Below are positions 1 through 64,000 of a DNA stretch of 64,000 nucleotides, one piece after another (position 1 is the first letter of the stretch; every line of letters begins with the position of its first letter). The notes beneath the pieces were generated by a model. That model did no database searches and was not told the DNA's origin. It was given only the letters and a program-made list of their open reading frames with translations. Source of the DNA: Tubulanus polymorphus (taxonomy: Eukaryota > Animalia > Nemertea); the NCBI RefSeq assembly GCF_964204645.1, contig NC_134028.1, positions 16,561,653 to 16,625,652 on the forward strand. The letters run 5' to 3'. The translations under genes were made by a program, and so were the position numbers.

Positions 1-1628
1 CAGCATATAATACTTATTTAGGTGAAGATGATTCTAGTGGGCCTATATTATATGATTATGATGAATTTAAAGATGATACTGAAACAAATTAATTAGTGAA
101 AAATTAATAGATTATTTAAGAACCCGCGATGAGATATTAATTAAAACTAGACCACAAAGAAAAGGTTTAATTAATAGATTAGAAACAACAGAAAACCCTG
201 AATTGAAAAAAAGAATTATTTTACATAAAACAAAGTGTAACAAATACAGTTATTGAAGAATTATTACCAAAAAATGTAACAGATAACATTGAACCAGAAG
301 ATATTTCAGAACAAATTAGAAAAGATGACATACATTTCATGAATAATTTAAAAATGATTCATGGTATTATGATGTTGAATTAAGTAACAAAAGTTTATCA
401 ATTCAATTATCTAAAATGGGACAAGAAGATCTGTACCATCCTGAAATGTTAGCAAGATCTTCAATTGAACGTTCAAAAGGTGGTTCAGAATTTAGCAGAA
501 TTATATGGAATGCACTCGATAGAATAAATGAAGAAGAACCAAATGTTGGTATTGATATTAACAATTATTCACTATTTAAAAATCCAAATTTTAATCCTAC
601 TGATGTTGATCCAGAAATGGAAGAGTATGGAGATCGATTAGATAAATTAAGAACTGCAACACCAGAAACATCGAGAAGAGACATTCAACCAATTGATAAT
701 GGTTCAAGTCAATTACAAGTAGTAAAACATTTTGATAGCATGTTAGATACAGTTCATTCATTTGAAGAAGAGATGAATAGTATTTTAGATAGACCAAGTA
801 CTGAAACTGGAACAAATCAAATACAACATTTATCAGAAAAAGGATGACTTGATTTAAATGAAGAAGAATTAAAAATATTTCCTGAACAAGCACGTAGAGA
901 AATTAAAGGTATGCAAGAATCAACTGGTGAAATTGCTAATATTAAGATGAGATTTTCGAAAATAACCATGTTAGAGAAAGAATTAACTGATGCAAATGAA
1001 GAATTAGAACAATTAAAATTAGATAAAAATCTTCAATTAATCCAGGAAGCTAATTATGAAAGCAGAAAGTTAGCTTTAGAAAAACAAATTGATGATTTAA
1101 ATTATAACAAAGAATTACAGGAAAAAGAAAGACATATATTATTAAAATCATTTGATCTCAATCATATTAAAAAATTAGCAGTTATTTTTAGAGATTTATT
1201 GATAAAACCAGATTCTGAATTATCATTGAGAGATAGAATAAGATTATTATTTAAATTAGAAGGAATAACAATTCTTTCAATTCTAACAGCTGTAACTATG
1301 TTATTTACAACAATTGGTTTAGCAAATTCAAATATCAAATTCATTAAAATCTACGCCTACTCCCAATAAACCGGATAAACCTCCAAATAATAATAATTCT
1401 ATACAAGATAAAGTTAAGGAAGGTTTAAAGAAATTAGCAAAATATCTATGGGAACTATCAAAGAAATCTGCTACAGCATTACCCGGTGTTATTGCATCAA
1501 TTGTTGGTTTTATATTGAAATCTGCTGGAAATATTCTTAACTTTGCTGCTGAACATATTATTTTATTTTTAGTAACAGTTGTAAGTGCAATTATTTTTGG
1601 ATTAGTGAATATGATAAAAAATAAATAA
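1..1628 (+). pseudogene. Outer Polinton coiled-coil protein with C-terminal hydrophobic segments (frameshifted; ORFs 416-847 and 911-1369)
   Basis: LEKELTD coiled coil and EGITILSILTAVTMLFTTIGLA segment match the reverse complement of 11998-13448; broken by stops and frameshifts. Confidence 0.8.
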
Positions 1629-1649
1629 TTAATTTTTCTCTTAAAATAA

Positions 1650-2685
1650 ATGAGTGGGAGTTACATAAATCCTTCTAAAAATTCTAGAATATCTAATGCT
1701 ATTAAAGCAGATAGATCTCATCATATAATTACTCATAATCCTTCTAATATTAATCCTGATGAAACTTTATACGTTAGAATTCCTCGATTAATAAATAATA
1801 ATAATAAAAAGTTCTTTTAAAGCGCTTTTCCGCAGTATCCCACGCTCAAAGCGCTATCTCCTGGAAATACTGCAAAAACAGATATTTCTTTAGAGCGTTG
1901 CGAAAAGATCCTTCGTCAACGGTGGCACGAATGGAAATGGGTAGACTATTCCAAAGGTAGGGTGCACAGCTAGAAAAGGCACGGTCGCCATATTTGGATT
2001 TAGAATGAGGAACGTGTAAAGCAAGGCTGGTAGAAGAACGAGTGCGCCCCTCTACCCTACGTAGCAGATTTGACAAGTAAACTGGAGCAGATCCATGGAT
2101 ACAACGGTGTACGGTTGACAAGATCTTAAACTCGATTCTGGCCTGGACAGGCAGCCAATGGAGTTCTATGAGAATAGGTGTTATTCTATCAAACTTCCTT
2201 TTACGACGCACTAATCTGGCTGCCATATTTTGTACTCGCTGAAGAGGCGCTAATGTTTTTGCTGGTAGTCCGTAAAGTATTCCATGGTTAAAATCAAGAC
2301 GGGACAGGACGAAAGCATGAACTAATTTTATAGTGCTGTTTTGGTCCAAGAATCGGCGTATGCGACCAATTTTATACAAAGACGCGTAAGCGGCTTTACA
2401 AGTACGTTTAATATGCTCCTGCATAGTCATACCCTGGTCCAACCAAGCCCCTAGGTCCTTAACAGACTCAGAGGTTGTAATCGGAACACCGTCTACTTCA
2501 ATCTCAGGCACTGATCCAACTTTTCTCGTAGACACAAGATTAACAGCCTCCGTCTTTGGAGGGTAAATATGTTATACAAGAAGATATTACATTTGAAATA
2601 ACATTTGCTCCTGTTAATGAAATTGTATTATCAAGTTTAGTTAAAGATATGGGTTATAAATTATCGAATATATGTTTAGAATATG
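1650..2685 (+). pseudogene. Outer Polinton putative major capsid protein, 5' part (interrupted by L2 with deletion, then by the inner Polinton)
   Basis: ATG at 1650 reads MSGSYINPSKNSRISNAIKADRSHHIITHNPSNINPDETLYVRIPRL, nearly identical to 10730-11977; resumes at ~2564 (KYVIQEDITFEI...SNICLEY). Confidence 0.85.
1791..2563 (-). mobile_element. 5'-truncated L2/CR1-group LINE (3' end of ORF2, ORF 1846-2535)
   Basis: SVKDLG...LVHAFVLSRLDF...LQRVQNMAARL...LHWLPV...RAFS..AP.LWNSLP is the typical post-RT region of L2-type LINEs; AGCGC stem-loop and (TAT)n tail at ~1791-1855; higher GC than flanks. Confidence 0.85.
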
Positions 2686-3147
2686 AGTAATAGGGAATAT
2701 GTTGTTTCATACCAAAGGTCGAAATGTCGAGCTCATAAAAAATGAAAAATATGAAAATAATAACAATTTCTATTTGAATTAGTAGCGAAACTCATATAAA
2801 ATGAAAAATAATTCTCGCACACTCGAATTTATTTTTCATTTTATATGAGTTTCACTCCTAATTCAAATAGAAATTATTATTATTTTCATATTTTTCATTT
2901 TTTACTCACTAGCCCTTTCAACCTTTGATATGAAACAAGATATTCCCTATTACTCTTAAAATATTCATATATATGAATAAAATATAAATTAATAACTTCT
3001 AAAATCAATTTTAATAAAAAATTTAGTATTAAAATGGAAGCAAATAAGTACTACTGTCCAACATGTAATATCAATATAGATAAATCCCAAAAATCAAGAC
3101 ACAATAAAACTAAAACACATTTAGAGAATAAATTGAAACTAGAATAT
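2686..3147 (+). repeat. Left TIR (462 bp) containing a 269-bp imperfect palindrome (2686-2954)
   Basis: Reverse complement of 21421-21882 with few mismatches; AGTAATAGGGAATAT at 2686 pairs with ATATTCCCTATTACT ending at 2954. Confidence 0.95.
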
Positions 3148-3261
3148 TTACAGTTATATTCAGAACAGTTAACAAAGGCAAAGAAATTTATTGAATTATG
3201 GAATAATGATCCAAATAATGAACAATACGTTGAGGAATTTGATATCAAGGATATGATTTAG
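3034..3261 (+). CDS. Chimeric 75-aa ORF: pPolB N-terminal Zn finger (inside the TIR) fused to a copy of the HNH-protein C-terminus
   Basis: First 38 aa are identical to ORF 21151-21534; the remainder (LQLY.EQLTKAKKFI..WNNDPNNEQYVE) duplicates 4064-4151. Confidence 0.65.
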   Translation: MEANKYYCPTCNINIDKSQKSRHNKTKTHLENKLKLEYLQLYSEQLTKAKKFIELWNNDPNNEQYVEEFDIKDMI

Positions 3262-3497
3262 ATATTTCATGTCGGTTGTTTCTATTTACATAATTATATA
3301 TAATTATGATTAGCGCATGCGCATTAAGCAAAACCGCGCATGAATGCGCGCTTTTGCCCAGTGGTATTATTTAGATATCAAGGAATCGAAACTGACTTAT
3401 CAAAAGCAGCGAGGAATGAAAAAGGATGACGTTGGTCGAAGAAATGGTAGAGGATTCTAAAATATTAACCAATTTAGTAAAAAAATACGTATAATAA

Positions 3498-4169
3498 ATG
3501 GAACCAGAACAACCACAAATCATCAATATTACAAATAACACTGCTGGTGTTATAAATATATACTACAAGAAGTGTTCTAAATGTGAATTAGATAAATTAG
3601 CTTTAACAGAATTTAGTAAGCGTAAGATTAGCAAAGATGGTTTTCAATATTGCTGTAAAACTTGTTTTAAACTATATACCAAACAATATCGAGAAGATAA
3701 TATAGAACATTATAATTATTATATGGCAGAATATATGAGAGAAAGATATCAAACAGATCTTAATTTTAGATTGAAACAATGTTTAAGATCTAGATTAACA
3801 CAATTATTCAACAAAGAAACACATTCAGAAACATTATCTAATTTGTTGGGTTGTTCGGATGAATTTTTCAAATCATGGATAATATATCAATTCGATGATA
3901 AAATGAATATAGATAATTATGGGGATTATTACCATATTGATTATGTGTTACCAATATCTAAATTTAACATGAATGATGAATACAATAAAAAACTAATTTG
4001 GAATTGGAAGAATTTAAGGCCTTTAGAAAAGAAGGAAAACATAATTAAATTTAATAAACTAGATTTACAGTTATATTTAGAACAGTTAACAAAGGCAAAG
4101 AAATTTATTGATCAATGGAACAATGATCCAAATAATGAACAATACGTTGAGTCTTTAATGAGTGGTTAA
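3498..4169 (+). CDS. Zn-ribbon plus HNH/endonuclease VII-like nuclease of the type common in large DNA viruses
   Basis: CSKC...DG...CKTC, LGCS..FF..WI..QF...MN..NYG.YYHIDYVLP...WNWKNLRPL...EN; the usual HIDH reads HIDY here. Confidence 0.7.
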   Translation: MEPEQPQIINITNNTAGVINIYYKKCSKCELDKLALTEFSKRKISKDGFQYCCKTCFKLYTKQYREDNIEHYNYYMAEYMRERYQTDLNFRLKQCLRSRLTQLFNKETHSETLSNLLGCSDEFFKSWIIYQFDDKMNIDNYGDYYHIDYVLPISKFNMNDEYNKKLIWNWKNLRPLEKKENIIKFNKLDLQLYLEQLTKAKKFIDQWNNDPNNEQYVESLMSG

Positions 4170-4393
4170 AGAATAATAGATTTTAAATAAAAAATATTAA
4201 AAAAACAATAACTTCAACTAGCTAGTGAATTCTACTATATTTTTAATATTTTCTTTTCAAAAAAGAATACTTTATATCACAAATAAAAAATACTAAAAAA
4301 ACAATAACTAATACTAAAATTCTTTAGCTTTAACTAGCTAGTATCATTTGAAGAATACTTATAATATTTTTCTTGCTTTTTTCTCTAATATAA

Positions 4394-5002
4394 ATGTCAA
4401 AGAAATCGAGTAAGAATAATATTGATATTGAAAAAACATTAGATGATTTGGGCATTAGTGATAATAAGGATATTCCGGCCAAAATTGAAAATAATATTCA
4501 AGTTAATTGTAATATAGATTATGAATACTATTTATATTGTAAACACCATCTTGAACTATTGATTGCTAGCGGGAAGTGTAAACAATTTTTAACTAAGACC
4601 ATTACTTTTCAAGAATTAGATGCTATGAAACAAGATGAAGTAATAAAATATTTTAAGATTTATGAAGAGTCAAGATTAGCTAGAATAAATGATTCTATTT
4701 CAGATGGTATTGTCAAATGTTATTCTAAGTTATGTAACCAGTTAATGCCAATTGATGATGAAAATAAATTATATAGTGATTTGAAAAGTGACTATTTAGT
4801 TATGACTGAATTACAAAAATGGGTTGGTTATGCTTCATTCCAATTAGGATCGGTTATGACATTAATTTCTACTGGCGTCATTACATTTTCGAACATCAAG
4901 CCTATGGAATATAAATCAGGTAAGAACGAAACAGATGTACTACAACCAAACAGTGAAACAGAAAATGAATCAGAACAAAAATTAACTAAAATAAATGAGT
5001 GA
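4394..5002 (+). CDS. Polinton hypothetical protein (202 aa) with a hydrophobic segment near the C-terminus
   Basis: Intact ORF with T6-N8-TAAATG start; overlaps the next gene; no motif recognised. Confidence 0.7.
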   Translation: MSKKSSKNNIDIEKTLDDLGISDNKDIPAKIENNIQVNCNIDYEYYLYCKHHLELLIASGKCKQFLTKTITFQELDAMKQDEVIKYFKIYEESRLARINDSISDGIVKCYSKLCNQLMPIDDENKLYSDLKSDYLVMTELQKWVGYASFQLGSVMTLISTGVITFSNIKPMEYKSGKNETDVLQPNSETENESEQKLTKINE

Positions 5003-5366
5003 TGGCGTTAAGAAAAAGGCTAGATCAGAGAAACAAATTAAATGGGCAAGAGAATTAGGTAAAAGATCTTCAGAATTAAAAAAAGCTAAGAAAAAGAAAT
5101 TAACTGGTATAAATGAATCACAGACTTTATCTGATATTAATTCAAATAATAATCCATCTAATTCTTCTAATCCTGGAAGTAATTATAAATTATATATTAC
5201 AATTGGATTAGTAACAGTTATTATATTATCCGGTGTAATATATAAATATAAGTATAAATCTGATTATAACAATAATGATTCCGATGACAATAAACCTATC
5301 ATACCAAATAAGTCAAATGATAAAGTCATTGAAAATAAGATTATAAGATTATTATTAATGGATTAA
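4995..5366 (+). CDS. Small basic protein with one predicted TM helix
   Basis: Basic N-terminus and LYITIGLVTVIILSGVIY; intact homolog at 27619-27984. Confidence 0.8.
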   Translation: MSDGVKKKARSEKQIKWARELGKRSSELKKAKKKKLTGINESQTLSDINSNNNPSNSSNPGSNYKLYITIGLVTVIILSGVIYKYKYKSDYNNNDSDDNKPIIPNKSNDKVIENKIIRLLLMD

Positions 5367-5611
5367 TTAAGATGAAAAAAGAACAGTATTTAAGAGATTT
5401 ATATTATAACCCAGAAAGTGAAGTATCATATTCTAACGTTTCAGAATTATGGAATAAAATTAAATCTGATAATGAAAATGGTAAAATAAAATATAGTGAA
5501 TTAAAATCATGGTTACAAAATCAACCAACATATCAAATCCATAAGAAAATGGATAAAAATTATTTAACAAGAAAAGTTATGGTTTCATATATCGATCAAC
5601 AATGGCAAGCA

Positions 5612-6980
5612 GATTTAATTGACATGCAGAACTTAGAAGAATACAACAAAGGATATTTCTGGATACTGAATGTTATAGACATATTCAGTCGATACGCATG
5701 GTCAATTCCAATCAAAAATAAAACTGGAATAGAAGTTACAAATGCTTTTAAATCTATATTTAAAGAAGCTATTCCAGATAAGATACAATTTGATGAAGGT
5801 AAGGAATTTTATAAGAAACATTTCAAAAAACTATTATCTGATAACGATGTAGATTATTTTTCAACACACTCAGATAAAAAAGCATCTATTATAGAAAGGT
5901 TTAATAAAACATTGAAAACTAGAATGTGGAAATATTTTACTGCTAATGAAACATATATTTATATCGATGAGTCTATAAATATATTAGATGATTTAGTGAA
6001 AGGTTATAATAATTCTAAACATTCAAGTATTGGTATAATCTTATTTTCAATGACTTTATCATTTGACTTATTTGGTATGATAGGTTTATTGTCATCGGAA
6101 TCATTATTGTTATAATCAGATTTATACTTATATTTATATATTACACCGGATAATATAATAACTGTTACTAATCCAATTGTAATATATAATTTATAATTAC
6201 TTCCAGGATTAGAAGAATTAGATGGATTATTATTTGAATTAATATCAGATAAAGTCCAAATTCTCCAAATTTAACTCTCGACTTCCAAATCTATTAATCG
6301 ATTTAATTGACATGAAGAACTTAGAAGAATACAACAAAGGATATTTCTGGATACTGAATGTTATAGACATATTTAGTCGATACGCATGGTCAATTCCAAT
6401 CAAAAATAAAACTGGAATAGAAGTTACAAATGCTTTTAAATCTATATTTAAAGAAGCTATTCCAGATAAGATACAATTTGATGAAGGTAAGGAATTTTAT
6501 AACAAACATTTCAAAAAACTATTATCTGATAACGATGTAGATTATTTTTCAACACACTCAGATAAAAAAGTATCTATTATAGAAAGGTTTAATAAAACAT
6601 TGAAAACTAGAATGTGAAAATATTTTACTGCTAATGAAACATATATTTATATCGATGAGTCTATAAATATATTAGATGATTTAGTGAAAGGTTATAATAA
6701 TTCTAAACATTCAAGTATTGGTATAATCTTATTTTCAATGACTATATCATTTGACTTATTTGGTATGATAGGTTTATTGTCATCGGAATCATTATTGTTA
6801 TAATCAGATTTATACTTATATTTATATATTACACCGGATAATATAATAACTGTTACTAATCAAATTGTAATATATAATTTATAATTACTTCCAGGATTAG
6901 AAGAATTAGATGGATTATTATTTGAATTAATATCAGATAAAGTCCAAATTCTCCAAATTTAACTCTCGACTTCCAAATCT
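5612..6980 (+). repeat. ~690-bp tandem duplication (5612-6292 and 6300-6980); each unit has integrase core, a 220-bp inverted copy of 5123-5345 and the first ~36 bp of the Penelope element
   Basis: Direct comparison: 6034-6256 and ~6722-6945 are the reverse complement of 5123-5345; ORF 6312-6617 repeats the integrase core. Confidence 0.9.
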
Positions 6981-8605
6981 TCCTTATGCTTATGGTCTTC
7001 CAAAAATTCATAAACCCAATTCACCGTTAAGACCGATCATTTCTAATATCAATTCTCCATCATATCGGCTCTCCAAATATCTGGCTAAAGTACTCTCCCC
7101 GGCTTTGGGTACTTTTTCTGATTCTCACATTCGTCACAATATGGATCTTTTAGACAAACTCAAAAATCTCAAACCTAATGGACAGAAATTTATATCTTTC
7201 GACGCTGTTTCCTTGTTCACTAATAAACCATTGGAACCAACTCTCAATTTCTTAAGAAGAAAACTCCCGGACTCCAATCTTGATCTCCCAATTCCTGTAG
7301 AATGTTTACTTGAACTTTTGGAACTCTGTACTACCAATTTATATTTCCGATTCCAAGACAAATTCTATGAACAAATTTTCGGTTTCGCTATGGGTAACCC
7401 ATTATCCCCGATTTTGGCTAATCTTTTCCTTGAACACTTTGAATCCGAAATTCTCCCTAAGTACGCTGGCTCTAAACCTAACTTTTGGATTAGATATGTT
7501 GATGACATTCTGAGCTTAGTTTCTGATAATTTTGATCTTTCCTCTTTTATCGACTTCATCAACTCCCAATATCCATCTTTGAAATTCACTTTTGAATGGG
7601 AACAAAATGACCAAATTCCGTTTTTAGATGTTCTAATTCACTATAAATTTTCTCATTTGATTTTCTCAGTCTACCGTAAACCGATCAACGCCGAGGCATA
7701 CCTTCACTTCTTTTCGTTTACTGCCAAATCAATCAAAATCGGTCTCGCTCAAGGCCTCTTTCTCCGTGCACTGCGGATCTGCGATGAAACCTTCCTTTCG
7801 GCTGAATTTGACCATATATCCAACTCTCTTAGAAAATCGGCTTACCCTGATCACATTTTGAAAATTGCCATTTCTAAGGCTAAACGTACTTTCTTCAATT
7901 CTAAACCTCCAGAAAATAAAAAACACATTTCAGAGTTCATTGTAGTTCCGTATGTACCTGTTTTGGAAAATTTTCGTCACTCTCTCCCTTTATTGGATAA
8001 ACAAATCATTTTCACGTATGAAAACAAAATTAGTAAGACTTTGGTTAAAAACAATCAATCTAAACCTTTGGACTGCGGAGTTTACAAAATTCCTTGTTTT
8101 GGCTGTGATGAAATTTACTTTGGAGAAACTGGTCGTGCTTTAAAAACTCGAATTTCGGAACACAAAAAGGATATGATAAATCAAAAACCGGCTAGTGGCG
8201 TAGCCAATCACGTTTGGAACACTGGTCATCGTTTTAATTTTGATAAAGCCGAAATTATTTATACTTCCAGCAATTACACTAAACGCCACATAGTTGAGTC
8301 TGCCCTAATTACTCGTCACTCAGATATTAGTACCAATTTAAATAATGGCTTTTCTCCGCATAATTCCTTTCTTTCTAAGTATATTACTTCATGCCTTGCC
8401 AAACACTAATTATTTACTCACTCACCAATTTGCTCAATTAACCTGTCCTCCTCTGTATATATACCCCTGTTTTAAGTCTATTTCTCACACCTGACGATGA
8501 TCTCTAGGGTGAGATCGAAACGTCGTGTCTTTTAAATATTTTAGATTTAATAAATAAATTCTTGTTTTTAAATTCTTTTAATCTGTAAATAGTGGGATTT
8601 TATCT
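6945..8605 (+). mobile_element. 5'-truncated Penelope-like retroelement (RT plus GIY-YIG endonuclease; ORF 7105-8409, frame open upstream)
   Basis: YGLPKIHK..PLRPIIS, SFDAVSLFT, GFAMGNPLSP, RYVDD, PFLDV, VYRKP; GVYKIPC..C...YFGETGR.L..RISEH; 3' pLTR region with hammerhead; TATTGGTAT duplicated at both sides. Confidence 0.95.
8486..8529 (+). ncRNA. Minimal type I hammerhead ribozyme in the Penelope 3' pLTR region
   Basis: CACAC-CTGACGA-T-GATCTC/TAGGGT/GAGATC-GAAAC-GTC^GTGT: core CUGANGA, stem II, GAAA, GUC cleavage triplet (cut after 8524), stem I ACAC/GTGT. Confidence 0.85.
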
Positions 8606-9045
8606 TATTGGTATGAAACCTATACAAGCTAGAAAAGAAGATAATTCGGAAATAGTTTGGAATAATTTATATGGTGTGTTTGTAACATATGATTTTGGAG
8701 AACCTAAATTCAAAATTGGACAACACGTTAGAATATCTAAATATAGAAAAACATTTTATAAAGGTTATACCCCTAATTTTACCGAAGAAATATTCAAGAT
8801 TAAAAAGACAATATTAACTAAACCATTTGTTTATAAATTAGAAGATCTAAAAGATGAAGAAATATTAGGTTATTTCTATGAACAAGAATTATCACTTGTA
8901 CCAAATCCAGATGAAATAGAATACAAAATAGAAAAAGTATTGAAAACAAAAACTCTTAAAGGAAAAAAGTATTCTTTGGTGAAATATAAAGGATACGATG
9001 ATAAATTTAATGAATGGATTTTATCTAGTAAAATTAAAAGAATAA

Positions 9046-9657
9046 ATGAATAAAGATTTATTAATATTTGAACCGCATAATATGTTAGTTACTGGTGTAA
9101 CCAATTGTGGTAAAACACATTTCATATTAGATTTGTTAGAAACTATTTATAAGAATCATTTTGATAATATAATATTATTTTGTCCTACTTATGAAATGAA
9201 TAAAACATATAATAGAGATATAGTTAAGATGAAAAAAGTTATTATATTAGATCCTAAAACAGTAAAAGAAAATTTAGATAATTGTATTAAAATAGCAATT
9301 GATACTTAATAAGGATCAAATACATTATTCATTATAGATGATTGCGCAAATTTACATGATTCAAAAGTGAGAGAAAGTGAGTTATGTTATTTAGCTTTCT
9401 CTGGGAGACATTTCGGGATAACAACATGGGTTTTAAATCAAAAATATAATTCAATTGTTAAAGACTTTAGGGAGAATATAAGATTTCTAGTTTTATTTTA
9501 TAACAAAGATAGAAAATCTATGCAACAATCATTGGAAGAAAATCAAATTATACCTACTGAATTACATGATGAATATATGAATAAATTAAAGAATAATAAA
9601 GGTTCAAAATTATTACTGAGACTACATTTTCCCTATGAATATAAGTTTATAAAATAA
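9046..9657 (+). pseudogene. A32/FtsK-HerA-like genome-packaging ATPase with an in-frame stop at 9307-9309
   Basis: Walker A VTGVTNCGKT, Walker B FIIDDCA, GRHFGIT...Q motif. Confidence 0.9.
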
Positions 9658-9676
9658 CTATTTATATATCTATGTA

Positions 9677-9770
9677 TTAGATACCCTATTAGATACCCTA
9701 ATACCTGATACCCTATTAGATACCCTAATACCTGATACCCTAATACCTGATACCCTATTCGATACCTTAA
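9677..9770 (+). repeat. Tandem GATACCCTA(ATACCT/TTA) array between convergent gene blocks
   Basis: About seven GATACC(C)T units; a related array (GTATCTAATAC)n sits at the equivalent position of the outer element (~25930-25975). Confidence 0.8.
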
Positions 9771-9947
9771 ATACTTAAAACCCCCTTTTTTATTTACTAT
9801 TATTTTATACAATTTTCAACCTTTATTATTATTTGAGTGTTAGATAATCAATTTCTGAATCACTTTCACTATCAGACCCCCCTAACAATTTATTCAAATT
9901 CTCTACCGTATCTTCTTCTAATTCTTTATTATTTTTATACTTATTCT

Positions 9948-10697
9948 TCACCTTTTTACCGAATCATCAATAGTTGTTTCATTGTTATGCTTATTCATCC
10001 AATCAAATTTATCTTTATTATCAATGCGCTTTCCTGTATTTTCATTATTATCTTTATTAGTGTTTGCTCCTAATATTTCATTTACAGTGTTTGATCCTAA
10101 TATTTCATTAGCATCGGTTAAATCTAATTCATCTTTATTAGGTGTTGCTAATAAAAAATCTTCATATAATTCTTTACCATTTACTTTTTTATTTGAAACA
10201 AATTTTGTAACATATCTAAATGGGTGTTCTATAAATTCTCTTAAACCAACACGATCTATTACATTAGTAATATGTGAATTTGTATTCATATGTTTATTCC
10301 AATTTGATGGAGCGTTTGAAAATTCACCTTTACAATAATCACAATAATTTCTATTTTCACTAACATTTAATATTATTGCATTATTATATGTAGAAGGTAT
10401 TACATTATTAGATGTAGAAGGTATTACATTATTAGATGTAGAAGGTATTACATTATTAGATGTAGTAGGTATTACATTATTAGATGTAGAAGGTATTACA
10501 TTATTATCAATTACATTACTTAAATTATCAACAACACTACTTTTATTATTATCGATTTCTATTAGTTTAGTTTTATAAATTTTGAAAATAGGATCAAATA
10601 TCAAAGCTATATTACAAGGTATTACATAATATAAACCATCATTATTTTCATGTGTATCGATGTATGGAATATGTTTTAATACTTCACCTCCTTCCAT
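9948..10697 (-). CDS. Polinton accessory protein with five 8-aa (NNVIPSTS) repeats and a C2H2/matrin-like Zn finger
   Basis: 24-bp tandem repeats at ~10381-10505; YCDYCK...WNKHMNTNSH. Confidence 0.75.
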   Translation of the reverse strand: MEGGEVLKHIPYIDTHENNDGLYYVIPCNIALIFDPIFKIYKTKLIEIDNNKSSVVDNLSNVIDNNVIPSTSNNVIPTTSNNVIPSTSNNVIPSTSNNVIPSTYNNAIILNVSENRNYCDYCKGEFSNAPSNWNKHMNTNSHITNVIDRVGLREFIEHPFRYVTKFVSNKKVNGKELYEDFLLATPNKDELDLTDANEILGSNTVNEILGANTNKDNNENTGKRIDNKDKFDWMNKHNNETTIDDSVKR

Positions 10698-10729
10698 TTA
10701 ATATAAGATTTTTTATTAAAGTTAAAATT

Positions 10730-11977
10730 TTAATACATAACACTATCTAATTGTGAATTTACAATATTTAATTGCGCGTCAGATATAATATAAATGTGCA
10801 TTTTGAAATTTAGACTTCCTTTTTTCTTTTTCATGAATAATTGTATTCCATCTTTAGTGTTCTGTAATTTTTTTCCAGAACCATGTAATGAATTATCCTC
10901 TGTTGTTCTAAAATCTAACCATAATGCATATTTATTACCGGTATAATAATCAATTTGATTAATATTACAATTTTCAGATGATTTTACTTTTTCATTCATA
11001 AAATGTTTTCTAATTTCTGGCCATTGATCTATCATTCTCATTCCTTGACAAAATATTTTATTTTCTATTCCTTTGATAGTTATTTCTACTTTTGTTATTT
11101 CAGGATTATAATACTTATCGACCTGTATTGCGCCATTAGAATATGTTGCAATGGTAAGAAATATTAATATACCTTTAATAGATCTTCTTGGGAAGTTAAT
11201 ATTCTCATTAATAATTTCATCATTTGCATTAATAGTTACGGTTTTAAATTTATCAATATAATCATATAATAATGAAAATCCTTGATTGTATTGAGTTTGA
11301 ATTATGCTTGAAATATTTTCATTAGTTACTGTGTCATATTCTAAACATATATTCGATAATTTATAACTCAAATCTTTAACAACGCTAGATAATACAATTT
11401 CATTTACAGGAGCAAAAGTTATTTCGAATATAACGTCTTCTTGAATTGCGTATTTATATAAAGGTGCATTATTATTTATCAATTCAAAGTCTAATGGAAT
11501 TTTATATTTGCTTCCATAAATCTTTTTTATCAAATTATCTGCGGTACGAGTTACTATTGCGTCATTAGCTCCTGATCTTAATTTATTATGGTTTTCCGAT
11601 TGAATGCCCTGAAATATCATATTATTTCTATTTTCTTTAGTTAACCATAAATCTTTATAATGCATAAATAAATTATAATCATCTAATGAGAAAACTGTTT
11701 CTGGACCAATCTTTATTGTTAACTTTTTAATCAAATATCTTCCAACATTATCAACAACATAATTGTTATCATGGCCAGTTACTTTTATATCAGCTGATAA
11801 ATAAATACTATTTGGAACATAAAAAGTATTTTGTGTTAATCTCGGATTTCTAACATATAAAGTTTCATCAGGATTAATATTAGAAGGGTTATGAGTAATT
11901 ATATGATGTGATCTTTCTGCTTTAATAGCATTAGATATTCTATGATTCTTAGAAGGATTGATATAACTCCCACTCAT
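10730..11977 (-). CDS. Putative major capsid protein (double jelly-roll expected), intact 415 aa
   Basis: Size, beta-rich composition (LIKKLTIKIG, YKIPLDF, VIFEITFAP, YKLSNICLEYD, FPRRSIKGILIF, YALWLDF), strong conservation with the outer copy and Polinton context; fold assignment is inferred, not computed. Confidence 0.72.
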   Translation of the reverse strand: MSGSYINPSKNHRISNAIKAERSHHIITHNPSNINPDETLYVRNPRLTQNTFYVPNSIYLSADIKVTGHDNNYVVDNVGRYLIKKLTIKIGPETVFSLDDYNLFMHYKDLWLTKENRNNMIFQGIQSENHNKLRSGANDAIVTRTADNLIKKIYGSKYKIPLDFELINNNAPLYKYAIQEDVIFEITFAPVNEIVLSSVVKDLSYKLSNICLEYDTVTNENISSIIQTQYNQGFSLLYDYIDKFKTVTINANDEIINENINFPRRSIKGILIFLTIATYSNGAIQVDKYYNPEITKVEITIKGIENKIFCQGMRMIDQWPEIRKHFMNEKVKSSENCNINQIDYYTGNKYALWLDFRTTEDNSLHGSGKKLQNTKDGIQLFMKKKKGSLNFKMHIYIISDAQLNIVNSQLDSVMY

Positions 11978-11997
11978 TTATTTAACAAAAAAATTAA

Positions 11998-13448
11998 TTA
12001 TTTATTTTTAATCATGTTTACTAACCCAAAAATAATAGCACTTACAACTGTAATTAAAAATAAAATAATATGTTCAGCAGCAAAGTTAATAATGTTTCCT
12101 GCAGATTTCAATAGAAAACCAACAATTGATGCAATAATTCCTGGTAAAGCTGCAGCAGATTTCTTTGATAGTTCCCATAAATATTTTGCTAATTTCTTTA
12201 AACCATCCTTAACTTTATCTTGTATTGAATTATTATCTGGGGGTTTATCTGGTTTATTGGGAGTAGGGAGTAGATTTTAAAGCATTTGATATTGCTAAAC
12301 CAATTGTTGTAAATAACATAGTTACAGCTGTTAGAATTGAAAGAATTGTTATTCCTTCAAACTTAAATAATAATTTTTATTCTATCTTTCAATGATATTC
12401 TAGAATCTGGTTTTATTAGATATCTTTTAAAAACATCTTTTAATCTATTAATATTATAATCATATGATTTTAATAATAATTTAATTTCTTCGTTTTGTAA
12501 TTCTATGTTATATTCTAAATCATCTTTTTCTTTTCTAAACGTAATTCTTTTTGCCTATATTCTATTTCATCAAGTAATTGATGATCTAAATCAGACTTTA
12601 ATTGTTCTATTTCTTTATTTTTATCAGTCAATTCTTTTTCTAAAGTTCTAATTTTTAAATCTCTTATTTCTTTTTCATGCGCAATTTTATCAGATGCATG
12701 TCTTATACTTTCAATTTCTCTTATTGCTTTACCAGAAAATATATCTAAATCCTCTAATTCTTGTTTTGTTGCATCAAGTAATCCCTTCGGTAAAAGTTTT
12801 TCAGTTTGAACTTCTCTTGAATTAGGTCTACTAGTTTTGGAAGTTTTATTCTGTTCAGAAGTTGTTTCCGGTTCTAAATTATTATCGATTGTTTCAAATA
12901 AGTCATTAATTCTTTGTTTAAATACTCTTTTATTTTGATTTATTTCTTCTTGTGTTACATCTTCTATTTCATTACTATTATAACTTATTCTTTTAATTCT
13001 ATCTGGCTCTAATTTTTCCAAAGTTGATCCTGCTAATATTTTGTTTATTTTTATAAGAGATGTTAATATAATAATCATCTTTCAATTTATAATAATATTC
13101 ACCATCTAAAGATTTTAATTCTTGTACTAAAAGTCTAGCGCCTCTATCATTTATATTATATCCAGATTCTTTAAATACATGTTGAAAATCATACATAAAT
13201 TCAATATTTTCTAAATTTTGTCTTACTAAACCTTGATTTTCATTTTCAGGATTTATTCTCGATCTAGTTCTTCTATCAAATTCATCTGTTGATTGGCCTT
13301 TAGAACCACTATCTGCTAAATTAGAATTATATGCTGATTCATCATCATTATCAAAATTAGTTTCTGCATCATTATAATCATCATCAATATATCCTTCATT
13401 ATTATTTCCCATGTCATCCAATGGAATATCTTCTCCACCTTCTGCCAT
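11998..13448 (-). pseudogene. Large acidic/coiled-coil protein with C-terminal membrane segments (frameshifted; ORFs 12999-13448 and 12515-13078 plus tail)
   Basis: MAEGGEDIPLDDM start, heptad region, then GITILSILTAVTMLFTTIGLAI and LPGIIASIVGFLLK...HIILFLITVVSAIIFGLV on the - strand. Confidence 0.75.
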
Positions 13449-13461
13449 TTACATAAAAAAA

Positions 13462-14850
13462 TTAAAATTCAAAATATAATATTCCTCCGATTACAATTCC
13501 TATACAAGTTATAGATAATTTAGTATTTTCATGGGATTTATTATCATCATTTATTTTAATTATTTCATGTTGAATATTATCAGTTTTTATATTTTCTGAT
13601 GTATTATAATCTTTTATTTTAGAATCATTATTTAATTTAATATCATTAGTTTTAGTTTCTGTTGATTGAATATGTTTTTTATTTTTTTCACCTTCCATTA
13701 ATTTTGGAGCAGTAATAATCTTTTTATTTGTATCATTTAAACCAAATGAATTATTCATTGTTGCAGTTTTAATTAGATTATTATAACCAATTATATTTCC
13801 CATCTTTAATACTAAATCATTAGAAATAATTAATAGATTAGGGCCTATACAATAATTTAATCTAATATGTGATTTATCTAAAAAATTTTGATATCTTACA
13901 ATGTTTTCTGGAATCGATCTATTTTTATCATTATGAATTGAATCTTCAAATAATACTTTAAATTGTTTTTGTGTATCGAATGATGTATTTAAATTTCCAA
14001 TTATTGGGGATCTTGTTTCAACTTGTGCACCTAAAATACATATCAAATAAGTTCTAATAGATTGATTTATTCTTTGTAGACCTGATTTTGTAAAACCTTC
14101 ATTATTTTCTAAAATAAAATAAACCCAACCATTATTGTTTTCTTGTTTTAAATTATCATAAAATGTCGGTAATTTATTGAAATTTAATGTTTCTAAATCC
14201 TTAGTTTCTATTTTACCATAACCTAATTTATTACTATAGATATTATACAAACTATTAGATGGTATGGGAAGTGCACAATATTCTGCAATCTTTTTAGGGC
14301 AAGGAAGTGATCTTATTGTTCCAATTTTTGTTCTAAAATCAGAATTATTTATATCTATATTAAATTCATTACAAATTTTATAAAACTTTGATAAATTAAT
14401 ATTATTATCTAATTCTTTAAAATACCTAGATTCTGGTAAAGCGCACTCTAATTCATTTAATATTATTCTGATTTGAAAGTATGTATGAAATCTATATAAA
14501 CTTTGAATTAATTTATATTTAGACTTATTCAAATGATCATTCCACTTAATTCCACAAACTGTTGTTGCACAATAAACAGCAAAATTTAATTGGTTCTGCC
14601 AATACTTCATATTAGATTTTAATAACCATGGTTTTTCATCTTTCAATTTTTTAAAATCAATTAAATATACATGAAATATATTTTCCATCTTTGCATTCAA
14701 ATTATTATTTTCAGTAACATAAATTTCTAAATTAGTTAATGAATCTAAAACTTCATTTCTATATGTAATATCTTTATTAAAATCTATTGCTGGAATATTA
14801 TATTTAATTGATTTATTATATTGGAAAGCTTTTGGAAAACTATCTACCAT
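13462..14850 (-). CDS. Polinton hypothetical protein (462 aa) with C-terminal TM anchor
   Basis: Intact ORF, TAAATG start, WQNQLNFAVYCAT and YRFHTYFQIR blocks, terminal ITCIGIVIGGILYF. Confidence 0.75.
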   Translation of the reverse strand: MVDSFPKAFQYNKSIKYNIPAIDFNKDITYRNEVLDSLTNLEIYVTENNNLNAKMENIFHVYLIDFKKLKDEKPWLLKSNMKYWQNQLNFAVYCATTVCGIKWNDHLNKSKYKLIQSLYRFHTYFQIRIILNELECALPESRYFKELDNNINLSKFYKICNEFNIDINNSDFRTKIGTIRSLPCPKKIAEYCALPIPSNSLYNIYSNKLGYGKIETKDLETLNFNKLPTFYDNLKQENNNGWVYFILENNEGFTKSGLQRINQSIRTYLICILGAQVETRSPIIGNLNTSFDTQKQFKVLFEDSIHNDKNRSIPENIVRYQNFLDKSHIRLNYCIGPNLLIISNDLVLKMGNIIGYNNLIKTATMNNSFGLNDTNKKIITAPKLMEGEKNKKHIQSTETKTNDIKLNNDSKIKDYNTSENIKTDNIQHEIIKINDDNKSHENTKLSITCIGIVIGGILYFEF

Positions 14851-14866
14851 TTATATAATTAAAAAA

Positions 14867-15301
14867 TTAATAATTTATTAATTCTTTTAATAAATTATCT
14901 TGTTCTTCAACTGTTATATGACCATTTAAACTTATTATATAATCTAGTGTATTCTTCAATTTATTAATCTCTTTTATATTAGTTTTCATTTTTTCTTTAT
15001 TACTTTTTATATTTAATTTTGAACTTATACCAGTTAAAACACTTGATGATAATCCTAACAGACCAATTGATATAGCTAAAGGTGTTAATGGACTGAATAT
15101 TGCTAAAAATGTTATTACAGAACTAATTGTAACCGAACCACTAATCATGAGATAATATATAATTTTACTTTTTAAATACTTTTTCTTTTTTATCTTTAAG
15201 TCACTTTCAAATTCTAATATTTGTTTTTCTAAATATGTTTTTAGTTTAGTTTTATTTATATCATGAGGAATAATATCAATATTATCAACTTTATCTTCCA
15301 T
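14867..15301 (-). CDS. Two-TM membrane protein with flanking coiled coils
   Basis: IIYYLMISGSVTISSVITFLAIF and LAISIGLLGLSSSVLTGI; T8-N6-TAAATG start. Confidence 0.75.
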   Translation of the reverse strand: MEDKVDNIDIIPHDINKTKLKTYLEKQILEFESDLKIKKKKYLKSKIIYYLMISGSVTISSVITFLAIFSPLTPLAISIGLLGLSSSVLTGISSKLNIKSNKEKMKTNIKEINKLKNTLDYIISLNGHITVEEQDNLLKELINY

Positions 15302-15321
15302 TTATTTAGCAAAAAAAATTA

Positions 15322-15744
15322 CTAATTAGTAAATTTATATGCTACAAATATAACAATAACTGTTCCACCTAAAATCCATATTATTTCATATTTCTGTTGT
15401 TCTTTACTCGGGGTATAATAATCTGATAATTTAGGTCTGTATAGATGTAATTTTTCTTTATTGGTTACCGCGTTATATAAACTCATTGCATCATCAACTG
15501 ATTGAAAATCTCTATGCGAAATCTTCTGATCATATAATTCTTTATTGATGTAATCCATATAGTTTTGTCGTTTTTCTCTATATTCTTCTGCTGCTTTATT
15601 ATATTTCTCTAATGCTAAGTTATGTCTTCTTTGTTCTCCTAATGAACTATTTTTATCAATATGCTTAAATAAATATCCACCATCAGTAAATGCTAAAGCG
15701 TTAACAATTGCCGATCCTATAATAGTTATAATTGCAGAAGCCAT
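15322..15744 (-). CDS. Small protein with N- and C-terminal hydrophobic segments
   Basis: MASAIITIIGSAIVNALAF ... IIWILGGTVIVIFVAY; T7-N6-TAAATG start. Confidence 0.75.
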   Translation of the reverse strand: MASAIITIIGSAIVNALAFTDGGYLFKHIDKNSSLGEQRRHNLALEKYNKAAEEYREKRQNYMDYINKELYDQKISHRDFQSVDDAMSLYNAVTNKEKLHLYRPKLSDYYTPSKEQQKYEIIWILGGTVIVIFVAYKFTN

Positions 15745-15768
15745 TTATTTAGTAAAAAAATTATGCAT

Positions 15769-15990
15769 TTATATGGGAGGAATAAATTTTTGTTTTTCCA
15801 AATAATCAATAGTTAAATTAGATAAAGTAACTGCTAAAGTTAATTTTAAAATATCATTTATATCAAATCTATCAACATTAACACTTCCCATTTTGAATAC
15901 TTTTTTTAATACCATTGAATAACCAACAGTTCCAATTGATAGTAATGCACCATTATATAATCCAGTTATTATCCACTTATTATCACTCAT
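15769..15990 (-). CDS. Small hydrophobic protein (73 aa)
   Basis: IITGLYNGALLSIGTVGYSMVL; T7-N6-TAAATG start. Confidence 0.7.
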   Translation of the reverse strand: MSDNKWIITGLYNGALLSIGTVGYSMVLKKVFKMGSVNVDRFDINDILKLTLAVTLSNLTIDYLEKQKFIPPI

Positions 15991-16347
15991 TTATTTATCA
16001 AAAAAATTACTATCTTCAAAATATTTAGTTATCTTATTTATAATTATTTCAACATTTATTTCATTACTAGTTTCATTTGTATATATTTCAATTATTATTT
16101 TTTTAATATCATCGATGATAAAATCTTCATCTAATTCATAAAATCTTAAAGATTCTCTAATTAAATTAGTAATCTTTTCTACATTTAAAGTTTCTTTATC
16201 TATTGTTGTTTCATACTCAAATGTTGTTTCATTAGAAAATACAATATTTTTGATTTGTGTAATTACATCATTAATGTCAAATTTCATTTCTTTCTCATGT
16301 TTAAAATCAAACCCAAAACATATACTCGGTCCAACAGTTATATTCAT
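15991..16347 (-). CDS. Small acidic hypothetical protein (118 aa)
   Basis: Intact ORF tiling the gene block; T6-N8-TAAATG start. Confidence 0.65.
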   Translation of the reverse strand: MNITVGPSICFGFDFKHEKEMKFDINDVITQIKNIVFSNETTFEYETTIDKETLNVEKITNLIRESLRFYELDEDFIIDDIKKIIIEIYTNETSNEINVEIIINKITKYFEDSNFFDK

Positions 16348-16364
16348 TTATATAGTGGAAAAAA

Positions 16365-17120
16365 TTACTCTCTACATCTTATAACTAATTCATATATCAC
16401 AGAAAAGTTATTCAAATCAATTAGATATCCATTATGATTTCTTATTTCTAATTTAAAATTATTGAATTTAGGAATGCATGGTTTGAAATCACATTCTGTT
16501 AAATTATAATTTATTTGAGTTCGAAATTGTTTAACATTTTTTAATGGTAAAATATTTAATATACTAGAATTACAAATTGTTTCTTTAGTTGCTTCGAAAG
16601 TTTTTGTAGGCTCGATTAAATTGCAATAAATATGAAAGTGTGTAAAAGGTATTATATTTGAGCTGCCTTCTGCGTTTCCAGTAACTGTAAGAGGTTTAAT
16701 TCCTAAAATTTTAGCCAGTGGTTTGTTTACCATAAATTTATGTTGTTCATTAGATATCTTTATTCTTATTTTATTAGTACTATCAATTTTATTAAATTTA
16801 ATTTCAAATACAGAAGTGCCCCCGATTTTCAACCGAGCTCTTCTATTAATTTCCTGCGCTAATGATTCTAAATTATATAATCCTGGTTTTAAAAATATAT
16901 GAAACCATTTATCTTTATTTCTCATATAAATCATAAACCCTCTATGTTCAAAAGTTTTATCCGATACATTGTAAAAAGAATTACATAAACTTATATTAAC
17001 TAATTTTAAATCTACACAATTCTTGAATTCTCTATCTAATTGTACTAGTAAATCATGAGATTTATAATTTGTAAGCCTTCTAGAATCAACAAATATTCTG
17101 TATTCTTTTAATTCCACCAT
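16365..17120 (-). CDS. Putative minor capsid (penton, single jelly-roll) protein
   Basis: IFVDSR...SFYNV...PGLYNLESL...LAKILG...HIYCNLI...SILNILP...LEIRNHNGYLIDLN...ELVI pattern typical of Polinton/PLV minor capsid proteins. Confidence 0.78.
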   Translation of the reverse strand: MVELKEYRIFVDSRRLTNYKSHDLLVQLDREFKNCVDLKLVNISLCNSFYNVSDKTFEHRGFMIYMRNKDKWFHIFLKPGLYNLESLAQEINRRARLKIGGTSVFEIKFNKIDSTNKIRIKISNEQHKFMVNKPLAKILGIKPLTVTGNAEGSSNIIPFTHFHIYCNLIEPTKTFEATKETICNSSILNILPLKNVKQFRTQINYNLTECDFKPCIPKFNNFKLEIRNHNGYLIDLNNFSVIYELVIRCRE

Positions 17121-17137
17121 TTATTTTACATATTTTC

Positions 17138-17491
17138 TTATTCGAAATCTATTTCATGATGCCCCTTTTCATTCTTACCTTTGTATACGAAATAGAAATC
17201 ACCAGAACATAATTCTTCTAGGTCTTCACTTGATAATCTATGAAATCTATCTGGTAAATATGTTCTGAATTTATATGTATTTCCTTTTAATCCTTCATAT
17301 TCTAAGTGTATAACTAATTTATCTACATATTTGTTAGTAATTGTATCAATATTTGTAATAAGATATTTCTTATGGATTATTAATTCTTTTAACTTCTTAA
17401 ATTTATAATCTACTGATTTGACATTTGAAGTATCTTTGATTCTATCTAGAAATGATTTGTTGTTCTCACTGTGTGTTTGTTTACTCTCCAT
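17138..17491 (-). CDS. Small Polinton-associated protein next to polB (possible OB-fold)
   Basis: FKKLKEL...KY.IT...TNKY..KLVIHLE...TYLPDRF...FVYKG; fold is inferred only. Confidence 0.6.
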   Translation of the reverse strand: MESKQTHSENNKSFLDRIKDTSNVKSVDYKFKKLKELIIHKKYLITNIDTITNKYVDKLVIHLEYEGLKGNTYKFRTYLPDRFHRLSSEDLEELCSGDFYFVYKGKNEKGHHEIDFE

Positions 17492-17520
17492 TTATAATAC
17501 ATATTTTTACTAAAATTTGA

Positions 17521-20500
17521 TTAACACGTTAGAATTCTTTTCATTATCTCGTTCTCTTTTGTTTCTTCTCTTTTAGATTTTAAGTATTCATCTAAATTAC
17601 AACCATAAGCAACTGTATGAATTCCATCATCTAAAATATATCTTTTATCATCAAATGGGTTTAGACTTACCTTTTCAATTTCTTCAATAAACATTTCATG
17701 ATCTTCATATCTTAAACATCTCATCTTATGTTTTCTAACTTCTTCATTGAATATACAATTGATGTAATCTTTGAAATGAATATTCTTTTCTACTACACTT
17801 TTGGTTATTCCTTTTAACTTTTTAGCTTCATGTTCTTTAGTTTTATATGAATACATTTTAGATCTAATACCTATGAATTCAATCATTTCTTCACCACCTA
17901 ATTCATCTTTGAATTTACCGGGAACTTTTTTATTATCATTGCTAAAAAATTCATGATTTTTAGGATAATTACTGAAATCAAAATGATGTTTTAATGTTTT
18001 TAAATCATCAGTTATGTTATCAGTTTTTATCTTTAATATGTAACTGTCGGTATCAAAATATAATATTTCTATATGTTTTTCTCCAAAAAGTGGTTGTAAT
18101 ACATTATAATAGAATTCATACATTAGTAATTTTGATAATTCTAAAACTGAAGCGCCAACATAGATTGGTTTATTAAATTTCATTGATGTTCTTCTCATTT
18201 TAACTGCAGCTAAATTTTCATCAAATATTCTGTTACCAATGAACTTAGGATATGTTTGTAAATGTCTAATTCTTTTACCATTACTGACTAACTCAATATC
18301 ATTTCTATTTCTAATATTTTCACAAGTCTTGCCATAGAATGCATTATTCATTAACTTGAAGAAATCTTTTTCGAAATCAGTTTTAGCTTTAGTTCTCTGT
18401 TTGGTGTTAAAATCTATATATTTTTCTAACCACTTAGATTGGCTGAATGAAATATATCTACGTACTTTTTTTAGAATCATTCCTTGTTTTAGATAAAACT
18501 TTAACATTCTGTAATGTACTACATAATTATATTTATCTTCTTGAGTTACCATTAACTTTTCTGTATGAATATGATTTTCGGGTTTAATTTTTTTTTGGTA
18601 ATTTGATAATTCTTCATGAGTTACAGTTTTATGTTCTTGACAGTAAGCTAGATTTCTTGATTTAAATTTTTTATCTTCAGGATATTCTAAATCTACATCA
18701 AAGAAGTAACCAGTATCTGAATCATCTGCAATATCTAGAATTCTTTTCTTCCAATCAAATTTATCATTATTTTCATTCTGTAAAACTTCAGTTAATTCAA
18801 ATACTCCATAAGGTTGTGGTTCCATCATTGCCCAACCATACAAATTATTTGCATCTATATATAATAACTTATATCCGGGGTTATCATTTACATTGAAATA
18901 TCTATCACCTAATACACCTGAAACTCCTCCTCTTATAGATTTTTCAAATAATAGTAATTGATCTATATTTGTTAACAAATCCATTTTTATATCTGTAAAT
19001 TTCAATCCACGATCCCATGTTAAACCTGGTGATGAATAACAATGGCAAGGATCAATGTTAAAATATTTTAGGTTTACATCTCTAAACCTTTCGAATATAT
19101 CGGTTAATAATAATACATCAGATTTTAAATATATATATATATACTAATTGCCCATGATTTTCTATTTTGAAATGATTCCAAATATTCAATGTTCTATTAT
19201 ATACTTCATCTTTAACATATTCATTTTTTAATTCATCATAAAATTGTTCTTTTAATAATTCAGTTATATTGAAATCATTATGTGATTTATAAAATGAATA
19301 TGGAATTGCTCCTTTATATCTCATTAATTGAAAATCATCATTATTTGGATGGTGTTGTTTTAATATTTTTAATTCTTCATCAACTAATGATTTTGATAAG
19401 TTATCTAATGAACTACCTAGAAACCTATATGAATCTATAAATCTTAGACACCCAAATTGGAAAGATATATAATTCTCAGATGTTTTAGCTAACATTCTAA
19501 ATTTATAAGTTGGTATTTTAGCAACATCTTTTGATCTATATGAATTTAATCTTTCTATTTCATTATTAATTTCTTCTATCTTATGGCACAGTTGCTTGAT
19601 GAATAAATGTGCATCATATCCTGATAGATTATGAAATATAACTGGTACAAAATTAATTTTCTTAGCTTGTAAGTTACAATTCTCATGTGCAGCGCCTCTA
19701 AACTTTCCATTCAAATGATCATGGTCTCTTACTTTTTTATCTTTATAATTAAATATCTTTTCACAATAATAACATTTATCTGCAAACGCAAATTCTTTAT
19801 TTGTATTCAATAATTTACTAAATCTTATTTCATATTCAATTAATAAGTCACAAAAATGATTGATAACATTTTCATTTCTATAATGATAATATTCACTTTC
19901 AATTAGTTCTGGATAATCAGATTTAATATATAACCCGAAAGCTGCAGCTGATTGATGAATCTTTTTAATAGTATTTGTTTTTGGTGGTTCATCTGAAAAA
20001 TCATTTTCATTAGAATTTAATTTCTTTCTTTTATAATATATTTCTTTTCTATCTTGATCAGTTAATTCTTTATTTAATGATTCAAAATCTCCATATATAA
20101 CAAATGGTACTTTATTTTTGTAATCATATTTTTTGAATTCTAATATTTTATCCTTTTCATTTGGTAAAACTAATTTACAATAATCATGATTTTCACATAA
20201 TTGTTTATGATTTAATAATGCACTCTCATTACTGAATTTATGTAAACATTTTCTACATAGATATATTTTACGAGCATAATCATTTTCTGATTTAAAAAAT
20301 AAATCAATTTGTTTAATCCACATATAATGATTTTCATAATATAGTATATCTATAACATCGTTTGAATCATAATCATTTGATAGGTATAAAGGTTCTAATG
20401 TATAATGTTTTATATTGTTACCTTTTGTTTTTGGTAATTTGATTAAATCGAATACATTTATCTTTATATTATTATCTCTTTCTATTTTTGGGATATTTTT

Positions 20501-21534
20501 AATTCTAACAGGATACTTATCTATCTTATAATTATTTTCAAATGGTTTATAATGAGTTAATCTAAAACTATGTGTAATATCTTCTGTTGGATGTAAACAA
20601 CTTATTATAGCCCATAGAAAACATTTATCATCAAAATTTTGTACATTTATAACAGCATTAGTTTTAAATGGTAGTTTAATATAACTCGATGCTTCAATAT
20701 CTGGTTCTTTATAATATGATACATTATTTTCATCAATTGGTTTCGATTTAGTTAACTTATTATATTTTGTGTTATAAACATGTCAAGTCATAAATATTAT
20801 TTCATCAAATATTAGACCAGATCCTTCAAAATATTTCTCTTCTATTTTAGTTTTTACTTCATTATAACATTTATCTAATTTATCATCTATATGTTGTTTT
20901 GAAATAATATGTTGTGAATGAGAATTTATATTATATATTGGTTTATCTTCAGATTTTATGAATTTAACTTTAACTGATATACTAATTTTAGGATATTCAA
21001 CATCAGTTATTATTTTTATTATTTCTTTCATATTTTCTAAATGTTTTTTATTTTCTTCTAATGTTTTTCCTTTATGAAATTTAAACTCGATAGCTGCTGG
21101 ACCAATATCACTTTTAAATGCTTCGGTTATCTCTATATCTTTTTTATTATCTAATGAATTAATATAATTTCTTCCATGTACGGTCTTTTATTGTTTAATT
21201 TATTTCTTATTCTTTTAATTGTCTTGTGTTTCTTATCATTATCTTTATCAATATGATCTTCACCTAAAATATCATTATTCTTATTTCTAGTATGACTTTT
21301 AGATTTTAAATGTTCATTATAATATCTTTTATCACTGAATGATTGATTACATGTATCACATTTGTATGTTTCTTTTTCATTCTTTAATTCATCTAATTTA
21401 GTTTCTAATATATCATCTTCATATTCTAATTTTAATTTATTCTCTAAATGTGTTTTAGTTTTATTGTGTCTTGATTTTTGGGATTTATCTATATTGATAT
21501 TACATGTTGGGCAGTAGTACTTATTTGCTTCCAT
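17521..21534 (-). pseudogene. polB: Protein-primed family B DNA polymerase with N-terminal Zn fingers and an inserted endonuclease VII-like Zn domain; several frameshifts
   Basis: ExoI VIYGDFES, ExoII FHNLSGYDAH, Pol A YIDANNLYGWAM, Pol B KLMNNAFYGK, Pol C YFDTDS; CYYC...VRDHDHLNGKFRGAAHENCN; split over four ORFs. Confidence 0.95.
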
Positions 21535-21882
21535 TTTAATGCTAAATTTTTTATTAAAATTGATTTTAGAAGTTATTCATTTATATTTTATTCATATATA
21601 TGAATATTTCAAGAGTAATAGGGAATATCTTGTTTCATATCAAAGGTTGAAAGGGCTAGTGAGTAAAAAATGAAAAATATGAAAATAATAATAATTTCTA
21701 TTTGAATTAGGAGTGAAACTCATATAAAATGAAAAATAAATTCGAGTGTGCGAGAATTATTTTTCATTTTATATGAGTTTCGCTACTAATTCAAATAGAA
21801 ATTGTTATTATTTTCATATTTTTCATTTTTTATGAGCTCGACCTTTCGACCTTTGGTATGAAACAACATATTCCCTATTACT
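21421..21882 (-). repeat. Right TIR (462 bp) with a 269-bp palindrome (21614-21882); includes the polB start
   Basis: Reverse complement of 2686-3147. Confidence 0.95.
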
Positions 21883-22742
21883 AATATGACACAGTAACTG
21901 ATGAAAATATCTGAAGCATAATTCAAACCCAATATCATCAATTTAAAATTGTAACTATTAATGCAAATGATGAAATAATCAATGAGAATAGTAACTTCCC
22001 AAGAAGATCTATTAAAGGCGTATTAATATTTTTTACAATTGCAACATATTCTAATGGCGCAATAAATGTTGATAACTATTATAATCCTGAAATATCAAAA
22101 GTAGAAATAACATGTTACACGCGGGTCAAAGACAAATCCTCAGATGTGGAGTAAACGTCCAAGCTAACAAGAAACTGCCAACAACGGCTATAAAACAGCG
22201 CGACACTTTAATAGCTCCAAGAACGGCCTAGGTCTGACTGACTAATACAAGCCCGGCAGTGGTATATATATGAGCAGGCATTAAGGAGGCGCAAATTGTG
22301 ACAGCTGGATTAAACCAGTGAACCACTGCTGGAAATGCAAGTCAGCCAGGCAGTACAATACAACTCTTACAATATAATACCAGGTAACAAACAATTGAAG
22401 GTATAGCAAATAAAATATTTTGCCAGGGAATGAGAATGATTAATCAGTGGGTAGAAATTAGAAAAAATTTTATGAATTAAAAAATAAAGTCATCTGAAGA
22501 TTGTAATATAAACCAAATTGATTATTATACCGGTAATAAATATGCGTTATGGTTAGATTTTAGAACAACAGAGGATAACTTATTACATGGTTCTGGGAAA
22601 AAACTACAGAACACTAAAGATGGAATACAATTATTCATGAAAAAGAAAAAAAGGAATCAAAAATTTCAAAATGCACATTTATCTTATATCTGACGCGCAA
22701 ATAAATATTATAAATTCTCAATTACACAGTGTTATGTATTAA
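21883..22742 (+). pseudogene. Outer Polinton major capsid gene, 3' part
   Basis: Continues EYDTVTDENI from the TSD through FPRRSIKG, YALWLDFRTTEDN and HGSGKKLQNTKDG to VMY*. Confidence 0.88.
22113..22389. mobile_element. Solo LTR (277 bp) with 4-bp TSD
   Basis: TGTTAC...GTAACA ends, AACA at 22109-22112 and 22390-22393; removing it restores capsid codons VEITIEG. Confidence 0.85.
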
Positions 22743-22774
22743 AATTTTAATTTTAATAAAAAAATTTATAATAA

Positions 22775-25233
22775 ATGGAAGGAGGAATATATGAAATACA
22801 AAGTCCAAGTGAAATGATATCAGATATATATTATGTAATACCTTATGATGAATATAGTAAGTATTTTGGAGAATGCTTTAATCAATTCAAATATAGAATA
22901 AGTAAAATAGAAGATAATATTGAATTTAAAATAGAAGATAATATTGAATCTAAAATAGAAGATAATGTTATACCTTCTACATCGAATAATGATAATTATA
23001 ATACGAAGATTGAACCTGATATCAAAAACCAAAAAGACAAATGAAAAATATTGTGACGTATGTAAGAAATATATATCATATAAAAATTGGGCAACTCATC
23101 TTAATTCAATCAAGCATGATAAAAATAAGAATAAGAATATGAAATATAGCTGCAAGCAGCGATAACGGGTTTCTGCCTTTCTGGATAGAATGTCGTTGAG
23201 GGATGCGAGCAAAGATTTCACGCGAAATCAGTTCGTTACATTCCGTTTTTTGAAAGAGTGCCACCTAGGGGTCAACTCACAACATGGATATGTTGACCCA
23301 CATGTGCTACTACGCGCATGTGCTACTACGCGCGAAGTACTAATGTGCCAGGTTTTGGGGGGGGGGGGTGGATAACATCGAGAAGACCGAAGCTACGGTG
23401 TTTTCAGCATTCCCTAGTGACAGTTTAAGCGCATATTCGGTTATTATTAGTTCCGAAAAAAGTTGACTAGATAAGAAAACCGAATTTTGCCCAAAGCACA
23501 AATTTGGCCTATAGGGTAAATTTTGCAGGAGGGAAGGCCTTATAGTGTTACTATTAGTAGAGGAGTGACAAGTCAGTCGGACAAGGCAAGCGATCAGATG
23601 GGGACTACAATTCACATATGAAATTGACGTCCAATAACCATTATAAAAACAAAATCACGAACGGTACCATCATTCCCCATTACTCACTGTCACTGGTTGC
23701 TGGCTGGCCTGCAATTATTCTTTATCGGTGCAGTGGGTAGGTATTTTCAACTGACTTAGTTCTTTTATGACATCACCAACGCCGCTGCGTCACGATGTGA
23801 TGTACATGTACAAGGGACCTCCAATTTGTGATGTATGTGATGTATAAACTGACTTTAGACCGTTTAATATCGACGATAACAAGGTATCACCGACGCTGAC
23901 ATTTTCTGACGTTAATTAGTATGACCCGCCTTTTGGACCGGACCAATTCAATTCAAATAAGAAAACGCGTACCGGTACAGTAAATAAATAAACCGCTGTT
24001 GATTTTTCGAAGTATTGATATCCACGAACCCAGACTATACTATTATAGAATGTTTAAAAGGAACTGCTTTTAATAACAGTATGAATAAACTTACTTCACA
24101 AACAAGGAAGTACATTTTTAACTTGTGAATGGTCGAACCCAGTTATTCACAGTAACCTGGGATTTGGATGACCTCGGATCCTTCCTTCTTTATTTATTTA
24201 TGAAATGACGTCACAAACTTTCAGATTCGCGCAAGTATGCGCGCCATGATTGATGATTGCTATTTCCACCGGTGTTATCTTTAAGTAACTTCAAGTTTAA
24301 AATAGGAAGCACAGTTCATCCATAGAAACTACGCGCAGAAAGTTGTTAGTAGTCAAATCTAATAGAAGATGATTTTTATGTGACGAAACTCAGTGGAAAA
24401 TATGTAAAAATAACAATCAGCAGGAATCCAATAGGGTTCCTGCTGAGTTAGCAGAAACCCTAATGAATTGAATAATAATAGTGAAGTTGATAATGATAAA
24501 ACTGAAGAAGATATTAATAATGATAAATATTGTGAGGAATTTGATAAATATATAAGTCGTAGTAATTTTCAAAACATAAATTAACCCAAATACATTTGGA
24601 TAACGTAGAAAGAAATATATGTGAAAAGTGTAATGTTGTTGTATTAACTAAAGATAAAATTAAACATTATAATTCTATTGAACATACAATAAAAGCTATT
24701 GATCCAAAACACATTTATAGAGTACCATGGGTATTTTTTTATATCGAAAATAATAATAATAGGAAATTTATATAGATCAATTTTCATCGATTTTGTAAGA
24801 AATAATCCAAATGTAGTATTATCAGATGTGAAAAATAGTTGGAAAAATATAGATAAATATCCAGGTGATTGTCCAGGGATACCTTATTTCTTCAAATTTA
24901 AAAGGAGAGATTTTCTAACAGAATTGAAAAAAATTGCTGCTAATGATGATAAAAGTGATAACTTTGATGAAATAATTCAATATTACAGTTATGAAGATTT
25001 TTCACAAGATTTTATTAATAGGATTAAAAATGATGAAAAAAATAAATATAAAAATATATGTGAAGATCAATTAAATCAATATATCTATTTAAATTATGAA
25101 TTGTTTGCTAAAGGTTTGAGGGCTAGCGATATTATCATACCAAACAATTAGGTGAAGTTGAAGGCAATAGAAGATCAGAAGAATTAAGAGATGCATGGCA
25201 ATAATTGTGGTTAGAATTAGAATCAGAAAAGTA
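22775..25233 (+). pseudogene. Outer Polinton Zn-finger accessory gene (positional homolog of 9948-10697) interrupted by a HINE
   Basis: MEGG start, NVIPSTSNN, YCDVCKK...HLNSIKH; Polinton-like AT-rich coding resumes after 24464 (ORF 24699-25151). Confidence 0.65.
23143..24464 (-). mobile_element. Non-autonomous Helentron (HINE-like) element
   Basis: On the - strand it starts ATTAGGGTTTCTGC...GCAGGAACCCTATTG (hairpin) and ends GCTGCTTGCAGCTATATT; 24120-24220 resembles the reverse complement of 28275-28370 in the large Helentron. Confidence 0.75.
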
Positions 25234-25255
25234 ATTTAAAATATAAATATAATAC

Positions 25256-25828
25256 CCCCTTATGTCTTTAGTACTTTTAGTACATAAAGAGTAAATCTTT
25301 ATATTATTAGTACTTGAAAAATGAAATAGAACTAAGGAGAATTAAGGAGATAAAGACCCATATATATATATATTACTGTTTCAATAATAATATTCATTCA
25401 TCACACAGATTTATTATATATTACTGTTTCAATAATAATATTTATTCATCTGATAGATTCTATATATTACTGTTTCAATAATGATAAATATCATAGATTC
25501 GTTATACATAAAAATTATCTATATATTTTTTTTTCTAAGTACTAATAAAATAACGATATATTCTTTATGTACTAAAAGTACTAAAGATAATAAAGACATA
25601 ACACATAGATTTATAATATATATTTGATTCACTAATAAATATCATAGATTTATTTATCTCACAGATTTATTATTTATATTTGATTCAGCAATGATAAATC
25701 TATGTGTCTTTATTGTCTTTAGTAGTTTTAGTTTTAAAAATAATTTAAATCAGTACGAATAATATAAAGATTTATTCTTTATGTACTAAAGGAACTAAAA
25801 CTACTAAAGACAATAAAGACATAAGGGT
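25256..25828. repeat. Fold-back region with internal short tandem repeats between convergent genes of the outer Polinton
   Basis: CCCTTATGTCTTTA...TAGTACATAAAGAGTAAATCTTTATATTATT pairs with AATAATATAAAGATTTATTCTTTATGTACTA...AAAGACATAAGGG; TATATTACTGTTTCAATAAT x3 inside. Confidence 0.7.
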
Positions 25829-25993
25829 TTCAATTAAAATCATAAAATGTTTTTTTGTTCATTCATACATTAATTGAAAAATTAAAATAAATAATATTTA
25901 TTTTTCTTAAAAGGGAGTTTTAAGTATTAAGGTATCTAATACGTATCTAATACATATCTAATACGTACCTAATACAAAAATGCTTAAAATGTC

Positions 25994-26595
25994 TTACTTT
26001 TATAAATTTATATTTAGAGGGAATTTGTAGTCTCAGTAATAATTTTGAACCTTTATTACTTTTTAATTTATTCATATATTCATCATGTAAGTCAGTAGGT
26101 ATTATTTGATTCTCTTCCAATGATCGTTGAATAGATTTTCTAACTAGAATAAAACTAAACATCTAATGTTTTCTCTAAAATCTTTTACAATTGAATTATA
26201 TTTTTGATTTAAAACCCAAGTTGTTATCCCAAAATGTCTCCCGGAAAAAGCTAAATAACATAACTCACTTCCTCTTACTTTTGAATCATGTAACATAGCA
26301 CAATAATCTATAATGAATAATGTATTTGAACCTTTGGAAATATCAATTGCTATTTTAATACATTTATCTAAATTTTCTTTCATTGTTTTAGGATCTAATA
26401 CAGTAAACTTTTTAATCTTAACTATATCCCTAATATATGTTTTATTCATTGAGTAGGGCAGAATAATATTATATTATCAAAATGATTCTTATAAATACTT
26501 TCTAATAAATCTAATATGAAATGTGTTTTACCACAATTTGTTACCCCAATAACTAACATATTATGCGGTTCAAATATAAATAAATCTTTATTCAT
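25994..26595 (-). pseudogene. Outer Polinton packaging ATPase (frameshifted)
   Basis: GVTNCGKTHF and SELCYLAFSGRHFGITTWVLNQKY match 9046-9657. Confidence 0.9.
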
Positions 26596-27612
26596 TTATT
26601 CTTTTAAAATAAAATTTTAAGATAAAATCCATTCATTAAATTTATCATCATACCCTTTATATTTAACCAAAGAATACTTTTTTCCTTTAATAGTTTTAGT
26701 TTTCAATACTTTTTCTATTTTTTATTCTATTTCATCTGGGTTTGGTACAAGTGATAATTCTTGTTCATAAAAATAACCTAATATTTCTTCATCTTTTAAA
26801 TCTTCTAATTTATATACAAAAGGTTTAGTTAATATTATCTTTTTAATCTTGAATATTTCTTCAGTAAAATTTGGTGTATAACCTTTGTAAAATGTTTTTC
26901 TATATTTAGATATTCTTACGTGTTGTCCTATTTTAAATCTAGGTTCTCCGAAATCATGTGTAAACAAATGTTCCATATAAATTATTCCATAATATTTCTG
27001 AATTATCTTCTTTTCTAGCTTGTATTGGTTTCATACCAATACTTGAATGTTTAGAATTAGTATAACCTTTCACTTAATCATCTAATACATCGATATATTT
27101 ATATGTTTCATTAGCAGTAAAATATTTCCACATTCTAGTTTTCAATGTTTTATTAAATCTTTCTATAATAGATGCTTTTTTATCTGAATGTGTTGAAAAA
27201 TACTCTACATCGTTATCAGATAATAATTTTTTAAATGTTTATTATAAAATTCCTTACCTAAACCAGTTTTATTTTTGATTGGAATTGACCATGCGTATCT
27301 ACTGAATATATCTATAACATTTAATATCCAGAAATATCCTTTGTTGTATTCTTCTAAGTTCTTCATATCAATTAAATCTGCTTGCCATTGTTGATCAATA
27401 TATGAAACCATAACTTTTCTTGTTAAATAATTTTCATCCATTTTCTTATGGATTTGATATGTGGGTTGATTTTGTAACCATAATCTTAAATCACTATATT
27501 TTATATTTTCTTCATCGGATTTAATTTTATCCCATAATTCTGGAACACTAGAATATGATACTTCACTCTCTGAGTTATAATATAAGTCTCTTAAATATTG
27601 TTCTTTTTTCAT
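26588..27612 (-). pseudogene. int: Outer Polinton integrase (internal deletion, frameshifts)
   Basis: ORFs 27205-27612 and 26722-26976 are near-identical to the inner integrase. Confidence 0.9.
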
Positions 27613-27618
27613 CTTATT

Positions 27619-27984
27619 TTAATCCATTAATAATAATCTTGATTTAGTTTCGTGTATAATAGGTTTATAATCATCACTACTATCATCATTATCATTATCA
27701 TCATTATTATTAGATTTGGATTTATACTTATACTTATATATAACACCAAAAAATATAATAACTGTTACTAATCCAATTGTAATATATAATTTATTTCCAG
27801 CATTAATTCCAGCATTAGAAGAATTAGATATATTATAATTTGAATTAATATCAGGTGATTCATTTGTAACAGTTAATTTATCTTTCTTAGCTTTTTTTTT
27901 TAACTCAGAAGATCTTTTACCTAATTCCCTCGCCCATTTAATTTGTTTCTCAGATCTAGGCTTCTTCTTAATAACATCACTCAT
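27619..27984 (-). CDS. Outer Polinton basic single-TM protein
   Basis: Homolog of 4995-5366 (RSEKQIKWARELGKRSSELKK; LYITIGLVTVII). Confidence 0.8.
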   Translation of the reverse strand: MSDVIKKKPRSEKQIKWARELGKRSSELKKKAKKDKLTVTNESPDINSNYNISNSSNAGINAGNKLYITIGLVTVIIFFGVIYKYKYKSKSNNNDDNDNDDSSDDYKPIIHETKSRLLLMD

Positions 27985-28980
27985 TTATTAGGGTTTTCTG
28001 ACTTTCGTCGAAAACCCTCTTGAAATTCTGTTGATTATCATTATTATTATATATTTTCCGCCGATTTCGTCAAATAAAATTCATCTTCATTCAGATTCGG
28101 CAACTGACAGCTTCGAAACGAAATGTATAAATTGATACTGTAATAACGGTCTCTCTGAACCAACAGATTGTCTAAATGTACTTTCCATCCTATTTGAAAC
28201 TTAAAATTACTTATTAGGTTACTGTAAATAAAGAATTGAATTGAATTGTTAGACAACAAGCACCGGCGAAATAACAGTTTGTGACGTCATTTAGTGAGTA
28301 AATAAAGGAGGGCTCCGAGAATTTCCGAATCACGGGGTCTATACTGGGGTTAGACGATTCAAAAGTTCATAATGTACTTGTAGGTTATTAAAAATATTAT
28401 GATATTTGATTTGGTTTGGTCTAAATTTAATTAATGAGGAAACCAATGAAACTATGCTTAGAAAATATTGGTAATAAAGTAATTTTGAATTTAGTGCGTA
28501 CCATGCTACTGCTCAGACGCCATTTTGTATTTACATGCGCTCGAATTGATTTCTCGCTATAAACTTGTTTGTGTATTGTTGTGTTGTGTATTAGCTCTAG
28601 TGAACAACAACGTAAAAGGTAAGGATGAAGCACTTTCTTGTAGTTGTTTATAGCCGGCCCACGACAATGACTGAAACATGTTGAAAGCACGAATTTTTGG
28701 TGGAGGAAGTCGGGCCGTACGTGCCGTACTATTTCATCCTCCGGCCCTTGCCAAAGTTTGATTCACCTGCCTGGGCTCGGTTCCACAGTTGTGAGTTATT
28801 AGAGTTAACTCTTGAGTTAAAATCAGTTCAATTTCAATATTTTAACCCTTGTCTGTATCGCTGATAGATGAAAGCAGAAAAACTTAAGGAAAAACCCAGT
28901 TTATTTCAACTGATCATTTAAAAAATTACGGATCAAAACGTCGCAAGCATGGGTGACAGAATATTTAGTAGTAGTAGAAA

Positions 28981-29100
28981 GGAGGGTCTAACTGCAGTTT
29001 AGGTCACCTTTCCACTGTGCGGCGCTAGTGTTATTAAAGAATAGTGTTATAGTTAGGTTAGGTACATAACCATTAGGGACACCTAAACTGCAGTCGCTCC
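28981..29100. mobile_element. 120-bp MITE with 4-bp TSD
   Basis: GGAG..ACTGCAGTTTAGGT / ACCTAAACTGCAGTCGCTCC inverted ends; GAAA on both sides; internal GGTTA repeats. Confidence 0.65.
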
Positions 29101-29593
29101 GAAAGGAGAATCTACTAGTGTTAGAACTTCTGCTGAATTCACACCAGTCTCTCGTGGGTGTAGTTAAGTCACTAGATGTCTTACGAGTAACAAGGTATTG
29201 ACTATTGGATCCATAATCATGGTTTGATAGCTATTCAACAGGTCAAATTGTCCACATTAAGTAGGCTAACATCATGCCTAAAAGAAAAAGACGTGCTGGT
29301 GGCTTTGATCCAAAAAAGGTAAGATTTCTCATGACAATTTTTGACTTGCAAGTGCTCGATTCATGGGAGTGCTGCGACGACGTACACTATATAATTGTTA
29401 CGACGATGTATTATTTTATGCCATATGTCACGACGTATTGATGAATTACCGACGACGTAAGTTTTTGCGACATCGTAAAATCGCCACCTGGTGGCACTGC
29501 ACATGTTAATTCAATTTATAATTTTCTGCAGGAAAATAAAGTTTTTGATATAGAACTTGTTTTGTTACGTCATCATTATATCTAGTCTAGTAT

Positions 29594-30310
29594 CTAGCCG
29601 TTGTTTCTAAAACAACGTCTAGGGCCAAAGTGTCATATAGAGGTTAATTTTCGTCCCGAATTCTTGGGACGAAGTGTTTAGCGTCTAATTTCAGCCTTTA
29701 AAGCAGAATCAACCTACCTTAAATGCACAAAAATCCAATACAATAGATGTTACCTATTTATTCTACATGAGTTTGTAATCCAAAATGGTTTTTGATGATC
29801 GTAGTGACTCGAAACATTTGTCAAGTCGCCTCAGTTCAGTTCGTCGAAACACAGTTGAAGTGAACAAACATGGCGGATGTGGTTGTGTTCTTGTGGGAAG
29901 TTGCGGATTCGGACTTTGATTGATTGCCAATGACTGATTTATTTGCACATTTTTTCTTATTTCAAATTTGTAAGATGTAAATCATTCAAATAAACATGTT
30001 TTATCAATAAAAAGTAACATTGAGAATAATTCAGGATCGAAGTATTAGTTTGTTAATGTTATCAATTTAGTCCGTATTTGGTATCCCGAAAGCGAAACTA
30101 AATTCAAATCAAATCAATAAAGCCCGGTTCCCGGTATAAATCATCAAAAATATAAATATAAAACACGTTTAAAGTCATAAAGGTGATTATTAAGTTTATT
30201 TAATAAAATAACTTAGATTGAGGACAAAAATCTGGTTGCACTGTAAGAAGAATTAACCTCTATATGACAGTTTGGCGTCAGACGTTGTAGGGAACCGTAA
30301 CAACGACTGG
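29594..30310. mobile_element. ~700-bp MITE-like element with ~55-bp imperfect TIRs inside the Helentron intron
   Basis: ACAACGTCTAGGGCCAAAGTGTCATATAGAGGTTAATT pairs with AATTAACCTCTATATGACAGTTTGGCGTCAGACGTTGT. Confidence 0.6.
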
Positions 30311-30701
30311 TATTCAGACTACATTTCATCTGGCACCATCGACAAAACTTGTATCTGAACTAATGATAACCTATATGACACTGCCACCTAGTGGTTATTT
30401 TCGGAACCTTCACGTCAATAACTTAGTCGTTGCAAATGCATGGTTATAAAAATTAATACTCAACACCTGTTTTAATGTTTTTAATTATTTGTTTTAATGT
30501 ATTATAGGTGCATTAGGCAGAACTCTAAACATAAATTATCTTTTCTATTTTCAGAAGAAAGCAGGGGTGGTTGCAGTTCATGCAGCCCCTACCGGAGCAA
30601 ATGAAGAAGTAAAGAAGAAAGACGAAACTTATGAAATTTTTGAACAAACTCGAAATGAAAACTTTGAAAAAGCTTAAAATGAGAAAAGCAATGAACAGAT
30701 A

Positions 30702-31245
30702 ATGAATGAAAATAGTGAACTGAAAATGAATCAAAAATATGAACAGAAAATGAATGAGAATCATGAAAAGAAAATGAATCAAAACTATGAATACAAAATG
30801 AATGAGAATCATGAAATGAAAATGAATCAAAACTATGAACAGAAAATGAATGAGAATCATGAAATGAAAATGAAACAGAACTATGAACTGGAAATGAATG
30901 AGAATCATGAAATGAAAATGAAAATGAATCAAAACTATGAACTGGAAATGAATGAGAATCATGAAATGAAAATGAATCAAAACTATGAACTGGAAATGAA
31001 TGAGAATCATGAAATGTAAATGAATCAGAACTATCAACTGGAAATGAATGAGAATCATGAAATGAAAATGAATCAGAACTATGAACTGGAAATGAATGAG
31101 AATCATGAACTGAAAATGAATCAAAACTATGAACTGGAAATGAATGAGAATAATGAAATGAAAATGAACTATGAACACAAAATGAATGAGAATCATGAAA
31201 TGAAAATGAATCAGAACTATGAACTGGAAATGAATGAGACCTATG
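30702..31245 (+). repeat. 48-bp coding minisatellite, ~11 units, reading (MNQNYELEMNENHEMK)n
   Basis: Visible periodicity, in frame with the spliced Helentron N-terminus. Confidence 0.92.
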
Positions 31246-34200
31246 CACTAACTATGAACAATAGCTGTGAGCCTATGACAAATGCTGCAAAAAACTCTTC
31301 TGGAAACCAATGAGGGGAAAGCCGTTAGTTGTGACTGCAATCAATGTAGAGATTGTGATGGCAATGAGTCGTGTTCAGGTGTCGTGAATATAAAAGGTTC
31401 ATCAATTCATGGAAACTACCACCAGGGCCATCCAAAGTACGGTATTCAATCTGGTAAGCAATGTGTAACAACTGCATTAGCTGCAATGATTCAGGCATCG
31501 AATAAAGCTTTGATAAACTGGACGCCTCATGATATTGATTTGGAATTGAATTCTGGGAACAATTTATATGCAACATTGACTAATATGAATGCAATTACAA
31601 ATAGGCCTATGTATTTATTAATTAGTGAACTACCAACTGCTGTTGGATTGGAAATTCAATTTATAATATCACTCTTGGAGCCCCTCATGTAGCTATATCT
31701 AAATTAACTGATGAAATGAGAGCTGGGAATTTTGGAATTATCCGTGAATTAAGTGAATGTTTACACAATATTTTACTTAAATACAACTCATTTTTTATAA
31801 CATTTGCAGGAAATACATTTTGTGTTTTGAAACAGGCTGATGTGTACTGGGTATTTGATTCTCACTCAAGAGATGCATCTAGAATGATGATACCTAATGG
31901 ACATGCTATGATAGTGAGGTACTCATGTATTAATTGTATTGTCAAACATTGTCAGAATCTTGCAGCTTCGTGCAATTTCTTACACGATCTGTGGAACTGA
32001 GCAGTATCATCGGGCTATACGCACCATAGTCTTGAAACATATGCAACAAAATGCTGCTAAATTCCGCCCACATTTGAGAAATCCAAATGTTACTGTAAAC
32101 GAGTATATTGATCAATCCCGTATGAAATATACAGGTACGTGGGTGACAGAGGTTGAAATATTAGCAACAGCGGATTTACTTCATACTGATATATACACCT
32201 ACAAAGACGATCGTTGGATACGATTTAATGGGTCAGCACTTATCCCATCTACTGATGCGTATGATTCAAATGGCAACATTTATTTGAAAAATTGCAGAAA
32301 TGTGCACTATGAAGTTGTGTTGTGTGTCAAACGTCATGTGACAACCAAATGCTCATGGTGCGGAAAATTGCAAAACTCGGAAGGTAAAAACGCAGCAAAA
32401 AAACGAAAAGAAAATCAAAGATATCAAGAGGACTCGTGCTTCCGGGCATTGAAAATATCTTGTGCCCTGAGAAAATACCATAATGATACCGAGTACCAAG
32501 AGAAGGTGAAGATGAAATGGTCTGAAAAATACAGAAATAATGTTGAATTTAGAGATAAAGCCAAGTTTTGTAGTATGGAGAAATACAAACATAATGAACA
32601 GCATCGAAACCAAGTCAAATCTTCTAGTGTTGCCAAATATCAGAATGATGAACAGCATCGAAACCAAGTCAAAACTTACAGTGTTGACAAATATCACAAT
32701 GATGAACAGCATCGCAGTAAAGTCAAAACTTATATAGCGTTGACAAATATCAGAATGATGAACAGCATCGCAATACAGTTAAAAGTCTAAGCATTAACAA
32801 GTATGCAAGTGATCCTAAAATAAAGGAAATTGTTCTCACCTCAACAAGATCACGTCGCGAAAATGAAAAATTGAAAAAGAATGACATCAACCACGTGATC
32901 TGTGAATTTCGACGTGTCTCTAAAGACGGTCCTGAATATGTCTGCTCTGTGTGTCATCGACTCTTGTTCAGAAATCAAGTTAAAGAATTTATTGAAAACA
33001 ATTACACTACTCGTGGACCTACACATGCTGAAGTTGCGCGGAAATGTATAACATATACATATCTACATGCCTGTAATCAGGATTGTTCAGTACCATGCAC
33101 CATGAAAAATGTACCCTCAATTAAGCAGTGGATTTGTCATAATTGTCATAATAAGTTATTGATGGCAAAGATACCATGTGAGGCTGCTTGCAATAATTTG
33201 AAGTTAGATACAGTTCCAAGGGAATTATCAAATCTGAATCCATTGGAAGAGCATCTTATTGCAATAAACATTCCATTTATTAAGATGATCGCTTTACCAA
33301 GGCAAGGGCAGCATGGTTGTCATGGGCCTGTTGTGTGTGTGCCAAGTGATGTAAAAAAAACTACTACAATTTTACCTCGTGATTCATCTGATGATCAAAT
33401 GATGAAAGCTAAATTGAAACGCAAACTGACGTACAAGGGTCACTATCAGTATCAGTTTGTCGACCAGAAAAAAATCATGGATGCTCTTACCACTTTAAAA
33501 TCTTTCAATACACACTATCATGACATTGAACTGAACCATAACTGGACTAACTGTCTCGAAAAAATTGATGAAGAATCAGCATTTGAAGTGCTCTCAACTA
33601 ATGAATTGTCAACCAATATAGTGGAAAGCTGCGTGGATTCCTTATCTACTGATAAGAGTCAAACGGATATGGAAACGAATCGAACTGATTCACAAGAAGA
33701 AACCGATGCCGAAAATCTACACGGAATGTATATGAATTCATGTCTACAGCCAATTGATATTGGTCTGGTCAAGAAATTCTTGATGCACACTTCAATGATA
33801 TTTTGTGCCTTGCACCAGCTGAAAATAACTGCCCAATACAAATATTAACTGACAAAGAAAATGAAGCCAAATCATTCCCCACATTGTTTCCTAATGGAAG
33901 ATTCACTTATCATGATGTTCGGGATGAACGAATCACTCAGTGTTGGATTGGATAGTCTAAGAAATATGGAAGATGTGAATGATATCTTTAAGCATAATGA
34001 TGGCTACAAATTTTTGAAACCAATAAGAGGAACACCACCATTCTGGCAGGCTGCTCAGAAAGACTTATTGGCTATGGTTCGACAATTAGGTGTCCCTACA
34101 TTTTTCCTGTCATTCTCCGCTGCTGAAATGAGATGGGACGAACTTTTAGAAGCTATAATGCGAATCGATGGATGCAGTAAACTAGTTAGTGAATTGTCAT

Positions 34201-37200
34201 GGTCTGAGAAATGTGGTATTTTGAGACGCAATCCTGTCACTGCTGCACGTATGTTTGATCACAGATTTCATATATTCCTTAATGATGTTATCAAATCCCC
34301 AGCACAACCTATTGGTGATATTCAAGACTTTCTTTATCGAGTTGAATTCCAGATGAGAGGCAGCCCACATGTACATGCACTAATATGGGTAAAAGACGCA
34401 CCTAAATCAGGAATTGATGACGACGCTGATGTCACTGCATTTGTAGATCGATATATCACCTGTGAATTACCTCATGAATCTTAGGATCCTGAACTACATG
34501 AAACTGTAACCAGCGTCCAAATGCACAGCAAAAGACACTCAAAATCATGCCGCAAGAAAGGTACTAAATGTAGGTTTAATTTCCTGAAGAATCCTTCATT
34601 ACAAACATTTTTGACTCGAGAAAGATATGAAACCCCACCACCAACATGTACTGATGAATCAGATGATGAAGAAAATTAAATGAACAAATTGAGGCAGCTA
34701 GCAATACTATGAGTCCTGATCGAGCAAAAGAAATATTACAAAACGTATGGGAATTGCTGAACAAAGAAAACACTGATTTAACAACTACAGAATCACTATT
34801 CAGATCAATTGGTATCTCACAGGATATGTTTGAAGAAGCTTATCGTAGTTTATCGCGTAAGAATAGTGTTGTTTTGAAAAGGGAACCAAATGAATGTTGG
34901 GTAAATCAATATAATCCATCATTATTGAGAGCTTGGCATGCTAATATGGATATACAATATGAGACTGATGCATTCGCATGTGTAGTATACATTGTATCAT
35001 ACATCTCAAAGAGTGAACGAGAAATGGGTCTTTTATTAGAACACACGAAAGCGGAGGCTGCAGATAATAATCAAAGTGCTAAACAAGCCATGAAATCTTT
35101 AGGTTCAACTTATCTCCATAATCGTGAGGTGTCGGCTCAAGAAGCAGTTTATCGAGTTTGTAATCTTAAAATGAAGCAAGGATCCCGAAAAGTTCAGTTC
35201 ATTCCTACTGGTGACAATATCATTAAATTAAGTAAACCTCTGAGCGTATTACAATCTAAAAACGCTAGTCAGGATTTGACTGATGATGATGTATGGATGA
35301 CTGGCATCGTAGAACGATATCAAAATCGACCAGATGATGAGGTATTTGAACAAATGTGTCTGGCTCAATTCTGTTCTGAATATCGGATTCTTGCAAAATC
35401 TCAAATGAATGACAGCAGCATAGCATTGAAAAATGAGAGTGGATATATCAGAAAGAGAACAAACACAGCTCCAGCTGTTGTCAGGTATGCTAGATTTTCA
35501 AAAACAAAACATCATCAAACCAGTCTACAATTATTTCTGCCATATCGTTGTGATGAACAATTAAAACCACTAGGTTTTGAAACATTCGAAGTTTTCTATG
35601 AAACCGGACATGTATGTATAGGTTCAGCACCATTAACAGCTGTTAAACATATTGTAGACAAACATCGCAGTTGGTTCGAAGCAGATATTGAAACATTTGA
35701 CATGGCGCAACAAATGTTGAATACAAATGATGAGTACGAGGATGCGTGGGCACAAATTGCACCGGAATGTGAACATGATAGACATGAGGCAATTGCTGAA
35801 TCTCAGCCTAATTCACACGTTGACAATGAAAATGATCCGAATGATATACCTGACTTACAGAATTCCACAGAACAAAATCACCAGGAAACTATGCAATCGA
35901 GAATTCAAATTCGTCCCTCTCAAAAGACGCTGCGTGGAAAATAATTCGATCGTTAAACAATCAACAGAAAGATGTATTCTATAAAGTAAGACAGTGGTAT
36001 ATTGATATTCGTAATGATCAGAACCCTGAACCAGTTCATGTATTCGTAACTGGTGGAGCAGGTACAGGAAAATCCCATCCGATTAAAGCTATCAATTATG
36101 AGGCATCAAGAATTCTTGCTCCAACTGCTGAAAACCCTGATGACATAACTGTTTGTTTGACTGCACCAACAGGTGTCGCCGCATACGATATCGGAGCTAC
36201 TACAATTCATAATACATTTGCAATTAACATTGGAGTATGTAGCTTTGAGCGATGACAAAATATCTGAATTGCGTGTGAAGTTCAACAGTCACCAAATAGT
36301 GATAATTGATGAAATATCTATGGTTGATCATAATATGCTTGGTTATGTACACGGCAGATTGAGACAAATAAAACAATGTCCTGATTATTCTCCATTTGGT
36401 AATGTCAGTGTTATAGCTGTGGGTGATTTCTATCAACTGCCTCCAGTCAAAGGTAAACCACTTAATTCTCCGCCTGATAACGGTGTTGATTTATGGACTG
36501 ATGTATTTGAAATTGTAGAATTACAAGAAATAATGCGTCAAAAGGGTGGTGAATTTGCAGCAATTTTGAATCGACTAAGAACAAAAAAGAAAGAAGACAT
36601 CCTAACAGATACAGATGACCCTTCGATGAAAGCAAGAGTTACAGGTGAAACCAGCACTTCTGCTTTAGGTATATACTCGACGAACAAACAAGTGGACGAC
36701 GTTAATACAGCCATGTTGACAGAGAATTGCACCAACATTGTTGAGATTGCAGCACATGATTTGACTAAAGATCCAAGAACTGGCAGATTGATAAAAAAAG
36801 TTAACTACTACATAAGCAATAAAAGCTTGTCATTAGCGAAAAGCTTACTGTTAGCCATTAATGCAAGAGTTATGCTGACTAAAAATATCAATGTTTCAGA
36901 TGGACTAGTGAATGGAGTACTCGGCACTGTGTCCCATATATCATTTGGTGATAACCAGGAATGCACTACAGTGTATGTGATTTTTGATGATAAAAAAATC
37001 AGTAAAGAACTACGTAATTCGTATTGTTTCTGATTTGCCTGAAAATAGTACGCCAATAGTACGAGTTGAGGAATCAGCAATGAAAAAGGCGTGCGTCGTC
37101 AATTCCCTTTGAAATTAGCTTGGGCCTGTACAGTTCATAAAGTTCAAGGAGTTACAACACAAAATGCTGTAGTGTCGTTGAAAAAGATTTTGTCACCTGG

Positions 37201-40200
37201 ACAGGCATACGTAGCACTGATTCGAGTGACATCTATTGAAGGATTAGTTATTGAAGATTATTCACCCAAAGCAATTTTTTGCAATAAGCTGATTAAACCT
37301 AGCATTGAAAATATGACTCAGTTCATACAAACTGAAAATGATCTATGTAACGAGTGTATACTCACTATGGCTCTACATAATACTGAAGGTTTACCCGCCC
37401 ACTATAATGATATCGCTAATGATGAAAGGCTTTCAGGAATAGATTATATTTGTGTCACTGAAACCTGGTTAACTGATGATCACAACAGTGTCGACATTCA
37501 GGGATATGACTTCCACCATCAGACAAGATCTATGAGTTATGATGTTGATCATGAACTGCAAACACAGATTCACGGTGGTGTTGGAATTTTTGCAAAAATA
37601 ACATCAGAATATGACCAGATTCCACTTCAAACTAAAAATATTGAATGAATAGCCATAAAGGATCACAAAACCGGAATAGCATTTGCAGTCATATATCGTC
37701 CTCCTTCTTACAATGTAACTCAGTTCAAAGTGGCTCTGAGAGATGTTATTCGTGAATTAAAATCACATTCCGATCAAATAGCTATTGTTGGTGATTTCAA
37801 TGAAAATATATTAATATCATCCAGTGTTGCAAATATGCTTGAAACATTTGGATATACACAATGCGTTACTATGCCAACCACCAATGCTGGAACACTTGTC
37901 GATCATGTTTATGTCACTGGTTTTGCGCGACCGCACGTTCATATAGTACCCATGTTCTACAGTCATCACGATATAGTTTCCCTAGGATTTCACACCAATT
38001 AAATGCACTGTAATTTTTCTCCAACAGGAATCAGACCACCGAAGCGCGGTTTCACTCTGACCTTCCAAATCTATGAATGTACATGTATTTAAAATGTATT
38101 TTCAGAGCAAAGCTGTTGATATTGATTACCAGAAGATGTTATCATATAAATGGATCGTGATCGCAAAGAAAATGAATATTCATGACAGATTGGCATTTAC
38201 CACCAACAAATTATTGGTAATTACAGCTAATTTTTCAATATTGCTTTTGTTTATACAAAACGATTATTAGAAAATAACATATTCTTATACATATTTATTA
38301 ACTTCCTATATTGAAAAATGTTTATGCATACTAATTTTTAATGTTTTCTACAGCAAAATTATTTTTTTGATATGGCTCATTATGAAATTAAAGTCTGTGA
38401 TACTATTCCAGAGATGATGATACACCATCCTGCAAACACACACGTCAAACTAGGCAACTGTCTTCCGAGCGTCATATTTAGAACCAGATGAGACTACCTC
38501 CTATGGGATACTACCTGAACTAGAATGAAATAGATAAATTGTAAATATATCAATAACTTGATGATATAATGATACAATAGATACCAGTAAATTGTCATAA
38601 TTGACTAATTAGCTCCACCTTTAATCTGTGCCTCCCTGATTGTGTTTAAGTGGATTCAATTGTAAATAGATCAATAATATGCAAATAAGACTATAGGATA
38701 ATTTAGATTTCGTTACATATGTATTGACCAATCAAAGAAACAATGTTTATTTTCCAGACAATTTGTTAAACAGATTATGCTTGCTCAGATGATCAACACC
38801 TTATGAACAACCTGTGAAATCAAATAACATCTGGATGACTTAATTAAAACCTCAATGGACTGACACTGTCCATTGAGGTGTAGCTGTCCCACCTTAAATG
38901 GACAGTTGCACGCAGCGTGACTAGCTTTGCCTATGTCGCATGCATTAGGTTGGTGCAGTGACTTAACATCACTCACCAGCTGCTAAACTATAAGTTCTTC
39001 CATATTGAAGAACATGCATTGCTTCCACAATTTATAAGAAGGTAAGTTAGATGTTCCTGCTGTTTAAAGGATTTAATAACTACCACTGATTACTTAATTA
39101 TTGACCTTTTTCAGCCCTCGTTAAATAAGCTATTCAAGAGGTTCAATAATTGTTCATATCATCTGTCTGACTGCAGTATCTACAAAACATGCCGCTTACA
39201 TCGATGAATCTTATCCATTAATGCCTCCACATGGTAAAATACGTAGCAGTGATAAGATAGATCGATGCATGTGGAAAATGGGAAACATCGTGATTTCTGA
39301 AAGGTAAACTTTTGTGTGAAAAACTGTGCAGGTTTTCAATACTACATTTGTATGTGAAATCTTTTGAAAATTCTTGCCATCAGATAAATTTCTCTGTAGT
39401 TTTCCTTATAGGCTGTATACCGGTATATTCTTCTATCTCTAGGCTCTGCTTTCGCCCTAGATAGTGCATAGTACATGAACATTACGTGGACTAGTGTCGG
39501 TCATTAATTTGTGGACCCTAATTATGACGGAAATTTTCATATTGTGTTTAATCATGTTGAACTATGCACTTCTAGCATATAACCATAGAAATCCCCTTAG
39601 ATATACATTTATACCTAGATACACCGTCAACATCAGGAATTCATGATTTTGGCGATATGTCAGTAAATCGGGATTTTGTAATACATGTATGTTATTACAG
39701 GTGTTCCGTATTTTGAAAAATTATGGTGATTAGCGGGGCTGGCGGTGTATCGACACAAGACTATATACCCTTTTGAAACATTTTGTGTGAAAATGTGCAA
39801 AAATTCTGTTTTTGGAATGAAAAAATGTAAAATCCTGCTTCCTTCGTGTGATTAAATGTGATAAAAGTGACAAATGGCACTGTAAAAAATATGAAATCTT
39901 CAAAATCTTGCATCTGATATCTGAAATGCAGTGGAACGTCATTATAACAAACTTTGATACAATGATACATCGGATAATTTCGTCCCAAATAAGACAATTT
40001 CATTAATTTCACATTGAATATAACGTACTATCAATTTTAACGAACATTTTCTGGTCCCGTGAAGTTCGCTGTAACGAGGTTCCACTATAGTCCTATTCTA
40101 TCAAATTGAAGTTTGTGGAATATCTTTTCCACTGGTTACTTTTCCACTGGTTACTATACATATCGATCTAACTTTCAGATAAGATCAACATCTTTATAAT

Positions 40201-42314
40201 ATTCTACATATTGTACTGCTTCAACCAGTTTGACCTCGCAACCTGATCTTGGCATAGTCCAAGATGCCTACACCAACATTATACGGTGATACCTACAACC
40301 CGACACCAACTAACTACTGTGGCATATATGCATAAATGTAATTTTGTACGTATTCCTAAGATGGGCCCATTCAAGTCATGTGTCTGATATGACTATAAAT
40401 CAGGTAACTTATAATGTCTAATTATTCTCTACTGATGATATACACACTTGTGTATTTTAATTTCTCCTTAGCTCACAATCTATCTGCGACTAAGATATTA
40501 TCTTTTACCTTTATCATTTCAGCAATAAACAAGCATCTCAATTCATCTGCAACTAAAATATTATCTTAATACTAAATTAAACTATTAATTTTGTCATTTC
40601 AACAATTAAAGAGCTTTATGTATGTATCCCTGCAACACTCAGTCGACTAAACTGATATAGAAGCATTACATGAACTTTTGTAGACCGAATGTGAGAACAT
40701 TATTTTCAATGTGACAACTTCTTGCTGACTTGGAACATATCTTGTCTTAAGTTTCATCTGACAGACATCTACAATCCAGCAAACAAGATGTACATATCAA
40801 ACTAAGAATACGTCCATACGCTTTATTCATGTTTTCAATTTGAAATACTTTTTATCTGATTTATCAGTACATATATTACATTATGTTCATCTTTCAGTCT
40901 GATCTGTATAGTTACGGTAATACATTGTAAATAATTTTTGTTTCCTTTTTTTGTCTCCATTGAAGTTTACTTGTTAATTAATTATTGCGCATCCTCAAGA
41001 AACATACATGTTATAGTGTAGTTTATACTAATTGATAGATGGAATGAAATATTTTTCAATTTTCCTATCTATAAACAAACCTGTTATGTCAATCTGATGC
41101 ATAATTGTACATTTTCCCTTAGGATTTTCTTAGGACATTGTGCACGTCAACTCCACAAGTATTTGAATTTTGACACTCATTTATATTTACGGATAGCTTG
41201 TGTTGGAATTGGTTAACTTATATTAAGAACTAGTTTATTTCTACCTTATCGATCGTTCTAATAAAGGTAAACTTAAATTACTTTCACGTTTCATTTTTAT
41301 TTGTCATTTACAATTTTGAAAATCTTAGGACATCAACTTATCATCGTCCTATCTCCTAGCGCAATCCGTAGCCATTGCTGCCACATATATTGGCGCCGCC
41401 ACACTGAGGTCAAACTTCAACTTTCTTGTTTTATAGTTCTATGGTTTAACTAAGTTTCGACCTGTCAAAAGGGGTTTGCTCCGATAATTCTGTGACCTTG
41501 ACCTTCGTGGTGAGTACACGAACTAATGTCAATCAACCCACGTTAATTCCACGTGTGCCTTTGGCTATAATTGGCTATATTTATTAGCGCGTGTGTATCA
41601 CGTTTTTACCGCCGGTACCTCGATTCAGCTGAGCACATTTTCTATCCTACTTGTAGTCGTATTCTATCAACTTTAAAAGCTGTCAACAGTCATAAGACCA
41701 GGTAAGATTGTGTTAGAAGCTCTATGAAGTTGTATCGATTCATTCCCTCATTAGCCAAATATTTTTTGGTTGTTTGACTTTTGTGTACAGAAAAAAAGCC
41801 TATATTTGCTTAGGCCTATACATATAGTAACCCATATAGTTATAGGCCTACTAACTCGTACTCTGTCTCTAGTATTTTTATTGGTACTTCCTACCCAAGT
41901 CGTTCTCACCGGCGAATCAAAATGTGTACTTGCAATCTATCTAATGTCTATTTCAACAAGGCCTACCAGATAAAAGTCTTATTAGGCCCAGAAAGGACTG
42001 GCAGTTGACCCAAAACATCGATTTTTAATCCATTATTGTATTGAAATATTGCCAAAAAGTCTTCATTGAAGGGGTTGAAAAGAGAAAAGTGACTCCTTGA
42101 TTTGAATGTTTAACAAGGTCAATACGTGTATACATGCCTACAACTTCATACCAAACTTCATTTGGTAGGCATGGAGATATATTGTTAAAATTTCAAATCA
42201 TAGAGTCACTTTTCTCTTTTTTGGCCCAGCAACCTACACACACGTAAATTTCGAAATATAATCCATTTATTAATGGATGAGACCTGTTTTTCTGGGATAT
42301 TTTGCTTAATTACT

Positions 42315-42768
42315 TTTTGGGGTACGTACCTCTTTTATGTCATGACAGAATGCCAAAAATCGCGGACACCAACTTAATATCCAATATCATTCCACCAGTT
42401 CTGTTCAAATTAGGCCCTAAAACAATTCACTATGAGTCTCCTTTAATCCAGTTGAATATGAGAGAAATTCCTCCATTTTGTGAAATTTTTTGAATGTGAA
42501 CATTGTTACCATGCCTACGCCACCCTGATTTAGTTGTTGAGACCCCTCAAGAAAAATAACTTCATTTCGTAGGCATGGTGACAATGTAAATATTCTAGAA
42601 ATTCACAAAATGGAGGATTTTCTCTCTCATTCAACTGGATTAAAGGAGACTCTTTTCCAATCCTTCTAATTGGTACAGAACTTGAATAAATCAGGTATTC
42701 AGTTGTTGTCCACGACTTTTTTGGCACTCTGTTAGGCCTAAGACCTTAATGAGGTAAGTACCCCAAAC
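42315..42768. repeat. Degenerate fold-back/MITE
   Basis: 42433-42520 pairs with 42568-42652; outer arms TTTGGGGTACGTACCTC and GAGGTAAGTACCCCAAA. Confidence 0.65.
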
Positions 42769-44079
42769 AGCAAACTAGAAAACCAGGGGAGTAGCAACCA
42801 AATAATTATTGGTCCGACATATAATATAAATAAATTATTGCATAAGCGCTAAAGGGTTCGGAGCGTACGTCAATTGGCAGCCGAAGGCAGCAGAAACTTT
42901 TGAAAATTGGCTATGTACTTATTTGGTGCATTCTAAGGAGTTTTCAAACCTGCAAAAATTAAATATGAACAAATCAGAAGAACCACCTTGGTAATTATTG
43001 GTCCGACATATGTCAGACCAACCGCACCGGTAGCTACGCCGCTGAAAAACTATGTTTTTTTTTTTAAACCTAATCTCGCCCCTCATGGAACACTCGGTTC
43101 GTGAATGAAACATCTTGTAATCGTCATACCTGTTCATCTTTCTAAACCATCGTTGTTACTCAATTGACCCATATCTCACTCTGAATAGTTATACTTTAGG
43201 CCTACTACAGCTTCAATATCATGTTTTTCAATTATTTTTACAGGTTGTTCTGTATTCTTAATTGTTCTGATTAAAGTGCAAAGAACAGCAAGAGGTAATT
43301 CTTACATTTCCTAAAATTCATTGTAATCTTTTGCTATTGCTTTGCTAAAACTTTGTATTGTATTTTCCATTGTTTCTTTTTTGCCCACTTGGCCCGTCCC
43401 AGCAGGCTATTGCGCTCACTTTTCGGCTATCCATCCGTGAATCCAGTTATTTTGCAAGTTTTGTAAATTCTATAAATTGTCTATTAATCTATAGGCCCCT
43501 ATCAATTGTCTTGATATTTATTTTATACATGTATCTACCCTAGATACATCCTTGGCCCAAAAATTGGCCGCTCAGAATCATGATGGCCAACTGGCGGTCA
43601 ATGTTGTTCACCAAAATCATCACCTTTTACACATTTTTGAAGTTTTCAAGTTATTTTGAAGACGCTTACATCTATTCACTTCAATTACAAACTTGTAAAT
43701 CATGACATGTTCTATTATTGTAGTTAGTTTTAATGTCATTAGTTTTTGTATATGGTCAACAGAGGGCATTGATTTCCTTATTATATTAATACCTAGGCAT
43801 ATTTTGTTCACACAATCACTTGCAAAGTTGTATCTCGTGACCTTTTATATGATTGTGCTGAGTTTCAAGGTCATTGGTTTCAGTATATATTCACCAAGGG
43901 ACATTGAATATTGAAATTTTCTGATTGTTGAACATTTCAAATGTCTTCCCAAAGTGGGTATCATGTCCCTGAACCCCTAGTTTGCTTTCTATATGATTTA
44001 TTAATTTTCCTATATAATTTATTAATTTTCAAAACTGCATTACACATTAACCTCTATTGCTGTGGATATTTATTTTAGG

Positions 44080-45556
44080 ATGTCTAATGTTGAGGGATAC
44101 GTCCATGATACTTTCCCAATGAAAACGTCTCGCTATAACGTTCGCTTTTTCAACGCTTTGATTCAGACGTCTGAGAACGAGTTTCATCCTGCAGTATTTT
44201 TCCATGCTGACAAGTCAAAAATGCAGAGGCCCACTCAACTCCTATTGCTTTGCAAAACGTTGACTTAGTACCTGGATTTCGTGACTCTTCAACATATGAT
44301 GTAAAATATGGAAAACAATCATCTGTGTCGGTGGTCAAAAAGCACCTTTCCTTCAACTACAATGCTTATGCGCAAAGGAGATTGTGACAGTCCAACATAT
44401 TAAAGATCGTATAAACTCAAATCAGAAGGTAAATCACTCCCAATACGTGTCAGTTTAATCAGATCCTTCAATGTACTAAACCTTCTGTTTTTAGCTCCAC
44501 TGTGATCTAATATCAGCTGAGCTGTAAGGTTATGGAATTAGCCATCATCCATCCATCCCTCTGTCATCACCTTTTATTTGCGTCACATTTCTCTCCATAA
44601 ATTTTCTTGTCACTTAGAACATTTTGTTCACGATCTTGGTTTGCTATCACACAATGAATTAATGAATCTTCCCTTTTCATAAAGGTATTTCATAACCCAT
44701 TTCATTTCCCTAAAATTAGCTATTATAGCCTATTTATCATTTTGAACATATGGCGCAATCTACCCACATTTGTGCATTGTTTCCAAATCTGAATTACAGC
44801 TGGCTCTTCATGTATAATCATTGTTTCTTATGCATTGTTGTTAATTGTTTGGTTCATATACCTTCTCTCTTAAGCAATTTTTTTATCATCTGTTTTCAGC
44901 TAAACATCATTGCTTCTGTAGTTGGTGAATACTCTGGAATTAAACGTATTGATGTTCGTGGTACACAAATGGACAAACAGTCCTTCACTATAGCTGATGA
45001 AACACATTCGATGGAATTAATTTTATTGGGTGACCATATCAGAGAGATTTCTACACCTTCATCATCTATTACCAAAGTTCAAGATCTACCTCGTTTGAAT
45101 TTTAAAATAGAGATACCTAAGGATAAAGTTATTACAGGTGAAACTAAAGAAGTTAAAGTCTCTAAGTCATATTCTTGTAACAATTGCAAAACTAAAATCT
45201 CAAGAACTGGTTGCAACATTTTGAAATGCAGCAACTGTGGAATGAAACAGTTACATTCTCGACTGAAATCCACCACCTGTGCTTTCTTGAATGTTATGAA
45301 TCATAAGATAAGGAGTTTTGATGAGACCCTGTCTAATTTCCTTACTCCTTTGACCAAGACTCATTTATTAGATAACCCTGATCTGTTAAAAGATTACTTC
45401 CTTGAATGTGGACCTATCACTATTCATGTATCTCATGACAATGTAGCCAGTGCTATTGTCCTCTCTACTGCTCCTACTAGTACATGCAGTACCATAATTT
45501 CTAACTCTGAAACTGTTGCCACTACTCCAACAAAATCATCCATAGCTAAAAAGTAA
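44080..45556 (+). pseudogene. RPA70-like OB-fold/Zn-ribbon ssDNA-binding gene with an intron (~44429-44899), probable Helentron accessory gene
   Basis: VEGYVH...FFNALIQTSE; KQSFTIADETHSMELILLGD; YSCNNCKTKI...KCSNCGM; AG|GTAAAT donor and TTTCAG acceptor. Confidence 0.65.
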
Positions 45557-48500
45557 ATCCATACATTAAATTTGTAGGGATGAGTATGATGTAACCTTCA
45601 TTGTAATCGCTGCATTTGATTTTGCAAACTGGTAGTCAAGTGCACCTTCTTACGTAATTTACGTAATTTTATATACTGACTAATGACTTTAGAGAATCTG
45701 TCTACAGTCATATAATTGTTTTTTGTCCGTTATTTAAAAATAGGGCAACAGTGATACCTTATGCTACGTAATGCTTTATTTTAATTTTCATATGATTAGG
45801 CCTACTTAATTTTGTAAGACGTTTTGAAGTTGCATCTGACCCTATATACATGTATTATTATTTAGGGTTCCTGAACTTCGCTGAAAAAGCTGAAACGCTG
45901 AAATAAAGCGCTGAAATAAAGCAACTGAAATTTCAGGGAATTGCCGAAAAACGCTGAAATCGTGCTAGAAACCGACAATACACGTTTTGTTGTTTCTTCC
46001 AGGCTGCTGTCTAGTCCTGAACCGTGCTTTAGTCTTTACCTTGATTAGGTAAAGACTAAGAAGAAATAACAAAACGTGAAAAGTCGTATTACTATTGTAA
46101 ACCTAAAAATGTGAAAAGTCGTATTACTATTGTAAATTGTAAATATGGCTGAATAACGGTGATTCTCCTTGTTAATGTTGATACACCGGTCACAATCCTC
46201 TCTTTAATCGTTATCTATTAAAATACTTGAGTAAGGCCCTGGCGAGAGAACGTGTCCGTGCACGAATCCGAATGAATAAACTGAAATACCGGATGATAAT
46301 ATTGAAGATAATACATTTTATTTACCTTGAACCTGAGAATGATTTCCTAATCCCTATTATATGAATCCCTATCGTTCCGAAGCTTCTCCTGTCCTGCTGT
46401 CGACACTCGTCTTACTAAGGTACAGATTCTCCCGATTGACTGCTCTCTCAAGATGCGGGTCCCTTTTATAGAAAGAATCGGCATTCTTAAAATACCGACT
46501 CTCCCACTCGACTTTTGGCAAGGAGCAGCAACCTTACTGTCATGACTGTTTTGGTCATATAGAATTTGGCCTTAATGATTCGCTGATCTAAAATTATTTT
46601 CAAAACTGATTTGCTAAACTAACTTTTTCCTTCCAACCCTCCTGTCATGACGCGTTGTGATTTACTCACTCCTTGCTAGTCGTTGTTGAGAGAGCAGCTA
46701 TTGTCTGTGAATTACCAACGAGCGCATACAGACAACAGAAACTTCAGACAGCTAGTTTTAACATTTAACACAAATTAATTTTTTTCTAAAACATTAGCGG
46801 TTATTAACAATTTGTTCTTAAACAACATCTAGATTACTCAAATTAAATATCTTTTCAAAACTTTGTTTTCTTTTCTAATTACAGTACAAATTCATTGTTT
46901 CTTTTTTGATTATTATAATTAACTACGATTCGGAATACATTGTGATTGATTATCAATTCTTAAATTATTTGAAATACTTATACTAATTATTTTATCTACA
47001 ATTTAACTAATTCTATTTTAATACAGGATAAGCAAAACAACCACATCTTCCTAAACTTCCGGTTTTTCCTTTTACGGAAAGTAGCCGGGAATATCATCAA
47101 GTATCAGCGTGATCCCTTCACGAGCCTCATTATAAATACACTCCATTGTTCCGACCCAACCAAATATGGTTCCAACTATTTAAAAGTTTTATATAAAGAT
47201 TTTCTGAATGTTTGCCAGATCTCACAGCAGAAGAACCGAGAAAGAATTGTTGTTTATAGACTGATTTATGGTTTGCGTTGGTAGATGAAAGCATCAAACA
47301 AGAACTTTCGTAATTCTTACTACTAGTACGTTCTTGTCTGACGGCTTTAGCGTAACCCCCACGCATACGGAAACAACATTAAGAACATTTCTAAATACTA
47401 CGAAACATTTTCAGTTACTACGAAAATCTAGCTGTGGATCAACACTCCCTATCCAGTTTAAATTTCGTCCCGAAATTTTGAATTAAAACCAACTCGTGAA
47501 TATCCCGCTGATACCTCTAGAACAAATCCTGAAAAAGAACATTAGTAAACAATTCATTATAACGAGTATCTATTTCTTAGAGTTCGACACTACAACGCAT
47601 ATTAAAGTTCATGATATAGTTTATCATAAAACCGCATTTAAAGTTCTGGATACCCAATCGGAAAAAAGTTCATTCGAGACCGCTGTCCCCGCACACTAAA
47701 CAGTCGAAAGTTAAGCACAAAACAGTTCACAGTTAGAGTTTAGAATTTACCGCGAAGTGACGCAACAGCTACCAGACACAACAAGGTACGTCATGGACGG
47801 ACGAATGACGTCATCAACCGCAGTTCCTCGGAGCGCGTACTGCTACGTTGATAGTACGGCAAAACGCATTTATGTTCAGCTGATACTTGCTCGCTATTCA
47901 TAGACGCTATAGTACTACGGTTACTATATCGGAGTCTTTTCTCCACAGTTAATATAGAAACGGAACAGTAATGTATTCGCATCTTACGGCTTGAGCGAAC
48001 AACATTCCATCGAATGTTAATGTAACTACACGGGAGCCATCTTGAACACACTCGACTTTACTCCGTTAAAATGTCTACGGAAATTATCACTTTTCTTCAT
48101 ATTTCGTATCGCATTGGCCAGGTGTCTTTGTCCACCCTTCATCACTTAAGTTTGTGAGTATATAACAGGTCTTCGAGAGTGACAAACACCACTAACAATG
48201 GCCAGAATCGCATGACTAATCATCGAGCATGATTCCATCCCGTTAAAACCAGCGCCCAAAGTTCGCTGTTGTATGTCGTATATTCGCTCCGTTTCTTCGT
48301 TATTTGACGAATCGGCAAATTAATATCACTCATCTCGACCAGAGCATACCAGTTGCTGGTTTATCATACTATCAGTTGCGTCGAATAGAGTTTCAGGATA
48401 CCTCCCAACAAGTCCCCATCTCCATATGGTCACTATCAGGGGGGTACCCGTCAACATCTATTGCGGTTGACAGAAGAAGACATTCTTCCATCGTAGTGCT

Positions 48501-48842
48501 GTCATATCCCGACGGTCTCATCTTCACAAATCCGATAAGGGTACCTTGCAATCAAATAAAAACACAGAGATTATATAAAAATTTCATAACTCTTTCTTTT
48601 CTAACTGACAATCAAAAACCAATATCACGACAATCAAGCTATTATTCACTTTTATTTATGGTTGTCTTTATCTCCTATATTAGATTAAACCCAGATCAGG
48701 AGTTAACTCATTGGCAACAATGCGTTATATATACTTCAGTTTCACAACACTTATGTAATTATATTTCGATAACTTACTGAAGAGACGCTTACCGTATACA
48801 ATTCATAATTTTCAATAGGACGTATGCATCTTGATCCAAACT

Positions 48843-50834
48843 CTAAATAATTCGATTATACTTACAAATTTCGTCTGACGTCTGAGGGTCTTCCACATGT
48901 GTGATAGACACCTCCGGTGGCCGAGGAAGCTGTCCTGACTTCGCCTCTGTTTTGAGTGATCGGTCAAGTGACCACCCATCTGTCCACGAATCACTACGAC
49001 ACGTATCTTCAAAGAGGGTGACGAATCGTGACGTAGGGTTCGTGACTCGAAGCCTATGCCTTGATGGCATGACGCTAACAACTGACCTTGCGCTCATGAG
49101 ATCACGCATTCTCAAATAAAGTACAGGCTCAAAGGCTGCAATCGATGACTGAGACTTGTCAATTAGCCACTTACGGTCTACGGTGACATCGCATGAAGGG
49201 GGAATAACAGTCATACGCGTGACTTTAACCGACGAAGATTTCCCCAAAATGACATCATTACTAAAGTAAATTATGTCGGCGCCTGGCAACAAGAGAGCCT
49301 TTTTAGCATAATCGATAACTGCCTGGTTTTGTTCTAAGAAATCAGCTCCAAGAATTACATCGGACGTGATACCGTCTACCACGTACATAGAGTGCGTAAT
49401 TTCCAAATTGCCTAACACAAAATCCACAGAAATAACTCCTCTCAGGTCAAATTTAGTTCCATCTACCCCACGGGCAGATTGGAATTGACCGACCTGCAAA
49501 GGGCCATTTGATATCTGAGGATGAGTCGTAAAATAATCGTTCGATATTACAAAGATTTCGGCGCCCGTTTCGATCAAAATACTTAACGGTGTCCCCGAAT
49601 GGCTACCTGTCACTCGGTTAGCGACAGTTGCCATGATTGACGGGGAATAAACCTCTTGTTCAATAGGATTATTATGACTAGAAAGAGACCCTATGTCGTT
49701 GGTTGGCGTGTTACCTAAAGTCGTCGTAATAAGTGGAAGTTGTTCATGACAGTGAATAGTTGGTTGACAATCGGAGTTCGAATCTCCTATCCCAACATTT
49801 TCGTTGATTGGCATATTCGGTTTAGACGTGAGGACAACTTGACCTCTGTCCTGTTCATGGGACATTCCATCCCCAACTGGATGGTGGAAACTGCTGGCAT
49901 TTGAGGTGACAGGAAAGTGCTGTCCTCTTTCAAACGAGTGACACAAATTCTCCGACATTGACTCCTGACTAGATATCTTTGACAAAATAGTTTCCATATT
50001 ACTCTGATCATTAAGACATTCCGATCGTGAATTATTACTACTACTTGAACCTGATGACACAAGATCACATTGTATTGCTGATTCGGAGGTTGCTGGGTAC
50101 CTATACTGATCAAAAGCGCCTTCGTGACAATCTAAATGAGACTTCCTATCTCTAAAAAGGTCATCTTCTGCCGAATCCGTCGGACCATTGACCCCTCTAG
50201 GGTGTGACCTATCAATACTAATATTGTCACCCGAGCACGCCATATCAGCACGTACCTCCTGCAATTTAACCGGATCGCTAAACGTAACCCTCCTGTGTCT
50301 TTTTATATGCTCGTAAGTAGCCGACAACTGGGAATTGTCCCTCCAGATGTCCTCAAAATTGGATCCCTGATCCATATAAAAATTTCCATCTAACGACAAC
50401 TGGGAATTGTCCCTCCAGCTATCCCCAAAGTTACGATCTTGAATGTCATAAACGTCATCAGCACCCCATGAAGGAGTGTGATGGCCGGCAAACCTATCTA
50501 AATTCAGAGACTCATTGTTATGAAAGTAATACGCAGTACAATTTTCCTCAGGTCCAAAATAATCGTCAACTGAATCAGCTAGCATGTCGCCCTGATCAAA
50601 TGACATGTCAAATATATCATCCCTATCGTCCTCTAAATAATCATCATCATCATCATCATCAAAAATATAATCATCAATTACCGGACTGTCATCATCATAA
50701 CTATGATAACCCGAATATGTGTCATCCCACCAATAATCACTCCTTATTAACGAGTCCGGCGAGGGCTCAGTTGACCATTCATTGCGCGACCCCACCCTTA
50801 TCGGTCCATAGGATGAGGTCTCCGGTCGTTTCCC
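48843..50834 (-). CDS. pol: Pol N-terminus reached by -1 frameshift: long acidic low-complexity region then retropepsin (catalytic DTG reads ETG)
   Basis: LSILIETGAEIFVIS ... DVILGADFL. Confidence 0.75.
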   Translation of the reverse strand, partial: GKRPETSSYGPIRVGSRNEWSTEPSPDSLIRSDYWWDDTYSGYHSYDDDSPVIDDYIFDDDDDDDYLEDDRDDIFDMSFDQGDMLADSVDDYFGPEENCTAYYFHNNESLNLDRFAGHHTPSWGADDVYDIQDRNFGDSWRDNSQLSLDGNFYMDQGSNFEDIWRDNSQLSATYEHIKRHRRVTFSDPVKLQEVRADMACSGDNISIDRSHPRGVNGPTDSAEDDLFRDRKSHLDCHEGAFDQYRYPATSESAIQCDLVSSGSSSSNNSRSECLNDQSNMETILSKISSQESMSENLCHSFERGQHFPVTSNASSFHHPVGDGMSHEQDRGQVVLTSKPNMPINENVGIGDSNSDCQPTIHCHEQLPLITTTLGNTPTNDIGSLSSHNNPIEQEVYSPSIMATVANRVTGSHSGTPLSILIETGAEIFVISNDYFTTHPQISNGPLQVGQFQSARGVDGTKFDLRGVISVDFVLGNLEITHSMYVVDGITSDVILGADFLEQNQAVIDYAKKALLLPGADIIYFSNDVILGKSSSVKVTRMTVIPPSCDVTVDRKWLIDKSQSSIAAFEPVLYLRMRDLMSARSVVSVMPSRHRLRVTNPTSRFVTLFEDTCRSDSWTDGWSLDRSLKTEAKSGQLPRPPEVSITHVEDPQTSDEICKYNRII
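50795..50834 (-). promoter_or_regulatory. -1 programmed ribosomal frameshift signal (slippery site plus stem-loop reaching to ~50788)
   Basis: G GGA AAC in the gag frame (50828-50834), 7-nt spacer, 11-bp stem GACCTCATCCT/AGGGTGGGGTC; pol is in the -1 frame. Confidence 0.8.
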
Positions 50835-51640
50835 TGACCAAATGTTCGATTAGCCCCTTGGGAGCCACGCCCAATATTCTGTGGCCGAAACTGACCCCTA
50901 CTAGCATTTTGGGGACGGCGATTATCACGCTGAAATGCGTCCCGGTTTGGTGACCTTTGTTGGTCGTAACGCCACGTCGGGCAATTCCTGGCGTAATGAC
51001 CAGGGGCGTGACATTGAAAGCACACCACCTGGCCATCCTGTGACCTTTGTAACGGGCGGCTTTCGCTATAAAATGTGGCTCTATCATTCCGCTGAGTACG
51101 GGTAGACTTCTGGATGTCCATAATTTGGCGGAACATGTCCCGTAATTCAGCCATAACATCACCCATCGCGTTATTTGGTTCGGTCCCAATTTGCGATACC
51201 TTGGGAGACGAAAGAGCTTTACGTTGTTCGATATGCTCCGCCATTCTGGCTGCCTCCCATGCATCCCTGAATGTCGTCGGACGCTGTGACAACAGGTAGA
51301 CAGAGATGTCAGGGCGAGAGTTGTTAATTAGTAACATCTTTTTCTGGTGGTCCGAAAATTTCAAACTCGAGGCCACACGATCAATCTCTTCCGCAAACCT
51401 ATCGACCGGTTGTGTCTCCCCCTGTCGCATCGTCGTCAAAGCCGACTCCTTGACCAAAGCCCACGAGGTGGGGCTAAATTGCGCGCAAAACGCACGGACA
51501 ATATTTTCCCAGGGAGTGACAACTTTGCCACCGGTCGCATCGGTTCCCTGATCAATTCGAAGATCATTAAATAAGATTAGGGCCGGGCCAGCCAAAAACC
51601 AATACAACTGTTTCTTTTTAGCGTCATCGTTCCAACCCCT
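50798..51640 (-). CDS. gag: Gag (5'-truncated) with CCHC zinc knuckle
   Basis: MRQGETQPVDRF MHR-like segment; CFQCHAPGHYARNC. Confidence 0.88.
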   Translation of the reverse strand, partial: RGWNDDAKKKQLYWFLAGPALILFNDLRIDQGTDATGGKVVTPWENIVRAFCAQFSPTSWALVKESALTTMRQGETQPVDRFAEEIDRVASSLKFSDHQKKMLLINNSRPDISVYLLSQRPTTFRDAWEAARMAEHIEQRKALSSPKVSQIGTEPNNAMGDVMAELRDMFRQIMDIQKSTRTQRNDRATFYSESRPLQRSQDGQVVCFQCHAPGHYARNCPTWRYDQQRSPNRDAFQRDNRRPQNASRGQFRPQNIGRGSQGANRTFGQGNDRRPHPMDR

Positions 51641-52120
51641 TATTATTTGAAATACTTATACTAATTATTTTATCTACAATTTAACTAATTCTATTTTAAT
51701 ACAGGATAAGCAAAACAACCACATCTTCCTAAACTTCCGGTTTTTCCTTTTACGGAAAGTAGCCGGGAATATCATCAAGTATCAGCGTGATCCCTTCACG
51801 AGCCTCATTATAAATACACTCCATTGTTCCGACCCAACCAAATATGGTTCCAACTATTTAAAAGTTTTATTTAAAGATTTTCTGAATGTTTGCCAGATCT
51901 CACAGCAGAAGAACCGAGAAAGAATTGTTGTTTATAGACTGATTTATGGTTTGCGTTGGTAGATGAAAGCATCAAACAAGAACTTTCGTAATTCTTACTA
52001 CTAGTACGTTCTTGTCTGACGGCTTTAGCGTAACCCCCACGCATACGGAAACAACATTAAGAACATTTCTAAATACTACGAAACATTTTCAGTTACTACG
52101 AAAATCTAGCTGTGGATCAA

Positions 52121-55120
52121 TGTTTATATGAACTGTGATACCTGGAATACTCAAAATGCTAACGAATACCGTATGTTACTAAATGGAATTATACACTTAG
52201 CTGATTATCATTGCATTGATAAAATTATGATTGGTAGAGATTTCAACACTGATTTTGGACGCTCCTGTTCTCTACACACGCGCCATCTATTAGATTTTAT
52301 CAAGAATGAATCGTTATGTAGTCCCCTTCTATCTGATATTAGTCAAGTTCAATTCACGTTTTTAAGCAGTTGCAATGGGGCTAAATCAACTATTGACCAT
52401 TTTATCTTGTCAGAAAACCTCTTTAACTATGTTAATAGCCACAAAACATTAAACGACCCTGACAATTTTTCTGACCATTTACATTTGTCCATGAGGTTTC
52501 ACTTAGTTGTGAATATTATCTTGATAATGATACTACCAATATTTTAACGAAAAATAACTGGAAGAAAGCTACTGTATACCATTCAGATAACTACCGACAG
52601 TTTTTAGAATATAGGTTAAATAGTATTTCTATCACTCCTGATATTGCTTCTTGTCAAGACCCTAAATGTCAGCAACACTATCAATGTATTGAAATCTATC
52701 ATGACAGTATCGTTAAAGCTTGCATTGATGCCGCTAACAAATGTATCCCATGCAAATTTAGAAAAACATGTATGCCTGGATGGAATGCTATTGTTAAAGC
52801 CCATAGACAAAAGGCAATATTCTGGCACAACTTATGGAAAGACAATAACTGTCCAACAATTGGTCCAGTATTTGAAATTAAAAAAAAAATACACGTAAGA
52901 GATACCATGACATTGTTCGTACCACAAAACGCCAAGAAAATTTTATTGCTGATAACATTGCCACCGCCTTTACCCTCAATAACGAAAGAAATCTCTGGTC
53001 CGAAATACAAAAAAATCAGAAAAACTCGCGGTAACTGCAAGAAATTACCTAACATCGATAACACTTATGGGGATGCAAATATCGCTAATTTATTTGCTAA
53101 AAATATCAAGAACTATATACATCTCTCCCATACAGTGATGACGATGAAACTGACATATTGTCCAAAATAGAAAAGAAAATGGGTCTAACCATGATCCTGA
53201 CTATTTTCTAATTTCACACGATGAATTACTGAAGGCCATGGCTAAGCTTAAATGCGGTAAATCTGACGGGTCGATGGGTTTGACAACAGATCACCTATAT
53301 CACGCACCAGTATTGCTCACTCGGCACATTTTGAATCTTTACAATATTATGCTGCGTAATAACTACAAACCCAAGAATATGAATCTGATAACGGTCAATC
53401 CCATAGTTAAAGATAAACGTAAATCTCATCGTAACTCTGATAATTATCGTGCTATTGCTTTAAACAGTCCGCTTAGTAAATTACTCGACTGGATAATCAT
53501 AAACAAATGTAACAGAAGCCTCCAAACTAGCAATATGCAATTTGGATTCAAAAGTGGTCACTCCCACAACTAAATGCACGTTTATCGTTAATGAAGTAAT
53601 CAATTACTATAATAGAAGAAGATCTAATGTATATGATGTTCTACTGGACGCAAGTCGTGCTTTCGACCGTGTTCATTATCCAACTCTTTTCAATACACTA
53701 TTGAAACGAGGAATGTGTCCTAGAATGGTTAAATTCATTTTCAGTTCTTATCGGAAACAAGTCATGAGGGTCAGATGGAACCAGTCGTTCTCTGTGGAAT
53801 TTTCTATTATGAATGGAGTAAAACAAGGGGGCGTGATTTCTCCTTTACTTTTTACCGTTTACATTTATAACTTACTTCTTAAATTACGTAATCGAGGTCT
53901 TGGTTGTCATATAGCCAGAGAGTTTTTTGGTGCGTTTGAATATGCCGATTATTTAACTTTACTTGCGCCCAGTAGAACAGCAATGACACAAATGTTAAAA
54001 ATTTGCGAAAAGTTTGCAAAAGATTATAATGTTGCCTTCAATCCCAGTAAATAAGAATTCGTATATTTCCCATGTGATAATGATCCCCGTAAAAATTTAT
54101 TCCAACTATTGATTTCCAAGGTCAAAAGTTAAAACTATCACAGAATGCTAAACACTTAGGCTCATTCATAGGACACAACTCCCTAAAGCTTTCTATTGAT
54201 AACCGTATCAATGATTTTAAAGAACTTATTATAAAGAACCAGAGTTATATCAAGTTACCATTTAAAACTAATGTTGTTATAAATGTACAAAATGAAGATG
54301 ATAAATGTAGACATGCATTCATTTTTATAGCGCATTCTGTAGATTTTGAATTTAAATCCATACAACCATATATTAGATATAGACTATTTAAAACTTACTG
54401 TATGAGTGTTTACGGTAGTACTCTGTGGAATCTGGACAGTCCCTTAGTAAAATCTTTCTATGTTACGTGGAGAAAAACCATCAGAAAAGTCTTAAATATC
54501 CCATACAGAACGCACTCAAATCTTTTGCCTTTAATTTGTGATGACAATCCAATTCATATGCAACTCCAACAGAGGACTGTCAATTTTTTACGTTCAGTTT
54601 GTCTGAGCACAAACAGGCTTCAACGTATATGTGGCTTTTTAGTACTCAATGGAAGTGGATCAGCAGTGTGTGATACCATTAATCTCATCAGTTACTCTTT
54701 ACCCAAACGCACTGTAATTAACTCCGATCTTTCCTGTTATATACATACTCCAGATCGATTGTTAATGTTAAGTGATGCCATCAAAGATTTTCTCTGTCTT
54801 CGTCATGAAAGCATACGATCAAATGGTCTGGGCATTACTTCTGATGAAATTAATGATATTGTTCACACTTTAGCGGTAGAAATGTAATATTTTTCATAAT
54901 GTCAAAGTCTATTATTTTCCTCAAAATAATGTATATGTTATTATCAAAATGATTAATTCATGATAATAGTTGAAACCACCGCTCTTAAATAATTACCTAA
55001 TGTCTATGTTCCTTGGCCCCTAGGCCATTGATCTAAATAGTAAAAATATGCGTTTTTGCCTTCTTACTTTTCTATTTTTCAACTTGTAACATTGTTACGA
55101 ATAAAGATATATATATATTA
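52121..55120 (+). mobile_element. Decayed CR1/L2-group LINE (APE endonuclease plus RT)
   Basis: GRDFNTD, STIDHF, SDHL; NYRAIAL, QFGFK, LDASRAFDRV, GVKQGGVISPLLF, YADY (from YADD); AATAAA followed by an (AT)n tail at ~55100-55118. Confidence 0.88.
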
Positions 55121-55187
55121 ATAATGGAGACAACATAAATGAAATTGGGCATTCAATTTTTTTTTAATAGGTTTTCAGGATTTTTTC

Positions 55188-55442
55188 CGTGCAGAGAAGT
55201 GCACGCAGAACGTACACTCATTGAGTTCATTACACTAAAAGTGCACTTAAAGTGTGCTTTAAAAGAAGTGCACTTTTTTCCAATTCAGTGCAGTATGAGT
55301 GTACTTTTTGAGTGCACTTCAGAATAGACTCAAAGTGCACTTATAAAGTGCACTTTAGGGGAAAGTGCACTTTGTTTCAATTCAGTGCACTTTTGAGTGC
55401 ACTTTAAAATGCACTTCTAAAGTGCACTTAAGGTGCACTTTA
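55188..55442 (+). repeat. Array of palindromic AAGTGCACTT motifs, probably subterminal repeats of a DNA transposon end
   Basis: More than ten GTGCAC-centred copies within 250 bp. Confidence 0.7.
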
Positions 55443-55929
55443 TTTTCATGAAAGGGCATTTTTACGAACGGTCGAATTACTAAATTGAGATCGAAATCAC
55501 GTACACGAAATTGTTTTTTAAAGTAAATCTGATTTAGTAAGATCTACGCGTTTACGACAGCGATTCATTGAATCGATTCAGTCGATCAACTAACTTATTG
55601 CTTCGCTTGGAAGTTATTCGACTGAATCAAATGAAACAAATGAAACAACCTGAAACCAAAATTATTATTTCCAAGCGGAAGGGGGCCTTGCCGAATATAG
55701 CGTTTTCCTTCGTAAACGAACTTTTGAGATTGTTAAGGAGCATTTGTATTAGGAAATTACGTTTTGTTCTAACGGTGATTAAAAAAGGCATGCAACATAC
55801 TCGTCGAACATGCCCATAGCCCTTTTCAAGTTAAAAACAATTGATATTCGAAACATGACGGGTCTGCTCCAATTCTATCAACAGTGCAGCATCCCTACAA
55901 TTACCTGCTTTGAAGCCTGCAGTGAGTTC

Positions 55930-57070
55930 TTGTTTTGACCCGGCCAACTTTTATCATGTAGCACAGTACGCGGACGGGTAGAATATAATAAACACTAAGG
56001 TGCGGATAAAAATAATATAATATATATTTATCGATATGAAATCTACGCTATAAGTCAGGCATTAGAAACAAATATCAAAGAAGAGAAAAAGTATTTCAAT
56101 ATTTCGTCGAAACTATGTTTTTGGTTTGTATTTGAGGGGTGAGTACTGTAACACGATCATGGGTACCTTGACTCTGGAAAGGGAAACATAGAGCATGCCA
56201 TGTGTGAATGGTGAATCCCGGAAGTCCAGTGCAATGTATCTGAATGTTTGGCCCTGTGCTTTGTTAACTGTCATGGCAAAACAGGGGCGTAAGGGAAATT
56301 GGAGACGACGGAACTGGAATGGTGTGACTGTCAATGAATGACGCTCTTTCATACCTTTCAATCCGACAACAATGACAAATCAGGCTATTAAATCTCGGTG
56401 ATTCTTAGAAGAATGGATTGGCACGCTTTTCTTTGTTAAGGAAGTGGCGCAGTGGTGAGCTCGAATACATACAGTAATCTCCACTATTAGATTCCCCAGA
56501 CAGTGGCGAATTCAGGTCACCTGCGTCTCTGTAGAAAAGCAAGCAACAGCCGATGCTCACAGTAGATTCCCCGCGTCTCTGTAGGCAGAGAGATGAATTG
56601 AGGTCATCGGCGTCTCTGTAGTCATGCACGCTATACAAAAACCGAGCAACAGCTGACGCTCAAATGTGTGTTTTGATCATCGCGCGCAGTGACGCCACGC
56701 GGAGCGTCCAAACTTAAATGGTCCAAAAGTCTCTACTATTAGATTCCCTGCGAGGTCACCCGCGACTCTGTAGGCAGAGAGATGAATTGAGGTCATCGGC
56801 GTCTCTGTAGTCGAGCACGCTTTACAAAAACCGAGCAACAGCTGACGCTCAAATATTTGTTTTGATCATCGCGCACAGTGGCGTCACGCGGAGCGTCCAA
56901 ACTTAAATGGTCCAAAAGTCTACCTTAACTTTATCGTATCGGGACGAAATCGATTCTAAAACACAGATCAGACCATCCCCTTTCAATCCATACCACTCAA
57001 CGGGTAATCGAAGCCACACGAACGGAGATTACGCGTTACAAAGTTGACGCCTAGCCGCTTATATTATAGA
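55930..57070 (-). mobile_element. Non-autonomous canonical Helitron remnant with a PIF1 C-terminal fragment and a ~190-bp internal tandem duplication
   Basis: A|TCTATAATATA 5' end; RRLQFPLRPCFAMTVNKAQGQT...FTHGMLYVSLSRV (56113-56361); duplication ~56570-56730 and ~56760-56920; 3' end approximate. Confidence 0.7.
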
Positions 57071-57076
57071 TGTGAG

Positions 57077-57185
57077 GACACACCTGACGATGACCTCTAA
57101 AGTGAGATCGAAACGTCGAGTCTTTTCAATTTTTTGAATAAATTCTCGATTTGATTTTTAACTTTTAATCTAGGGGTTTTATCTT
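57077..57185 (+). ncRNA. Solo Penelope pLTR fragment with a degenerate hammerhead ribozyme
   Basis: CACACCTGACGATGACCTCTAAAGTGAGATCGAAACGTC and downstream AATAAATTCT...GG.TTTTATCTT match 8486-8605. Confidence 0.75.
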
Positions 57186-58439
57186 TCCAACGTTTGTGAA
57201 TCTCCAGGCAGCTGCTTATTTTGAAGATTGCCAAATACATTGTAGGTCACGAGTTCGATCTGCCTAATGAGTTTAGTATTAATAATATGAAGACTAGATT
57301 CTCTCACGCAAGGTCGTGTGTGCTAGCGTAGCGCTCTAAGCAATCGGCCACAAGGCAACTGCCAACGTCGCAACTTTTCTACTAATTATTGCCTTAACCT
57401 AACCTTCCCTATTTTAATGGATCACCTATCCCTAATCCCCTGGACCCTCTAAATCTAACCCCTGGACCCTCTAGGTACTGTAACTGCGATTCAAAAAGCC
57501 GTCATCTTGTATCGACGATCCGACTACGATCTAAAACTATTTTCGGTTATTTAAGATTAATACCGCCAATTTGCAACAATGCTAGATGTGTACTCAACTT
57601 TGAAGTTCGTTAATATTTTCGCAAAATTCAAACATTTCAGGAACTGTGCGCATAAACGCCCCCTCCAAGTTAACTTAAAAATGTGAAGATATCTGGCCTA
57701 GTTTTCATTCTATGGCTTCGTAACTGCAGCATGCCCATTGTCATTCGTAGTTTCGGCGTTGTTTTCTATGCGTGTATTTCAGTATATGCGAGTTATTTTT
57801 CATTTTTACTATATGCCTCCACGGAAAATGGTTTTAATGGTTATTATCATGTTTGAATTTTACGTCATTTATGCAGTATGGACGTCTTGAATTCCATATT
57901 TAGTTATTCGAGTCCGATTTTGAACTAGTGCGTACGGATACATTAGGAATAGTAAGTGATTGACAAGTAAGCCACACCATGTTTAACTGCGACGGTCGTT
58001 GGTTGTGTCGTGGATTACTCTTATTGTATCCGAAAGAAGTCTCAGGTGAGTGTCAGCAATTGGTGTGTATTGTTTATTCCTCATGAATGTACGGAGGGCC
58101 TCTAAATTGTGTGAATAAAGTCCTACTAAAGTGCGAAAGGATTGCGCAATAAAATCACCTTTATCTTGAATCATGTTATATTGCCTTAATTTGAATGAAT
58201 TATTCCTCTTATTAACTGATTTTACATTATACTATTATACTACCTACGGAATATTTCCCATGTCATTATACCATTATATAAAATTACCGAATTAAAGCAA
58301 CAAATAGTACAAATACTCACCGAGTATGCCAATAATTTTAATATTTCCCCATCGACCATGTTGTAATATCTTAACGTGATTCAAAAAATTTTAAAATTAA
58401 TACATGAAACGATGAATACTGATACTTAAACCCGAAAAG

Positions 58440-60300
58440 TTACCGATTCACATTCCCGATTTTCAACTTCCCTTTGACGATTTCACCAACGCTTCAGCGC
58501 AACCGTTCTTCTGCGATATTCCTTGCGGTCCTAACGGTGTAATGAACTGCCCCAAGATTTCAAGATTTGCGCACCAGACACGAATTTACTTCTGTGCAGC
58601 TACTAGTTGTGACCCGTTGTCACTCAACGTCGATTCTGGCTTTCCTCTTACGGATAGGAAACGTGGAAATATTTGAATAAATTCCTGTGGCGAGTAATCC
58701 AGCACGATATCGCAATACACTGTCGCAAGACAGGTGAAAATAACGAACGTTCCGCTGCAACTCCAGGATGGCCATATCGATGCTGATGATCCACGATAAG
58801 TTTCGATATGAAATGATCCTTTGGTAATATAACGGGATTTCTGATCATATGCTACATCGGTGTTTCCAAGTCGACCTCCCACTCGGATAATCCCTGCAGA
58901 ATCTAGAAACGGCGATAATTTTCTAAATTCCACTTAATATTCCCGATTTCGGAATTCGGTTTGTGCCAATTTCACGATTGTGCTTTTTGGCGCACTTCAA
59001 TTCGGCTGCAGTAACTTCTCCTGTTTGAATTTGTTCTTTCTTATTCCGAACTCTCGACTGCAAATTGTTCCCAAATCGAAGGATCATTGCAACGAGGCGC
59101 ATTAGACGATTCAACATGCTAACTTTCTGCAGCGCGTTTATCTCTAATCTCGGTTTTGTGACCATTACGTTTACCCTGGTTTTTGTTCGGAATAATTCAT
59201 TTCGGTTATTTCGGTAGGATACGACACTGGCCAAACATCTTTCGGTTGATGCGGAAATTCTGGTCCACTTACCCAGCGAACATCTAAATCGGATTCATTG
59301 ATTCCACGGCTAATAAATCGGTCAAATTCTCAGTTGACGGACATTGGCTGTAATAACTGCGCTCCGTCTTATACAGAATTTCTCCGACCCTATTCGCAAC
59401 AAATGTTTAAATACACGCGAATCATTTTGAATCCACTTGTAGGGAATCATCGAATCGGTGAAAATGTGAACATTCTTGATCTCGAGTCTCGATTCAATCT
59501 TGATAGTCTCAAATTCTACAGCCCAATACCATTGATTGTAGTCCTTTTCGTGGAAGACTTATCGCACGAAAAGGCACAATCCTCGAATTTGCCAACGCAA
59601 ACTTTATCTCCATACTTCCGTCTCCACATATCCAACGTAAATATGCAATGCTCCCGAAAGCGACATCTGATGCATCGCAGAAAATGACACAGTCTGGATC
59701 TGACACAGCATTTGCTGGAGTCAGACGTCGATCAAATTTCCGTGTTTCTAGCTTACCAATTTCCTCGATCCATCTTAGCCATTTGTCTTGCATCTTCTCT
59801 GGTATCGGTTGATCCCAACAATATTTTCCCGCCATAATTCCAGCGATCCAATTTTCCATTTTAACAATGACAGGCGTACCAAACCCGAATATATAATAAA
59901 TTCCTGATATAATCGCTGTTATACATCGTTTCGTAAGAGGTAGTGTGACGCTGGACGGTATGGACATATGAATGGAATCTTATCCTCGTCTCGATACCAG
60001 ATGACTCCGAGCACTTTCTCAACGTTGTCTTCCTCCTCCCGGCCCGATAATCGTGCATTCGAGTACCAATGTTTGATCTGGAAATGTCCCGATTCCAAAA
60101 TTTGATCGATTATAAATATGCATCTTCCTAATCGAAAACGGTATGCACACTATCTCCGATGTCATCCATGTACCGACATTGTTTAATCGTTGCGACGGCT
60201 TCTGTGGATATTGTGAATCATATTGATCTGCAGTCATATCCATGGCTTTTTTGCGAGAGCGGGTGACGATACATCTCCAAATGTTAAGACCATCTTTAGC
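58440..60300 (-). mobile_element. Highly decayed BEL/Pao LTR retrotransposon pol remnant
   Basis: WDQPIP, IFCDASDVAFG (Pao RNase H), LSPFLD..GIIRVGGRL, PVILPKDH, RGKP...SDNGSQLVAA. Confidence 0.85.
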
Positions 60301-60491
60301 GTAAATATCTGGTGTAATGTGTGTATATATAGTTTAAACACATTATTATTCGAAAATGGAATTATTAAATTCGTGGAATCAGTTGTAAAGCTGAAAAAAA
60401 AGAAATACGGTTATGATTGGGTCAGGATAAAGACAAAGCGATAAGTAACCTGGCAGACTAGGTTGAGGCAAATGTATGATTCATCAGTGGA

Positions 60492-60685
60492 ACACTGACC
60501 GAGGCTACAATATTGTAACCTAGGTCGGTTGACTCGCGCGAATTTATCTGCATACACTGACCGAGGCTACAATATCGTAACCTAGGTCGGTTGTCTTGCG
60601 CGGATTTATCTGCATACACTGACCGAGGCTACAATATTGTAACCTAGGTCGGTTGACTTGCGCAGATTTATCTACCTAGGTCGGT
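60492..60685 (+). repeat. 62-bp tandem repeat x3 with an internal hairpin
   Basis: ACACTGACCGAGGCTACAATATTGTAACCTAGGTCGGTTG... at 60492, 60554 and 60616. Confidence 0.9.
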
Positions 60686-61652
60686 TTACTGCATTATATT
60701 TGCAGTTTTTACAAATCCAAGATTAAGATCAGTCAGTTAACTTGATCAGTTTTTGAAGTTATTGCTGGTCCGATATCAGTCGGTTGATTTGTAATTTTGA
60801 CTAACGAGGAATCCAAAAGTGTTTCAGTCAAACGTCTCCTATCATTGAGGTCTCCTATCATCGTACACATTCCGAATTAAGGGTTTAAAAGAAGTTTAAG
60901 TGCGAGCCTTATACTTATATTGCGCAATTGCCATGATTGATACGAAAACGTTTCTAGAATCGGATGACAATTTATATAGAATTGGAGTCAGATGTGCATT
61001 GTTTTGGGGGTGTTCCGAACATCGCTGAATCACTGAATCGTTGATTATTATATTAATTTCGCTGATTTGAATTTACGCTGAATCCATGCACATTTTACAT
61101 ATTCTAAAGAAAATGTTTCATTTGACCGATTCATTGATAAATTTCATTACATATATTCCATAAAAATTCAGTTGGATTACGGTAACGAATGTATTTTGCG
61201 GAGAGTGGTAACGGCTTTCGGCTTACGTCATTGGTACTTCGATGTAGTTTCACGGCTTTAATAGTGATTCGCCCTGGGGACCCGAGTTTCAGATGACAGG
61301 AAAATATACAAAAAATCGTGACGATTGTAAATTGAGGCAACGATTGAAATGAAATCATTTGACTGCTGGATGTAATCACAAATAACAAATAAAGGCTGAA
61401 ATTTCAGTTTCACATGCTTTCCTACTTTGTTGAGTAAATTGTTTGTATAGGTTATCAAAAGCCCAGCAGCAGCTATCAGTCAACAGGTGAATTACACTGG
61501 CTAACGAGACAGTGATTGATGAACGAATAAACAAACTGCACTGACCACCAAAAATAATGACCTCTTAATAGTAATAAACTTAGCAACTCAAAACTCTATT
61601 TGAAGATGCCAATGAAATAAAATGCCAATGAATCGCTGAATTTTATGGTACT

Positions 61653-64000
61653 AGTAATTGGTAAAGTAGGCTTTCATACCAGAGGTCGAGCGGTCGAGAC
61701 ACCACTCATCACCACAAGTAATTTTTTTTCCTAATAAATGGGGGAGAATGAACACCAGCCAGAAAACAATAATGTTAATAAAAATCAATATTATTGCCAA
61801 TATTGTAAAAAATACATCGATAAATCCCAAAAATCACGACATGAAAAAACTGCAAATCATATAAAAAATGTAATAGATTTTGAAACTCCAGAAAATTCCA
61901 ATGAAAGAAAAGAAAGATTAGAAAATATGAATGTGGATGAAATAAAATGTGAAGTTTGTAATGAATTTATAGTAAAAAGGAATTATAATAGACATCTCGA
62001 ATCACAAAAACACCGCCAAAATTTGAGTAATAATGTTTTAGGAAAAGATTATTTTGATGATAAACCTCAAAAAGTAAAAAAACCAACTTCAAAAACTAAA
62101 TCCATTTCAAATAAACCTTACATGGAAAATGTTAGAAATTATATTGATTCACTAGAAATAAAAGATACAATTGAAATTTTAGAAACATTACATAGTAAAA
62201 TTGGTCCTGCAGCTATTATATTTAGATTTTTTAAAGGTACAACAATAGAAGATTATATTAAATTTAATGAAATAATAGAAAAAATACTAGATTTGATAAC
62301 AGATGTTGAATATCCAAAAATTAGTATCTCTGGGAAAGTAAGTTTTATAAAGTCAGAAGAAAAAATGGATTATAATATTCAAACACACCCTGAAGAAATA
62401 ATTTCAAAAACACAAATAAAAGAGAACTTAGAAAAAATATTTAATGAATTTAAACGTCATATTGAAGAAAGATATTTTGAGGGTTCTGGCTTAACATTGA
62501 ATGAAATTATATATTTAGATTTAAATGTTTACAATACAAAAAGGAATAAAACATCAAAAAGTAATAAAATGTTTAAAAATGATTCAAACTTTACAACAGA
62601 AAAGGATATTAAAGCATCATCTTATATTAAATTACCATTTACAACAAAAGCAGTAATAAATGTTCAAAATGAAGATAGTAAATGTTTTCTATGGTCAATT
62701 ATTAGTTGTTTACACCCTACAGAAGATATGACGCATAGTTTTAGAATAACAAATTACCGGAAATATGAAACATTATATAAAATTGATCAATATCCAGTAA
62801 CTATAAAAATGATTCCTAAAATAGAAAAAGTTAATAATTTAAAAATAAATGTATTTGAATTAATGCAATTACCAAAGACAAAAGGTGAAAATATTAAAGA
62901 TTATACATTGGAAGCTTTATATTTAACAGAATATTATGATGATGAAAATGCTATAGATTTGTTATACTACAACAAAGATGAAAACTAAACTAACATTATA
63001 TGTGGTTAAAACAAATTGATTTATTCTTTAGAACAGAAAGTGATCACCATAATAAAATTTATCTACGTAGAAAATGTTTATCTAAATTTATGACTGAGAA
63101 TACATTATTAAAACATAAAGAATTATGTGATAATAAAGATTTTTGAAAATTAATAATGCCAACAGAAAAAGATTATAAATTGAAATTTACTAATCATAAA
63201 TTTAAGAATATTGTTCCATTTGTAATTTATGGGGATTTTGAATCGTCGAATAAAGAATTAACTGATCAAGATAGAAAAGAAATATATAACAAAAAGCAAT
63301 TATTAAAATCAATGGATAAAGGAAATGAATTAAATGAAGACACAATACAAGACCCACCAATTATAAATACAATTAAAAAAGTTCATCAAAGAGCTGCTGC
63401 TTATGGAATTTATATAAAATCAAATTATCCTGAATTATATGAAAGTCAATATATTTCTTTTAGAGGTGAAAATGTAGTTAATGATTTTTGTGATAAAATG
63501 ATTGAATTAGAAAGTGATTTTGCAAAATTATTAAACAAAAATAAAAGAATAATTATGACAAAAGAAGATGAAATTGATTTTAATTATGCAACTCATTGTT
63601 GTTAATGTGAAAAACGTTTTTATTCATTTGATAAAAAAGTTAGAGATCATGATCATTTAAATTCAAAATATCGTGGAGCTGCTCATGAAGATTGCAATTT
63701 ACAAGCTAAGAAAGTTAATTTCGTACCAATATTATTTCATAATTTATCAGGCTATGATACCCATCTATTTATAAAACAATTATCGGGAAAATTGGGAGCA
63801 ATTAATCAAGAAATAGAAGAATATAATGCTATGAATGGTGTAAATGTAAGAAAATATGATTTTAAACTATTAGCTAAAACATCTGAAAATTATATTTCAT
63901 TTCAATTTGGTTGCACAATGAACAAGATTTTAAATTATTGAGATATAAAGGCGCAATTCCTTATTCATTTTATAAAACACACAATGATTTTAATGTAACA
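61653..64000 (+). mobile_element. Third, more divergent Polinton: terminus plus 5' part of polB; runs off the window
   Basis: AGTAAT-N13-TTTCATACCAGAGGTCGA-N3-GTCGAG has the same spacing as the terminus at 2686; polB ATG 85 bp inside. Confidence 0.85.
61738..64000 (+). pseudogene. polB: pPolB N-terminal half (Zn fingers, ExoI, endonuclease VII-like domain, ExoII) with stops
   Basis: YYCQYCKK.IDKSQKSRH, EGSGL, SYIKLPF...INVQNEDSKCFLWS, FVIYGDFES, VRDHDHL, FHNLSGYD; colinear with 17521-21534. Confidence 0.92.

Follow-up and report, generated by a model that had tools for sequence, protein, structure and literature searches.

Group 2 Maverick-Polintons (Polintoviricetes; the adintoviruses of Starrett et al.) have inverted AG...CT ends and a 6-bp target duplication, and encode pPolB, an rve integrase, an A32-like ATPase and a double-jelly-roll capsid protein. 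At stake are the way in which Mavericks/Polintons of animals are expressed and the question of whether they live independently or parasitise larger viruses; in PMC8097293, the animal virophage idea for Mavericks is a hypothesis drawn from host ranges, with no virion seen. The word "promoter" occurs 0 times in PMC8502044, 10.1101/2023.08.22.554363 and the accessible text of 10.64898/2026.06.19.733378, which describe no helper for group 2 either, and a literature search of main texts turned up no account of promoters in animal Polintons. The Mavirus/EMALE endogenous virophages of Cafeteria are integrated small DNA viruses with rve and pPolB genes that bear the late promoter of a large virus, and virophage promoters match the late promoter of the helper and vary by element type (PMC8547959). 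These virophages combine a protist host, a capsid of the virophage lineage, a TCTA motif, a known helper and shown reactivation. PLVs that co-occur with entomopoxviruses, mentioned in the initial annotation, are indeed published (Barth et al. 2024, PMC11296320), although their gene content differs: they are about 12 kb, encode an adenovirus-type protease, include none with rve and are found in occlusion bodies, and the words "promoter" and "motif" are absent from the main text of that paper.

The reference for the promoters considered here is vaccinia virus, in which TAAAT(G) overlaps the start codon in late promoters and the 10th nucleotide upstream is a conserved T set among weaker ones (PMC11980589); intermediate and late promoters have a T-rich core about 10 nt upstream, with an A-rich variant further up (PMC11980589 and PMC5294985). 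Polymerase slippage at TAAAT gives a poly(A) leader, and the yeast pGKL virus-like elements, which are linear and protein-primed, likewise have TAAAN as initiator and poly(A) leaders that arise by slippage (PMC6211774). Unlike the element described below, pGKL elements carry genes for an RNA polymerase and a capping enzyme, lack a capsid and an integrase, and have an early-type upstream sequence.

The window analysed here is a 64,000-nucleotide stretch of contig NC_134028.1 of Tubulanus polymorphus, in which positions 2686-21882 are an integrated Maverick/Polinton, a decayed genomic copy of the virus. The element measures 19 kb including an insertion, is 75% A+T, and is bounded by terminal inverted repeats of 462 bp that are 98% complementary (2686-3147, forward strand, beginning AGT and internally palindromic; 21421-21882, reverse strand, ending ACT), outside which identical 6-mers (2680-2685 and 21883-21888) form a 6-bp target-site duplication. 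The left repeat holds a mirror copy of the polymerase start at 3034 (ORF 3034-3261). The integrase, an interrupted gene, matches PF00665 (E 4e-9) and carries a chromodomain; the ATPase matches PF04665; the capsid protein yields a double-jelly-roll model (pLDDT 86.6; Foldseek E 5e-16 to iridovirus/PBCV-1 capsids); and the polymerase, a gene in pieces, shows 29-42% identity over about 1090 aa to a protein of the related locus L019 that matches PF03175. The adenovirus-type cysteine protease, a trait of group 1, had no match among all ORFs of the element and the scanned gene families of its relatives, some of which swap the polymerase for a helicase; both features agree with the description of group 2 (10.64898/2026.06.19.733378). 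Judged by gene content alone, the element would thus be a group 2 Maverick-Polinton. Compared with the entomopoxvirus PLVs as described, it has rve, no detected protease and a larger size; compared with Mavirus/EMALE, it has a Polinton capsid, TAAATG, and a likely animal host, and is known from sequence alone.

On the forward strand lie a gene for a zinc finger and HNH-like endonuclease (3498-4169; A-tract core), the HNH assignment of which follows from a weak Pfam match of the relative L001; the conserved core gene of family c2 (4394-5002; T6 core); a small protein with one hydrophobic stretch (4995-5366), whose TAAATG falls within the upstream ORF; the retroviral-type integrase with its C-terminal chromodomain (5372-9053); and the A32-like packaging ATPase (9046-9654), with 2 in-frame stops and a TAAATG within the integrase ORF. 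The integrase gene is split by duplicated and inverted DNA and by a Penelope-like retroelement ORF (7141-8409, forward strand) with a reverse transcriptase by Pfam, which lacks TAAATG and is foreign to the Polinton; its C-terminus, read by eye, presumably is GIY-YIG-like, with no Pfam match. The reverse strand encodes a zinc-finger protein with 24-nt repeats (family c16, 9948-10697; A-tract core), searches with which against representatives mostly returned matches to its own repeat; the major capsid protein in an open frame (10730-11977; T7); the core genes of families c3 (12007-13448; frameshifts and stops, T core) and c4 (13462-14850; T6); a SLATT-like two-helix membrane protein with a weak Pfam match (14867-15301; T8); a small core gene of family c5 (15322-15744; T7); and a small hydrophobic core gene of family c7 (15769-15990; T7), where the TAA of TAAATG doubles as the upstream stop. 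A 118-aa gene belonging to no known family (15991-16347; T6) shares its N-terminus with the syntenic gene of the relative L003. The beta-rich product of 16365-17120 (family c17/c8; A-tract core) is likely the minor capsid (penton) protein, the family occurring across the group, with a poor model (pLDDT 32, folded without an alignment). Family c8 had been considered exclusive to the branch that lacks TAAATG, an assignment rejected because it is homologous to this gene. The next gene (17138-17491; A-tract core) possibly encodes a single-strand DNA-binding protein, given an Atlas lead (0.85) to a cluster that is 44% phi29 SSB, and the polymerase gene (17521-21534) completes the strand.

Four genes are broken, namely, those for the integrase, the ATPase, the polymerase and the family c3 protein, damage that the initial annotation does not mention; hence, this copy itself is not the inducible provirus that had been suggested. 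The element splits the capsid gene of an older copy of its family, which is decayed and runs the opposite way (863-27984). The window ends in a third, more distant Polinton (61654-64000, forward strand; end only, left end set by eye), whose polymerase start at 61738 has TAAATG preceded by a T8 core. Of the five TAAATG starts previously assigned to the other two Polintons, all are present, the first four (1650, 22775, 26595 and 27984) being retained in the one older copy. Copies of the family in the species number on the order of hundreds, which is simpler to explain if the family also moves without a helper.

Starts in the element are largely uniform: the reported TAAATG at 14 of 16 genes was confirmed at every position, as were the exceptions, TAAGATG for the integrase (5372) and TAAAATG for the polymerase (21534), and the seven T-runs quoted with their spacers. 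Runs of at least five Ts precede 8 of the 14 TAAATG starts, with an A-tract at the same place in the other 6; T occupies position -12 in 13 of 14, and positions -16 to -12 are exclusively A/T in all 14. The picture of intronless genes with 0-30 bp spacers holds for most of the element (-8 to 32 bp) but not for the 224 and 236 bp that precede 4394 and 3498, respectively. A split of A-tracts and T-tracts by gene class, reminiscent of intermediate and late promoters, has p=0.003 in the window, where it was discovered, and p=0.002 in four close relatives, which are orthologous and hence not independent; it is absent in distant relatives (p=0.77).

In related Polintons the signal has the same two parts, TAAATG and, upstream of it beyond a spacer, a core of A/T only in which T peaks at -12. 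Among 95 distinct TAAATG starts from 21 loci, including the window, T is found at -12 in 81 (85%), versus 29% of 167 non-start TAAATG (p=2e-19), and positions -16 to -12 are A/T only in 79 of 95 versus 40 of 167; positions -11 to -8 and -25 to -21 show no difference. Divergent gene pairs place two TAAATG starts 14-30 nt apart. Overall, TAAATG marks 77 of 86 starts in the 21 related loci versus 2 of 337 in 62 others, a division drawn after the motif was known, so that only the trees are independent of it. The capsid tree, built by a quick method, has 20 TAAATG loci and 4 others on one side and 44 others on the opposite side, and the ATPase tree has 10 and 4 opposed to 36; the two trees are congruent, and the signal marks one clade.

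The TAAAT(G) at the start codon and the T-rich core of vaccinia intermediate and late promoters are thus both present in the Polinton clade, and the noted likeness to the vaccinia late promoter is borne out by a positioned, bipartite, clade-wide signal that fits the published description, a comparison made with literature descriptions of promoters rather than with poxvirus DNA side by side. The T peak of the clade lies 9 nt upstream of TAAAT (85%; 74% at 10 nt) versus the 10th nucleotide of the review. Unlike in vaccinia, the promoter-like signal sits on an element with no recognisable RNA polymerase. We consider it somewhat probable that the two-part signal is a promoter for the RNA polymerase supplied by a large cytoplasmic DNA virus of the poxvirus type during co-infection, a candidate counterpart of the large-virus late promoter of Mavirus/EMALE (cf. 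PMC8547959). Transcription would start within the AAA of TAAATG, slippage would add a 5' poly(A) leader that supplants the unfavourable T at -3, and each gene would form a separate message. Active members would themselves provide the protein-primed polymerase that replicates their DNA, the capsid that encloses it and the integrase that inserts it, i.e., follow a virophage life cycle.

No gene ties the clade specifically to poxviruses: the kinase and HNH genes match other giant-virus contigs distantly, hitting three giant-virus-like loci at 32-37% identity with TAAATG at 2 of 36 ORFs. The unassigned ORFs of the window and its relatives, the largest of which are below 500 aa, gave no Pfam match above noise to RNA polymerase or TBP, and no poxvirus RNA polymerase subunit was found among 30 unassigned ORFs or for the 118-aa gene. 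Neither IMG/VR nor the phage set yielded a relative when queried with the capsid and ATPase. Motif scans of IMG/VR retrieved 21 and 55 loci, none with TAAATG at a majority of starts, the top loci (3/6 and 7/15-16) being iridovirus-like; among the 55 loci of the single-promoter scan, 9 had a match at an ORF start, in none was TAAATG pervasive and none was recognisable as a poxvirus.

The earlier attribution to a pox-like polymerase is only partly sustained: the T core fits the literature, but TAAATG starts also occur in iridovirus-like contigs. The same helper-dependent cycle could be served by an invertebrate iridovirus or another nucleocytovirus; iridoviruses have been proposed as helpers of vertebrate Mavericks (PMC8097293). 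Iridovirus-like contigs were retrieved by the scan with the divergent-promoter pattern of the Polintons. Among close relatives of the iridovirus so retrieved, TAAATG makes up 51 of 162 distinct starts, and among its more distant relatives 93 of 464. The iridovirus-like L100 has a gene homologous to Polinton family c9 (E 1e-23). However, the iridovirus start signal is a near-invariant AATAAATG (49 of 51 versus 38 of 95 in Polintons, p=2e-12) without the T core that Polintons possess (T at -12 in 19 of 51 starts from the sampled iridovirus-like contigs versus 81 of 95, p=5e-9), and the L100 homologue is closest to elements lacking TAAATG, at 23-31% identity. Compared with 1 of 5 iridovirus-like records, the SLATT-like protein of the window gave a single weak match, containing stops. 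Overall, the Polinton signal appears closer to the vaccinia late promoters of the review literature than to the starts of invertebrate iridoviruses, and we judge it unlikely that the helper is an iridovirus or another nucleocytovirus rather than a poxvirus. About equally doubtful is that host RNA polymerase II reads the signal in the nucleus through an element-encoded factor, the pox likeness being inherited or convergent and the helper unneeded. High copy number would suit this arrangement, the conserved families c2, c3, c4 and c16, which have no assigned function, could include such a factor, and a gene for a VLTF3-like late transcription factor occurs in the relatives L050 and L056; yet VLTF3-like and TBP-like genes were not detected in the TAAATG loci, which are partial contigs. 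An initiator overlapping the start codon would leave no 5' leader, T at -3 is unfavourable for the translation of host-type messages, and the polymerase gene also bears the signal, so that there is no obvious early class. The 3.2 AATAAA per kb of coding strand would risk premature nuclear cleavage, a weak argument because the observed/expected ratio (1.01 against codon shuffles) resembles that of sister branches (0.93 and 0.86) and the test does not separate the classes.

A role in translation, in which long polycistronic RNAs would be translated by stop-start coupling or through an A/T leader at TAAATG, with the T-runs terminating the gene upstream, is in our view quite improbable. TAA is the stop of the upstream gene in 7 of 97 TAAATG starts and several T-runs in the window lie directly 3' of a stop codon, but 25 of 95 starts, being divergent, have no gene upstream on their strand. 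The core is kept at the ATG whatever lies upstream (overlapping, 15/18; near, 23/25; far, 17/22; divergent, 21/25), so that it marks neither a terminator nor a stop-start overlap, and its helix-like constant spacing from the initiator suits a DNA-binding promoter. TTTTTNT follows only 1 of 32 gene ends in convergent pairs and 1 of 27 in distant tandem pairs; its depletion in coding strands (observed/expected 0.5) is shared by T/A runs generally and by the control branches, and we therefore propose no terminator signal. The chance of coincidence in 75% A+T DNA, combined with a bias from taking the first ATG after a stop, is negligible. The element contains 50 TAAATG in total, but since TAA cannot precede an internal ATG in frame, the null was taken from the first ATG behind each stop and gave 179 of 3016 (5.9%) under an order-2 Markov model and 14 of 206 (6.8%) in other short ORFs of the element, so that 14 of 16 has P = 7e-16. 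None of 22 ORFs of at least 100 aa in the transposon-rich 28.5-61.6 kb, a control of transposon ORFs rather than host genes, starts with TAAATG, and base composition does not account for the signal, given that 16 AT-rich sister loci (26-39% G+C) show TAAATG at none of their 59 starts and that the signal is retained at 40-44% G+C (L007 at 44%).

Returning to the proposed poxvirus-type promoter, its presence throughout a clade makes helper dependence directly testable in a laboratory poxvirus system with a 30-base reporter. More tentatively, and at somewhat less than an even chance, group 2 Polintons of animals may be an old virophage radiation in which the branches differ in the large DNA virus whose promoter code they carry. 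In this clade, the T core and TAAATG would then point to a poxvirus-type helper, and in L050 a T core with TATA to an asfarvirus-type one. If so, start signals in animal genomes would reveal the type of helper, unseen pox-like viruses of invertebrates would be predicted, and intact copies would be flagged as possible inherited antiviral defence. The differing codes of sister branches provide built-in controls: in L050, a T-rich core with a TATA initiator is present at 8 of 12 starts, a signal resembling the asfarvirus late promoter.

Each of the 14 gene starts that the initial annotation had listed as TAAATG in the Maverick/Polinton at 2686-21882 indeed reads TAAATG (14/14), and the two departures that it named, the integrase (TAAGATG) and the polymerase (TAAAATG), are likewise borne out. 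Because an in-frame internal ATG can never follow TAA, the proper null is the first ATG after a stop codon; under a Markov model, 179 of 3016 such ATGs lie in TAAATG, and against this null the probability of 14 in 16 is 7e-16. The other short ORFs of the element start in this way in 14 of 206 cases, and the ORFs of at least 100 aa at 28.5-61.6 kb of the window in none of 22. The integrase start (window 5372 and 27612; related Polinton loci L001, L003, L004, L005, L030 and L078) is mostly not TAAATG, matching it exactly only in L001 and L030 among the seven loci listed; this departure may damp integrase expression.

We retrieved relatives by capsid alignment, taking the best 80 of 186 metagenome loci and 3 from genome bins. 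Start types are bimodal among them, with TAAATG at 77 of 86 starts in 21 loci vs 2 of 337 in 62, as counted over ORFs of at least 100 aa with the classes defined after the motif had been seen. In a quick capsid tree of 80 rows, a branch with support of 100 separates 20 TAAATG loci, 4 others and 5 unlabelled from 44 others and 7 unlabelled, and an ATPase tree of 50 rows is congruent (10 TAAATG loci and 4 others vs 36). The trait is present even where the capsids are 32-37% identical to that of the window (L030, L077-L080). The G+C content of the TAAATG loci ranges from 20 to 44%, and sixteen sister loci with G+C of at most 40% have TAAATG at 0 of 59 starts; thus, the enrichment is not caused by composition. 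The TAAATG start is, therefore, a trait of a clade. The 3 loci from bacterial and archaeal genome bins (L081, L082 and L083) are short contigs with the same capsid family, likely mis-binned eukaryotic viral DNA. Two Polintons of the TAAATG clade encode a deoxynucleoside kinase (L003:10340-10981 and L008:2895-3380); that of L003 has close relatives on short contigs only, and elsewhere its matches are at 30-38%.

The anatomy of the signal was derived from 95 distinct TAAATG starts of the window and 20 loci (L002 and L014 being left out), with 167 non-start TAAATG from the same loci as the control. The profile consists, in order, of A at -18 to -16, T at -15 to -12, a free spacer, A-rich bases and TAAATG. 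T occupies -12 in 85% of starts vs 29% of the controls, and positions -16 to -12 are exclusively A/T in 79/95 vs 40/167, with starts and controls alike at -11 to -8 and -25 to -21. The distance from this core to the ATG is kept when the upstream gene overlaps (15/18), lies 6-30 nt off (23/25) or farther (17/22), and at divergent starts (21/25). In divergent gene pairs, the two starts are 14-30 nt apart. Given that the core is fixed to the ATG, that TTTTTNT follows only 1 of 32 convergent gene ends, and that the TAA doubles as the upstream stop in 7 of 97 cases only, the readings of the T-run as a terminator and of TAAATG as a stop-start signal fail. Tests with AATAAA and TTTTTNT showed no discrimination, and a two-tier split of A-tract and T-tract by gene class holds for the window and its close relatives only. 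Judged by its layout, the signal appears to have the anatomy of a promoter.

In published descriptions (PMC11980589; also PMC5294985), the TAAAT and G of vaccinia late promoters overlap the start codon and the 10th nucleotide upstream is a conserved T amid weaker Ts, whereas intermediate promoters have TAAA preceded by a tract that leans towards A. By our count, the T peak of the Polintons lies 9 nt upstream, whereas the vaccinia review gives the 10th, where the Polintons have 74% T. In vaccinia and in yeast elements, initiation within AAA yields a poly(A) leader by slippage (PMC6211774); such a leader on a Polinton message would eliminate the T at -3. Neither in the element nor in the unassigned ORFs of its relatives could an RNA polymerase, a TBP or a subunit of a poxvirus polymerase be detected. 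The start signal is a real, strong, clade-wide feature of these Polintons, and its form suggests that these elements probably depend on some large DNA virus as a helper; a helper of the poxvirus type is, by a small measure, favoured. Counted against helper dependence are the nuclear location of the element copy, as opposed to a cytoplasmic polymerase, and a high copy number, which is easier to reach with helper-free movement: in one DNA run of the species, read depth over the element is ~90-1300 vs 0.5-4 in the lowest neighbouring bins, which points, as a rough order of magnitude, to hundreds of related copies.

The helper was sought by scanning IMG/VR twice for motifs; no poxvirus was among the matches, and the first scan matched iridovirus-like contigs (capsid E 9e-120 vs grouper iridovirus). 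In this group, TAAATG stands at 51 of 162 distinct starts (~31%) across 29 loci, and at 93 of 464 in 52 more distant loci, so that TAAATG by itself is not diagnostic of a poxvirus and the helper might instead be an invertebrate iridovirus or another nucleocytovirus. We consider this unlikely: AATAAATG is present in 49/51 iridovirus TAAATG starts vs 38/95 in Polintons, and T at -12 in 19/51 vs 81/95. The near-invariant AATAAATG starts ~31% of genes in the invertebrate-iridovirus-like genomes L100, L106 and L108-L134. One of these contigs encodes a homologue of the SLATT-like Polinton membrane-protein family c9 (L100:1462-2097, E 1e-23), possibly through gene exchange, but it is closest, at 23-31%, to elements without TAAATG. 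A virophage role with iridoviruses has been proposed from host ranges (PMC8097293). Dependence on a poxvirus-type helper remains the reading that we prefer.

Other branches use other start codes. L050 (623-9361), nested within the same capsid clade as the TAAATG loci, has TATA(G/A) 1-15 nt before the ATG and a T-rich tract ~10 nt higher at 8/12 starts, resembling the asfarvirus late promoter, given as TATTT at -15 to -11 and TATATA at -1 to +5 (PMC5294985); L051 was noted together with it for the same signal, and L050 encodes a VLTF3-like protein (weak match). In the other branch, 16 AT-rich loci were counted, and in them T and 3-8 As precede the ATG at 28 of 59 starts. This initiator-like variant was seen in L016, L017, L020, L022, L023, L031, L044, L056, L057, L081 and L082, with a clear VLTF3 match in L056. 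In the GC-rich loci L018-L076, divergent gene heads often have TTCAA directly in front of the ATG, genes further downstream overlap their neighbours stop-to-start and only 5 of 230 gene ends have AATAAA nearby, possibly reflecting polycistronic expression via another route. Such branch-specific codes recall the Cafeteria virophages, described as having motifs that differ by element type, one equalling the helper's late promoter (PMC8547959). The Polinton signal may represent virophage-type promoter matching in a new form. In an alga, reactivation of PLVs by a giant virus has been described (10.1101/2025.10.09.676808).

We found no report on promoter motifs of animal Polintons in a literature search that covered subscription journals thinly. 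The entomopoxvirus-associated elements mentioned in the initial annotation are indeed published, as PLVs (PMC11296320), described as having a protease and lacking rve, the opposite of our element; the main text of that report contains neither 'promoter' nor 'motif'. 'Promoter' is likewise absent from the accessible text of PMC8502044, 10.1101/2023.08.22.554363, 10.64898/2026.06.19.733378, 10.64898/2026.10.13.758929, 10.1101/2024.03.23.586382 and 10.1101/2025.04.19.649669.

Inverted repeats of 462 bp, 98% complementary, bound the element (2686-21882), which begins with AGT, ends with ACT and has the same six bases on either flank. It interrupts, in opposite orientation, the capsid gene of an older member of its family, pieces of which extend from before 863 up to 27984; near 61.65 kb starts a third Polinton, more distantly related. 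The element encodes an rve integrase with a chromodomain, an A32-like ATPase, a protein-primed polymerase and a capsid protein with a double jelly roll (pLDDT of the model 86.6; E 5e-16 by Foldseek vs iridovirus and chlorovirus capsids). Among the matches listed, the sole eukaryote-named homologue of this capsid protein is from a clam (38%), which, together with the Helitron, LTR and Penelope-like neighbours of the element, makes an animal host likely. No protease was found among its ORFs or the gene families of relatives scanned, and some relatives have a helicase in place of the polymerase, both in agreement with how group 2 Maverick-Polintons are described (10.64898/2026.06.19.733378); judged by gene content, the element and its relatives are consistent with that group. 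The replacing helicase is SF1-like in L018, L046 and L047, and the TAAATG locus L030 has a different, strongly PF03175-positive polymerase (8186-12388); the replication modules are thus mosaic. The element copy is decayed: duplicated DNA and an inserted Penelope-like retroelement split its integrase gene, two stops lie in the ATPase gene, and the genes for the polymerase and for one core protein are fragmented. Being broken, this copy cannot be the inducible antiviral provirus initially envisaged.

The terminal repeats (2686-2972 and 21596-21882) are internally palindromic and contain AAAANTGAAAA, quoted as the poxvirus early consensus in PMC5294985, at 2738, 2902, 21666 and 21830; it occurs six more times elsewhere in the window and not in the end of the third Polinton. 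Helitron, LTR and Penelope-like elements surround the Polinton, among them a 24-nt tandem array with a decayed Helitron (30525-37033) and a decayed LTR retrotransposon (46964-51941), whose direct repeats, starting at 46964 and 51642, are identical.

Follow-up and report, generated by a model that had tools for sequence, protein, structure and literature searches.

An inner Polinton-like element and other copies in the window

The window, the whole 64,000-nt stretch of DNA that was analyzed, holds a Polinton-like element that is capsid-encoding and may be described as a virus-like transposon, and the DNA surrounding it is likely an animal genome.

2687..21881, no strand: inner Polinton-like element, 19.2 kb (TIRs, target duplication, Pfam)

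The inner element is AT-rich (~25% GC; 0.248). Its TIRs (2681-3147 and 21421-21887; 467 nt, 98% alike) have termini that read GTAATAGGG..., and a 6-7 bp target duplication, read as AATATGA at the flanks, surrounds it. Pfam matches in the inner element included rve, Chromo and Pox_A32, and Pfam together with PHROGs identified pPolB, rve plus chromo, an A32-like ATPase, HNH and Zn fingers among the element ORFs; an RNA polymerase gene was not found on these ORFs with either collection. The HNH gene matched phrog_1035, endonuclease VII (2.1e-11), the model of the MCP (pLDDT 85.8) matched the double jelly-roll MCPs of SGIV, PBCV-1 and mavirus, and the best match of the penton model was the mavirus penton (E = 3.6e-9). 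Hydrophobic or membrane-like features were seen in o14850 (462 aa, with a C-terminal hydrophobic segment), o15744 (two hydrophobic segments) and o15301 (a membrane-like protein); homologues of o14850 and of o15744 each gave 27 ORF matches among 80 loci. The inner element is decayed, with polB in at least four ORFs, an interrupted integrase and a truncated ATPase. The element is integrated in a nuclear genome in a very high number of copies, and genomic reads cover it at very high depth.

Two further copies were recognized. An outer copy is interrupted by the inner element, which was inserted into the outer copy's MCP gene; the Zn-finger genes that start at 10697 and 22775 are paralogous (arms 10687-10831 and 22641-22785, 89%). 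In a third, distinct copy, polB starts at 61738 (plus strand), ~65 nt inside an intact terminus that resembles the inner TIR end, and shares 40-59% amino acid identity with the inner polB pieces.

Two motif classes at gene starts

Nearly all element genes begin at TAAATG with a T-run or an A-run core upstream, and the intergenic spacers of 15-25 nt carry one motif per gene. The pattern TAATTTTTT-N3-9-TAAATG matched eight times in the window; 100 dinucleotide shuffles gave 0.07 matches on average and never more than one. The matches lie at the ATGs at 11977 (MCP), 13448, 14850, 15301, 15744, 15990 and 16347 (all minus strand) and at 61738 (plus strand). In this T class, 6-8 T in a compact run after TAA form the core, the spacer is 5-7 bp in six of the eight strict instances, and AATAAA lies inside five of them. 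The predicted T-class promoters are as follows.

1630..1652, plus: outer-copy MCP (T5), TAATTTTTCTCTTAAAATAAATG at start 1650
4376..4396, plus: o4394, looser, in the form CTTTTTTCTCTAATATAAATG
11975..11996, minus: MCP (10730-11977) (pattern match; MCP fold model)
13446..13464, minus: o13448 (pattern match)
14848..14869, minus: o14850 (pattern match)
15299..15321, minus: o15301 (pattern match)
15742..15763, minus: o15744 (pattern match)
15988..16009, minus: o15990 (pattern match), inside the last o16347 codons here
16345..16367, minus: o16347 (pattern match)
61719..61740, plus: third-copy polB (pattern match)

The A-class pattern, TTTARTAAAAA-N8-14-TAAATG, matched four times in the window (0.00 expected), at 3498, 10697, 17491 and 22775, and the consensus of the core is TTTTA[A/G]TAAAAA. 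The main polB (21534, minus strand) carries TTTTAATAAAAAATTTAGCATTAAAATG with TAAAATG as its initiator. Weaker, A-like forms lie upstream of the penton gene (17120), o4995 (4995) and the ATPase (9046); a clear motif was not found upstream of either the integrase or the ATPase. Predicted A-class promoters and related motifs are as follows.

3009..3036, plus: twin of the polB promoter in the other TIR, at the head of a chimeric ORF of 75 aa (3034); not an independent instance
3473..3500, plus: HNH/endonuclease VII gene (3498-4169) (pattern match)
4975..4997, plus: A-like motif of o4995, within the 3'-terminal part of o4394
10695..10720, minus: Zn-finger/repeat gene (9948-10697) (pattern match)
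17118..17142, minus: penton gene (16365-17120), degenerate and A-like (motif read; penton fold)
17489..17514, minus: o17491 (pattern match)
21532..21559, minus: polB, inside the right TIR; initiator TAAAATG
22752..22777, plus: outer-copy Zn-finger gene, paralogue of 10697 (pattern match)

Because the instance at 3034 twins that at 21534 and the gene at 22775 is a paralogue of 10697, the independent strict A-class promoters number four rather than six. The motif strings quoted in a preliminary description of this DNA were all present at the ORF starts to which they had been assigned, and the two exceptions that it named, an A-like motif at the penton (minor capsid) gene at 17120 and a T-run at the third polB (61738), were found as described.

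All T and A matches adjoined ORF starts within element copies, and none occurred in the remaining ~35 kb of the window. When the inner element was combined with 18 related contigs, T-run plus TAAATG stood at 41, and A-run plus TAAATG at 25, of 3,341 ATGs; the ORF-start set held 32 T-run and 20 A-run TAAATG sites (2 and 1, respectively, outside the span of the null). An excess of T over A or of A over T of at least 5 at positions -20 to -9 was found at 36 of 70 distinct TAAATG gene starts versus 22 of 136 internal TAAATG sites, and the variance of T minus A over these positions was 23.6 and 9.9, respectively. The T-versus-A content upstream of genes is thus strongly bimodal, with few intermediates. 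Both classes nonetheless share a skeleton of A at -18/-17 and T at -12 followed by TAAATG (A at -18 in 50 and T at -12 in 60 of the 70 gene starts), and the spacing to TAAATG is mostly 5-7 bases from the T-run and 7-9 bases from the A-run core. TAAATG alone is barely enriched in the element (50 occurrences versus 39 ± 6 expected under a first-order Markov model); therefore, specificity lies in the upstream run and its spacing. Together, these results confirm two discrete motif classes, both well in excess of chance and nearly restricted to gene starts.

Conservation and switching of motif class among relatives

Both motifs were found again at gene starts in the 18 related metagenome contigs; the relatives in which they recur have 50-77% MCP identity. 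The T-run form was kept at MCP and at most conserved genes of the virion module, and the A-run form was kept at the Zn-finger gene. MCP was T-class in L001 to L005, L009, L010 and L013, and the Zn-finger gene was A-class in L003, L004 and L005, as in the window. The window and L001 shared a T-class motif at MCP, o13448 (which forms, with o13078, a single 485-aa ORF in L001), o14850, o15301, o15744, o15990 and o4394; o4394 was T-class in L003 and L004 also, and o4995 was A-class in the window, L001 and L003. The preliminary description had asked whether class tracks gene identity across relatives, and lack of conservation by gene would count against its reading. Among cross-lineage pairs, 47 were concordant and 31 discordant, a difference of 16 compared to -0.9 ± 6.3 when labels were shuffled within lineages (P = 0.018, a value that owes most to MCP pairs and is inflated by common ancestry). 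Class therefore tracked the gene above chance but imperfectly, and since five families (penton, polB, HNH, o17491 and o16347) switch class between lineages, such a lack of conservation was partly seen. The penton gene was strictly A-class in L001, A-like in the window and T-class in L009 and L062; the polB of the main copy was A-class and that of the third copy T-class; o16347 was T-class in the window with an A-class orthologue in L001, and o17491 showed the reverse. In L038, a single T-type form headed nearly all genes, and in the divergent gene pairs of L010 and L013, one common A/T tract had its T side 9 nt from the MCP ATG and its A side 13 nt from the partner ATG.

These data bear on the earlier proposal that the classes separate structural from nonstructural genes. 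The T-run on MCP and the virion block fits it, but the penton, a structural protein confirmed by its fold, is A-class or A-like in the two nearest lineages, the deoxynucleoside kinase of L001 (PF01712, 1.7e-31) is T-class and five families switch, so a clean separation of structural and nonstructural genes by motif class is not supported as stated. The linked prediction, that o4394, o14850, o15744 and o15990 belong to a virion or morphogenesis module, is reasonable, since these genes stay linked with MCP and ATPase even at 35% MCP identity. TAAATG is absent from GC-rich relatives (MCP ~35% identical), which indicates that the code is specific to a lineage, and base composition may account for part of it. 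In IMG/VR, a search with the T motif gave isolated matches only (at most 4 per 4-6 kb locus); at five loci, T matches did not head ORFs as a rule, and a run of at least 5 T preceded TAAATG at 3 of 28 ORF starts. Among genomic copies, 4 of the 41 variable places listed fell within the 58 motif and spacer positions of the three promoters at 15742-16367, compared to 3.4 expected, and three of these four were in spacers; these promoters are no less variable than their surroundings.

Comparison with known systems

The poxvirus comparison made in the preliminary description held well for late promoters, whose geometry of core, spacer and TAAATG is matched here, and loosely for intermediate promoters. 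In the published description of late promoters, a spacer of 5-7 bp separates a T-rich core from TAAAT(G/A), which lies at the start site (PMC5294985). Vaccinia late promoters resemble the T class in these respects, with the ATG of TAAATG as the start codon, one promoter per gene and tiny intergenic gaps; however, their T-rich region is ~20 bp, compared to 6-8 T in a compact run after TAA here, the element carries neither RNA polymerase nor late factors, and its start site and any poly(A) leader are putative. Intermediate promoters are described as an AT-rich core at -26 to -13, a spacer and TAAA at -1 to +3 that is read by the polymerase itself (PMC12917281). They share the bipartite arrangement of A/T-rich core, spacer and TAAA initiator, but the spacer in vaccinia is ~12 bp rather than 7-9 bp, and the core is characterized as lacking a consensus, whereas TTTTA[A/G]TAAAAA is found here. 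The A-run form is equally comparable to the A-rich poxvirus early core, AAAANTGAAAA, as given in PMC5294985.

Among virophages and polinton-like viruses, PgVV is reported to carry the early motif AAAATTGA of its giant virus, and mavirus and Sputnik the late motif of the helper (10.1101/2022.07.28.501842). These are likewise small, capsid-encoding elements without a polymerase, with one short motif before each gene, and their replication and virion genes can bear different motifs. The motifs here are instead based on TAAATG, not TCTA or AAAATTGA, and, unlike virophages, the element apparently resides in an animal genome with no known helper, has an rve integrase and reaches very high copy number. 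The yeast cytoplasmic linear virus-like elements (pGKL), described as having a TAAAN initiator and 5' poly(A) leaders from polymerase slippage (PMC6211774), are also pPolB/TIR elements with an upstream element and initiator at each gene, but they possess genes for an RNA polymerase and a capping enzyme, neither of which is in the element here, and have no capsid genes. Polinton-like viruses in entomopoxvirus occlusion bodies have been proposed to be poxvirus parasites (PMC11296320); they are similarly animal-associated, and, on our reading, a poxvirus would supply TAAAT-reading transcription. Compared by description only, they differ in being ~12 kb and highly diverged and in having an adenovirus-type protease, and the words "promoter," "motif" and "TAAAT" do not occur in the text of that paper.

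Possible readers of the motifs

We considered the possibility that host RNA polymerase II reads the element without any helper virus, the A/T tracts being TATA-like or nucleosome-excluding, TAAATG being a preferred AT-rich start context and the two forms differing in strength or orientation rather than timing. The element is, indeed, integrated in nuclear DNA, where it has TIRs and a 6-7 bp target duplication, encodes an rve-chromo integrase and is covered at very high depth by genomic reads; TAAATG enrichment is weak overall, and GC-rich relatives manage without it. A title cited in a poxvirus review (PMC5294985) reportedly has TBP targeting vaccinia intermediate and late promoter elements. 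Nevertheless, RNA polymerase II starts 25-30 bp from a TATA box, and the cores, ~11-17 bp upstream of TAAATG, are too near for a TATA-directed start before the ATG, so that the start would be within the ORF. Yet homologous ORFs begin at the same ATG, which an in-frame TAA precedes, the G3 residue of MCP does not vary in 48 sequences, and 15-25 nt spacers with one motif for each gene are unlike known polymerase II units. We regard this explanation as unlikely.

Quite improbable, in our estimate, is a single promoter type that needs an A/T tract at a more or less constant distance from TAAATG and functions whichever way the tract is oriented, with T or A neutral and flipping freely. The common skeleton, the divergent pairs served by one tract, the five families that flip and the nearly uniform T-type form of L038 would all suit such a promoter, but the strongly bimodal upstream composition, the additional conserved TTTA[A/G]T of the A form with 12-13 rather than 9 nt to the ATG, and the constancy of T at MCP and A at the Zn-finger gene in all close lineages argue against it. 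It is highly doubtful that the T-run mainly marks the 3' end of the gene before it, as a terminator or a polyadenylation element, and is fused to a restart signal, which would make the T class a mark of junctions in a tandem block and not a late promoter. Within the block from 16347 to 13448, the T-run does lie within a few bases of the previous stop codon, TAA or TAG is often within TAATTTTTT and AATAAA is in five of eight strict motifs; however, MCP has the T motif in the divergent pairs too, where there is no co-oriented upstream gene, as does the third-copy polB, directly after the element terminus, and at 15990 the run sits in upstream coding sequence. A trans-splice acceptor was ruled out, because no AG follows the run.

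The reading that we put forward, at about even confidence, is that the T-run and A-run motifs are per-gene promoters of two separately regulated sets, predicted to be read at TAAATG by a polymerase encoded outside the element. Transcription would start at or beside TAAATG and give monocistronic, almost leaderless messages, as for poxvirus postreplicative genes. The reader may be a polymerase of viral type that a large DNA virus provides in trans as helper, in a virophage-like lifestyle; the position of the cores ~11-17 bp from TAAATG and the lack of an RNA polymerase gene make a helper polymerase likelier than canonical host RNA polymerase II. PgVV, with the early motif of its giant virus, and the polinton-like viruses of entomopoxvirus occlusion bodies serve as precedents for promoters that a helper reads. 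No helper is known, and nuclear integration at very high copy number, as in an autonomous nuclear transposon, counts against a helper. The classes might differ in timing or in factor requirement, the A form resembling early or intermediate promoters and the T form late ones, although the five switching families weaken the case for a fixed temporal program. Rather, single genes (penton, polB, HNH, o17491 and o16347) appear to have exchanged one class for the other in evolution, and such swaps would mean that class reflects regulation and not the role of the protein.

Two classes of promoter-like motif at ORF starts

Upstream regions were extracted for 30 ORFs of the window, which are named here by their start positions (o4394 and so on). 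The T form, TAATTTTTT-N3-9-TAAATG, was matched eight times (0.07 expected), and all eight matches adjoined ORF starts, namely, those of the major capsid protein (MCP) gene, o13448, o14850, o15301, o15744, o15990, o16347, and a third copy of polB. The A form, TTTARTAAAAA-N8-14-TAAATG, was matched four times (0.00 expected), at the HNH gene, at o17491, and at two Zn-finger paralogues; in polB, the A-form core is followed by TAAAATG. TAAATG by itself was not unusual (50 occurrences versus 39 +/- 6). The A-class instances cited in the preliminary description do carry the motif, but two of them are copies of others: the one at 3034 is the twin of 21534 in the opposite terminal inverted repeat (TIR), and the one at 22775 belongs to the outer-copy paralogue of the gene at 10697. 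The 75-aa ORF at 3034-3261 is chimeric, combining on its 5' side the TIR copy of polB's 5' end with, on its 3' side, a duplicate of the HNH gene's 3' end (3129-3234 = 4046-4151, 89%).

Variation among genomic copies was assessed over 15700-16400 from raw DNA reads, counting differences present in at least 20% of reads. At least 41 variable places were found. Of the 41 listed places, four lay within three T promoters, at the 58 positions that make up their motifs and spacers, compared to 3.4 expected (one in a T-run and three in spacers). There was no excess conservation of the motifs among the places listed, a result that weighs neither for nor against a promoter role.

Structure, copies, and gene content of the element

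The motifs belong largely to an inner Polinton-like element at 2687-21881, which is 19.2 kb long and has a GC content of 0.248, compared to 0.32-0.44 in its flanks. Its TIRs are 467 nt long and 98% complementary, and its junctions are clean, with termini GTAATAGGG... and (A)ATATGA duplicated on both sides; it therefore has the TIRs and the short (6-bp) target-site duplication of Polintons/Mavericks. The target of the insertion was the MCP gene of a second copy in the opposite orientation. In this self-nested insertion within one family (junctions at 2679-2695 and 21873-21892), the MCP gene of the inner copy itself, at 11240-11350, offers an exact empty-site comparison. The copies, the integrase domains, and the neighboring mobile elements are as follows.

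1081-2686, 21937-23044, and 25998-27989: pieces of the outer (second) copy
From near 61654: third, distinct copy, with a terminus similar to that of the inner element
5372-6115: rve integrase (PF00665, 4.1e-9)
8613-9053: Chromo domain of the integrase (Chromo, 3e-5)
33100-37050: Helitron-type ORFs outside the element (Helitron_like_N, 6.1e-27; PIF1 helicase, 2.1e-7)
48843-51430: LTR-retrotransposon gag/protease ORFs

The polB gene of the third copy is 40-59% identical to the inner polB pieces; the possibility that this gene is a truncation artefact was rejected on the basis of its intact terminus, which resembles the inner TIR end. ORFs in the surrounding DNA encode Helitron_like_N/PIF1, gag-protease/zinc-knuckle, and RVT_1 domains; together with a reverse-transcriptase ORF inside the integrase gene, they point to a eukaryotic and probably animal host. 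A long imperfect tandem array at 30525-31313, just beyond the element cluster, codes on one strand for MNENHE/MNQNYE-type repeats. Upstream of o4995 in the outer copy (27985-28030, minus strand; ORF 27619-27984), the sequence is unlike that of the inner copy and includes an inverted repeat, rich in GC and hairpin-like (GGGTTTTC...GAAAACCC), immediately before TAATAAATG.

The inner copy is decayed, with polB split into at least four ORFs and an ATPase of 87 aa, compared to 204 aa in relatives; o13448 and o13078 correspond to a single 485-aa ORF in L001, a metagenome locus encoding an MCP homologue. In raw genomic reads from a run labeled as the same species (1.9 Gb), the depth over the element was in the hundreds and most of the reads covering it were 90-99% alike, which indicates that the family is very abundant in that genome. 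A run presumed to be of RNA gave no records for the element.

The gene content likewise includes the polymerase, integrase, and capsid set of a Polinton/Maverick. The family-B polymerase motifs LYGWAM, NNAFYGK, and YFDTDSY were read from the sequence in ORFs 17521-18984 and 19118-20323; the window pieces gave no Pfam polymerase match, and the homologue in metagenome locus L018 (1061 aa, 41% identical) matched DNA_pol_B_2 at 4.6e-16, so the motifs together with that homologue identify the family-B polymerase. The integrase is of the retroviral (rve) type; both a retroelement and a 688-bp tandem duplication (5612-5911 = 6300-6599, 99%) break up its gene. The retroelement is represented by a reverse-transcriptase ORF (RVT_1) at 7141-8409, whose C terminus has a GIY-YIG-like motif of the Penelope-like kind; genomic-read joints 6022->8612 and 6710->8612 indicate that other copies lack this insert. 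The capsid set consists of an MCP with the double jelly-roll fold (its model, with a pLDDT of 85.8, was closest to the MCPs of SGIV, PBCV-1, and mavirus, with E values down to 1e-16), a penton (pLDDT, 64.8; best match, mavirus penton, E = 3.6e-9), and an A32-like packaging ATPase (Pox_A32, 1e-5). Against PDB sequences, the MCP profile gave a chance-level match only (E = 0.12), and the ESM Atlas gave no usable match for o14850. An HNH/endonuclease VII gene and Zn fingers are also encoded. The Zn-finger gene at 9948-10697 contains six 24-nt tandem repeats coding for units of the NVIPSTSN type (10350-10530), and the length of the protein is very variable, from 89 to 431 aa across the outer-copy paralogue (22775-23044) and the homologues in loci L003 to L005. 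Among 25 ORFs searched at E <= 0.01 (Pfam) or against PHROGs, none matched any protease family, including the adenovirus-type cysteine protease of Polintons, with several ORFs of unassigned family, and no RNA polymerase gene was recognized among the element ORFs by Pfam or PHROGs.

Relatives of the element and a conserved gene order

There were 923 MCP homologues at E <= 0.001, some of them in Mb-scale assemblies, and the sole organism-named one was from a bivalve. A metagenome scan with the MCP alignment yielded 148 confirmed encoding stretches, and the 80 loci kept spanned identities of 29-75% and GC contents of 20-60%; IMG/VR yielded no relatives of the MCP, either with the single protein or with the alignment. 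In the 80 loci, 1142 ORFs of at least 50 aa were called, and blastp was used to assign them to window proteins. The commonest hits were to MCP (84), ATPase (47), o4394 (32), o15744 (27), o14850 (27), and o15990 (23), and distant relatives kept the order MCP-ATPase-o4394-x-o15990-o15744. Conservation of this order favors membership of the unannotated T-class ORFs in a conserved morphogenetic module.

Conservation of the motifs and of motif class

The motifs were surveyed in 18 AT-rich loci (MCP at least 43% identical) and the window copies, which together gave 126 non-overlapping ORFs. A T-run (at least five T's, 5-12 nt before the ATG) with TAAATG preceded 32 of the 126 ORF starts, an A-run (at least five A's, 9-15 nt before the ATG) with TAAATG preceded 20, TAAATG alone was present at 21, and none of these motifs was present at 53. 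Since the T and A composites occurred 41 and 25 times when all ATGs of the inner element and the 18 loci (3341 in total) were counted, about three-quarters of the composite motifs head ORFs. Across 70 distinct gene starts with TAAATG, the T-minus-A count in positions -20 to -9 was bimodal, with one mode near +5 and the other near -5; its absolute value was 5 or more at 36 of these starts, compared to 22 of 136 internal TAAATG sites. Both classes share an A at -18 (50/70) and a T at -12 (60/70) and differ mainly at -16 to -13, with TTTA[A/G]T additionally upstream in the A class. In loci L010 and L013, the two genes of a divergent pair share one A/T tract, which is 9 nt away from the start of MCP and 13 nt away from that of the partner. 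On these results, the motifs are genuine and conserved, fall into two classes, and resemble promoters.

Outside the AT-rich set, locus L038 (37% MCP identity, 34% GC) has GATTTT-N-TAAATG ahead of nearly all of its genes, and the GC-rich relatives lack TAAATG. In five of the latter with about 35% MCP identity (L027, L043, L044, L049, and L065), a conserved word, CAGCTATCTAAAACGTG, lies 10-20 nt upstream of the MCP start. The different upstream word suggests a separate promoter code for each lineage.

The preliminary description had proposed that the two classes separate structural from non-structural genes in a temporal cascade. Several assignments were stable: the T class for MCP (window, outer copy, and loci L001 to L005, L009, L010, and L013), for o4394 (four of the five lineages classed), and for o14850, o15301, o15744, o15990, and o13448 (window and L001), and the A class for the Zn-finger gene (window, outer copy, L003, and L004/L005) and o4995 (window, L001, and L003). 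Five gene families switched class. The penton gene is A-like in the window, strictly A in L001, and T in L009 and L062; polB is A in the inner copy and T in the third copy; HNH is A in the window and T in L004; o17491 is A in the window and T in L001; and o16347 is T in the window and A in L001. After exclusion of near-duplicates (L005, L012, and L056), outer-copy and fragment ORFs, internal polB pieces, and singletons, 47 class-by-gene pairs were concordant and 31 were discordant (P = 0.018 with labels shuffled within lineages, a value dominated by MCP and uncorrected for shared descent). Class thus tracks gene identity in homologous elements above chance, but only in part. The proposed split and cascade hold as a fair first approximation and are contradicted by the penton gene, the third polB, a kinase gene, and the class switches. 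The kinase is a deoxynucleoside kinase (PF01712, 1.7e-31) encoded at 10340-10981 on the minus strand of L001, the closest long relative (75% MCP identity, 19.6% GC); it has a T-class promoter and no counterpart in the window element. Large cytoplasmic DNA viruses typically carry genes for nucleotide salvage.

How the motifs may be read

Poxvirus late promoters consist of a T-rich core and a spacer of 5-7 bp, with TAAAT(G/A) where transcription begins (PMC5294985). All eight strict T-class sites end in TAAATG at the ORF start, so that the initiator overlies the start codon, and the spacers between T-run and TAAATG are 6, 3, 7, 6, 6, 6, 8, and 5 bp, six of the eight falling within the 5-7 bp range; however, the T core here is 6-8 T's, shorter than the approximately 20 bp described for late promoters. 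Late transcription in poxviruses is carried out by a viral multisubunit RNA polymerase with late factors; it begins within TAAAT and yields a 5' poly(A) leader. Intermediate promoters have an AT-rich core at -26 to -13 followed, after a spacer of some 12 bp, by TAAA at -1 to +3, which the polymerase reads directly (PMC12917281). TAAA is present in the A class, but with an A-run spacer of 7-9 bp and a core at about -23 to -11, so the likeness to intermediate promoters that the preliminary description had drawn is a resemblance and not a match. On this comparison, the motif geometry appears to fit that of published poxvirus post-replicative promoters. Yeast linear virus-like elements share pPolB and TIRs with the inner element and also have a TAAAN initiator, with poly(A) leaders on their messages, but they encode their own polymerase and the inner element does not (PMC6211774).

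Other explanations of the motifs were weighed. A T-run could serve as a trans-splice acceptor, but no AG follows the run, and this was rejected. An A-class motif could be the reverse side of a neighbor's T-run, but the window A-class genes have no divergent neighbor, and this explanation was rejected as well. A canonical TATA-directed Pol II start, judged by its usual geometry, fits poorly because the distance from the motif cores to TAAATG is just 11-17 bp and that ATG is where the ORFs of homologues start. Since the element lacks a polymerase gene, we favor a reading in which the motifs would be recognized by a virus-type polymerase acting in trans. This has precedents: virophages and PgVV carry the promoter motifs of their helper (10.1101/2022.07.28.501842), and entomopoxvirus occlusion bodies have yielded Polinton-like viruses (PMC11296320); the latter source makes no mention of promoters.

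Dependence of the virophage type would entail promoter motifs identical to those of a co-infecting giant virus and replication in its presence only. As a search for such a helper, IMG/VR was scanned for AATTTTTTNNNWAAATAAATG, which gave at least 120 stretches, 80 of which were analyzed. Each of the 80 loci had a single strict match and at most four relaxed T-type sites, and some of the matches were on giant-virus MAG contigs. In loci L090, L101, L140, L120, and L143, the motifs did not head ORFs as a rule; 3 of 28 ORF starts had at least five T's before TAAATG, two of them in L140 and one in L120. No helper candidate was found among the IMG/VR matches listed.

Implications for Polinton biology

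Polintons/Mavericks have been regarded variously as autonomous viruses, as transposons, or as satellites of larger viruses, and we know of no established mode of gene expression for those of animals. In the papers listed by searches of open-licence full texts and preprints, neither "polinton" nor "virophage" was linked to TAAAT promoters. The point of interest is a poxvirus-like architecture, open to testing, in a polymerase-less animal Polinton family. This family amounts to hundreds of read-depth equivalents in a single genome, and many metagenomes contain relatives of it. A speculative and, in our judgment, rather unlikely reading is that this high-copy family, with core-spacer-TAAATG promoters of poxvirus style at each gene, represents metazoan provirophages awaiting an undiscovered cytoplasmic pox- or asfar-like virus of marine invertebrates, with the two classes reporting the intermediate/early and late codes of that virus, or else that TAAAT-initiator transcription is ancestral to Polintons, yeast linear elements, and poxviruses. 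The motifs can be used to search for the putative helper virus and to place unannotated ORFs in co-regulated sets. Moreover, the conserved two-class TAAATG code makes the question of Polinton expression and lifestyle directly testable.

Follow-up and report, generated by a model that had tools for sequence, protein, structure and literature searches.

The window analysed here is a stretch of 64,000 nucleotides, in which positions are counted from the first letter. The element lying between positions 2686 and 21882 encodes a protein-primed family-B DNA polymerase (pPolB), an rve integrase and an A32/FtsK-type ATPase, and has terminal inverted repeats (TIRs), a 6-bp target site duplication (TSD) and 5'-AG...CT-3' ends. 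Kapitonov and Jurka in 2006 and Pritham et al. in 2007 reportedly gave this same set of traits (pPolB, rve integrase, A32-type ATPase, TIRs, a 6-bp duplication and 5'-AG...CT-3' ends) for Polintons, also called Mavericks. The two copies of the TSD, AATATG, were found at 2680-2685 on the left and at 21883-21888 on the right. The DNA flanking the element on both sides corresponded to a related Polinton in inverted orientation (86-95% identical to 5123-12377), and the element's own capsid-like gene provided the uninterrupted paralogous site, in which AATATG occurs once (11335-11340, minus strand). The element is a decayed Polinton that interrupts the capsid-like gene of this older, inverted Polinton. 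Because AATATG flanks the insertion and is single at the paralogous site, the integration junctions are the outermost nucleotides of the two ends, which belong to the outer arms described below. The terminus of a third, more distant Polinton was located at 61653-61751 (plus strand); it has the terminal 46-nt pattern in common with the element and no fold-back, and a zinc-finger ORF starts about 100 nt in.

In this copy, the zinc-finger/pPolB gene (17521-21576, minus strand) falls into four reading frames, and pPolB forms a single ORF of 1241-1336 aa in two of the relatives described below (L005 and L007). ORFs 17521-19143 and 19118-20782 (minus strand) contained polymerase motifs A, B and C as DANNLYGWAM, KLMNNAFYGK and YFDTDS, and in addition an exonuclease motif. 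The pPolB ORFs gave no Pfam polymerase match and no PDB sequence match. The integrase was recognised at 5372-6115 (PF00665, E 4.1e-09); its gene is interrupted in this copy, broken by a 688-bp tandem duplication and by an insert with a reverse transcriptase. A chromo domain assigned to the integrase was detected at 8589-9053 (PF00385, E 3.4e-05), and the A32-type ATPase matched PF04665 at 9046-9309 and 9313-9657, with a stop between the two matches. ORF 10730-11977, described as capsid-like by its position and as a repeated family gene only, had no Pfam or PHROG match, and a protease was likewise not recognised. Searches of 35 window ORFs against Pfam and of 8 ORFs against PHROGs returned no HUH/Rep family (small ORFs being partly covered) and no telomere resolvase/protelomerase family.

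A stand-alone gene adjoining the left TIR (3498-4169, plus strand) encodes an HNH-superfamily nuclease (phrog_1035, E 2.1e-11; pLDDT of the AF2 model 90.4), a candidate end-processing enzyme. Its identification as a T4 endonuclease VII-type resolvase was considered and abandoned: a profile search against PDB sequences had no relevant match, Foldseek returned only weak Cas9-HNH matches (best E 0.01), and in VIA-align, where Z scores were 4.8 or lower, beta-beta-alpha-Me/HNH enzymes appeared amid unrelated rows. The protein is assignable only to the HNH superfamily.

Geometry and folding of the terminal fold-back

The TIRs (2686-3147 and 21421-21882) are 462 nt long and 98.5% identical, with 7 differences between the two ends. 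Each begins with an imperfect palindrome of 269 bp (2686-2954 and 21614-21882), made of two arms of 126 nt and an unpaired centre of 17 nt, and both 269-bp stretches start with AGTAATAGGGAATAT and end with ATATTCCCTATTACT. The left fold-back consists of an outer arm (2686-2811), whose position 1 is the element terminus (5'-AG), a centre or loop (2812-2828) and an inner arm (2829-2954), which is an inverted copy of the terminus with a degenerate motif, all given on the plus strand. The right fold-back, given on the minus strand, consists of an inner arm (21614-21739), a centre that is the reverse complement of the left one (21740-21756) and an outer arm (21757-21882), where 21882 is the element terminus (CT-3'). 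A repeat search recovered arms 21614-21739 and 21757-21882 as a 126-nt pair, 90% alike and separated by a 17-nt spacer, together with an equivalent pair at the left end. The arms are AT-rich (25% GC), the inner arms of the right and left ends are identical over 126/126 positions, and both ends of the element carry the same isomer of the palindrome. Only 1 of the differences between the TIRs falls within the 269-bp palindrome, versus 6 within the 193-nt subterminal part (Fisher p 0.023). On the left, this subterminal part (2955-3147, plus strand) contains the promoter region and the first 37 zinc-finger/pPolB codons, copied from the right end; its right counterpart (21421-21613, minus strand) contains the start of the zinc-finger/pPolB gene.

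The left and right palindromes, folded as single-stranded DNA, reached -91 and -105.3 kcal/mol, compared with means of -17.7 and -19.4 for dinucleotide shuffles (z -23.7 and -26.4), and none of 200 shuffles folded equally well. The terminal 15-mer had 12 matches in the 64-kb window, the exact ones being only the 4 arm ends and the other 8 having 3 mismatches each. A position-by-position check identified 13/126 mismatched arm pairs on the left and 12/126 on the right, plus 7 central positions. Twelve arm mismatches are common to both ends, and the left end has just one more of its own, at position 40 (2725). The mismatches are clustered, with 8 of the 13 located at positions 35-50 from the end (2720-2735 versus 2905-2920; p ~1e-5).

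These results reproduced the coordinates, ends and pairing of the 269-bp fold-back described in the first-pass annotation, and its proposal that the sequence be folded returned the very stable structures above. The bubble that it placed at about 2725-2735 corresponds to the mismatch cluster, and the hairpin that it reported as missing from the third Polinton (61653) is indeed not found there. The annotation had also argued that the mismatches are maintained, being nearly identical at both ends. The sameness was confirmed, and it is simply explained by the two TIRs being 98.5% identical copies. The evidence that the mismatches are maintained is provided by relatives and reads, and not by the window copy by itself.

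Positions 20-46 of the terminus form a conserved pattern, and a tandem motif of the GTCGA(G) type closes it (positions 32-46). In the left outer arm this motif (2717-2731, plus strand) reads GGTCGAAATGTCGAG and is likely a protein recognition site, while its counterpart in the inner arm (2909-2923) reads GGTTGAAAGGGCTAG. The register of the motif was identical in 4/4 outer termini, namely those of the window element (both outer arms), the third Polinton, and the relatives L004 and L007, versus a mutated motif or a changed spacing in 3/3 inner arms (window, L004 and L006). The 8 clustered mismatches overlie the tandem motif, and the unpaired cells of L004 fall in the same columns (30-40). Since the motif is kept unequal while the rest of the arms stays paired, the inner end is not a second complete terminus. 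The idea that each palindrome has two complete termini is thus contradicted by a motif that is intact in every outer terminus and degenerate or out of register in every inner arm. The motif is a candidate binding site for the integrase or for the polymerase/terminal protein.

Fold-backs in reads and related elements

Among raw reads of the same organism (X6), 302 ended at 2686 and continued into unlike flanks (agreement 0.36), indicating that the same terminus is therefore present at many insertion sites. The uninterrupted capsid-like gene was spanned by 333-343 of the X6 reads. Another 684 reads defined a sub-family with different first 19 nt, also in unlike flanks, and 456-522 reads revealed that this sub-family has a correspondingly different inner-arm end. 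At 3147, 670 reads departed into the right-end continuation. The whole palindrome is covered by raw reads of X6 and by contigs of three other runs, four runs in all, and an independent metagenome contig, that of L004, has a fold-back of its own; an assembly artefact was excluded on these grounds.

The reads also contained symmetric short forms of the palindrome, in which 2730 is joined to 2810 (92 reads; mirror form 2835 to 2914, 45 reads) or 2751 to 2810 (101 reads; mirror form 2829 to 2889, 24 reads). These first two forms were present in the X2-X4 contigs as well. A form joining 2751 to 2889 was found in 47 reads, and two listed variants with letters between the two sides (9 reads each) contained the centre sequence. 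Arm lengths fell into classes of about 45, 66 and 126 nt, mirrored on both arms around one conserved centre, which is also kept in reads of the shorter-arm copies. For some of these symmetric skips, a library artefact at hairpins in the short-read data is conceivable, a reading disfavoured by the extra letters between the two sides and by the presence of these forms in contigs.

With both directions summed, depth was about 480-940 over arm parts specific to the long form versus about 1240-1600 over the adjoining TIR, these being relative values from reads at the left end rather than values scaled to copy number. No loose-end class was found at 2954 among the best six (smallest 254 reads; control at 2686, 302 reads). 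As to flip/flop, both ends hold the same isomer, and any class with unlike flanks at 2954 would stay below 254 reads, compared with 302 for the one at 2686. Amplified solo palindromes are rejected by these observations, and solo copies may exist at low copy number.

Relatives were sought by scanning metagenome contigs with the C-terminal half of the polymerase; 489 were found and the best 80 were kept. The closest, by amino acid identity of pPolB, were L004 (85%), L005 (84%), L006 (83%), L008 (83%) and L007 (73%). L004 has its own terminal fold-back of 257 bp at 190-446, with its own sequence and arms that are 86% alike. The contig of L006 begins inside a fold-back: of its outer arm 16 nt remain, which were judged by eye to be paired with the first part of the inner arm, and the inner arm ends at 120. 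The contigs of L005 and L008 stop before the element end. In L007, as in the third Polinton, the terminus is plain and the polymerase gene comes next. A fold-back was therefore present in 3/3 visible ends of the close clade (window, L004 and L006) versus 0/2 of the sister clade (third Polinton and L007). The first-pass annotation had named the lack of a palindrome in other copies of the family as what would speak for a one-off rearrangement or an assembly artefact; instead, the reads, L004 and L006 all have fold-backs. The fold-back is a real, terminal structure maintained in the family and not a one-off.

Comparison of the window element with L004 indicated that 22 of 117 arm pairs have changed on both sides and are still paired. 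Shuffles gave 7.3 +/- 2.3 doubly changed pairs (0/500 reached 22) and slid partners gave 3-5. In the well-aligned terminal helix both sides have changed in 8/38 pairs, the alignment being uncertain in its AT-rich middle. The basis for this co-variation is two independent full sequences (window and L004) and read-level variants. The arms are 92% alike within the window element and 86% within L004, versus 78-83% between elements, with no signal of outer-to-outer orthology. Compared at the level of sequence, the arms are shown to evolve together within the clade, the structure being kept rather than the sequence.

Homologs of the stand-alone HNH protein were found only in the window, L004, L005 and L006 (4/84 subjects searched), all of which are loci of the fold-back lineage. 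The gene was not found in the 2.1 kb behind the pPolB gene of L007, a single hairpin-less locus that is partly visible. An EndoVII/HNH-like module of the polymerase was detected in 70/84 subjects searched, including the hairpin-less third Polinton and L007; its presence in these two rules it out as a companion of the fold-back. The accessible part of a published study describes this module as a homing-endonuclease insertion (PMC11161782).

Three further observations were made among the relatives. Distant ones (38-50% pPolB identity) had only hairpins of 20-82 bp upstream of their polymerase genes, which were not counted as fold-backs. In L003, a 184-bp palindrome lies between the integrase and polymerase genes and could be an internal site, a two-end junction or a nested copy; a second scan, made for L003, found no closer relatives. 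L004 contains a third, direct copy of its terminal 17-mer at 949-965.

Possible roles of the terminal hairpin

The relevant state of the fold-back is a hairpin or a cruciform, because pairing between the arms is selected. We infer that the hairpin is the selected state, that the single-stranded stage at which it would form is pPolB replication, and that it has a role there. Our best reading of the function, tentatively proposed with a rough probability of 0.45, is that the fold-back works in cis, as a terminal hairpin, while the element replicates by protein priming. In phi29 and adenovirus, strand displacement and the re-formation of origins as a panhandle are established. The type of polymerase suggests that the single-stranded stage of the Polinton would likewise be protein-primed strand-displacement replication, during which a single-stranded end would snap into a hairpin. 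Self-folding of each end would be far faster than the meeting of TIRs 19 kb apart, and the hairpin would supply the displaced strand with a base-paired terminus, locally standing in for the long-range TIR panhandle. The terminal sequence would then also exist as a second copy, in the inner arm, available as template. The working terminus would be the outer arm only, the unequal motif barring the inner copy from use as an end.

Several points argue against this proposal. The sister clade (third Polinton and L007) has no fold-back, which is therefore not essential to this polymerase. The recognition motif would be mismatched in the hairpin, which fits poorly with a simple mimic of a duplex origin. 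With pairing at only 90-92%, one arm cannot often be copied from the other. Finally, the accessible part of a preprint on Halocafeteria elements places terminal palindromes preferentially in elements without pPolB (bioRxiv 10.64898/2026.07.28.741278).

The fold-back could instead be a functionless by-product of one ancestral inverted duplication of the terminus, homogenised between the TIRs and kept symmetric by gene conversion between the arms. The sister clade does without the fold-back, which is hence dispensable, and terminus-like pieces have been duplicated elsewhere, as illustrated by the direct 17-mer copy of L004. At 3147 the TIR stops within a gene, showing that the ends are copied from each other, and the palindrome is closer between ends (1/269 positions differ) than the subterminal TIR is (6/193). 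We nevertheless consider a neutral origin of the persistence rather unlikely: long AT-rich palindromes are usually lost, whereas the fold-back persists across polymerases that differ by 15-17%, its diverged arms carry compensated changes and mirrored indels, and blind conversion would erase a mismatch cluster that lies in the same place in the window and in L004. Another option, developed from the mobile mini-Polinton of the first-pass annotation, is a mini-element, in which the 269 bp would be, or descend from, a stand-alone fold-back MITE, mobile by itself or captured at Polinton ends. The same 15-nt terminal sequence does occur at both ends of the 269 bp, the nesting of Polintons in one another at this locus could form composite ends, and solo copies in low number would be compatible with loose-end evidence drawn from the best six classes. 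Against this option, arm stretches found only in the long form are read less deeply than the adjoining TIR, and those six classes (the smallest with 254 reads) include none at 2954; the inner arms have no intact tandem motif in 3/3 lineages, and the window holds no further copies of the terminal 15-mer. The fold-back is probably not a separate mini-transposon, and we regard the mini-element reading as highly improbable.

Other alternatives keep a role for the hairpin as a processed end. In a parvovirus-like scheme, an option also named in the first-pass annotation, the 3' end would fold and prime its own extension, and one arm, distinguished by the bubble, would be nicked by a nuclease, possibly the HNH protein (3498-4169). 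The imperfect terminal palindrome with its conserved bubble is in agreement with this scheme. In minute virus of mice a bubble leaves only one arm as an active origin. The stand-alone HNH gene is confined to fold-back loci (4/84 subjects) and missing from the 2.1 kb behind the pPolB gene of L007. Hairpin priming has also been proposed for the palindromes of endogenous virophages and a PLV subtype, according to the accessible part of the preprint (bioRxiv 10.64898/2026.07.28.741278). Self-priming is, however, unlikely: it would be redundant in an element that has retained a protein-primed polymerase, no HUH/Rep family was found by Pfam among the 35 window ORFs, the fold matches of the HNH protein are weak and generic (Foldseek best E 0.01; VIA Z no higher than 4.8), its association with fold-backs depends on one partly visible hairpin-less locus, and the best loose-end classes included no flip/flop class. 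A broader version, which we consider quite unlikely, would make the fold-back a self-contained telomere, where a cruciform or hairpin at the element boundary, nicked on the bubble-marked arm by the element's own HNH/EndoVII-type nucleases, would free and rebuild the precise termini of an integrated or displaced Polinton genome; if true, a parvovirus/AAV-style end mechanism would have been grafted onto a protein-primed virus. Equally built on cruciforms is a rescue device, as proposed for the rescue of AAV from plasmids: chromosomal cruciforms at the element boundaries would be cut as junctions, freeing a genome whose hairpin ends would be unfolded by synthesis. Consistent with it, the palindrome begins exactly at the boundary between element and flank, its arms are AT-rich (25% GC), and EndoVII/HNH-like modules are encoded both within pPolB and by a stand-alone gene. 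The 17-nt centre and the 10% of mismatches disfavour extrusion, however, and the polymerase module, present in 70/84 subjects including two hairpin-less ones, is a homing-endonuclease insertion according to the accessible part of PMC11161782; a rescue device is therefore very unlikely. A covalently closed hairpin telomere of the poxvirus/N15 type would be processed by a telomere resolvase and persist unfolded as the integrated palindrome; unfolded poxvirus telomeres are indeed imperfect AT-rich palindromes with extrahelical positions. This suggestion of the first-pass annotation is hardly credible here: the junction with its 6-bp duplication falls at nucleotide 1 of the outer arm, and such an integration requires an open duplex end, no resolvase/protelomerase family was found among 35 window ORFs, and the isomer is the same at both ends.

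Comparison with known terminal structures

Simple TIRs are the described norm for Polintons generally, and the sister-clade terminus at 61653 is plain in the same way. We know of no account of how integrated Polintons replicate, repair their ends or leave the chromosome. Foldback transposons and hairpin MITEs resemble the palindrome described here in having two inverted termini and a short centre, but they move as amplified units, whereas the 269-bp unit shows no over-representation, and the conserved motif is missing from its inner end. The left end of the parvovirus minute virus of mice is likewise an imperfect palindrome, with a bubble that makes the arms functionally unequal. Parvoviruses differ in having a single-stranded DNA genome, an HUH nickase and self-priming, none of which was seen in the Polinton at 2686-21882. 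The replication of adenovirus and phi29 is protein-primed from both ends, and the strand displaced in the process has to become paired at its end again; pairing occurs there between distant inverted terminal repeats, whereas each end of the Polinton could pair with itself.

Terminal fold-back palindromes in a protein-primed system are also known from Streptomyces. In its telomeres, which are capped by a terminal protein, fold-back palindromes in the single-stranded overhang prime synthesis and repair truncated ends, as described in the accessible part of PMC5449611. The likeness (PMC5449611; PMC4513846) is a functional analogy only: as far as the accessible parts of these papers go, the Streptomyces system is bacterial, with several short packed palindromes, Tap/Tpg and an internal origin, and it has no homology to the Polinton.

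The closest parallel is found in endogenous virophages of Halocafeteria seosinensis and one PLV subtype, whose TIRs contain palindromes of about 52 nt beside the TSD. In the accessible part of the preprint that describes them (bioRxiv 10.64898/2026.07.28.741278), these palindromes occur preferentially with non-pPolB replication genes, and hairpin priming is proposed. Both systems have a palindrome in the TIR that adjoins the TSD at both ends, and a replication role is proposed for the hairpin in both. The preprint's association with non-pPolB replication genes does not extend to the element described here, which encodes pPolB. Compared with the palindromes of about 52 nt, the fold-back is longer (176-269 bp), belongs to a pPolB-encoding Polinton clade, and combines a conserved mismatch cluster over the terminal motif with arm co-variation and arm-length classes, features set against what the accessible part of the preprint describes. 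Among the papers listed in a survey of the literature on palindromes or hairpins in Polintons/Mavericks, judged by titles and abstract openings, no other described such ends in pPolB Polintons. Collectively, the terminal palindromes of virophages and PLVs are extended to pPolB Polintons, where the preprint, in its accessible part, has them less often, and a fold-back clade beside a fold-back-less sister clade offers a natural comparison for the function of terminal hairpins in protein-primed elements.

Nuclease modules in and next to the polymerase

The protein-primed polymerase carries an EndoVII/HNH-like motif, CxxC...DH(D/C)H...CN, immediately ahead of its exonuclease motif. It was found in the window ORF 19118-20782 (aa 335-372) and in 70 of the 84 subjects searched, and was present in nearly all relatives with a contig long enough to cover the region. 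A separate, stand-alone nuclease gene of the HNH superfamily was found in the window (3498-4169) and in three close relatives on metagenome contigs (L004:5132-5818, L005:4079-4849 and L006:4842-5609). In these three, the polymerase and HNH genes are co-directional, the HNH gene coming directly after the polymerase gene; the window differs in that its polymerase block is inverted and lies at the opposite element end from the HNH gene. In L007, from the sister clade, a convergent 697-aa ORF was found in place of the HNH gene.

Element ends and palindromes

The left TIR boundary of the studied element falls within the zinc-finger ORF. The left-end ORF (2977-3261) consists of the first 37 codons of the zinc-finger gene fused to a duplicated tail of the HNH gene (3129-3234 versus 4046-4151, 89%). 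This fusion indicates that one element end was rebuilt using the other end as its source. In L004, a third copy of the terminal 17-mer, in direct orientation, was found at 949-965, just upstream of the zinc-finger/polymerase promoter, and a small gene homologous to window 17138-17491 lies between this copy and the terminal fold-back. The L004 layout resembles what outward growth of the end would leave behind. The distant relative L003, on a viral contig (polymerase identity 38%), carries a 184-bp palindrome at 4657-4840 (DNA fold z -15), placed between the integrase-chromodomain gene and the polymerase gene; this could be an internal site, a two-end junction or a nested copy.

Nested and neighbouring mobile elements

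The studied element (2686-21882) is inserted in a capsid-like gene of an older, related and inverted Polinton, which flanks it on both sides (1-2685 and 21883-27985). The older copy showed 86-95% identity to window 5123-12377 and ends abruptly at ~27985, where GC rises from ~24% to ~36%. At 5123-8409, the inner element's integrase gene is broken up by a 688-bp tandem duplication (5612-5911 / 6300-6599; copies 99-100% identical) and by inserted DNA that carries a reverse transcriptase ORF (6931-8409; PF00078). A GIY-YIG-like motif was recognised by eye at the C-terminus of this ORF, so that a Penelope-like element would fit.

The host part of the window is occupied by further mobile elements at 31918-37648 and 46964-51941, namely a set of Helitron-like genes (OTU, DUF6570, Helitron_like_N and PIF1) and an LTR retrotransposon with gag and aspartyl protease matches. 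The direct repeats flanking the retrotransposon contain a 300-nt stretch of 100% identity. A tandem array of ~28 24-bp units lies in an open frame (30589-31264), and the host DNA also contains an unrelated 464-bp imperfect palindrome (42310-42773; 72%).

ORF start context

The hexamer TAAATG contains the start of 14 of the 19 ORFs in window 2686-21882, usually with a T-rich tract upstream. The ATAAATGG context was also found upstream of the polymerase ORFs in L003, L004 and L045, another metagenome-contig relative. As a sequence pattern, the TAAATG / ATAAATGG start context resembles a viral late-promoter/initiator motif.
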